Below, piece after piece: positions 1-64,000 of a stretch of 64,000 nt of DNA. The notes beneath the pieces were generated by a model. It had not been told where the DNA came from, did not search any database, and worked only from the letters and a program-made list of their open reading frames with translations. Within the stretch, counting starts at the first letter, position 1. Each line of letters begins with the position of its first letter. Made by a program: the position numbers and the translations under genes. Source of the stretch: Adineta vaga (lineage: Eukaryota > Animalia > Rotifera); NCBI GenBank assembly GCA_021613535.1, contig CP075492.1, forward strand, positions 17,856,001 to 17,920,000, read 5' to 3'.

Positions 1-750
1 ACAGGAATATTTATTTTACCTAAAAGATCTTGAGAAAATAATTACCATTTGACTGACCACGTGCTTTCGGTTAAAGAATGATGTCGAGAAAATAATTAAA
101 TTCCCGGAGCAATAGAGAACGTGACGTTGAATATTGTTCTTCTCACATTCTTGAAAAGTGAGATTCATGTGTAAATATTCTATCCTCATCCTAAATAAAA
201 GTTTATAATCGTTCAAAGAATAATATATATAACTGATTTTTTTAAAATACTAAAGCAATGATTTTAATATAAATATAATAATAGATTGAAGAAGAAAAAC
301 TTCTTTTCTCAAATGATTAAAATCTTATAAAGATCAAATTAAAAAAAATTGTTTATTTTCTATGGAATTGATTCTTTACAAATATCCAAATAAGATGGAG
401 GATCAGTTTGATTTAAACTTATTATTTCATAACTTGGTAAATCATTCGAATTTGCTTTTATGATAATTTCTAACTAAAAATAAATAAAATCAAATGAAAT
501 AAAAATCAATTTTACATGATAATTAATTAAATTAAATCGATCATTTCGATGAATTTTCTTTGATGAATTAATTCTCCAAAGAAGAAATTTCGAAGATTTT
601 GAATAAATTTCATTTTGAATTCTTTTTAAACGATTTGACTTAATTTTCAAATGTAAAAAGCAATAAGAAATTGAACCAAAAATTAAGAAAAAAAAACTGC
701 AAAAGAAATTAAAATAAAATAATATTTTTTATGAAATAAATCATAAAAAT

Positions 751-772
751 ACCCACACCCACACCCTCAATA
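751..772 (-). repeat. Telomere-like tract (C arm) truncating the RING gene
   Basis: ACCCACACCCACACCCTCAATAT; the minus-strand ORF switches from ...LPIDRDI to EGVGVG. Confidence 0.85.
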
Positions 773-3700
773 TCGCGATCGATTGGTAATGAACTTATCT
801 GAGTAAGTCGAATTGTAGTTCCATCGTTCTTGGGACATACGAAATTGCCTATACCGCTTCGAGCGGCTCGATCTATGCATTTAAAACAGTATGTATGATT
901 ACAAAGTAATCGATGTGGATCAACAAATATATTGTGACATATTTCACACATATGATGCATTATAGCGTTTGCCGGGAAATTCCATGTATTTCAGATATCA
1001 ACTAATTTCCCGGAAATTGAGTTTTCCCTTCAGATATACTAAACCAAAAGAATATCTACAATTTCCCAATTTTCATTACGGACGTACAGGGCATATAGGG
1101 CATATAGGGCGTATTTGCCGCTTAAAATATGTAACTCTGTCTACTGAAGGGATATATCTCAGTGCGGGTGCGGGGTGGGTGTCGGTGGGATATATCTCAG
1201 TGAGGGTGCGGGGTGGGTGTCGGTGGGGATATATCTCAGTGAGAGTGCGGGGTGGGTGTCGGTGCCCTATATGCCTTACATGCCTTGAATATCTAAGGCA
1301 TCCAAGGTCTTTGACATCCTTAATTTCCTTAATATGTATGCTTCGAAATTATCATCTATCTGTATGCCAAATCTGGATTTCCCGGAAAACGCTATAACGC
1401 ATCAAACCTGTTTGTTACAATTTCTTCTACATTGGAATGAATTTTTATCTACTAATCCTGATATTTGTACATACTATTTCTAATTGAATGCATTGTGGTA
1501 ACAATGGAAGATATAACTTTCTCGTCAAAATTATATTCAGGTAAAACTTCATCTTGTTGTTGAAAACTTTCTTCACTGTTGTCGTCATCGGTACCGTCAT
1601 CATCATCTCCTCCTTCTTCTTCTTCACCTCCTCCTCCTACATCCTTCTCCTCTTTCTTTTCCTCCTCTTCTCCCTCCTTTTCTTGGTTTTCTTCAATAAT
1701 ATTGCTATCTAACAGAATTTTAACTCTACGAATTCGGTTGTTGGATGGAAGCTTAACGTTTCTTGTTGAACTGCAACTTGATGAAGACGACGAAGATGTT
1801 TTCCGATCACGATTAGAACATTTTCTATAATATGAAATGTATTTTTTTCTTTCAAAGCAATCTATTGCTTACTTCGAAGACGTATCATCACTTGATGAGT
1901 CTGATGAAACTAATTGATTTAACGAAGACATGGTCAAATTTTATTCCGATTCACTAAAAAGAAACATGGAGGCTAAGAATTAGAATTTTACAAGCAATAC
2001 CTGACTTGTCGTTTAACACGAGCAGATTGGATATCATCTGGATTTCGTCAAGCATGTTTTGGTGCAAGTTTGTCAATTCTTTGTGTATATAAACCTCGAT
2101 GTTGTCTACCATCTCTTTTCCAATTTTCTTGAACAACGACATTAGTTCCATCTGTATCATCTGTTACATCCAGTGACTTCTTTTTCTTTTGTTTTCTTCT
2201 TATTAAACTTTGTGTCACTCCAAATTTGCTTGCCTTAAATTGAGCTTGAATACTTCGATAAAGCTTTCTAATTGCATCACCCGGAGTATTACTGCGTTTA
2301 TTACCAAATATACTTTTTTTCATTGTACGAAAATAACTTTCAACCATAGCATTTGAATACCGAATAGGATTGTAAATTGCTGATAAATTTGCTTTATTGT
2401 CACTAGCATATCTTTCTTCAAAATTCCACAACAAACCAGTCCATAAAGGTAAATATGCCCACCATCGATAAAAGATACGTATAATTGAAGGAAAAAATAA
2501 TGGATTAACGATGTCATTATATTTTGATTTTTTATCAATAAGAGTTAGAAGATTTGGATACAAACGAATTGCTTCTTTATTGAACGGTGATTGATGTATA
2601 ATAGGAGTGTTATCACGAAAATATTCATCAACAACACGAAGCTCATTATCTCGTTTTTTTGCTTCTTTTAATATTTTTCTCTTATCTAATAATATTATAG
2701 CACTTTCTTCATCAATATCAAGTAGAACAGAGAGAATTCGTTCAAATTTCTGTTGTGCATTCATTTCATCTGGATCACCAAATATGCTAATTACTGTACC
2801 AAGTGTTTCATATAATCGATTAAGATCATTATCACATAAAATGAATACAAATATATGTAAGATACCTCGACGAATTTTCTTATCTATATGAGTGGCATTT
2901 AAACTTCTCGCGATAGCGTGTATTACATGACAATAACAAAGATGGATGAATGACAATGATCGTAATTCAGTAGCATTATATTTTCCAGATAAAACATTCC
3001 AACATCGATTTAAATGAATATTGATATTTTCGCCATTAAATACTTGAAGAATAGAGTTCATAAGTGCAGCCGAAAAATCAATGATAAAAAAGAAGGTAGA
3101 ACTAATTTATGTTTGATCTTGATAATGCTATTTGTTAAATTACCAAAAAAATAGCTAATGCTAGGAATTGTATGATCTGTAAGAATTGCGTGTGCAAGTG
3201 CAATAGTATCATTTGCATCGGTTCCATCTTTGAAAACCATGCCATAAATGTATACATCATTTTGTTCCTGCATTTTTATCAAGACACCACCAGTAGCATC
3301 AATATGAATGAAAGAATATTTTTCTTTTGTACAATATTTTATATATCTTTGAATTTGTAATTCAGAAAACAAATGTACACGAAATGGTAATTCACCAACA
3401 ACTTGAACATAACCTAGAAAAAGGCATAAAAGTTAGTTCATAAAATAATTTTTTTATATATCTATTAAACTTACCTTCAATTTCTTTAGATGTTACATCT
3501 GCTTCACGATATGAATAAACGATGATCCGACACTCTGTGAATACATTTTCATCAAACTCCATTTTCTTCCGATAATCAGCTCCTGCTTTTCTCGTTGATT
3601 CTAGTGTGTCACATCCTGTAAAATTTCCAGCTGCAAGTAAACGTTCATCTGCAGCTTCAACACGTTCTCGAAATACTGCTAAAGGTCCAATATTATTCGC

Positions 3701-4625
3701 TCGCTCTCCTAAATTCAAATTTTCATAAAGATATAATCAGAAAAGTATATTGATTTCTTACCGACAAGTAATCGTTCAGCTCCACATAATTGGCGAGTCA
3801 TTATTTCCTTTTCAGGATTTTGCTTTTCAATTCCTGAAATTTCCATCATAAACAATGCTGATGTACAAACATCCGGTTTATTTTCAAGAGTTATATAATA
3901 TGATCTGGTACATTCACTGCCCATACAGTAAGCACGACACCAGAATGCTTTACAATTTTTTTTCTCGTACCTTCAGGTAAATGTCCTCTTCCAAATTTGG
4001 TGCCACAAATAATTCCTAATATCTTTATCTTGCTATAAAATATGTTGGACCAACCTGGATTCATTTTCTTTTTTGATTGACTATATGCAGCTTTCCATTC
4101 AATTGGAGTTAACATAAATGTTACTTTTTGTACTGGTACATTGTTTTCATCGTTTTGTTGTCTTCCATTATTACGTGTATTTGGTCGTTGAGGTATTGGT
4201 ATCGATGAAACAAGAACTAAGTGCGACTTTGAAATATTTGTGGAAGACGTTTCATTTGTCTCGTTCGTACCACAATTATTTTCATTATTATTGCTATGAA
4301 TAACTTTTTCCTTCATCTTCTTTTCCACCTGTGTACGTACACGATGACGATCAAAACGCCACACATTGTATAAAGAATGACGTATTTTCTCAGTATGCTC
4401 AATTCTTAATTTTCCTATAATTTCACCCCATAAAGATTTTTGTTGCAATGAATCAGTTGTTAGTCGCCATGTTTCTTTTTCAAGTTGATCAAGACGATTT
4501 CCAAGAGAAAGTATTGCGACAATTAATTGTTGTTCAGAAATTAATGACCAGATGGTATTCGATTTCTTTTTTGATTTTGAATTTCCGTTTGGCTTTGGCT
4601 TTGATTTTGACTTTGACTTTGACAT
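772..4625 (-). pseudogene. Mutator-like (MULE) DDE transposase with acidic linker and C-terminal RING finger; frameshifts and stops
   Basis: ORFs 3891-4625, 3715-3924, 3392-3718, 3058-3372 and 2048-3061 carry HIDATG (D), a frameshifted IDFSAALMN (D), HLCYCH (CxxH) and NAMVESYF (E). Frame continues past TGA 2048 through short GT-AG introns, a Glu/Asp-rich exon (about 1470-1826) and a 48-nt intron into the RING CEIC...CNHTYCFKC...CP at 772-960. Confidence 0.75.
963..1394. mobile_element. MITE with TA target duplication inserted in the RING exon
   Basis: TIR TAGCGTTTGCCGGGAAAT / ATTTCCCGGAAAACGCTA, with TA at 961-962 and 1395-1396. Removing it restores the frame ...NRFDAL-MHHMCEIC. Centre has three ~39-bp copies of a G-rich unit. 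Confidence 0.85.
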
Positions 4626-6590
4626 TGATTATATACGATCAATACAACAAGAAAAAACTCAGAATGTTTTATTAAGGAGTAAAGACTTTTGAAGTAAATT
4701 CAGTTTCAAACGAAATGCTTTTCAAATGAATGAATTTTATTCAGAAATCAAACCGATATTGTATACTTCTCGTTTTATCAATGTAAAAAGAAACATATCG
4801 ATCAGTAAAATATTGCTTTATCAAAAAAGAACACTTGATAGTTAAACACAATTTACATTGAAAGTTATTCTTTTATGTCTTATCACTAAACAAATATGAT
4901 TCATAGGATTGATTCAGATGATAGATAATGAATTATATATCAACACCTCTTCAAATAAAAACAACGATCAGGTAGCATCTTCATTGTACAGATGACACAC
5001 TCAACAGATTAAATTTGTTTATTAAATGTTTACACATCTCTTCAACAAAAAAAAGATTTATCGTTTATACGTTGAAATGATTATACATACGTAAACTAAC
5101 AAGATAAGAGCACTCAAGACAACTCTCTATCAATCAACAAAAAACATCGATTACTAATCTATACTTGTCGTTTAAACCAACGTTTTCAAATTTATTTTCC
5201 CATGTGAACGTTTCTGATATGATTCACCACTAGCACCATTCTCTAGAAAATATTGATAAAAACTCTTACTTTCATCTAATAGCTTTTTCTCATAATTCAT
5301 TTCAACAATAAACAATCAACCTCTTACATCATTTCTTTGAAATCATTATTCTAAAGAATGCAACGTTCAAATAAAAAGAAATTCATTTTCACCCTTTTTC
5401 TTTTTCCCTTTCATAAATTAGCATTCACTACCTTAGTCTATACAACAAACTCTTCTTAATTTGACATAATAAATTTATTTTAAAAAGTTATTTTAATGTA
5501 AATCAAAAGCTGCTTTTACTTATTTTTTTCTATTGTCGACTTTAAATCTTCACAATCACGAGCATTCATGTCAAAACCAAAAAAAGACATTTTACCAAAT
5601 ATTCAATTCTTCATTTTATTTTATTTTTCAAAAAGATTCTTTTTTTTCTTTTATTTTAGTCATAATGATTAATTTTTATCATTCGTAGAATTAATTTCCA
5701 AAAAAATCTTCTTTTTACAAAAGTCGTTCATATCATTTTTTCAAAAAGAAATTCAATAATCCATTTTTCAAATCATAATCATCAACTTTAATGACACTAA
5801 AACTTTATTTCCAAAAAGCAATTCATTTTTATTTTTACTTTCATCAAAAAAATCTTTTATCAATTGATTTTACCAATTTTTCTATCGTTGAAAAAATTTC
5901 TGTCAAACAAAACAAGCGCCTTACAATTTTTTTCACAGATTGGATCGAATGAATCAACCAATAGAAATTTTCCATAAAATCATTCATATTTATTTTTCTA
6001 CATTTCATCAAACTGACTACTAGCGCCATCAACAAAGAAAAATTCATCGAATTTTTGCGTATTGGCTAAAATATCCTAATCAATGAGTGATTTTTAAATT
6101 TTTGTTAAAATATAAATTATTTTAACATAACAAACAGCACAGAAAAATCTGAGTTAAGATGATGTCATATTACTAAAGAAAATATCCCATTGTTTGATAT
6201 GAATCAACCAACGAAATTTTTTTCGTCAATGCATATTTGACAGATAAATTGAGAATTAGTATTTTTCTCAAGGATAAACTGGTCAAAATAAAAAAATCAG
6301 ATGTAGAATCGGTAGAGCTCGTCGAGCTCGATCTGGAACCAGTGTCGGAATCGAGCTAGGTGGTTTTTAGGCGAATCCGCACGGTTTTTGTAAAATTTTG
6401 ATGTTTTTTAGGTGTCTTTTTGCGATTTTTTGCGTTTTTAGGGGTGAAGGGGGGACTTTTTTCAAAGTTTGATTTTTGGAACAGCTAGAGCTCATCAAGT
6501 TCTACTTGGATCCAGTGTCAATATAATTGGAACGCATGTTAGAACGAATCGGCTCAAGAAAAAGTCAAATCCTGCCCAAAGATATCCTAC

Positions 6591-7140
6591 GTGATTATTT
6601 GTTGTTTACATGGTATTCCATATATTATATTTGCTAATCTTTCATCAATAACCGGTGCTTGTATTTATACAAACGCAATCTTTGGAAACCTATGTACTGC
6701 TATTCATTGTTATTGTGCTCACCTTTATGGTTAGCTTTATTTTGATTATTTTTGGATATTTATCCTATCGAAATATTCAGCGAACAACCACTCTTGCTGA
6801 TCAAGGAGCTCAAAAACAATTGACAAGAATGATTTGTATGCAAGTAATATTAATTGTCTTCTCTCTCACTACCTACGATATCTATAATCTCTATGTATGG
6901 TTTACATCCGGTCTGAATGGATAAGCAAATCGGAATTCTATAGAGTACTTTGGGTTAAATATGCGGTACGTTTCATCTGTTGTTCAAAAATTACTTACAT
7001 TGTTTTTTATGATTTTTTTAAGGTAGTTTTTATGTTTTTCTCGCAGCTTCTAGTCGTTTTCATGGAAAAGTGAAAAAGTGAATCTTCAAATGTCAAAAAA
7101 CAAATCAAGTTAAGCCAGATAAAAACGTGATAGTATAGCC
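6591..7140 (+). pseudogene. Rhodopsin-like GPCR 3' fragment (TM4-TM7)
   Basis: VIICCLHGIPYIIF..., frameshift, IFGYLSYRNI...QKQLTRMICMQV, in-frame stop at 6922. Confidence 0.7.
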
Positions 7141-7213
7141 AAATTTGTTAAAAGACTAATTTAATCAGGGACTTAATTATTATCAACAAATAACATTCGA
7201 TTTTTGTGTTCTG

Positions 7214-7813
7214 AGAATTGAATTTCGTCCGGTGGAACTTCAATGAACAGATTTTGAAAATGCTGCTTTATCTGTATTTTTAATCTTATTAACTAGATCT
7301 ATTTTATCATTTCAAATTGATTCGCGAATACCAATATCACTTATTAATGAAAATATGGAAAGAGCACGAACTAAAAATAAAATTGAAAAAATGAAATTTT
7401 ATTTTCGAAAAAATTTTTCTTCTTAAGAGAATAATGAAATCTGTGAAATGAAAATGGATGAAATTATTAATGGTTCTGTAAGTCTTTTTAGATTATTTAT
7501 TTAAAATAAGAGGAAAAGAAGCTTTTTCTTTTAGAATGGATTAAAATATTTAGTTATAAATTATTTAGATTCATTAGAAGATATTGATATTTTAACAAGA
7601 CAAACAATTAATCATTATATTGAATTTATTTCACAACGTGCAAAAGGAAATTTATTAATAAATCCAATGTAGATGAGAAAATATGTTGAAAATCATCCAT
7701 TATATAAACATGATTCAATCGTTATTGAACAAATTCAATATGATTTATTTTGTCAAATTGAAAAAATAGCAAAGAATCAACAATTAAATCTTTCTCATCT
7801 TGTAGCAAATTAA
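7214..7813 (+). pseudogene. GCLC: Glutamate-cysteine ligase catalytic subunit, C-terminal fragment
   Basis: Manual translation: RIEFRPVELQ*TDFENAA...IPISLINENMERA...KFYFRKN...EMKMDEIING, intron, ...ISQRAKGNLL...*MRKYVENHPLYKHDSIV. Stops at 7244 and 7670. Confidence 0.88.
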
Positions 7814-7825
7814 AACATATTTTTG

Positions 7826-8513
7826 TTGTGTACTCAAAAAGTGAGTACACTACTAAAATCGGTCAGTGTGTCCGTCTGTCCGTCCGTCCGTTTATCCAAT
7901 AACGCACCAAAAACATCAGCGATTGATCGGAATTTTTTTTGCACAGGTTGGTCTCATGAATATCTAGGTCAAGTTCGAAGATGAGAACGATCAGTCGAGA
8001 AATGGCTGATATATCGTTAAAAACTGTAAAAAATGACCCCTGGGTCCCTGAGGGGAAGTACAGGAATTTTCAAAAAAAACTTTTATTTCTTTTCCATTTA
8101 TATCATAATACTAAGTTTTATCAAGGCAACGAGGTACTACTATGGGGGTACCCATGGATCCTCATGTGATATTTTGATATTCTTTGTATGTGTTTTCGAT
8201 CTCGGGTTTAGCGTCTTCAGGCGATGCTTTTCCAATTTACTTAGAAAACCAGTACTTTTTCTAGTATCCGTCCATGCGTTCAACAGTCTCTTTACTCAGT
8301 AACTTGGAAAGGTCAGTCAGATTTTGGCAAAAATCTCGACACAATTTAGTCTCTTTCATATCTGCGTCGAGTGGGAAGATGAACCTGATTGTATGAGGCA
8401 TTTCTAAGTTGATGTAATAGTACTGATATTTTCTTTGCTTTTTTTGTGTTTTCTGATACACTTTTTGCAGTACACATAACGTTCGGATAAAATCCGAAGT
8501 TTCCACATTTATT
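7826..8513 (+). mobile_element. HINE/DINE-1-like non-autonomous Helentron, copy 1
   Basis: 5' palindromic subTIR TGTGTACTCAAAAAGTGAGTACAC, (GTCC/GTCT)n microsatellite, 3' subTIR ACTTTTTGCAGTACACA, hairpin TTCGGATAAAATCCGAA, T-rich flanks. Both ends are shared with 32482-33602. Confidence 0.8.
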
Positions 8514-9326
8514 ATTCTTAGAGATTTTTTTATCAACAAATTAGAAAGAAATTATTTAGATAAACCTTTTCTTTTTGTATTTTCAATAGAAATTTTTTAA
8601 TATTTAACTTATAAAATTCGATTAAAAAGAAAAAAAATCATCAAACTTCTAATTTAATACAATGCTGAAACCGGTAAAAACATGGGAATTTATCGGTTGA
8701 AAGTTTCTTAAAAAAGATTCATCAATGTGACGCTATTTGTGAAGCTATTTTATACATATGGAGCTATCTTTATCAGAATTTCACCAGTTCAGCATGTAAT
8801 TCGAACCGGTCGGTATATCTGTTCCAGCCCTCACGTAATTTGAAGCATGTGAGTCCGCTTCAAATACAAAAAGCTGCTGTTTCCTCTTTGATTTCATTTA
8901 TGACATACGAAACTTTACAATTATGTGGCAGTTTTATTTTGATAGTTTTTAGATAGACTTGACAAAATTATCTCTTTGAACTATAAAAAATATATTTAAC
9001 ATCTTCATTATTCAAAAATACACAAAAACAGTTTGATAAGAGGAAGGTGAAATAGAAGTGAAAATTCTTTCTTCTGTCGATCTATGCAAAAATTGATAAG
9101 GCACATCGTCGTGTTATATCGATTATTCTAATAACTCAATTCGTTTACAAAAACCTTCTTTTCTAGAAACTTTTCATAAATTCTTGAGGATTTTGTGAAA
9201 AAACAACTTCAATTATTAGCTTTAGATTTCATTGTTTTATACAAACTAAATATTTTTAGTGATTGAAGTTCATTTTCTTCCATATAATCATTTTACTTTT
9301 CAAACCTATACATAAAACAATAGCAT

Positions 9327-11010
9327 TCAATCAATATCAGCAAAAGGAAAATAGTTTCGTAAAGATTGAATTGAATAGTTGCTAGTTTCTCCATAAAAAA
9401 ATATTTCATTTACTTTACCACAATTAATTCGTGTTTCATCTCTTGTAAAATTTTGTGTTATTCTTGCTAATGAATGTGTATCAATAATAATTGAAATCAT
9501 ATTATGTAAATATGTTTTTGTATTAAGAAATTGTTCAGTATAATCATCATGACATTCTCGAATGTCAAGTTCAATAAGATGATAATATTGAATAATTTCA
9601 AAATTTTCATTCATATCTATTGATTGTTTAGAATTTTGTGCACGATAATTAATCACAGTTAACCTAGTCATCAATGGAAATGCAAGAGAAATTTGTCGAA
9701 AAAATTCATGTTCAAATGGACGTTCATCATCATGTAATGATACTATACGAACATATCGATAATATCCACCTGGAAAATGATTTGTTATATTTTCATAAGA
9801 TTTCATTTGAAATGGATATGAATAAACATGACATTGTATGATTTTTCGTTTATGTGGAAAATAATCAAGACAAGATATTACCTTTTCACATGAAAAATCT
9901 GTAAATGTTTGTTGAACATCTTCTTTCGATGAAAAATTCATTTGGTTATTTTTAATAAATATAAGTGAATAAATATCAAAGTCAAAATATTTCACTTTTG
10001 TCAAATGATGAAGAATATCTTCTTTCAAACTGTTTCCATCGATAAATCCTACGCACGAAGCAGTAATATATAAGCCAAGTTTTTCTAAATTTGACATTCG
10101 ACGAATTAGCGGAACAACTAAACTCTTGTATTCCCATGTCTTCGAAAAACACGATAGATTGAAATATTTCAAATTTGGAATATTTCTCTAGAAAATTTTG
10201 AAAAATAATGAAGATATTTCTTATTATTAAACTAACTTGATTATCGACTTGTTCGAATAAATGACTAATAACCATCAGATCAATAACAAGCGATTGAAGA
10301 TTATTGAAACGACCATCAAGGATACAGAGACAGTCATTAAAATTGTATGCTTTTATATTTAATGTTAATAAAGTTGATGAAGAAAATTTCGAAGATGGAA
10401 GATCAGTCGTGAAACGAATGATATCCAAATATGATGCATCGTAAAATGCTAAGTGAATTAAATTCTTCATCATTGTGATTATAATATTACATATATTTCC
10501 TAATATTGATCTGTTCTTTTTTTCCAAATCAATTTCAATAACAAGTGATGATATTTGATTTTCTAAAGTATCACATGAAAGATTTTTATCTAAATAAGAA
10601 AATCGAATAATTTGAATGAATTATCAGCAAAAAACATGATTTATCATACCGGTAAAAAGAAAGTTGATTATTTCCTCGTCCACATTGTATAGACCAAGTC
10701 CAGATAAATTAGAATATTTATTAGTAGATAAAATATGTCTTATAAATGATGATTCAATGTTAAACCATTCAATTCTTGTACAAATTTTCGATGATATCTG
10801 TGAAAATTGATGAATAAGATTAGAAGAAAATTTAGTAATAATTTTATGATTTGACCATTCGACAAAATTGAAATGCTTTGTAAAAATTGGATCATAAAGA
10901 ATTCTGTTGAATTGTTGATTAATATCATGGAAAGAATAATGAACTTCAAAATTATTTAATTCTTTCAAAATTAATAGAAGAATTTCTTCAGGTAAATTAT
11001 TCAATTTCAT
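9327..11010 (-). CDS. F-box-like / LRR-like protein (bdelloid-expanded family), 3 exons
   Basis: N-terminal LNNLPEEILLLILKEL F-box motif; family motifs FSSSTL, CILDGR, HVYSYPF, PFEHEFF, YFP; short introns. Confidence 0.8.
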
Positions 11011-11164
11011 CTTTATTTTTATCGTTTCTTATTAAAAAATCTGAATCGACACATTCATCTATTTATATGCTTATTTATCTCATTTGGCCGATGCATTTTT
11101 CTATAGTCTATGTCATGATTAGCTGCCATTAGATTGAAAGAAAAGAAACTAAATGAAATAGTCT

Positions 11165-11315
11165 AATGTCGAGAGCAAAAGACGGAAGGAGAAAAATGTC
11201 GAATGAATTATCGTCGACGGGAAACACGGCCAAAAGAGAACAATCTGACTATCATCGGATACTGTCGGACAAAATATGGGATATCGGGAAATGTGAACAT
11301 TTTCGACAGTTTCCC
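11165..11315 (+). repeat. Degenerate ~15-bp-period (G/A)TCGA array upstream of F-box gene 1
   Basis: GTCGA-like cores at 11168, 11198, 11213, 11228 and 11243; ends in GTTTCC. Confidence 0.55.
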
Positions 11316-13739
11316 ATAAAATTCAACGAGATTTGATATTCGGATTGTTCGTCCTGGGTAGATTTTTGAATATCTTTTATTGATATATCTCAATAGTTTT
11401 CAAAAATTATGAAATGAAATGATAGTTGCTAGCAAAAAAAACAACTCATTTAGAAGAAAAAGTGGTTAAAAACGCGCTTTCTTCTCATGTTTATTTTCTT
11501 ATCTGTTTTGTCAAAAGTGAAAATGAGGAGATTAGCAGATATATCGACGTTAAATCTACAGATTGCTATCATCATAGCCACCCGCAGCTGTTGTTAAAGT
11601 CATCAGAATAGAGCTTCATAGAATAATATGAGTGCGTTACACTGCGAACAAGCCGTCGTTACACATATTTATAGACTGTTGATTAAAATTAAGATAAAAA
11701 AGTGTTTAAGACTTTTTTAAATAATGAAAATAGTGAAATTATTTTATGAAAGATAATTCAAGTATAAGATAGAAGATTTATTGATAAAGTTTTATAGATA
11801 AATAAAAACAAAATTTTTCATTAGAAGATTTTTCATGTTAAAATGATTCGTTTGAATGAATCAATAGAAGATTCTACTATCGAATAGTTTCCTCTTGAAA
11901 ATTGGATGAACATTTCCTAATAGAAAGTAAGATGTCATTTACATGATAGGCTAGAAGTAAACTTTCCAAACCGTAAATATTTCTTTTGTTTTTATATTTG
12001 AATAAAAAATCGATGAAATACTGCCAAAGATTGTCATAAAAACTTTCAAATAAATTAAATTTAAAAAGATTTTATTCGACATTGTACAGCTAAAGAATTA
12101 ATTCTTTTCCTGCTTATGAAAAATATTTCAAAGAAAAAGAATTTGAAAATACTTTATAAAAGTCAAAATGATCAAGTTCGACAAAATTGAACCGTACTTC
12201 AAGAAAATATTTTACTATGATTACAATTCGAATGAGTTTTATTCGTAGAAGATGATATTGATGCCGAAATCCAGAGGGAATATACTTTGCTGAAGCCAGT
12301 TATCAACAGATGGATAAACTCGGTTCTGTCGAACTCTTCAAAATGATTATCTGCAGTTCTTTTATGGCCATTTGCCTATAAATAAAACAAATATTCCACC
12401 TATTGCAATTTACAATAATCATCTCTTTAAAAAAAAGAATTGTTTAATACATAGCTTTTAATAATAATTGAACGTGAACAACTTCATTTAAAACTAATGG
12501 ACAACATGAAAAGTTGATAAGAAACCCATTTAAAGGAGATTCTTGCATGAAAAACAAATATATTCAGTAATCAAACAAATTTCACCACGGAAGGAAGTTA
12601 TATTCTACCAATTAGTGAATAAACTGAAAACTTTTATTTTAATAATTTTTCTCTAAAGGTCGACTATAATAAAGACTAATAGAAGTTCGAAGAATATTAA
12701 TTATTTTAAAGTTTTTGAGTAGATTTAAAATGATTAATACAATGAAATTGAATTTGATCTGTTTGATTTAATGTTATAGATTTCAAAATTTATCTCATAT
12801 AGGAAAAACATTAATGAATTGAACTCATTCATACTGAAGCTAGAATATCTTCTTGTATAGTATTCTGTATTCAAAGATAGACAATCATTTTTTCTTTTTG
12901 TCAAATAGATGTCATAATGAAATATTAGATTAAGTTTCATAGAATTTTATCTTTTCACAAATAAAAAAAATCACTTATATTTCTTACGAATTCGGATGAT
13001 TAGTAGAAACATAAAAATCGTAATTTGTTATAGTTAAATGATTTAATGAATAGAGTGAAAAAAGGATATATAGGTATTTTATTCATACGGATTGATAATG
13101 AATCGAGTGATAAATGAATGATGAATAAAATTTTTCTTTTTCTTATATAGTTTAATTTTAAATTAAACTTTATAATGATAACTATTTATTTTAAATTTTA
13201 AAAAAACTAAATAGTTTCATATCAAAATCATCTTTGTCGGCATATCTGAAATAAGAACAAACAAATTAATTATTTATTTCATATTGTTACAAATATCTTA
13301 CTCATATTTAACTTATTTGATATATCTGTTTGGACTTAATTTGAGACTTGGTTTTGGTGGGATTTCGTTCTAAAGTGGATATTAAGTTATATGTTAATTT
13401 GTACATAAGTCATACTTACCAAAAAAACAAAGTCAATTGTACCATCTGTTTCATTTTGAGATATTTTTATTTTTTTAATTTCTTTATTTTGATCGGAGAA
13501 ATGAATAGTATTTCCATTCGATTGAAAGAATTCGATCGCATTATAAATCGGCTAAGAAAGAAAATAAATTTTCTTTAAATAAAAAAAAATGAAACATTTT
13601 CTTACTTCATTTTCAGGTAAATGGATAAAGATATATGAATACACATACAACACCACCATTTCAAACGCATTATCGATTTTTTTCTGATTTTTCTTTAACA
13701 AGGTTTTGAACATATGATCCATAGAATAATCAAGAAGAT

Positions 13740-14210
13740 ATATCTTGAATAGAAAAAAGAAATCGATTTTTTTAACTGGTTTTCAATTTGCACATAAATT
13801 GAATAATTTTCTTTCCAATCTAAAATGTTTGTTTTTTCATCTGTGAATGTCTAATGTTCTCAACTAAAACAAATAATAAACTGTTTCATCAATTGAAATT
13901 GTTTATAACGTTTTAAATTTTCTTTCATACTTTCTTATTTAAATGATGCTATAAACGTGGACGAATTCGTTCATAAAGTATTGCTATATATGCAAATTTT
14001 CAACGTTTTCGACTTGGTTTTATATCTTCATTATCATCAATATATTGATAATATTTTATAAATTTTGTTTTCATATTAAGATAATCGACATATTCAAGTA
14101 AATCAAGAACATCGGAATACTAAATAATAAACAGAATATTGATTTTTATGGAAAATTTACTTGATGTCGATTAATATTTAAATAAACATTATTAAATTCA
14201 ATCGAAGCAC
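13740..14210 (-). pseudogene. VPS13: VPS13-like N-terminal region fragment
   Basis: Manual translation ASIEFNNVYLNINRHQ, intron, YSDVLDLLEYVDYLNMKTKFIKY...RKR*KFAYIAILYERIRPRL resembles the VPS13A/C N-terminal region. Contains stops and is cut by the element at 14211. Confidence 0.6.
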
Positions 14211-15150
14211 TAAGAGACGGTCCATGAGAAAACCAAGGATTTTGCATATACACGAAATCACGTGGGTCAACCGATTCCGGATCTGACCCCATAGGAAGTT
14301 AGGCACTATTGACCCATATATGAATCCAAAATATTACGGTCCAAAGACTTACCTAAGAGGAGATAATATATACTGAACGATATCCCCCCAAAAATGACCT
14401 CAAAATGAGTAAAATCGAGTTTTTTTGTTTTTCGATTTTTTTTCATATATGTTTTACTCCAATCAAAATGAGTCATATACCAATCGATAGAGCTTGACTT
14501 GCTCTACAAAACTGCTTATATGCCCTTTTCAGATTGTTTCAAAATCTGGGCAAAAAATTCAAAATACTTTTGTTTTCGCAACTCCAAGAATCCATTAGTG
14601 TTCAGTATTTGGGCCAAATGACCTAGTGAGAAGTCGATTGCCAAAAAAAGCAACATATCATCTTGTAGCCCATTTGATTCTGCATCGAATCATATATTAG
14701 GCTTTTCTTAAAAACATTCGCATTGTGTACAAGATCACCTCAAAGATTAGCGAAAATCATTATTTTTTCCTTATTTTTGCAAAATTCACTGTCACATCAT
14801 ATTTATATTTGTGGTTTTTCTCCTTAAATTTTTTTCTCTTTTCAAATTGAGTCATATACCAATCGATAGAGCTTCACTTGCTCTACAAAATGGTATATAG
14901 GATATTTTCCTTTTGTCCCAATATATGGTCGAAAACCCTCAAATACTTAATCTTTTGACATAACCTAAGCGTTCGCCCAGCAGTATTTTAGTAAAATATC
15001 GGTTATATTTCTCTACTTGAAATAAATCAATAGGACCATTTTGTAGCCCATTCAATTCTGCATCGAATGATGTATTGGATATTTATTTCAAATGCTCAGT
15101 AGGGGAATACATCAGCAGTAGACTTCGTCCCAGTCAAATCCTCATATTAT
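14211..15150. mobile_element. Non-autonomous DNA transposon-like element with ~380-bp internal duplication
   Basis: TGAGTCATATACCAATCGATAGAGCTT at about 14469 and 14849; TTGTAGCCCATT..ATTCTGCATCGAAT at about 14663 and 15041. The terminal GTCAAATCCT also occurs at 6564. Confidence 0.55.
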
Positions 15151-15362
15151 TATTAGTAGTTCTTGTAGTCATAAAAAATCATACTTTAATAGGGTTTAGT
15201 AGTAAGATTTCTTTATCAAATATGTGATTTAACGTGTTCTTGCTATTGAGACTATTTTCAGCATAAAAATCGATGTTCCATAAAGCATTTTGACCATAAT
15301 ATTACACATAAGATCTCCTATACATGGTTTGGGGACCTATATTGAGCGATTATCGAGCACTA

Positions 15363-15491
15363 AGGTGTGGGTGTGGGTGTGGGTGTGGCTGTGGCTGTGG
15401 GTGTAGATGTGTGTCGGTGTGAGGGCGGGAGGGTGTGACTGTATGTATTATACTTCTTTGTAATTAACACTCACACCCTCACCCACACCCT
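15363..15491. repeat. Paired telomere-like tract (G arm, spacer, C arm)
   Basis: (GGGTGT)n decaying into an AT-rich spacer, then CACTCACACCCTCACCCACACCCT. Confidence 0.9.
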
Positions 15492-15722
15492 TTTTTCTTT
15501 TAAAAATGTTCGCCATATACGATCTTTTCTACGACATCAACATCGGTATGAAATTAGATCAATGACAAAAAAAGATTTTCAATTACTTCGTTGTTTATTT
15601 GTTCATGATATTCTTTATATTATTATCAGTATCATTCCAAGTATATATACAGTGTATACAACTATTACAAAAAATCAACAACGAACGTTATTGGAACAAA
15701 CAATTCTTAATTTTCTCAATCG

Positions 15723-15788
15723 ATTTTGAGGGTGTAGATTGGTATGGGTATTAGTGTTATATCTATCTAATACTCACACCCACACCCT
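15723..15788. repeat. Paired telomere-like tract
   Basis: ATTTTGAGGGTGT...CTCACACCCACACCCT. Confidence 0.85.
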
Positions 15789-16479
15789 GTTGTGAGATGC
15801 ATCACATTCCACATAGTGGAGGTATAGAGAAAGCACATGAAAGAAAAATAAATATACATCTTGCTACGTGCCAGAATCAAAGTCAAGATAACATTTTTTG
15901 CAGTACGAAGAAATGTAATTTGACATTACACATAGAAATAGATAAAAAATATTCAATTGTTCGAATGACTTCGTTTTTGTTGGATAAAAGTTTTCAGAAA
16001 TACCTCTAAAAACCCTTAAAATCCATCGTAAACAAAAATCGTAAAATTTGACAAGAATTAACTTTCATGTATGGGCTGGGCCTTAACTCTCATAACTGAA
16101 TTCTGTGATTGAAATGTGCTGTTTCTATTCTAACAGAATACCAACATTATATCGATGTTAAAAATCTTTTGATTTGCACTTATAGTTATTTTTTACTTTT
16201 GACATGGTTTACAAATATAATTGAGATTAAAACATTTGCTTTCATGATTTTTTAGATCTCTTTTTGTAGACCAGATCTTCTTCATCTATTTGTGAAAATG
16301 ACATTTTCACTGACGCTTTCATCACAAAATTTATTCATACGTTATAAATTAATGCATTGACTATAATTCCTAATTGACATCTTCAAAACTTTTCTCTATC
16401 CATCCATTCATATAAAATTATTTTCACTTTGTTATTCATCTGTATATCATTTTTCTAACTTAGAAGCAAAACTCAGAAA

Positions 16480-17451
16480 ATGAATGTATCTCAAAATACA
16501 AATATTACTGAACAAGATGAAATAGAGAGTCCATTTACATTTATTTCCAAGAATATATCATTTATACTATTACTAACTTTTGTTATTCCATCTACTCTTA
16601 TGCATCTTATCGTATTTATTCTTACTTTTTTCAATAAAACTCTTCGTTCGGCACCAAACAATTATATTATTTTATTCTTTTATTCTATCCTCTTTTATGA
16701 CTCCAATAATATTAGATTCATATAGATCAAAACCAACTATTCGTTGGTCTATATGGCATTATGTAAAACTAGATCGTTTATTGAGACTGTATCTTTTTGT
16801 GCGATGAATCTTTTAGTTCCTTGGGCATCATTTGAACGACATCTTCTCATTTTTCATAGTAATATATTTAATCTAAAATGGAAAAATATTTGTTTTCATT
16901 ATATGCCACCGATTCTCATCAGCATTTATCAAATCATATTTTATATTTATTGCAGCTTTTTCTTTCCATGTGAAACTCAAGTGGATTTTGACAATAACAT
17001 ATGTTATTATGGTTGTCAGTCGAGAGATCCATTAATAGGTATGTGGCAAACAAGTTTTCATGGCATATTTCCACTGATATGTGTACTCATATGTAATGGT
17101 GCACTTTTGTTTCGAGTTTATCGATCAAAAACTCGTCTTCAACAATCAATCAATTGGCGAAAATATCGAACAATGATCTTTCAACTTGTTTCTATTGCAT
17201 TTCTCTATCTTTCACTTAATCTATCATTTTATATTGCCTATATATGGGTTATAACAGCTCCATCACCTATGGCAGTCATGCTCCTGCAACGAACTGGTTT
17301 TTTCACGTATTTTGTTCCGTTACTGTTTCCTTTCGCGTGTTTTCTTTCAATACCACAATTGGGATCGAAAATGAAGCAAATTCTATATCTTCGAATAACA
17401 CCTGTTAATCATGAAATGAAACGAAAAGCAATTCATCTTGCAAAGACTTAA
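16480..17451 (+). pseudogene. Rhodopsin-like orphan GPCR with two frameshifts near TM2 (pseudogene or assembly error)
   Basis: N-glycosylated N-terminus, LRSAPNNY, WASFERHLLIF (ERH variant of DRY), multiple hydrophobic segments; coding frame hops across three ORFs between about 16670 and 16750. Confidence 0.75.
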
Positions 17452-18667
17452 GTACAATAGAAAACACTTATGTAGAACAACAAAGCTAAATAATATTTTA
17501 TCATGTTTTTCAATGTATTCCGATATTTTTATCTGAATGTTGTAAATCCTAGTATAAACATATAAACTTACTGTTAATTGTGACAAAAATGGAAGAGAAT
17601 AAGGAATGATGTATCGTTATTGATATTGTATTTTATTTCTTGTCGTTTTTTTCACGTTATAATCGAAATAAACCTATAGATGAAAACAAGAATCTTTCTA
17701 TTACTTATTTTGTTAATCACCGTCTTATTGCTGATAGTGTATGAGTCATCCAATCTAAACGTTTTCATTCATTTTTTATCAATGATCCTTTTGGATTTTT
17801 TTTCGCTTCAAAAAATTCTTTCAAGAGACTTCACGTACATAATATCGTAGAGTTTGACGAATTCTAACACAATATATATATAAATTTGAAAGAAAATGCT
17901 TGAATTTTATTTTCAAAATAAATTACTTTATGTATGATTATAGAGATAGTTTCCTAAAATAATACTCTTTTCAAAGCATTTATAATAGTTGTTCTCGATA
18001 AGTAATAAATATAATCGAGATCAAATGATTGATAGTTTTCTACAACGCTCCGTGATTTCACATTTAAGTTAGTGCTTGTTAAAATTTTGAAAAATAAAAA
18101 TTTTTTTTTAACGCTACATTGAAATGGAAATTTATGCTTCACCCACACCCTGCCACAACACATCAGCAAGTGTTTGATTTTATTTCTGCTTTGCGCATAA
18201 ATTTTCTTCAAGCGTCATGAATTAATCCATCTCTTTTAATTTATAATTGATCCCTATTTTTAATTACTTTTATTTCGTCATTCTTTTATACAGCGGTGGT
18301 GCAAAGGAATCATAGAGCAGAGAAAAGCATTTCAAGAGTGTGAGTAAGGGTGAGAATCGTTTTTTTCTCTTGATTCGCAAATGAATGTCATTAAGAGTAG
18401 ACTTATCAACTAAACAATCAAGTAGATACAACCAAGAATGATTTCTTTTTATTTCAAATAAACACTTTTCATTCTTTTTTACAATCATCATCATTTAATC
18501 ATTAACGAAGTAACCGCCTTCTACTTGAATATATCTAAAAACAATACAATACCATCATTCACATTCGTGCTTGTAAAGAAAGATATTATCGTTGTATTTT
18601 CTAAGAGTAATACATTTCTTGATAGGCATTAGAAAAAAAGATAATGTTACTGAGACTAAGAATTCAT

Positions 18668-18733
18668 TCTTGAAGGTGGATGAGGCTGAAGGTGCAGGCA
18701 CAGTAAGATCGAATATCGCCCACACCCATACCC
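18668..18733. repeat. Paired telomere-like tract (degenerate)
   Basis: TCTTGAAGGTGGATGAGG...GCCCACACCCATACCC. Confidence 0.75.
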
Positions 18734-19274
18734 AGCATAAAATGGAATTGCAAAATATCGATAATCATTAATACATATTTCCGAATACAAGCATGATAAT
18801 GAAGATAAAAATACTGTTTCAAATATATAACAACCTAATTTAAAACCTTGTAATGGCTTAGTTGATGATTCGTCATACATTATTCCCGGCATTGTACAAG
18901 TTTGTTGAGTAGCACATGTACAACTTGTATTTTGGTCGGAATTTATATAAAAAACAGGTTCAATACGAAATGTAACATTTGTTATTTGATTTTCTTCGTT
19001 GATAAGAAATCTCCAATTAAATTGTATTTGACTAATTAATGCATTTCCTTGTAGATTTATACGAATTAAATTCAATGTTCGAGTAAATTCAATTGGGATT
19101 TTTTTTAATTGATTTAATATTTCATTTATTTCATTAAAAAATTGATAACGAGAAATGATTTCTTTCATGAATATAGAAGAACTATAAAATGTATTAATAC
19201 TATTTTCAATACTTTTGTCTGCTAATATACACAGTTGTTCCATAACTATGACAAAATTATCAAGTATATTTCGA
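18734..19274 (-). pseudogene. Internal fragment of the Cys-rich membrane module family, capped by tracts on both sides
   Basis: RNILDNF..MEQLC, SCTCATQQTC and GFKLGC...LSSLSCLYSEICI match the modules at 55556-63520; no start or stop of its own. Confidence 0.85.
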
Positions 19275-19340
19275 ATCTTGAGGGTGGGTGTGAATTGTGG
19301 TTGTTGGTGTTTATCATTAACCCACATCCACCCTCACCCT
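19275..19340. repeat. Paired telomere-like tract
   Basis: ATCTTGAGGGTGGGTGTG...CCCACATCCACCCTCACCCT. Confidence 0.9.
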
Positions 19341-19342
19341 TC

Positions 19343-20395
19343 TCATAGAAAATGTAAACGAAGTAGTAGTTGTTTTATACATCTTCCTGGTTGTGTCTCT
19401 CGATAAAATTCAGTCATATATACATTTGATGGATAGATAAATATCAATCAGGTAATTGCAGTTGGAACTGTCGTTAATTGTTTGACTAAAATCTTAAATA
19501 GATATTCAGTAACTGAGATTCCACAATACAAAAAAGGTTGTTTGTAACGATTAATTGGATACCAGATTTGATACGGAAGAATACAAAGAAGATAGATCAG
19601 TGGTGGAAGAAATATAAAGAAATGTCTTTTTAATAATGTTATATAGATTTTCTTTCTTGATTGTTGTACAGTAGTAAAATCAAATATACGTGAAACAAAA
19701 TTCTTTAGAACAATGATTGTTGATGTAATATAAATAATTCCTGCAAGAAAACCAACGATATATATCAAAGCAGATGTTAAACGAGATTTTAGTGTTCCAT
19801 GCGGTACACCCCATTGACATCGATAAATTAACATTAGAACACAACTTGGAACGATAAGACATAAACTGATCAATAAGATTTTTATTGATCTCCATCGACT
19901 GGCATTCATTCTAACTGTCGAACAGATGATTAAAGCACGTTCAAAAGCAATAAGTGCACTTAACCATAAACAAATAAAGGTTGCTACATGTTCGCCTACC
20001 TTCATTAGAAAACAATCAAGTGTTTCATCAACTTCGATATTATTATGTAAATTAGTCGGTTTCACATATTGTATTGAATAAGCAATGAAAAGTAATATTC
20101 TTCCAACTATAGAAATAAGTGAATAAATAATTAGATAAATACCAATATTCGTAGAACGTATCCGTTTGCTACGTATACATATTTTTAAGGTCAAACCATT
20201 GTTCAATAATGATAAAAATGTAAGAATTAAAGAAATGATGAAGTTATCACGGTTTAGATCGAATTGTACTTGTCGTTTTCTAGGAATTAATTCCAAACAA
20301 TTGACACCTTGATAACAAGGATTACATTGACAATAGGATTGATTTAAAATCTCATTCCATATCAATTGACCATTATTCGAACAGTTAATCAACAT
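19343..20395 (-). pseudogene. EGF-domain GPCR with in-frame TGA in TM7
   Basis: CSNNG...CQCNPCYQGVNC EGF, IAFERA motif; after TGA 19448-19450 the frame continues LIFIYPSNVYMTEFY to a stop at 19343. Confidence 0.75.
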
Positions 20396-20583
20396 TTTAC
20401 GTCGAAGGTCACTCAGTTTAACTTACTGTCACTAAGTTTTTTCAAATTTATGCGTCTTATCAGATATAAAAAAAGAAAAAAAGAAAGTGATAAGAATTTT
20501 TTTCTTTTTTTCCAACCTTACGACATAAACATCAATCCTACACATAAATGTTTTTCTTTTTTTCGGTTTTTATTTGTGAAAGA

Positions 20584-21477
20584 ATGGAAATAAAACCATC
20601 AGTATCAGTAACTGAATCTTTTTTAGATTTAGATATGAACAATCAATGTTATATCAATTGCCCTGTATTAAAAACTGTCTATGAATGGCATTTAAATGAT
20701 GAATACACTTCAGCTTTGAAAAAAGCAGAACGTTTTCGTTTATATTACGAAGAATTATACAGAAAACGACATTGGTTGATCAAAATTCTTTTTCGATCAA
20801 ATGCGACGATTAAAGATTCAGTTTATGCCTTTAAAAAAGGTTATTTAGATTATATTGACAAATCGGAAGATATCAATACGTGGAAAGAAATTTTGAATAA
20901 GCTTAAGTTTGCCAGTGAAAACGAAGATTCTAAGTCCGTTGTTTCTGCTTATACTTGTTCACAAAAGTTTGGTGAAATAATCAAAAAGGATATGGCGAGA
21001 AATACTTTTCATGAATTTACTCTTTATTGCACATCACTCAATTGCACTGTCTTAGCATGTACCCAAGATGGTATTCAAGCATTTCTTGCTATAATGTTTC
21101 ATCCAAGTTTGGATAAATTCGTATGTGAAGGTCATTTCACTGTATATCGTGGTGCGGTGATTGATGATCTAAAACTATTAGAAGGATATAAAAATGGTTC
21201 TATAATTATAACAACGACATTTTTGTCAACTTCAACAAATCCAAATGTTTCAAATATGTTCAAAGATAGAAATTTCAATAATCCAAATGAAATATCAGTT
21301 TCATGTACATACCTTCTGCATAATCATCGACATACAGCTCTTAACATATCAAGTATATCAGCATTTAGTATCGAAGGAGAAATATTACTTTATCCATATG
21401 TTCCCTTTCGAATCATTTCATTTGAAAAACATCTAGAGCGAAAACAAATTAACGTGGTTTTAGAAGAAATTGGATGA
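20584..21477 (+). CDS. Mono-ADP-ribosyltransferase (R-S-E / C3-VIP2-like ART domain)
   Basis: VYRG, FLSTS and EGEILL catalytic motifs; intronless ORF. Confidence 0.85.
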   Translation: MEIKPSVSVTESFLDLDMNNQCYINCPVLKTVYEWHLNDEYTSALKKAERFRLYYEELYRKRHWLIKILFRSNATIKDSVYAFKKGYLDYIDKSEDINTWKEILNKLKFASENEDSKSVVSAYTCSQKFGEIIKKDMARNTFHEFTLYCTSLNCTVLACTQDGIQAFLAIMFHPSLDKFVCEGHFTVYRGAVIDDLKLLEGYKNGSIIITTTFLSTSTNPNVSNMFKDRNFNNPNEISVSCTYLLHNHRHTALNISSISAFSIEGEILLYPYVPFRIISFEKHLERKQINVVLEEIG

Positions 21478-21919
21478 TGTGGAAAACAACAGTGCTGCTC
21501 TATTTGTTTTATACTAAAAAACGTAATTGTGAATTTTAGAATAAAATCACAAAAATCTCATTAAATTTTTAATGAATTTTAATCCATTTAAAAATAATTT
21601 ATTAATTTTCCTAGAAATCATCAAATTTCTAATTTTGATAATTGTTTCTGCGTGAGTAATATGCTTGAATTATAAATACATACTGTTACATTTTTGTACT
21701 CAATTAAATGTTAAAGCGTCGGACAGTTTTATTCGTCCAAAAAATCTATTAAAAACTATCTAGGGTGTGGGATCGATATGTAATATCGATAAAAACAGAA
21801 AAAAGAACTTTTCGACTTTGTAACAATCAAACTATAGTTGTTTTCAAAAGATGTTCTTTTCGTTTTATTATTTATTCAAAAAAAAAACAGAATTTCATTT
21901 GAATCAACTAGTTTTTATT

Positions 21920-22396
21920 AAATTTTGGTAACGTTATAATTAAGATAGAAAATAAATAAGTTTAGCGTCGGTGGAAACTGTAGTTTTATTATAACTTGGT
22001 AATTGCAATCCGACTTTTGTGATTGAGCTTTGCCATTAAATTTCAATTCAGTTTCTTTACCGTCTCGTCTAGTATTCGATACATTTTACAGTCAAATTCA
22101 CAATGATCCTTCAAGTTAACAGCATATGGCTGACGCCGTTGAGTGAAAGGTGTTTCAATAACTATAGTTAAATTGCTCGTCGGATAATCCCATGAAAGGT
22201 TAACATCAGTGCATGATTTTAAGTTCGTTGCACCTAAATGAAGCGTTGCCGAATTACATGGATTACGAATCGATAATCGACCGTTGCATTTATCTGATGA
22301 GTCGTATACTTTAGCCTTGCAAGATTGTCCGGTAACAGACATAATGTAGACCAATCCATCTAATATTAAAAGAAAGAGTGCAGGTATCGACACCAT
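21920..22396 (-). CDS. Small secreted Cys-containing protein, probable frameshift near the 3' end
   Basis: Signal peptide MVSIPALFLLILDGLVYIMSVTG and several Cys. The 3' boundary is uncertain. Confidence 0.5.
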
Positions 22397-24123
22397 CCTA
22401 TGTAATTTGGTAAGGAAAAGAAAATGTATACGCAAAATGGTAGATATAAGCTAATCAAGATGAGAAATATGTGAGAGAACTGGAAGGCAATCGAACAATA
22501 AAAGCATAACTGATTGTTTTCGCTAACGTTCAAAGTAATTTTTAATTGTCATGTATATAGTTATAAAGACTTATAAGTCACAAACAGTCAGCTTTCAGTG
22601 AGACAGAACTACATGTGCGTGTTTATTTCACATAGTTTTATTGTTTGAAAATAGCAGAAACTCAGTGCATTATAGTTGAATGAGAGTATACGCATGATGG
22701 AATGAAATTCGGCATGAGAGCCTAGTTTTCATTAAATCGAAAACTGCCCGATACAATATGCTGTTCTCAACTTATACTTTTCAGCAATTCTTTGCTTTCA
22801 ATGTGAATAGTTTCTCAAGAATAGACAAAAAATGCTGAGAAATATTCATTTATAGTCCAGTGCTCGTCGATAGTGTTCAGATTAATTCGAATTCAATGCA
22901 AAATTCATTACATTTAGAACAAATAACGCGGCGAAATTACCGCTAATCATCTGCTGAAAGCATGTGATCAAAATGGTCATCGTGCTTGAGGTAAGATGAA
23001 GCTTTCTTTTACTTGAAGAATCGTATCACTTCACCATTTCTCATGAAGTTTATGTCTTTAAGTTATTTTATCTACCGTTACCCTCGCCGTTCCGATCACC
23101 TCCAAAAAGATCGTCTTCTAGAAGATACTAGTAAATTTCAATTGTATGATGAAATGTTGTTTCTGATTGAATTGGATAAACAAACAAACTTAACTGATTT
23201 TAAGCAGCCTATATAACGAGCCTATAATCCTTCCGTTCAGAAAAGATAATTATTACCCAACGAATAAAACTTTGAGAGTGTGCATGAATGTGATGCAGAT
23301 TCAAGCATAACATACCTGTTTAGATCGACACTGTGAGACAAAAAACTCGATGAAAGTTTTTTTAACTTATTAAGAAAATGACAGATGAATTTCGAGGAGA
23401 CAAGTTAATGTACAAGGATCAATTTTTTCTCGTTCTTTACATGACTCATCATTCAAACACGAAATACAATAGTGGGAATAACTATTTATAAAAATACAAT
23501 ACAAAAATTATACGCAAATATCTATCATGGGAGATTACTCAGAAAAGAAAGAGTGTCACACTAATGTGTGGGGTAGATGGTGATGACGTATTGTTATTCT
23601 AATTAGATGCTTTTTGTCAAACCAAATCGAGACAGTATTGTCATTTTCTCATTCATGTGGTGACTTTTTCCCACATCTAGAGGTAAATCTTCCGATGAAA
23701 GCATGCATAATTATACACAAGTAACACTTATCCTCTGATTTCACTGATCTGTTACTGAAATGGTGAGACTATTTCGATCGTCATACTCAAAACTAGATAA
23801 AGATTCGTTTTAATTCTTGAATTGAACTACTTATTCACTTGTCACAAAAGTCAGTTTTGTCTACTCGGAAGAGTTTGAAAGTCTGTTAAATACTTTTACC
23901 CTCGAGAATTTTGTTTTGCTTTTTAATTTTAATCGAAATTCTTCGAAGAGAAATTTGTTGTTTAAAAATAAATCAAACTGATTTTCGGAAGATTTGAAAT
24001 TTTTTTGTTTTGTTATCTGAAAAAACATCGTAAGAAAATAGGAAAATGTTTCTCAAATTTTTAAGACAATCAAATCGTTCATTGTCGAGAAATAATCAAA
24101 ACTCATACTGAAGATTTTGAGAA

Positions 24124-24225
24124 TTGAGGGTGTGGGTGGTCCTTACTGTATCATTATCGACATCCTAACCCATACGCACACTCACCAACACGCACTCACA
24201 CCCACACCACCCCTCAAGATTTTAG
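24124..24225. repeat. Paired telomere-like tract with leader on both arms
   Basis: TTGAGGGTGTGGGTG...CACACCCACACCACCCCTCAAGATTTTAG. Confidence 0.9.
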
Positions 24226-24418
24226 TGAATGCTCAATATGTTGTGATGATGTAACAGACAAAAATCATCCGGCCATGACAAAATCTCATCATACATATCA
24301 TAAACGTTGCTTGATAGAATGGATAACTAAAGGACGCAATAGAAATTGTCCAACGTGTCGAAAAAGATTGGATGATTCATCACAAAAACTCTTCGTAAAT
24401 TTAACAACAAATGAATAA
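24226..24418 (+). pseudogene. Terminal exon encoding a RING-H2 finger (one Cys ligand replaced by Ser)
   Basis: Manual translation ECSICCDD...TKSHHTYHKRCLIEWITKGRNRNCPTCRKRL...* after an AG at 24224-24225; AATAAA downstream. Confidence 0.75.
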
Positions 24419-24649
24419 CGAATTGTATACATGTTTTTTTTCCTTTTTGCACAAATTCAATAAAGACTTTTTTAGGGCGGATGTGGGTATAAGATGTGTA
24501 TGACGATTAGTGTTCTTTAAATAGACTGACATGTTTATTTTATTTTGCAAGTTTAAATAAAAAAGAAGACATACATTTATAAATATACAATGAAGGTAGA
24601 GTCTTGATTATTTGCTTGATACATTATAATACTGTATAGATGCTATGAT

Positions 24650-38691: not shown

Positions 38692-39030
38692 ATGGATAGT
38701 GAATCGGATGATGAAACAGGACCATCAGAAGAACAATATACTGATCGAATTTGGAAGAAAACTGTATTCTACCAACATCTCTTCTCCTTGAATGAAACAA
38801 ATGCCGATCTTTCATCAAACATAAACGCTATGAAACATGTTACACATCTTGATTTTTTTCACTTATTATTCGATGAAACCCTAATTGATTTAATTGTTAA
38901 AAAAAACAACAAGTACCAGGTTTTTTTCTAACAACAATGCTACACCCTCAACAAGTTCGCATCAAGCAAAATGAACAGCAACAGATCGCTCTGAAATATA
39001 TACTTTCGTAACTATACAATAATACTCATG
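38692..39030 (+). pseudogene. piggyBac (PGBD-like) transposase N-terminal fragment
   Basis: Acidic MDSESDDE start and THLDFFHLLFDETLIDLIVKKNNKY motif. Confidence 0.65.
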
Positions 39031-39143
39031 TCTATAACTGAAAAAATAAGATTCTCGACTACTGATCAACTGGTCCAATTATTTTATAGAGACAGATTTC
39101 TGATCCTTTTGTAGTATTTACATTGCAATGATGAGTTTGCTCA

Positions 39144-39271
39144 AGGGTGTGGGTGTGGGTGTGGGTGGGTGCGTGTGGTTGTGGAGAGAAGAGGTCAACA
39201 CTTGCAACGACACCCACCCTCACCCATTCAGCCACACCTACATCACCGACATCCACCCCACACCCACACCC
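39144..39271. repeat. Paired telomere-like tract
   Basis: A(GGGTGT)3GGGTGGGTGCG...CACCCACCCTCACCC...CCCACACCCACACCC. Confidence 0.9.
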
Positions 39272-39463
39272 GCTGTTGAGAGAACCACCATTAACTCCCC
39301 CTACAACTAATACTTTCCCATTTGCTAAGATGGGTGCTGTAGGTCCCTCCCGTGCAGCACTCATACTTCCTGTTGTTGTCCAAGTGCCTGTTAACGAATT
39401 ATATAATTCAGCACTGCTCAAACGAGAGCCGCCATTCCATCCACCTGTAACTAACACTGTTCC
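39272..39463 (-). pseudogene. Kelch-repeat fragment (bacterial-type repeat)
   Basis: GTVLVTGGWNGGSRLSSAELYNSLTGTWTTTGSMSAAR...NGKVLVVGG; cut by the LTR on one side and the tract on the other. Confidence 0.85.
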
Positions 39464-40869
39464 TGTTATAGTCAAACGATTATGACATCTATGTTATATT
39501 TTCGTTATTTCTTTCGTATTCTTCTTTCTCTTTGTTGTTGTTATTATATAAGTTGTTGGAAAATAAAAGACAGTCAGTTATGTTCTAACGGACTATTCAC
39601 TCATGTTTTTCTATCTTCATATAGCGAACATAACAGTGGTGACAGCGGTTGGTAAAGAGGTTTAATTATCTCTTTAAATTCGGAAACAACTACAACATCT
39701 TGAAGAAGGAATCCTTCTTTATTAGGAGTAGATTCTGTCATCGTTACACATTCGAATCCACTTAGTATCCACTAACATTTGAATCTGATAAAATATTCAC
39801 GATGGATACCACAGAAGAAGAAAGAATGGCTATCACAAACAAAGCAGTTATTACGTCACAAGAACAACAGTCCTATGATCAAGAAATAGTACGAAGACAT
39901 ATTCATAGTCTAGGTGAAAAAGATTCATCTGATATGGATAAATGGTTATCCACGTTAAACACATTTTATGATGGTTGGAAGTATTCATCATCACAACGTT
40001 TAATTAATGTTGTTACACATCTGAATGTCGATCAAAAAGCATGGTATGATAAAAACAAAGTTGAAATTAATGGAGATTGGACATGTTTTTGTGAACGACT
40101 GAAACAATATGCATCTGACCACAAGATAAATCCAGTGAATATTTCGACTACAGATAGTTCGCTGCTAAGTCATACTGAGTCTGTTATGTTAGAGGAACTA
40201 ATCGACACGAAATTCAACAAATATTCCGGTATTGGTGATGCAAAAATTTGGCTGTTACAAACCATGAATAAATTTAAGGAAACTGGTTTAAGACGAGCTG
40301 ATCAATTTGTAGCTATACCTTTATTATTAGAAGGAGATGTTTACTTATGGTATGCGGAACATGCAGAAACAACTTTCAATTTTGAAAAATTTAGCAAGAT
40401 GCTTCTTCAACAATATTCATCTACAACATTATTACAGAATAATATTACAGAGGGTACAGTTGTTTCAATATCAGCTGTACCTGTCAATTCATCTACATCA
40501 CATTTACAACGAACTATGACAGATGAAATTATTAAACGACCAACATATTTTCGTGGATCACAAGATGATGTACATGAATGGTTGGATAAATTAGAACAAC
40601 GATTTGCAATGGCACAATGGAGTGATGAAAATAAATTACATTACATATCCATACATCTACAAGATGATGCTTATCGATGGTGGATACAAACATCTTCAAC
40701 AATAAAAACTTGGTCTTCATTTACAAGTGCAGTTACACAGGCGTTTGATTCAACACGAACACAAGAATTAGCATTTGAACAATTAAAATGGTACAAACAA
40801 ACAGTTAATCAATCTATTACACAGTATTATGACAAAATTATTGAATTATGTAAAAAGGTTGATTCTGCA
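39464..40869 (+). mobile_element. Truncated Ty3/gypsy-like LTR retrotransposon: 5' LTR, PBS, partial gag
   Basis: LTR 39464-39635 with TGTTAT...ATAACA ends, TATA and AATAAA; PBS-like TGGTGACAGCGG at 39637; gag ORF follows. Confidence 0.85.
39802..40869 (+). CDS. gag: Retrotransposon Gag (capsid-like repeats), C-terminally truncated
   Basis: YFRGSQDDVHEWLDKLEQRF, HLQDDAYRWW and KQTVNQSITQYY motifs; ORF runs into VWVWV encoded by the tract. Confidence 0.85.
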
Positions 40870-40947
40870 AGGGTGTGGGTGTGGGTGTGGGTGTGGGTCA
40901 GGCTATACTCTTAACCCACACCTACGCGCACATCCTCAAGATTTTAG
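40870..40947. repeat. Paired telomere-like tract ending gag
   Basis: A(GGGTGT)4GGGT, spacer, CCCACACCTACGCGCACATCCTCAAGATTTTAG. A second degenerate pair lies at about 40987-41047. Confidence 0.9.
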
Positions 40948-42728
40948 ATATTTCGTATAGTTTTTAACAGGGTTATTTAACATACGCGTGAGGGTGTGAA
41001 TATAACTGAGAGTATCACTGTACTTTTTTTTACACATATATTCACCCAATTTCTCAGTTTCAACATTTCATTTCTCCTTATTCTTTCACATAAAGAGAAA
41101 TTAGATTAATTATATTTTCTCTTCATAAACGTGATCGAATAAATTGAATTAATGCTTGAAATTCTTAATAATATAAATTCGAAGGTAACACAAAGATAAC
41201 AAACATAATCATTGATAGTAAAATGAATTTTGTCATGATTTAATGCAAGTTGTTTTTAATCAAATAATTAAACGTGGTAATGATAAAATAACAATTATTA
41301 CTGGACTAATGAAAATTTGTTTATGTACAACAAATTATTTAATAAGATATTTTTGAAATGTTAATTTTGATAGAGTTGTATTATAATTTTATAAAAATTT
41401 TGGATAATGAGTAATACACTATGTGCACTGTTGTTTATGATTATCATATAAATCATGAATAATTGATATCATAAGTAATAGAACCATATTTAGCTGTTTT
41501 TTTACTTTTATTTTCATTAAATTCAATTTCAATGAAAATTGAATATGCTCGTTCAATTGTTACACATCCATTTAATCAATTATCGGAACAAATCGAAGAT
41601 TTAAGACGATATTCAACAGATTTACAACTAAATTGAAAAAATGCACAGTAAATTTATTGTTAATAAAAAGTTGTTTTTGATGAAATAACTAAATATATTT
41701 CACAATCAACTTATCGAGATTTTTCTCGATAAAAAGTTAAAAATGAACAAATTTTATTTATTAAATCAAATAGAAACATTAAAATTGTTATCCCAAAATT
41801 TATTTTAATTGATAACAAAATGATTGTTTTGAAAATCTTGAATTACGTTGAATTTCATAATATTTTCTTTTGCCGTCATATGCAGTGAGTAATGTTGATT
41901 TCTGTAATTTAGATCTTCGTATAATAAAGTTCCTTTCTTCTCTTTCTTTTCTCTCAATCTATTCTAATTGCAATAATACTAGTAGAAATATGAACGAACG
42001 GAATGACATTCGCCAGGTTAAAGCTGATGTAAAAAAATAGAAAAATAAAATGCTTATTACTCACTTTGTTTCTTTAGATCTCTCACAGTGAAAGTGAAAT
42101 CGAACGACTTGATGGGAATATAAATACAATTACATATCCAATCCAACAGTTACAAGCAAGTTTAAATAATTTAACATCGGACAAACAAACACAGCAAACT
42201 GCTTTAAGTAATGCAAAAGCAGAATTAGGTATGAAGTATCACGATATCAAACATATTTTAGCTCTAATTAATTCGTGAGCAGCTGCTATACCTGAAAGTT
42301 CAATGTTAAATTAGAATGTTAACAGCCAGAAAGGATTATCGGAAGTGACTATAAAGAAAAACTTTGTTCGTGATTATTAACGATATTTTTGTTAGTAAAA
42401 TGTATCTAATATGAATATCAATAAAAAAAGAACGAAAAAGTAGAATTGACGTGTATTCATCAGTTGAAGATGTCTTTGTTCTTATATGGAAAACAGAATA
42501 ACGAAAATTTTTCACTTCTTCATTATAAACTCTAATTAACATTGAACTATCTTAAGCAATTAGAACTTCCTTAATATTTGCATTTTCTTCTTTTTAGTTC
42601 ATCTCGAAAATAAGCTACAACAACAGCAGAACAAAGAGAATTGATTTCTCTTAACAAATATATTCGAACTTTATGTACTTTTTCATTGTTCCAGTCGCTT
42701 TTTATTATCTAATTCTAAGTAAAAAAGT

Positions 42729-44474
42729 TTACAATAAAGGAAAATAATCATAATAGTCTTTCGAACCAACATTTGTTGTATAAGTAATTAATCGTTGAAC
42801 ATTTTTACAATTGCGTCGTGTTGTTTCTCGTGTAAAATCTTTTGTAATCATTCTTAATTTTTCATAATCAAGTCTTAATCGAGTCAAACATGGTAAACGT
42901 ATTCTAGTTTCATTTAGAAATTCTTCGACGTAATATATACTTACTCTTAAAATATCAAGAAAAGTTAGATGTGGATATTCAACTACTTCATATGGATGAA
43001 TAATATCATCAAATGCTACTATCATATTACATAACGATGGTATCGAATTGATGACACTGAGTTTTCGAAGTCTTGGAAAATTTTGACTTAGTCGCTGAAA
43101 AAACTCATGATCAAATGCAATTTCATCATATAGAAATAATTCCATAACATTCTTGTATAAAATATTTGGAAATATGTTACCAACGTATGTAAGATTATCA
43201 AATAGAAAGGGAAGTGTGAAAATATGGTTTATACTTGTATTATAAACCTTCTGGACAAAATTTGATATTTCTTGATCTTTTATGTTTTTTATATAATTTT
43301 CTTTAATATCATTCTTAGATAAATAATCAACTAAATCGGTTATGTTATTCCTTGTACCAAGATAAAAGTTAAAGGAATGAATTTGTGACATATGCATTAA
43401 AAACTGATTTATGAGATAAATTGGATTCATGAAATTAGTCTGGATGTCGATGCGTAAGTATAAAGTTAGCTTTTCCAAGTTTATCATACGACGAAAATGT
43501 AATACAATGTTATTATCATATTGTGTAATTTCATTATAACATATTAATGAAAAATATTTGAGTTTAAGTAAATAATCCTATAAAATATATTAATAGTTTA
43601 TCGAGAAATTTATTTCACCCAGATCAAATAAGATAAATATTTACTGAGTTATATACAAGTGACGAATCGATATCCATGGAATAAATTTCAACAATCAAAG
43701 TATGCAATTCTTTGAGTCGACCATCAAGTAAATGAAGAAGATCAGTAAACGTTTGCACATTAATGCGCAAGTAAGTAAGTGTTGAAGAAGAAAAGATATT
43801 GGATGGTAAATAATGAAGTGATAAGCCTGCATATGCTAAACCTATAGACGAAGTAAGACTCATGTGTTTTAACTTTTCACCCTCAACCAAAATTTGTGCA
43901 TATACTGTTTTTGTAATAGCTTTCGATGATCTTGGAACTGTCGCTTCATAGTTATAGATTAAATCAAGTTTTGTAATTTGTTGTTTTAAAATATGTCGAA
44001 ACGACAAATCATCTAAATAAAAAAACAATTATGAAACACTACATAATCTCCATGTTCATATTGTAATCATTTGACTAAAAGAGTTTAGAGAATACAATTA
44101 AACTCACTTATATAACAAGTTAATGTTTGATCATTTTGACGATGAACAATTGTCAATTCAGTTAAATTCGGATAATGGCTGGCAAAGAAAAGGCGTTCCA
44201 TATATTTCGGCTCAAGAATGAGACATTTGACATCTGAAGAAATTTGAGGTAATATATAATCACAGAACCGATCGAGTATTCCACAAATTATTGAAGTATT
44301 TTGCGTCATTGATGCAATATTAAGTACACTAGAAAATGATTCATATTGTATTATATTTTCTAATCGTTTGTTATTAACGCCAAGAAAGGAATAAAGAACA
44401 TCAGCATTACCAAGTTTCTTGAAAATATTTAATAATATTTCATCTGGCAAATCAAGAAGATCAATATGAAACAT
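42729..44474 (-). CDS. F-box-like / LRR-like protein (paralog of 9327-11010), 3 exons
   Basis: LLDLPDEILLNIFKKL; FSSSTL, HLLDGR, HIFTLPF, AFDHEFF, YFP. Confidence 0.8.
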
Positions 44475-44599
44475 AACTATACTCGTTAAGGTTTCCCTTG
44501 AACTTCTACCAACCTGTATAAAAATAAATGTTCTTTATATATTTTTGTGACCTATATGATAACAATGTAGAATGAAATGAATGATTTATTAGAAGAAAA

Positions 44600-44787
44600 A
44601 ATATATCGATTGGTTGACCGTCATTTAACCGGAAGAAAGAAAAAAAGTCGAATGGACTAATATCGAAAGAAAATAGTCGAAGAAAGACAATAGAGGAGAA
44701 ATAGTGTAGAAAAGGAAAATATCGAATTGACCATGACCGAAAGAGAAAAATGCCGAAAAGAATTGAGACATGTAACAATGTTTCCGT
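44600..44787 (+). repeat. Degenerate ~15-bp-period NNCGAA array upstream of F-box gene 2
   Basis: Cores at 44647, 44662, 44676, 44691, 44706, 44721, 44736 and 44752; ends in GTTTCC. An inverted remnant lies at about 45190-45255. Confidence 0.6.
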
Positions 44788-45771
44788 CTGATTTAGCGTA
44801 GGTTACTCTATGTCTTATCTTTTATGTCAATTCTATCGATATGTGATCGAAACCATCCGTAATAAAGAATCCTGTGCTCCAATCCGTTAGTTTAGCATAT
44901 CATAATCGCTTAGATCATTAAATGCAAACGCATCATTCAAATTTTTAGTTGTCCATGAAATTCTTCTGAGAGAATCGTTTTGCGATATGTATATTCAACT
45001 TCACGTGGATCCTAATGTGGCTTAAAAATGCCAAGAGAATTGTTGTTCAATACGATATGGATAATCTAGGAGATTTCATGTACAGTTGTTAAAAAAGAAA
45101 ACTTCTTTGAGATTTTGCTACATTCATGCCTGTTCTAGCCTGATATGCTATGTTGCCAAGTAAAAAACAATGAAATTCTTCCCCAATGCAATTATCGACG
45201 TTATTCCTGTTCGACATTTTTCCTTTCGGTATTTCTACTTTTTTCTCTTCGACGCTAGTCCAATAGCTGTGCTCCAAGTTCTAGTACTTACAAATAAAAC
45301 TATCGATTTGATCCACTCGAATTATTAACTATTTTTAAGCGTATATATTGGCTTATCAACTGTGAATCGATTCATCGTACCATGTTTTGTTGTAATAATT
45401 AAAAAAGTTTATCATCGTTCTCGTATCGTTCCATCTGGATAGTTTTATACGACATCATACGATTATTCTTAATAACTTTTTTATTTTACCTCCGATCAAG
45501 CATTATATTCATTTTAGAAACCTTCTTTTGTTTTTGTTCTGTATAAAATTAACGATTAAAATAGAAGAAAGTACTCTTTAGAAATGAATAAGAACAAATG
45601 TCATCAAGTATCTGTCGACTTTTGACAAAATTCTTCGATTACTTATGGCGAAGATTTAGCAAACTACCAAGAACAAAATTAACTCTAGAAGTACTATATT
45701 TGATGTAAATTTTGATAGAAGCAAAAGAGAAAGCTGCGGTTTTCACGATTGGAAGGAGGAAATCAAGAAAG

Positions 45772-45844
45772 ATCTTGAGGGTGGGTGTGAATATTAGTAT
45801 CTGTTTCTTATTTACATGAAAACCCACACCCACACCCTCACCCA
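45772..45844. repeat. Paired telomere-like tract
   Basis: ATCTTGAGGGTGGGTGTG...ACCCACACCCACACCCTCACCCA. Confidence 0.9.
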
Positions 45845-45867
45845 TCTCATAAAAATCATTTTGATTA

Positions 45868-47181
45868 ATGCAGCTTTTAACACTATTCATCTTATTTATC
45901 ATTTATACGACTATCTTTGGTCGTCAATGTATTACAACTCATGATGGGTAGCGTCTCGAAAAGATATTAAATGAAAATTTCACTGTTGACAAGCTTCTGG
46001 AAGATCTTTATAAGTTCAATACTGATCGATATGATGGTGATTCATGTCGCCTTGATATTTATATTAATTACGCTGAACAGATCTTGTCTATTCTCTTTAC
46101 TAAACATCTTGAAAATAGTAAATTACATGATGAAATTGTGTTGACAACATACGTGAAGGAAACTCAAACTGACGATATAGAACTTTATCATTTTCTTGGA
46201 TATGCTTGTAGTGAAGATAAATGTGAAATTAAATTTTTTGAAAAATATCTTCAATGGTTACTTAATGCTCAATATCCAGAATTATCGAATAAATTGAGTA
46301 AATTTATTATTCGAAATGGTACAATTCCACGTAAGTTAATTAGTAGAATGATTTCTTATATAAGAAGTTAAATATCTTTATAAATGTGAGTATAGAGATG
46401 TTCAATACTTTTTTTCAAATAATTGATTTAAATAGATTATAAGATTGAGTAATAAAGCAATAATTTTTCAAATCATTCAATGCGAATACCTTAGTTTCTG
46501 TTAATAACATCTGATCGTATGAAATTTTACCTAATTAAAATTTACAAAATACATAACACAACTAGAAGTAATCAATGAACTTAAATTGATATTTCTAAGA
46601 TGAAAATTCCTCATTGAGCAATACTGATAGATATGTATCAAAGTTAAACAGAATCATTTACAATTTTTATTGTTTGTTTATATCTTTATTTACATGTAGG
46701 AAAATGTTTTTCCGATTTATATGTCAGTGAACGGTGCCCTGGTGAGCAATGTTTTGCAAGCGTTAGATCATATAAAGATCAACTATTTATTCGTCGAGAT
46801 TGTTTTGCTGACAAGGATAAAATAAAACCGATGGGAGTTTCTATTCAACTACTTTTTGATATAAATTTTCAAAATATCGATATGTCAATTTTATTTCATT
46901 GTGAATATGATAAGTGTAATAGTGATGATATTATCATGCAAATAAAGAATATATTCGATACAGTATATGATCCAATTGCTATACTCAAAGTCTTTGGTTA
47001 CAAAAGAGAATCAGAAGAAAAACAATCAACAATCAAAACAAATGTAACATTAATCTCACTAACGGCAACTTCGACTAAAATAAATGAAAATATAACACTA
47101 AATAATAATGCATGGTATACAACAAGTACAAAAAGAATGATTCTCATGGGAATAACATTTTGCTTAGTTTTCTTTATTTAA
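45868..47181 (+). pseudogene. Secreted/GPI- or TM-anchored Cys-rich protein with early in-frame TAG
   Basis: MQLLTLFILFIIYTTIFGRQC signal peptide, TAG at 45949, frame continues into ORF 46084; second exon ends CEYDKCN...hydrophobic tail. Confidence 0.6.
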
Positions 47182-47430
47182 ATACAAAAAAACTGAAATA
47201 CTGATTTACTTAGTTTGTGCTTTTTAAAATCTCGCTTATCTTGAAATATTATTGAATAACTAATAAACCTTTCATCTCATATTCATTTACCATACATATG
47301 CAGTTTGTTTTTTTTTACAAGAAAATCAAAGATATGGTGTTTAATATAAAAAAGTCTACAGTTCTATTCTTAAATTGTAAGAGGTACGAATAATTAATCA
47401 GATTGATTTTATTAGAATTGAAAATCATTA

Positions 47431-47547
47431 TTAACCCTTTATGATCTGCTGACTTTCCGAAAGATATTGGAGAAATTAACATAATTTATATTATAAAAAA
47501 TATTACGATGTCTCCTAGGAGGGCTATTGGATCTCGTAAAGGATTAA
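47431..47547. mobile_element. Short piggyBac-like MITE
   Basis: TTAA-CCCTTTATGA ... TCGTAAAGGA-TTAA. Confidence 0.5.
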
Positions 47548-48101
47548 GCTCAATTATATTTCATAAACATTAACTTATACAAGTCTTTGTGCTATTATAT
47601 AAATACTGTTTAAAATAGTTAGAAGCAAATAATTAAAAAGCAATTTGATAAAGAAAAGACAAATCTTTGTTAAATAACTATTGATAATTTAACTGTATTC
47701 ATTCAGAACAATGAATTTTGGGTTTGCGAATGTTTATGGATTAATAGATCGTCACACATAAACTATATTGAAGAAGTTTTGAGAAACGTGAAAATAATTG
47801 AGATATTCCATAGATTAGTTTATTAACAAGATCTTCAATTTATGTCAAAGGGCTATTTAATGAAGAAAATTATCGATTAATAAGAAAATTCTTTCAACAC
47901 AAATGTGCTTTTGTTGTGAACTTCTTGTTATTTTCTTAAAAAATACTTAATTAAGTCGAATTAAGTTAAATGGTCTACCTCTATTCAGAAATAGACGACA
48001 TTGATAAACTATAAGTTCTTTATATTATTGTATGAAGATTAGATGTAAAAGATGATAATTCAATTAATTTCAACATCGAAAAATGTTGAAATATTAATTC
48101 C

Positions 48102-48159
48102 ATCTTGAGGGTGTGCGTGTGAATCTATCTTCTTTATCCACACCTATACCCTCACCCAC
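48102..48159. repeat. Paired telomere-like tract
   Basis: ATCTTGAGGGTGTGCGTGTG...CCACACCTATACCCTCACCCAC. Confidence 0.9.
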
Positions 48160-48280
48160 TATCACGTAAATAGAGAACGACAATCTTACTTATATATTGA
48201 CATTATCGTGACACAGCACGTTGACTATTTATTGAAAAATACGAAATACGATATATGAAAGAGAAAAAAAAGCCAGAAAA

Positions 48281-49778
48281 TTAGACGAAATCTTGGCCCA
48301 GTTCAATTTCTTTTTCAGGTAAACCAGCGAGCAATTCTTCAGCATCTTTCTCTGTCATTTCCATGTATTCCTTTAGTGAAGGAAGTTTGTTCAAATAAGC
48401 TGTTGAATGATTTGATAAAACTTCATCTGATGGTTGAGTTTTATAATTCAACATCGATCGTGTACGTGGTGTCATAAAATCTTTCGATTTCAAAAACTTT
48501 GTCAATGTATTTCCTACATGAAAATAATATAGCTTTGAGATTTTAAATAATATAAAACTAGTTTTTACAAACCAATAATAAAACCACCTTTAGTTGGCAC
48601 TTGACCTACTCCACCTTTTCTTCCGATTGTAACAACCATGCCTGGATATTGACTAGACTGATATTGTTTAGGATAGGACTTTTTTCCTTCAATGATTCGA
48701 ATCAAAGACGCGACATATTCTGCTTGATTTCCAGCATAATAAGCCATTTTATCTTCCTTATTACTTATATCACCAACAGCAAAAATATTTGTATATCCTT
48801 CGACTTGTAAATGATTGTCGACTTTAAGTCGACCATTTTGAGGATCAATTTTATTTGCTAAATCACCTGTCATCAAACTTTTATTATTTACTCGTGCTCC
48901 AGTACAGATAAATGTTAAATCAGCTGTTAATGATTGTTTTTTATTCTGTGTAATAAAAGTTTTTCTACCAGAAATATAATTAACAGGCAATTTTGTATTG
49001 GAATCATTTGTCACGTTGATTCGATCATTGAATAAGATTTCAACACCGATTTGTTCGAGTTGCCGTCGAACATTATTATAAAATTCTTCTTTGAATACAT
49101 TCGGTTGAAACAAAGTAGAACCACTATGTACAAGAGTAATCTCCTTGTCGGGAAAGTCTGTCGCTATTTCACCACAAAGTTCTACACCAACAGGACCTCC
49201 GCCAATAACAAGAATTTGATGTGCTTGTTCGATTTGTTCTCGCATAAAACTGTAACGTGAAAGTGCTTGAGCACGTTGAACATCGGCTACTTTGCCTGGA
49301 AATGCATAAGAAGATCCAGTAGCAATAACTAAATAATCAAAATGAATAGGTTGATCATAACCGTGAACCATTACACCATTCGAAGAGATCGATATCACTT
49401 CAGCTTGTACAACACAACCTGAAAGATGAAATAGATTAAAAAGAGAAAGTATTTCTCTTTTCTGAATACGAACCATGAGTGAGTAGTCGATCATATGGAA
49501 TCATAATTTGATTTGCATAAGTTGGTTCTACACAAGCACGTAATGTGGCTAGATTGTGCAGAAAATATGATTTACGATCGATGAGTACTACAAAAAATTG
49601 TCCATTTTTATCGAGTAATTGAGCACATTTGACACCACCTAAGAGTAAATAAATATGTATCTTATATTCTGTTTTATATTGGCCTTTAGATGAATGGATT
49701 TTACTTACCATATCCACCTCCAATGATGAGTACTACAGGTTTCTTTCCTGAATTTTCTCGAGAACCGATTACTCCCAT
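48281..49778 (-). CDS. AIFM2: AIF-M2 / FSP1-like FAD-dependent NAD(P)H oxidoreductase, 4 exons
   Basis: MGVIGS start, VLIIGGGYG-G, DYLVIATGS, ILVIGGGPVGVELCGEI, NIFAVGD. Confidence 0.85.
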
Positions 49779-50105
49779 TGTTTGTATGAGTTACTTTACA
49801 TCATATCGTTCTAATTTTATATAGATGCGAGTTTTTGCCTTGTCATACGTTACATAGGCAATACATAAAGTACGTTCTTTTTCCTTTCACTCTAAGTAAA
49901 ACTGAACTGTTCTCTTTTCTTTATGACGATGCATATTTTTTGACGAGATCGCGTTGAAAGTATAATTTTTTGTATGACGATAGCAGAACGAAAAGAAAAG
50001 AAAATAAAAGAAACAACTGTCGTGCACTTTTTCCTCTTTTATTTGATTGGCATTGTAGTTATCGAGAAATGAAAAACGAGATTATTTTCATGTTATAACT
50101 TTCGT

Positions 50106-50151
50106 AGGGTATGGGTATTCTTCTTTACAAGCATATCGACACCCACACCCT
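50106..50151. repeat. Paired telomere-like tract (short)
   Basis: AGGGTATGGGT...ACACCCACACCCT. Confidence 0.8.
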
Positions 50152-50184
50152 TTAAAATAAAGTACATTAAGAATGAAGTATATT

Positions 50185-50865
50185 TCAGAATAACTGTACT
50201 GCAACTCTTTCATTAAGTGGAAAAGTAGGCCCAACGATGTCTCCATATGAAATGAATCCATTTTTTATATAATAATCACCATCGTAATCACCACAATATC
50301 CAATCCATTGTATAGAATTTAATTTATTTTCATTTATTAACCATTCATAAAATGCTTTACATTCATGATTTTCATAACCATCATAATGCCAGAACTCATC
50401 AAATACAATAATAGATTTTGGACCTAATAGTTTTCCTAAATAATCAAATACTGTTTTAGTTGAAGAATATATATCACAGTCGACATGTAATAATGCTATT
50501 TTAGCATTAATATGGTTATTGACAAAATCTGGTAATGTATCTTCAAACATTCCAGTTATGATCTTGATATTATCTTCAACCACGGGTATAGTTGACTGTT
50601 TATATGCACCTTTTTGCATTGGACGTGGTGACCAATCTTCTGGTAAACCCTGAAAGCTATCAAATCCATACACAATACGATTAGCATTAATATTTTTAGC
50701 TATATAATTTGTAGTCAAAGCTGATCCAACACCACATTCAATAATTAGACCATCAGATGATATTAATTTATTTTCTAATATGTATTGTAATGGTGAAAGT
50801 GCATTTGGTATTTTAGAAATACTTGATTTTAAATCTTGTAAAAATTTTTCATACGAGGATGACAT
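50185..50865 (-). CDS. TylF/MycF-type class I SAM-dependent O-methyltransferase, intronless
   Basis: IIECGVGSA, YGFDSFQGLPEDW, GMFEDTLP, LLHVDCDIYSST, IIVFDEF. Confidence 0.85.
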   Translation of the reverse strand: MSSSYEKFLQDLKSSISKIPNALSPLQYILENKLISSDGLIIECGVGSALTTNYIAKNINANRIVYGFDSFQGLPEDWSPRPMQKGAYKQSTIPVVEDNIKIITGMFEDTLPDFVNNHINAKIALLHVDCDIYSSTKTVFDYLGKLLGPKSIIVFDEFWHYDGYENHECKAFYEWLINENKLNSIQWIGYCGDYDGDYYIKNGFISYGDIVGPTFPLNERVAVQLF

Positions 50866-51114
50866 TATAAAATATATAAGATATGTGTAGTTGTATATGT
50901 GCGTAGTTTTACCTTTACTCTATTTATATATCACTTTACCGCACTATAACATTGTCTCTTTATTCTTCTTCATTGTTCTTCTTTTTCTTTCTCTTCTTCT
51001 GCGCTCTTTTATCTAATACTGCACTCATTGTGATATGAACACGATTAGAGTAGTGAAGTAACTTAATAAATATTAATACCGATTTTATTACACTTTAGCT
51101 TATTCCTTCGCTCC

Positions 51115-52106
51115 CTATTTTTCTATCTCGAAGATGTAGATGTGTAGATGGGGGGGGGGGTCTAAATACAATAGTTTCGATGAAGGGTACCTCGAATATT
51201 TGTAAATTGATCTATGTCGGCAGATAGTGAACGACACAGACCACGAGATATTAGGTTCAATGTGCCTTGTATGTTTTAGTTCCTCAGTATTCTCAATTTT
51301 TCCAATAAGTCCGCTTTTTTTATTGTTGTCTATAGACGTACGAAAAATAACGAGTGCCGCCATTTTTTTTTCTATGGATATATCTGCGTCCTCTGCCGCA
51401 AAACATCACGAAAATATTTAGATTTGTATTTAAAAAAAAAGACTTTTTCTTATTTTGACACGAAATGTTTTTATTGATTACAATGACCTTGTTTAAATAC
51501 AATAGTTTGATATGAATATTAGTTCAGACTCGAGAAAATTAGAAGTACGAAGAAAGAACCATTTGATTTGTTTAAACTTTCGCTTTATCTCGTTTAGTAG
51601 TCTCATTAACCTTTTGAATGGCTTTGTCAATAACTTTATCGACGACCTTTTCAATAGTTTTGTACAGAGCTTTGTGAATGACAGACCGTTGCATTGAAGA
51701 TATGTCGGGTGTTTTGGCATCGATTTTCGGTTGAACTTGTTGATTAACTTCATCGATTATTTCTTGTGTTTCATTTTTTTCAGGATAATCTGCATATGAG
51801 AGATTCTCATAAGATGCAGGTGATACTCGGCGCATCCCTTCAACAATACGTTTTTGCTCTGCCTAAATAATACCAAATCATTTCATTTTATTTGGAAACT
51901 TTTTTGACAGATACGCTGAAATCGAAACATGTATTATTCAATAAAGAATGAATTTAGTTTTTAAAGTATCGATTTTAAGTTATATTCAAAGGACTTAGCT
52001 GATAGTCTTTTATAATATGCTTGATCGATTCATTGGCGACTTCTTCGATTTCCTCGGTGTCGGATGGATCGATCGGTGAAGCCCCATTACAAAGGTTTGC
52101 TCCCAT
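51115..52106 (-). pseudogene. Small multi-exon protein with MG...C N-terminus, apparently disrupted
   Basis: MGANLCNGASPIDPSDTEEIEEV... with an early stop; helical exon 51572-51860; short introns. Confidence 0.35.
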
Positions 52107-52420
52107 ATATATGTTTTCAGTAGAAATATAAAAGAAATTGAGACGTCAAATACGTAAATGAATGTGTGAAATGAAGGATGTGAAAGACTTAAATAACAAT
52201 TTTTCCGAGACTATTTGCTTACGTAGTATCTGTGGGATTTTTTTCTTCTTCTATTTGTATATCAATATTTGTTCGGAAGTGTCCCCCACATAGAGTCTTG
52301 TATTAGTTAACGGTGAATGATCGAAGGAATTCTTCCGGGAGGAAAATGAAAGTAAATATTCGTGTACTTTTCTTAGTTTTTTTCCAACTACGCTTAGCAT
52401 ACAATGACTTCAAATGAGAG

Positions 52421-52511
52421 TGTAGGTGATGATTTGGTGTGGATAATGATGTAGTACCCCTTCCCCTTTGGATTACCCACACCCACACCCTCACACGTAC
52501 ACGCACACCCG
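52421..52511. repeat. Telomere-like tract (weak G arm, C arm)
   Basis: TGTAGGTG..GGTGTGG...ACCCACACCCACACCCTCACACGTACACGCACACCC. Confidence 0.8.
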
Positions 52512-52738
52512 CTTTACTTCGAACCGACCTTTCTTGAGACAGAGGAAAAATACGATAACAGAAATCTAGATGACAGCTTTTCACTTTTAACATTTTTCAA
52601 AGATGGCTTTCATTCTCGGCATTGCTTTAGAAAACGTAAAATGTCAAGCATTTAGTAAGCGGAGAAGTTGCAAAACAAAATTTAGAGGAAAAATTGTATG
52701 TAGGTGAATGTTCTTGTCTGCTTAATATTCGTGGCGTA

Positions 52739-55700
52739 TCATTCACATTTACTTAAAGCCAGATCCTCCGTTCCAATACGAGCTTTACTGAGGAATATGT
52801 CTTGAAAACCGTCACCGTTAAAGTCACCGAATGCGGCTGATGCTGCCATATAATACTCGTCGGATGAAAATGCTGTTTGTGTTTGAAAATTGCCCTCTCC
52901 ATCTCCAGCTAAGAAATTCATTTTGGGCATAATGTTGTCAAAACCGATGTCTAAATAACGATCGCCATTGAAATCGCCGACGAATATCTGCATGTCTAGC
53001 GTATCATTTCTTAATTGCAGTCTCTTGCTGTCACCTACCGTCCCATTACCATATCCAAACAGCACTTTAATGAAACTTTGACGACGAAAGGTCACAACGA
53101 TATCTAGAAAAGTGTCACGGTTGAAATCACCGATACCAAAATGGTACGGATCGTAACGACCGCCACTAAAAGATGTTTGTTGCTCTTTAAAAGTACCATT
53201 GCCATGATTAAGCCATATACCAATATTTCGACCATATATATTAATGACAACGATATCTTGATGTCCATCACAATTGAAGTCAGCAACAGCAACACCTCCT
53301 GGACCGCTATGAACCCCTGTATAAAGCTTCGTCGGTTTTAAAAAACTTCCGTCGCCGTTTCCAAAGAACACATTAACAGTATTGTCACCAGCATTTATAG
53401 TAATGATATCTAAATATTTGTCAGCATTGAGTTCACCGACAGCTATTGTTATCAATCCATAATAATAACTGTTAGCGTTGAATACAGCTGTCTCTCTAAA
53501 ACGTCCGTGACCGTTTCCGAGTAGAATGTGCACAGTACCTAGTGTAAAGCTAGTAACCGCAACATCAAGTTTATTGTCGTTGTTAAAATTGCCTATAGCT
53601 ATACTGCTCACGTCGGGAGAATAAATTGATGAAGACATCAATGCTCTAAAAGTTCCGATACCACTGCCGAGTAACACATGCATATAGTGAACGTCAGGAA
53701 AGGCCACATCGAGCCAACCATCACCGTCAAAATCAGCAACAGCGCGTACGATTGCGGAACTTACAGAAGCAGGTGGTCTTTCCACAGGTATTATTTGGTA
53801 TTTTAATGAGCAAGTCGGTTCTAATGAGAAGAAAAAAGGATCTATCTCAAGTCCCCAAGAAAAAATATAACGGAGAAGTAAGAAATCAGACCATTTGTTC
53901 TCTTGATGGTGGGCGGGAGTAAATATCAGACTGAGAGCGCAAGAGGTATTACACGAAACTATTATTGACATATATATTGAACATTAGTATTCTTGTATCC
54001 GGAGAACTTTAGAGAAGGAGCAGGATTTTAGGATATAGAAACCTTTCATAATTTATTTATATAATTAACGTGGCAGATGAAACAATGAGAAGGATCTCAA
54101 TCTACTCACTTTGGGTAGTCCTGGTTGTTCTGATCATACTTGCTGATGAACTAGTAATGACATTGGTTATTGTATCTGTTGATGCATCCGTAGTAGCAGT
54201 TGTTGTTGTTGAATAAGCTAATCAAGATATATGTGTTAAATAATACAAAAAAGACATGCATCAACAGAGTTACCGTACCTACTAGGTGTGTACTGAGTCC
54301 GAATGGGATTCGACGATTCGGATACATCTCTTGTAGCAAAACTCATTATGTATATAGGTATCCGACGTGTGTAGCCTTGTCTTGGTTAAGTATTTTCAAG
54401 GGCGAAAGAAGAATAGGTAGTAGTGTATTCAGTGTAAAGCAGCGCACTCTTTTCCAAAATGAAAAAACTTCAATAGATCAGTGAAGCAAGCATAAAGACC
54501 TAGTGCATACTCTAACTCGATCACCACTTACAGCAATTTTCTGAGAACTGTCGTAAGCGATAATTGAATTAGGACTAGGTACTATATAAAAGAACGATTA
54601 TCATTCATAAACAGTCGTTTTTGTATAAATCTTAGATACTGTCAAGGAAAATCATTTATTCATATGTTAGTTGTTTTTTCTTCATGTTTATTTCATTTGT
54701 CAAATCAAAGATTTCGGTGATTGATTCTATGGCATTCTTTTTCATTATGTATTATTTGAAAACATTTTGAAGATTTATCTCTTCCTCGTCAGTGTATGTA
54801 CATTTAGATTTACTTTGACATCTTGAAATGGAAGATGCACATGTGTGTTTCCCCTTCAGTATTACCGTCCTGCCATTCCACTTTACTATTAGAGGGAGAA
54901 GGAAAAGAGAAAAGAGATGTGCATGCATGCATGTATGTAATATATTCAGGATGCACACGTAAAGCTAACTGGAAATGAACTGACAATGGAGATACAAATC
55001 TGCGAGACATTTTTGCATAATACATAATACATAAAAATGTCATTGAGTTGGTGTGATTGTAACATTTGCTTTTGCGAATAAAATAAACACACAAAGAAAG
55101 AAACATCTAGTTTACGCATGAGCCCTTCCCGACCCAAACTGTATTGTTCATGATTTACTGTTAAGTCTTACACATTGTAGCGATCTGTTGAAAAATGTAT
55201 CACTATTTAGTAAACTGAACAAACTGATGTTCTCCTATCATATTTTACTATGCACACTAGGTTTAAACCGAATCCGAACGGCCGACGCGGCTTGATTTTT
55301 AAATGGACTAGTTTCATTTTTTAGTTGACAAATACAAATTCCAACCGAGATTCAAATTCGGTGCATACCTAATAATTTGCATTCGTAGAGAACTTGTCCT
55401 CAAGTTCCCGTCTAGTTCAATATTAAACTGATTTTATACTTTGGATTCTATGAAACTAATAAAAAAAAATTAGAGCGAATGCTAATGGATACAACATTCG
55501 ATGTCGAAAGCGGATCTTTAGGATTAGAGAAAATATTGCAGAAAAAGCTTCATACCTCTTGACAAAATTTGATTCTTATTTTGTCGAATAATATTGATAA
55601 AAACGGTGATAAGTGGTGCTGTCATACATAGGAACAGTGCACATATGAAGATAATTTTCCACGCATATCGAGTTGATAAGACGGAATTGGCCCTAAAAGA

Positions 55701-58700
55701 AGATTTTGAATATGATGTACAAATGACTGTTGAAAGATCATACTGAGATGTGATATTCATGGATGGTAGTACAGCGTTTGAACTTGGATTGATAATATCT
55801 CTGATGATATTTTCAATGGGTACTGTTTGAATAAAACTAATAGGTTGGACAATATTTCTTCGTTTCTTTCGGTATTGATAGATTTTGTTTATAATTCGAA
55901 TCATTTTGGGGCAAATCCATTTAAGAACAGTAGCGAGACCACCTTGCAGACCAAGTAGAACAATCGTTGTATGGAATATATTGTACTGAGGACGATAAGT
56001 ATACGAACATATGTAAGGTAAGCATTGCTCAAAATAGGATGAATAATTAATGATAGGTATCCATTGTTCAACGAATAGATCATTGATAAGTTCGTTAATA
56101 GTTGTCCGAATTGAGAATCGGCTCTTTGCTGTCGAAAGAGAATGCCAAGAGTGTGTAAGATTCATTGAGCTTGTATAGTGTTGAATCTGATGAATGCATG
56201 CTTGATCATAGAAACATTCAAGAGTCGAAGCAAGAAATGATTCGCTTGGTGTACAACCCATTTTTAAACCTTTGAGTGGAATTGTTTTAGGAGATTTTGT
56301 CTCAATAAAATTTGCTTGAATAGTACAATTCGCAAATAATCCGCATGAGCAGTCATCATCATAGCGGAAAGCTTCGGTAGGTGCATAAGTCATAGATAAA
56401 CTTTGCCAAGGAATAACATATTCGTAATTTGTTCCATAAGTAGATATAAAAGCATTTCCATGATTGATATTTCGAATTAAAAACAGAAGACGAGCAAATG
56501 TTTTTGGAGCGTCTGATTTATTGTGCTCGATTATCATATGAACATATTCACGAAAATCGCTTTCGGATAATAGCTCATTAGTAATAAGCAATGAAGACAG
56601 AAATCGTTGAATAGAGATATTTATGGTATTGTTGGAAAGTTCACATAAACCAGTAAGAAATTGTAAATGTGCAGTGAGAAAACGACGATAGTCTTTTTGT
56701 ACATAAGCAGAAAGATTGGAAACAAGATTACTCGTAAGAGTAATTAGACCTTCTTTTGAAGCGAACGGACTGGAACAGATCTTGAAATTTAAAAAGAATA
56801 TTTTATGAAAGCAAGAAGTAGGCATGAGCGTACTGAGATCTGAGCGAATGAGGCGCAGTGACTACTCGTTACGAAATTTCCTATTATCACGGCGTTCCTG
56901 TTGTCTTTAGGTTTTGCCTTGAAAATAATGAAGGAATCACATATGTCTAGGATATGCTGTCTGAAATAAGAAGTCTTGTGCAATATAACTACTCATACAG
57001 TAAATCTTTTATTCTCCATATTCTCTTTTGAAAACCTACTTAAGTCGCATCAGTTCTTAGATGAGATTCATTTATAATTTTTTTTTCTTTTTCTTCTTAC
57101 CTCATGAAACGTTACTTTTAGTTTGATAGATTGATTGTATGTTGTTGCTATCGATGAACATGAACATTTCAATTCATTGTGATATTGTTCAAAAAGGTGA
57201 TTGTAGAAATTGAAAGACGGTCTCTCGAAGGTTTTTGTAAACGCTTCAGGTAGAAAAATATTATGAATGCCCAGAGCAGCAAGACTTATAATAAATAACG
57301 TCACATAGAGACGCGTAGCCCATTGGCCAAGACGTTTAGCTTGCATCCGATCAATATCACTGCCAAAATCTCGTACAAAGAACATATTGAAGTTCGTCAG
57401 ATTTGTGTATAAAAATGTGATTAGTTTCTTCATGTGCACTTGCAATTGCATAAATCCCCTGAGCGAAACTATAGAGAAAAATATGAATAGTATATTTTAT
57501 TTTTTTTATCGGATAGACAATCTGAACAGGGTGTGGGTGTGGGTAAAAGCATAGGCGGCGGAAGCGGGAGGTGGGAGGGCTGAAGCACCCAACTTTGATA
57601 AAATGGACGAAACACCTTTTTCCTCAGCAGAATCTTACGAGATAACAATATGAGCCTGTAGTGTTTGAAAGATCCTATGTGGCACCTAAAACAACGCTTT
57701 ATTGATTCGAGTGGTTTTGTGGAAAACTGTAAGCTGTCTGAAATGTCTTTGCATCGAAAGCTATGCTTTTACATTCAAGATATAGAAAAGGCGCTAGAAA
57801 GCACTTGAATAAGTAGTTTTTCATCGGCAAGTATTAGCGTCAGAAAGCCGTACTTGTATTTTTTTCCTTGAGAAAGTACAGAAAGTGAAAGTATTTATAT
57901 TTTTGTTCCACCTATTTTCTAGAGATTTGATCTACGATTACCTCTTTGTTGCCACTGTTGCTGTTCCTGCTCGTTTTTATTGCGAATTCTTCTCCATAAA
58001 TAAAAGGTAAATTTAACCAGTTGAGGTGCAATTATTCTCAATGAGAGAACAAGACCACCAAACAAGGACAGCAATGTTATCATCATTTCGGCAATAGTTT
58101 TCCTCCTCATTCTTTCAAGATAACTGCAATGGGTTGGTGCGCATGAATTATAAAACCGATCATACGAATAAGATGGATTCCATTTTTCTATCATCATTTT
58201 TTCAATTATTGTTCCAATAGATGTGTTGGGGGGAAAACCAGTCAGTGTTGGATCATAAATAAGAGAACGAACGTCGAACCATTGTGGATACTCGACATTA
58301 TACAAATATGCTGTTTTACTATAATTCATCAAAATTGGTAAACAATCGGAATTCGAATAATAGCATTCAAGTGTCGAACTGAGTAGCGAATCTGTAGTCG
58401 AGCATCCTGCAATTAAGCCTGGTACCGTATAGCGCTTCACATATGTTGGATGAGAATGTAAGGTTTGTTCAGCATCATATATATTAATGGGCTGTTTACA
58501 ATTGGAATTAGTAGCACAAGTACAGTTCGAAGATATCGATTCGACATCGCGTGGTCCGGTCAGCCGAAATTTTACCTGTGAATGAAGGTTTATATTTTGA
58601 TCATCAGTCTTGTACGTGTCATATGCGAAATACATATTGTGATCAAGAGAAGAAAAAAAGATCAATTAGAATATTTAGTCCTAATTCGATCCCTAATTTT

Positions 58701-61700
58701 AGTAGTGTCCAAAAAAACGGCTCAAACATTTGTTCAGTGACGTCCAGTGCAACTGATTATCTTCTCCGAAACAAAGCAATCGACGGTACACATTTTGACC
58801 GATTTGTTTCTGGAATGATAACTTTTCTTCGATGAGTGGTTATCGTTAAAAGAATTCGAAGTTTCCACCCGTTTCTCTTCTGAGCGTACTCAGTTGATGA
58901 TCATACTAGTCGTTTTTTGTCTTAATTCCTTCAACTGTAAGGAGGGTTATATAAAAAAATAGTTTCGACATAGCACAAGACCGAAACATGCAGTTATTGT
59001 TATGGTATACATATGGGCACAACAGTAAGTCAGTGACTCCATTTTCATGTGAGTTCTCGGAATGAAGAAGATAAAAATGACTCGTTGATATTTTAGGCCA
59101 AGAAAGAAAAGTGACAAATCTGACTGTTTCTGTTAGTATCCAAGATAACATACGCATAGTATTTTGGGTATATATCATTCCTGTATGCATCACAATCTTC
59201 TCAGCTTTGAGATATTAATGAGACGGCTTCTATAATTTTTGGAAAGCCTTATATAGTATGTATAAACAGAAATTCATGGAAAAGTGCTGAACGTCTCATA
59301 GAGGTTGAAATCGGTTTCAGTACTTGAACTTCTATTTTTCAAAAATATTTAGCATTTCACGTTATTCGATTATACAACATGAAATTTGTTTTCCGAAGTT
59401 ATGACTTTTCGAACACATTTCAATTGAATGTTTTAGAAAAAGACGGATGTAGACTTATAAATATTAGCCAAACTTCTCAAATTCAGTTTGTTTTTGATAA
59501 ATGAAAGTCTTTACTAAAATAGACCACTGAATAATAAAGGCAACTTCACACCCCGAACACCTTTATGAATAAAAAAAGTAAGTGCATAAGATTCATAGTG
59601 GAATTTTCGACGAATTCGTTATTATCTGTATCCTATGTCTGTCTTTAAAACTGTAAATAATCGATCGCCTTTAAATGTCAAAAATTGTCGATATACCGAT
59701 ACTTGCACATACATACTTTCTAACTGATAGAATTCACACGATTTGTATTCATTTAAACTAAATATTATCAACTGTAGATAAAAATACCTGTGACATTATG
59801 ACATTGTTGCTTGTATTCATTATGAATGTTCCAAGTGGATTATCATTTTCAATCAATGGCTTATCACTTCCAATTGGTCCAAAATAAGGCTGATCGATTT
59901 GAGTTAGAATTTGCTCTGTTTTGATAAGACTTCCAAAATAATCTGTTGTTGATTGAAAAAATTGATTAAGAGTTGCATTTAACTGTTTATTGAAATTGAA
60001 TTCAGCCATTATATTTGAAGTTATAAAAGGTTGTAAAAGGAAACGATGAACAGTATCATCAATCGTTGCATTGGCCAACTTACAATAATCAGATAATAAC
60101 TGAAACTGTGAAGAGGCTATATTACGCCAATCAGGAGATTTTAATACCGTTTTGATTTGTTTCAGTAGCAAAATCCATCGATTCGTGACAAAATCACTCG
60201 AACATACTTGATGTAAAATAGGAGATAATGACATGAACGTTTTATAAGATATTATCTTGTTAGAACATGGACATTTGAGTGTTTTGACATGCTTGATTTG
60301 TAATTCATTATAAATAGATAACGACGGATACGGTTCACTTTTTTTTATCATCTCAATACTCCACGAAGTGTAGGCAAAAAAAAGTAAAAGTGAGCCTAGA
60401 AGTACAAAGGAAACCCTGAAAGATGTAGACAATGAGAAATTTAAAACATTAGTTTTTCCATCGTTCCCCAAACAAAAATGGCTTGTATTTAAATGATCAG
60501 TATTTTATTGTGAATGATCAGTATTTTTTTCATCAAATGATCAGTATTTTTTGATCAGTAAAAATATGTTTTTTGATCAGTAAATTATTCGAAATACCAG
60601 TAAACATATCAAAATATGATCAGTATATTATTTAATTCTGATCAGTAGATATATATTTTTCGATCGGCAATTTAATCATTTGATCAGTAATTTATTCATT
60701 TGATCAGTAATTTATTCATTTGATCAGTAATTTATTCATTTGATCAGTAAAATAATTAAGATATCAGTATAAAATCTTCTTTGTTCAGTAAATTATAGTA
60801 TTTTTACCAGTATTCGTCTTTCTATAACATCCCTCGATCCTCGCATAGATCTTGAGGATGTGTAGGTGTTGGTGTGGGCAAGAGTGAGATTATTGTATCA
60901 ATTAATTACTGACACCCTCAACCTCGCCTTCACTGATCCACACCTACACACATCCATCCCTCACCCTCATCCCCGCACCCTCACCCTCACCCACACCCAC
61001 CCTCACACCCTCACCCTCACAGATGTAATATCTGGAAAGTAGGTGAACATATATGTAATACTCGAGGGATGCTATAGAAAGACGAATACTGGTAAAAATA
61101 CCATTATTTACTGAACAAACCAAATTTTATACTGATATTTTAATTATTATACTGATCAAGTGAATAAAGTACTGGTCAGATGAATAAGTTACTGATCAAA
61201 TGAATAGATTACTGATCAAATGAATAAGCTACTGATCAAATTATTAAATTACTTATCAAACGAATAAGATACTGATCATTTGCATTTAATACTGATCAAA
61301 TTTTACTGATCATTCATAATAAAATACTGATCATTTAATTTGTAGCCAACAAAAATTAGAGCAAATTTAGAGAAACTCGTTTTTCTCAAAAAATGCCGCG
61401 CTGTATCGATGCAAAACTTTCCATTCATTCTTTTTTCAGCAATACTGATAGAATACAGCTAGGCAAGCCGTACAATCGATCGGAACTGCAACACTCGCTG
61501 AACAGTGCCGCTTCGCATGGCGATGCGTCTCGTTTCGATACATCGGTTTTCTACTTAAATCTGATGTAAAGAGGCGGCATTATAAATATACATAGATGGG
61601 AATATGTGTGCAACAGAACGACCATAGTCACACTCTATTTTAACCCTTGTAGTACCAGCCGTTTTTAGGACTTGACTGCAATTGTTCTTCTAATTCAAAT

Positions 61701-63520
61701 TACGAGATTTTTAGATCTGACTTCATAGAGAACACGTCAAAACAATGTTCTTTTTAATTTCTACGAAAAATTAAAACTACATTTCAGATTTTGTTACTTT
61801 AAAAAATACATTCTCATTAACTTGATCAAACATACGGTGCAAAAGTCTTTGGACACATGTCAAACTGTTTTAGATCGCCTTGCTGACTTGTAAAACAATC
61901 AAACTATTTTTTATTGGAAAGACCAAAGTCTGAACTACAAATTTTGTACCAGGTATATTTTTCCAGAGCGAATCTGAGAAAGAAAAAAAGTGAAAAACCA
62001 AACACCTTTTAAAAAATGTCTTGCAACATTTCTGTAACTTGAGAAGTTTCTATTTCTCAATTATTTTGAGCTCCCTGTATCAAACTTGAACAAAGAATTC
62101 ATCAAAATATGTGAATATACGAATAATACTTCCACCCCTCTAAGCCATCAAAGAATCCAGAAGGACCCATTTCGCATAAGGACAAAGTACTTCAATAGTT
62201 TGCCCGATCAGACTGAAACTTATAGCAGTGACTACTGACTTATGGTTCTACAATTGCTCAAAGGTTCACGTGAAACTACCTTGCATTTCTAGGTGGTTCA
62301 AAATCGCTTCAAAACATTCCCCGTCCTCCAATACGAGTTTCCAAGGTGAAACGTTTTAAAGAAAATGATATGAAAAGTAAACATACCAGTTAATAGGACT
62401 AAATAGAGACGTGTACTAATCCTTTGTTGTTTTATGTCTTTTTCTGTTCGTTGACTGGCCGCTTTAAACAAATTTAAACGTTCCATAATTCGACCATATT
62501 TACGTAGAGGTGTCGTAACAGAACAAACTAGAAATTATATGCAAGTTACATAGAAGATGAAGCTATGTCTATTAAAATCAAAAGATACCTGCATTATTAT
62601 TTGCGGGTTTTGAGCGATATTTTAGCTTGACATAAATATTAATCAGCCACGGCGCAATTATTCGAAGGATAATAGTAAGACCACCATACAGACTAATGAA
62701 CCTAGTAGCTCCGTGAGAGAAATGCGTTAGTCCCCTCGCAGTGTATGTGCAAAACGCAGGAGCACATTTCATGAAATATTTCGAATAGTTCATTATTGCC
62801 GACCATTCTTCAATGAAAAGATCAGCTAAGTGATCATTTACGGATTTCTTCTCTTGCTTGAAAGATAGAGCAGACGCGTTCCATTCAGTATGCATCTAAA
62901 CAGACAAAAAATATGTCACAAAGATTGGCTAGTGTTATACATACTCGAGCAATGCCTGGAAATTTGTTCGCTAATAGTTGAAGACATCTTCTACTATACA
63001 AACAATCAAGTGTACTGCAGAGAAGAGCATCAAGAGGTATACATCCCGTAAAGAATCCATCAACTAATACTGAACTCGATTCGGGTTGAGACCATTCATA
63101 GCGTGGAAAATATGCACTGGGACTGAAAATTTCGAAAAATCCAGCTCTCGTTGTTGGATTTGTATTACTGCAGCCCATCGATTCTGGGTCCCAAGAGTCC
63201 AAGATAAAGTTGTTACTATATGCTATCTCTGTGCTGTAAAGTTTGTAATCATACCCTTGTCCAAGGATTGTCAAAAGGAAATTTGTATTCAAAGCCGAAA
63301 CTAAATAGTTAGCCCGCATTGTCGCTCGGAGATATTCCACGAATGAAACCATTTCAGTGGATGCACTGTTCTTGAAAAATGCAACAGTATTATTTACTCT
63401 ATATTGACTTTGAACTTTATCCAGAAGATAATCGTCGATAAAATCACTATTATCAAAATGAATTTGATTTTGAAAGACTGCATTTTGAGACAGTAAACAA
63501 AGACTAGCCAAAAGTTGAAA
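52739..63520 (-). CDS. Large multi-exon membrane protein: three tandem Cys-rich TM-flanked modules, Thr-rich stalk and C-terminal FG-GAP/VCBS repeats (5' end upstream of 63520, not resolved)
   Basis: Repeated motifs TRLY..L, C(P/S)CS, CSS.F, C(S/T)C, GC...STL.C.Y, E.W....Y..Y/F..C.P..C.Y and GGL...L in exons at about 62947-63520, 62589-62890, 62388-62510, 59788-60395, 57942-58576, 57103-57470 and 55556-56781. DFDGDGWLD/DFNGDG repeats at 52739-53820. Confidence 0.75.
57528..57544 (+). repeat. Telomere-like tract (G arm) in an intron
   Basis: AGGGTGTGGGTGTGGGT directly followed by a GC-rich TE-end-like sequence. Confidence 0.8.
60480..61347. mobile_element. Foldback/MULE-type non-autonomous element with 9-bp TSD
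   Basis: TSD AACAAAAAT at 60471-60479 and 61348-61356. Long inverted arms (60480-60837 and 61061-61347) are built from ~20-bp TGATCAGTA repeats. Confidence 0.9.
60849..61021. repeat. Paired telomere-like tract in the loop of the foldback element
   Basis: ATCTTGAGGATGTGTAGGTGTTGGTGTGGG...long C arm mixing CCCTCA and CCCACA units. Confidence 0.9.
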
Positions 63521-63714
63521 CTAAACAAAAGGAAAGTTAAATCAATTACTCATCATGTCAGACAATCAAGCACAGTGAATAATGAGAATGGTTGACAATG
63601 ATCCTTTATAAAAATCATAGAACGATGTTTCTATATATTTTACCTAAAAATAGTCGTAGTCTACGGCAGGACTGTCCATTGATGTAAAACTTGATTTTAC
63701 AGAATTATTAACTA

Positions 63715-64000
63715 CTAGCGGAGATACCCGCTACGTAGAGAACGCAATTCACATTTTCCATGTACAACAGTGCCCCTCTCTTCACGCCTCGGCAGATCTG
63801 CCTATTTTCAGACGCCCGCTGCAACTCATTCTGTAGTCCATAAACTTCACTTCAACTCCATCCAGGTAGAGCAGTGACTACACTCGCCCGCTTCGATGCG
63901 TCACAACAACACCCAGTTCTCCAAAGTGTCAGAGAAAAACGTGGAACTGCCAGTTTATCGACTCTGGATAAATTCTCACTCGATCTCCTTCCACGACCTT
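63715..64000 (-). mobile_element. Helitron-like 3' end
   Basis: Minus strand ends GCGGGTATCTCCGCTAG followed by T (hairpin plus CTAG); GC-richer sequence runs to the window edge. Confidence 0.45.

Follow-up and report, generated by a model that had tools for sequence, protein, structure and literature searches.

Short opposed telomeric arms in an Adineta vaga subtelomere as probable scars of capped and joined DNA ends

Bdelloid rotifers are known to survive massive DNA breakage, to carry a larger share of foreign genes than any other animals and to have fast-changing subtelomeres. Several described systems leave telomeric repeats inside chromosomes. Human 2q13 is the relic of a head-to-head telomere fusion, in which a G-strand array is followed by a C-strand array; such relics are single whole-chromosome events with long degenerate arrays and subtelomeric flanks. 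The ciliate germ line contains telomere-bearing elements, TBE1 in Oxytricha and Tel-1 in Tetrahymena, with C-strand repeats at their left end and G-strand repeats at their right. In primates and rodents, telomerase inserts short interstitial telomeric sequences at double-strand breaks, at some rodent loci together with telomerase-RNA-derived sequence (Nergadze et al. 2007, PMC2246262), and rodent break repair copies nucleotides 3' of the telomerase-RNA template along with the first repeat (PMC2246262). In A. vaga lines, telomeric repeats have been reported at deletion break points, and chromosome healing has been proposed for fragments (PMC13564844). The EN-deficient Penelope-like retroelements of bdelloids, Athena/Terminon, pair with G overhangs by means of ACACCC or TCACCC tags (PMC6431247, PMC8557442, PMC3846280).

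The window analysed here is a 64,000-nucleotide stretch of the chromosome-level assembly of A. vaga; it is subtelomeric, the right end of its 20.35 Mb contig lying about 2.4 Mb away. Arms were examined in detail in 264 kb around the window and in seven pairs of broken and unbroken paralogs. An earlier note on this DNA had listed 20 sites with telomere-like tracts, and the tracts are genuine: GGGTGTGGGTGT occurs 35 times in the window with at most one mismatch, against 0.03 expected from shuffles. The list itself stood in part, with about 14 sites being units of a G arm, a spacer and a C arm, and the others four single arms, a 9-nt G stub and a minisatellite (1149-1264, three copies of 38/39 nt), so that the site at 1161 was rejected as a telomeric unit.

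Nine units are clear. At 15362-15492, a G arm (15362-15404) is followed by a spacer of 62 nt and a C arm (15467-15492); at 24124-24216, the G arm and the C arm are 53 nt apart and the latter runs into TCAAGAT; at 39143-39273, a G arm and a 28-nt spacer precede a long C arm, and minus-strand Kelch repeats are cut at 39273; at 60849-61021, ATCTTGA precedes a degenerate G arm, a spacer of 33 nt and a C arm of 110 nt rich in the CCCTCA variant. ATCT precedes the G arm, spacer and C arm of the units at 19279-19341, 45776-45845 and 48106-48160. The unit at 40869-40938 has a G arm that cuts a gag gene, a spacer that is the reverse complement of TTAAGAGTATAGCCTGA, and a degenerate C arm ending in TCAAGAT; a cassette of only about 50 nt separates it from the unit at 40986-41047, in which a spacer lies between two short arms. 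In four further units, the G arm is short (15727-15789, with a spacer of the TAGATAGATGTA family and the C arm at 15772-15789) or degenerate and followed by a spacer and C arm (28091-28138, C arm 28119-28138 and then TCAAGAT; 50106-50152, C arm 50137-50152; 52421-52510, C arm 52473-52510). Single arms are the C arms at 749-770 (outer edge TCAAT), 18137-18152 and 30665-30688 (with TCAAGATG next to it) and the G arm at 57527-57546. The C arm at 18716-18734, whose G arm is doubtful, is the left edge of a 0.54-kb gene-fragment cassette (18740-19270) that has the unit at 19279-19341 as its right edge. A weak single C arm lies at 43877-43889, and the G stub, without a partner arm, at 21763-21771.

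As in a head-to-head fusion, G-strand repeats are followed by C-strand repeats on the same strand. Within 150 nt, G-then-C pairs outnumber C-then-G pairs by 39 to 5 in the 264 kb around the window, and pattern matches across the genome number 771 for G arm, short spacer and C arm versus 15 for the reverse order. The order had been claimed never to be reversed; the bias is strong but not absolute, and each of the five C-then-G pairs flanks a mini-cassette of 5-149 bp that lies between adjacent units. Since about 40% of the arms found by the arm caller are without a clear partner, not all junctions are head to head. The fusion at 2q13 shares the G-then-C order, but junctions in A. vaga number in the thousands, have short arms and a templated spacer, and connect arbitrary fragments of genes. 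In place of full-length telomeres with subtelomeric flanks, we found arms ranging from about 9 to 110 nt, flanked by such fragments.

The seven comparisons with unbroken paralogs show where the ends lay. In all of them homology stops exactly at an arm, and telomeric repeats were gained in one step relative to the unbroken homologous sequence. Targets ending in TT, ATC, GA, TCTTGA, A and TGG received GAGGG, TTGAGGG, GGG, GGG, GGG and GTGTGGG, respectively, with a microhomology of 1-6 nt between target end and added DNA in six of the seven pairs, the seventh (89% identity) being unclear at the junction. The TCTTGA is native to the unbroken copy (23814-23820, plus strand), and in a 98.3% identical inverted copy on the same contig the G arm, spacer, C arm and unrelated DNA begin exactly there; two copies of one sequence were healed 300 bp apart (window positions 23820 and 24124). 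Because the added DNA starts at differing points of one leader, GA and TTGA were synthesised and not inherited from the target.

Sequence resumed directly after the unit in none of the seven comparisons; it does resume in four of them, only past a cassette block of 3.9 kb or 24.7 kb. The claim that cut genes do not continue on the other side was borne out where tested. The fragment 18768-19259 matches the central part of a paralog on contig 1 that is uninterrupted, the gag match ends at the 40869 arm, at profile position 78 of 97, and the Kelch, ADP-ribosyltransferase and RING reading frames end straight at arms, the minus-strand RING-finger frame running into the arm at 749-770 and the C-terminal piece of the ADP-ribosyltransferase beginning directly after the arm at 30665-30688. 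The interstitial insertions of primates and rodents show the same one-step gain of hexamers, with microhomology at the broken 3' end. The mammalian loci, however, are far fewer and have one tract in one orientation within a contiguous locus, whereas A. vaga has two opposed tracts, a family-structured spacer and unrelated flanks, which were contiguous in the ancestral sequence in none of the seven cases. Chromosome healing in ciliates, nematodes, yeast and human terminal deletions likewise adds G-strand repeats straight onto 3' ends that are not telomeric and share little or no homology with them. Healing usually leaves a stable chromosome end, whereas the new telomere of A. vaga (1.5 to about 18 repeats) is internal and fused to another.

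The leader, (CC)ATCTTGA, is fixed, but the register at which the added DNA begins varies from case to case; GGGTGT follows. Its synthesis was templated and primed by 0-6 nt of microhomology, and the implied template is approximately 5'-(ACACCC)n-UCAAGAUGG-3'. In the 264 kb, at least 2 nt of the leader suffix are present at 54 of 124 arms (6.7 expected from base composition) and the full 7-nt leader at 12 of 124 (0.01 expected); it is found at both outer edges of units, and left and right arms have the same suffix distribution. Genome-wide, CACCCTCAAGAT occurs 874 times, chromosome cores included, against 0-1 in the control, and among 100 matches listed it is followed by G at 46 and by GG at 18. 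We estimate from this count about 1,200 full-leader junctions in the genome, and extrapolation from the 264 kb gives arms in the order of 10,000. In rodent insertions a few nucleotides 3' of the template are copied with the first repeat in the same way, and extra sequence derived from the template RNA can adjoin the repeats there too; the A. vaga leader, with 7-9 nt beyond the repeat unit, exceeds those few nucleotides. By analogy with rodent interstitial repeats, we infer that the leader may be telomerase-RNA sequence lying immediately 3' of the template. (CC)ATCTTGA is thus a predicted part of the A. vaga telomerase RNA.

The spacers had been described as unique and different between copies, which is wrong in general. 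At least four or five families recur, with up to about 120 copies, and many other spacers have no relative within the 264 kb sampled. One 16-mer, that of the unit at 40869-40938, has 123 genome copies against 0-2 in the control, and 27 of the 27 copies listed are placed between a G arm and a C arm, their junction registers being near-constant. Such families and registers suggest that the joining step was also templated or copied, and, given at least four or five families, one telomerase RNA cannot account for all of them.

These features are also those expected if the whole of an existing unit, from the leader of the G arm over the spacer to the leader of the C arm, were transcribed and reverse-transcribed, for example by an Athena RT, onto one broken end, the second end being joined by microhomology. 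On this view only one end would be "healed", and each unit would amount to a tiny non-autonomous retroposon. Spacer families exceed 100 copies with registers constant on both sides, and entire units at unlinked loci, set in different flanks, share 76-95% identity (76% between 19279-19341 and the related unit at 45772; 85% between 24124-24216 and a unit on contig 4, whose flanks differ). Moreover, a unit transcript in either direction would end in ACACCC repeats, the tag with which EN-deficient Penelope-like elements attach to G overhangs (PMC6431247, PMC8557442). We nevertheless consider this origin unlikely. Flanks and arm lengths vary among the 27 listed copies of the 16-mer family, in which one pair is a segmental duplicate, and arm lengths and repeat variants differ in all 27, so the arms were not simply inherited. 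A patched two-ended break should also often rejoin its two sides, but resumption right after the unit was seen in none of the seven comparisons, and no hammerhead ribozyme or other Rfam match was obtained in the window at E up to 1. Athena/Terminon elements share with the units the association with telomeric repeats in the same genome regions, the addition of repeats to truncated ends and the capture of host genes between units. Their arrays, however, are arranged head to tail and have repeats in one orientation, a hammerhead motif and an RT ORF, and the units studied lack all of these.

Instead of same-orientation repeats around an inserted element, every cassette has opposed arms, the C arm at its left edge and the G arm at its right. 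The cassettes are truncated genes, and the flanks of the units are mutually unrelated. TBE1 and Tel-1 are bounded in the same way, like an integrated linear telomere-capped molecule, but as transposon families they have target duplications and conserved interiors that bear a transposase, whereas the A. vaga interiors are arbitrary genes or fragments. Flanking direct repeats were looked for at units and no short target duplication was found, as the earlier note had stated; what it did not have are the rare duplicated targets of about 400 bp around cassette insertions. Units bound the two insertions, of 3.9 kb and 24.7 kb, and so do duplicated targets, 419 bp long and 99.8% identical for the former and 401 bp long and 98.3% identical for the latter; this implies extension of the two chromosome ends as well as the two ends of the cassette.

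The same insertions bear on stepwise growth of a chromosome end in the manner of Terminons, by which a healed terminal deletion would repeatedly receive DNA or cDNA and the tracts would be footprints of former ends, not joined breaks. The region is subtelomeric, and short telomeric stretches, repeat-capped 5'-truncated Athena copies and captured host genes have been described in bdelloid subtelomeres. The right-hand copy of the 419-bp target, however, continues into the rest of the chromosome arm, so that DNA joining is needed and not terminal synthesis. Growth of this kind further predicts G tracts in the same orientation, whereas almost all sites have a C arm after the G arm, and the leader motif is present in chromosome cores too; we regard it as quite improbable. 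A cut-and-paste DNA transposon of the foldback or MITE-like kind, whose terminal inverted repeats resemble telomeres, would explain the inverted arms, the recurrent interiors and the hundreds of copies dispersed over all contigs. It is contradicted by the missing target duplication, by flanks that are non-contiguous in every unbroken paralog and by ends that are not fixed but start at variable leader positions in register with the last bases of the target, on arms of about 9 to 110 nt, which makes it very hard to credit. An assembly or sequencing artefact at low-complexity repeats can practically be dismissed: some short-read contigs do end within arms (repeats skipped at 39138-39184 and 40864-40907), but contigs of three independent studies cross 39143-39273 and 40986-41047 with zero differences, and the same units are preserved in the 98.3% identical duplicate.

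Our best reading is that the subtelomere is a mosaic of DNA pieces, each broken end of which got a short templated telomere before end-to-end joining. Broken ends were probably healed with a short new telomere and then joined head to head via a templated bridge. In the first step, read from the sequence, a free 3' end would pair through 0-6 nt with the template 5'-(ACACCC)n-UCAAGAUGG-3', and its extension would write part of the leader and then GGGTGT repeats, so that a very short new telomere arises that counts 1.5 to about 18 repeats. A second, unrelated end, which might belong to the opposite side of the break, to a free fragment the size of a cassette or to a distal piece of chromosome, would be capped likewise. 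The constant registers and spacer families point to a third step, in which one G tail would be extended over a short spacer into C-strand repeats, with an RNA or an existing unit as template, and the new C-rich tail would anneal to the other G tail, leaving G arm, spacer and C arm. Repetition over evolutionary time could build a mosaic of 0.05-15 kb cassettes, each with its C arm left and its G arm right. Telomerase is the most economical candidate for the polymerase of the first step, and a TERT RNA-binding domain is encoded on contig 2, but an Athena RT or a DNA polymerase that copied an existing unit may have acted instead; templating by RNA and by DNA are indistinguishable by sequence alone. 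The earlier proposal, in which a templated polymerase adds the G strand to broken 3' ends before these are joined, has direct sequence support in the break points and in the leader at both edges, and has to be amended in that the joining step was probably also templated or copied. No absence allele was found among the four runs examined, suggesting that all events are old and fixed.

The scars are a sequence-level readout of one route by which broken or incoming bdelloid DNA is physically joined. They show where ends lay, by means of unbroken paralogs, what was written on them (leader and G-strand repeats) and which partners were joined (unrelated fragments and cassettes), and they suggest how A. 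vaga reshuffles and perhaps acquires genes. More tentatively, and with less than even confidence, A. vaga may cap any free DNA end, own or foreign, with a mini-telomere of leader plus TGTGGG and stitch capped fragments together via templated bridges. If this is true, capping and stitching would be the main builder of the cassette-like, foreign-gene-rich subtelomeres and a physical route for the integration of foreign genes, and the scars would spell out the template region of the telomerase RNA, about 5'-CCCACACCCUCAAGAUGG-3'. This is a falsifiable prediction of the telomerase RNA template, and the simple signature can be searched for in irradiation and desiccation lines. The contents of three cassettes appear compatible with cassette-wise acquisition: that at 48.2-50.1 kb has a pyridine-nucleotide oxidoreductase ORF, that at 50.2-52.4 kb a TylF-type methyltransferase ORF, and that at 52.5-57.5 kb an FG-GAP ORF and a second ORF without a Pfam match. 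The ORFs adjoining units are host-type genes.

Short tracts of the TGTGGG/TGAGGG telomeric type are a real feature of the window, as GGGTGTGGGTGT is present 35 times at one mismatch or less, against 0.03 times in shuffled sequence. A 12-mer matcher applied to 264 kb (the window and 100 kb on each side) called 126 arms, i.e. tracts of the G strand (G arms) or of the C strand (C arms). The earlier note held that paired arms always follow the order G arm, spacer, C arm, referred to here as a unit. This order was found for 39 pairs of neighbors no more than 150 nt apart in the 264 kb, but five pairs run from C to G, all of them the two sides of 5-149 bp cassettes (DNA between neighboring units) that separate adjacent units. 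Genome-wide, the exact pattern G arm, 5-120 nt, C arm gave 771 matches per strand, and the reverse order 15 matches at about seven places. About 14 of the 20 sites that had been noted are units; the others comprise four single arms, a 9-nt stub and a minisatellite (1149-1264, three copies of 38/39 nt), whose core is telomere-like but degenerate and which is unrelated to the units. A 24-nt inverted repeat brackets this minisatellite, with its two halves at 1087-1110 and 1264-1287.

The comparison of broken and unbroken copies of the same sequence reveals how the arms begin. An inverted copy of positions 16801-23820, 98.3% identical, lies about 310 kb upstream (G000:C3:17541899-17550409, contig 3 of the assembly GCA_021613535.1, stretches L002 and L006); its extent is a lower bound, the left limit lying beyond the sequence compared, and it represents a recent inverted segmental duplication or else an uncollapsed haplotype. 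The copies diverge at 23820, where the window has a native TCTTGA followed by ordinary sequence, and from exactly this point the inverted copy runs through GGG-type repeats, an 18-nt spacer and a C arm into unrelated DNA. At 24124, 300 bp beyond, the window copy is cut as well; thus, two copies of one sequence have been broken at different points. Self-comparison of the 264 kb and about 34 kb of other loci gave seven broken/unbroken pairs. In six of them, the addition starts at varying points of ATCTTGA-GGGTGT, in register with the target's final bases: GAGGG follows TT, TTGAGGG follows ATC, GGG follows GA, TCTTGA or A (one pair each), and GTGTGGG follows TGG. In the seventh pair, identity is only 89% and the junction is unclear. 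Since the unbroken partners differ at those positions, GA and TTGA were synthesized and not inherited.

The same leader, (CC)ATCTTGA before GGGTGT at the outer edge of arms, recurs well beyond these pairs. Of 124 arms in the 264 kb, 54 follow the final 2 nt or more of ATCTTGA (6.7 expected) and 12 follow the full 7 nt (0.01 expected), and the leader is present alike at left and right arms of units. Across the genome, CACCCTCAAGAT, searched as a pattern with end letters that admit about 72% of sites, was counted 874 times, chromosome cores included, against 0-1 for the control; a rough extrapolation gives ~1,200 junctions with the full leader and some 10,000 arms. After CACCCTCAAGAT, G comes next in 46 of 100 listed places and GG in 18, where composition predicts about 16 and 2.5; the leader thus fades gradually, over about 9 nt in all, as CCATCTTGA. 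We propose that 3' ends pair, at positions that vary, with a template 5'-(ACACCC)n-UCAAGAUGG-3' and are then extended. If so, variable leader starts would be the expected picture; such a template would also explain the TGAGGG variant repeat, as well as its being typically the outermost, first-made repeat. If this reading of the leader is true, the sequence to be looked for in the A. vaga telomerase RNA would be CCCACACCCUCAAGAUGG. Among genomic matches to the leader 12-mer, the scars swamp any genuine telomerase RNA locus.

Telomerase is the polymerase that we favor for arm synthesis, given that a telomerase RNA-binding domain is encoded on contig 2 (G000:C2:6094386-6094754, 83.5 bits, the sole match in the assembly) and that a close precedent exists in rodents, where interstitial telomeric repeats are inserted at breaks with microhomology to the break end, and where bases 3' of the template in telomerase RNA are copied along with the first repeat (PMC2246262). 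This domain match includes one TAA, which possibly belongs to an intron. Telomerase-type repeats and EN-deficient Athena elements are both on record in A. vaga (PMC6431247, PMC8557442). The synthesis of arms by another reverse transcriptase, or their copying from an existing unit, is compatible with all these observations. An Rfam scan of the units for a hammerhead ribozyme or other RNA, at E up to 1, returned two weak, chance-level matches only.

Spacers had been described as unique, which proved incorrect. A contig 4 unit with different flanks matches the one at 24124 at 85% identity over its whole length, spacer and all, and the units at 19279 and 45776 are similar to each other. The spacer at 40869 is the 16-mer TTAAGAGYATAGYCTG, present in 123 copies (0-2 for the control) on five of the six contigs, with none on contig 2 among the matches listed; other recurring families begin with TAGATAGATGTA, GAAGAAGATATA and TCTGAAT. 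All 27 listed copies of TTAAGAGYATAGYCTG have a G arm on one side and a C arm on the other, in a register that is near-constant on both sides, with subfamily variants that reach into the first C-arm bases. Arm length is different in each of the listed copies, and flanks are different except in one segmental-duplicate pair. That the inner registers stay constant and the outer arms vary argues for copying of the spacer, and of the innermost few bases of both arms, from a template, either RNA or an existing unit; the outer arms would be made afresh at each event. It is possible that a unit is a "patch" laid down from a single RNA, a reading that shades into the model preferred here, in which each broken end is capped by a templated mini-telomere before being joined head to head through a templated bridge; such a patch fits poorly with arms differing in each copy.

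Regarding the joining step, we infer a route of extension followed by annealing: one G tail would be extended across the spacer into C-strand repeats, and the new C-rich tail would anneal to the other G tail, thus joining two G tails unable to pair mutually. Terminon-like stepwise growth at a chromosome end predicts tracts of the same orientation and cannot attach the remainder of a chromosome arm. In agreement with the earlier note, short target duplications were not found: neither short direct repeats nor a simple rejoining with overlap occurs at any of the 39 units, and the two flanks of each unit are unrelated. Termini that vary, flanks that are not contiguous and the lack of target duplications all contradict a foldback or MITE transposon. 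Where the cut sequence does resume, in two cases, it does so only after a site-foreign block and with a long overlap. In the first case, an overlap O of 419 bp (99.8% identity) stands on both sides, in the order X-O, unit, 3.9 kb, unit, O-Y; the second has the same X-O/O-Y layout around 24.7 kb, its O being 401 bp long and 98.3% identical. A directed search for further overlap pairs gave these two only. The overlap would come from one of two sources, chromosome ends left by staggered, filled-in nicks or ends of two different chromosome copies. In the 419-bp case, arms are present at all four junctions, which means that the two chromosome ends, like the two ends of the 3.8-kb cassette, had been extended by the time they were joined. 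This cassette (L023:2811-6632, i.e. G000:C3:17758811-17762632) carries a 315-aa RBR-type (RING-IBR-RING-like) RING ORF and is inserted beside a carboxylesterase-like gene, between the two copies of the 419-bp duplicated target; no close copy of it was found in the assembly, only family members at 65-72%. The 401-bp overlap contains an older unit, and the events are thus nested in time.

An assembly artefact is excluded, since contigs assembled independently from the data of three studies span the units 39143-39273 and 40986-41047 without difference. No allele joint skipping a unit was seen in contigs from four runs, which is weak evidence as they probably represent one laboratory lineage; within the laboratory lineage, every event seen is fixed. 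A second version of the gag region at 39600-40700, 2-7% divergent and at 2-4 times depth, was observed in contigs of all four runs; other genomic copies of this LTR element therefore exist. Genes are indeed cut by the arms: the gag match stops at profile position 78 of 97, at the start of the 40869 arm, and Kelch, ADP-ribosyltransferase and RING frames enter arms directly at 39273, 30688, 770 and 24216. Moreover, the 0.54-kb piece bounded by the arms at 18716-18734 and 19279 matches at 77% the middle of an uninterrupted contig 1 paralog, in which no telomeric tract is present at either end of the homology, and the sequence beyond the 19279 unit is of another gene family.

Short telomeric stretches in bdelloid subtelomeres, enriched near transposons and foreign genes, are already known, and a 2026 paper reports telomeric repeats at the break points of deletions (PMC13564844). 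No description of the head-to-head units, leader, spacer families or long overlaps was found in the limited literature searched, so a prior description is possible. Our detailed analysis covers the 264 kb and other loci that total about 34 kb.

The assembly consists of 6 contigs (100.8 Mb, 31% G+C), over which TGTGGG tracts are denser towards contig ends (the reversed repeat is a rotation of itself and is meaningless as a control here); a chromosome-level assembly of A. vaga has been published (PMC8494291). Located on contig 3 (17,856,001-17,920,000 of 20,354,754 bp), about 2.4 Mb from its right end, the window is within a broad subtelomeric domain. Its ORFs match TylF-type methyltransferase, pyridine-nucleotide oxidoreductase, FG-GAP, NHL, ADP-ribosyltransferase and retrotransposon gag, the same gene mix as that reported for bdelloid subtelomeres. 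Three successive cassettes at 48161-57526 each have a Pfam-matching ORF (pyridine-nucleotide oxidoreductase, TylF-type methyltransferase and FG-GAP, the third with a second ORF without Pfam match), a layout that looks like cassette-wise gene acquisition. A block of higher G+C (0.35-0.39) at 32-38 kb holds CCGC-type short hairpins, an NHL-repeat ORF and a CAA-rich tandem array of 18-75 nt (35423-35751). Perfect 19-nt self-complementary words, with two occurrences 118 nt apart, and hairpins are found at 32845-33000, 34215-34250 and 36269-36457. The long unit 60849-61021 is flanked by 20-nt TGATCAGTAATTTATTCATT-type tandem arrays in opposite orientations (60490-60770 and 61150-61301). Outside the window, a tandem array of about 141 nt extends over about 2.6 kb (G000:C3:18011977-18014570, stretch L022), and an inverted relative of it, at 64% identity, lies at C3:17766230-17767576.
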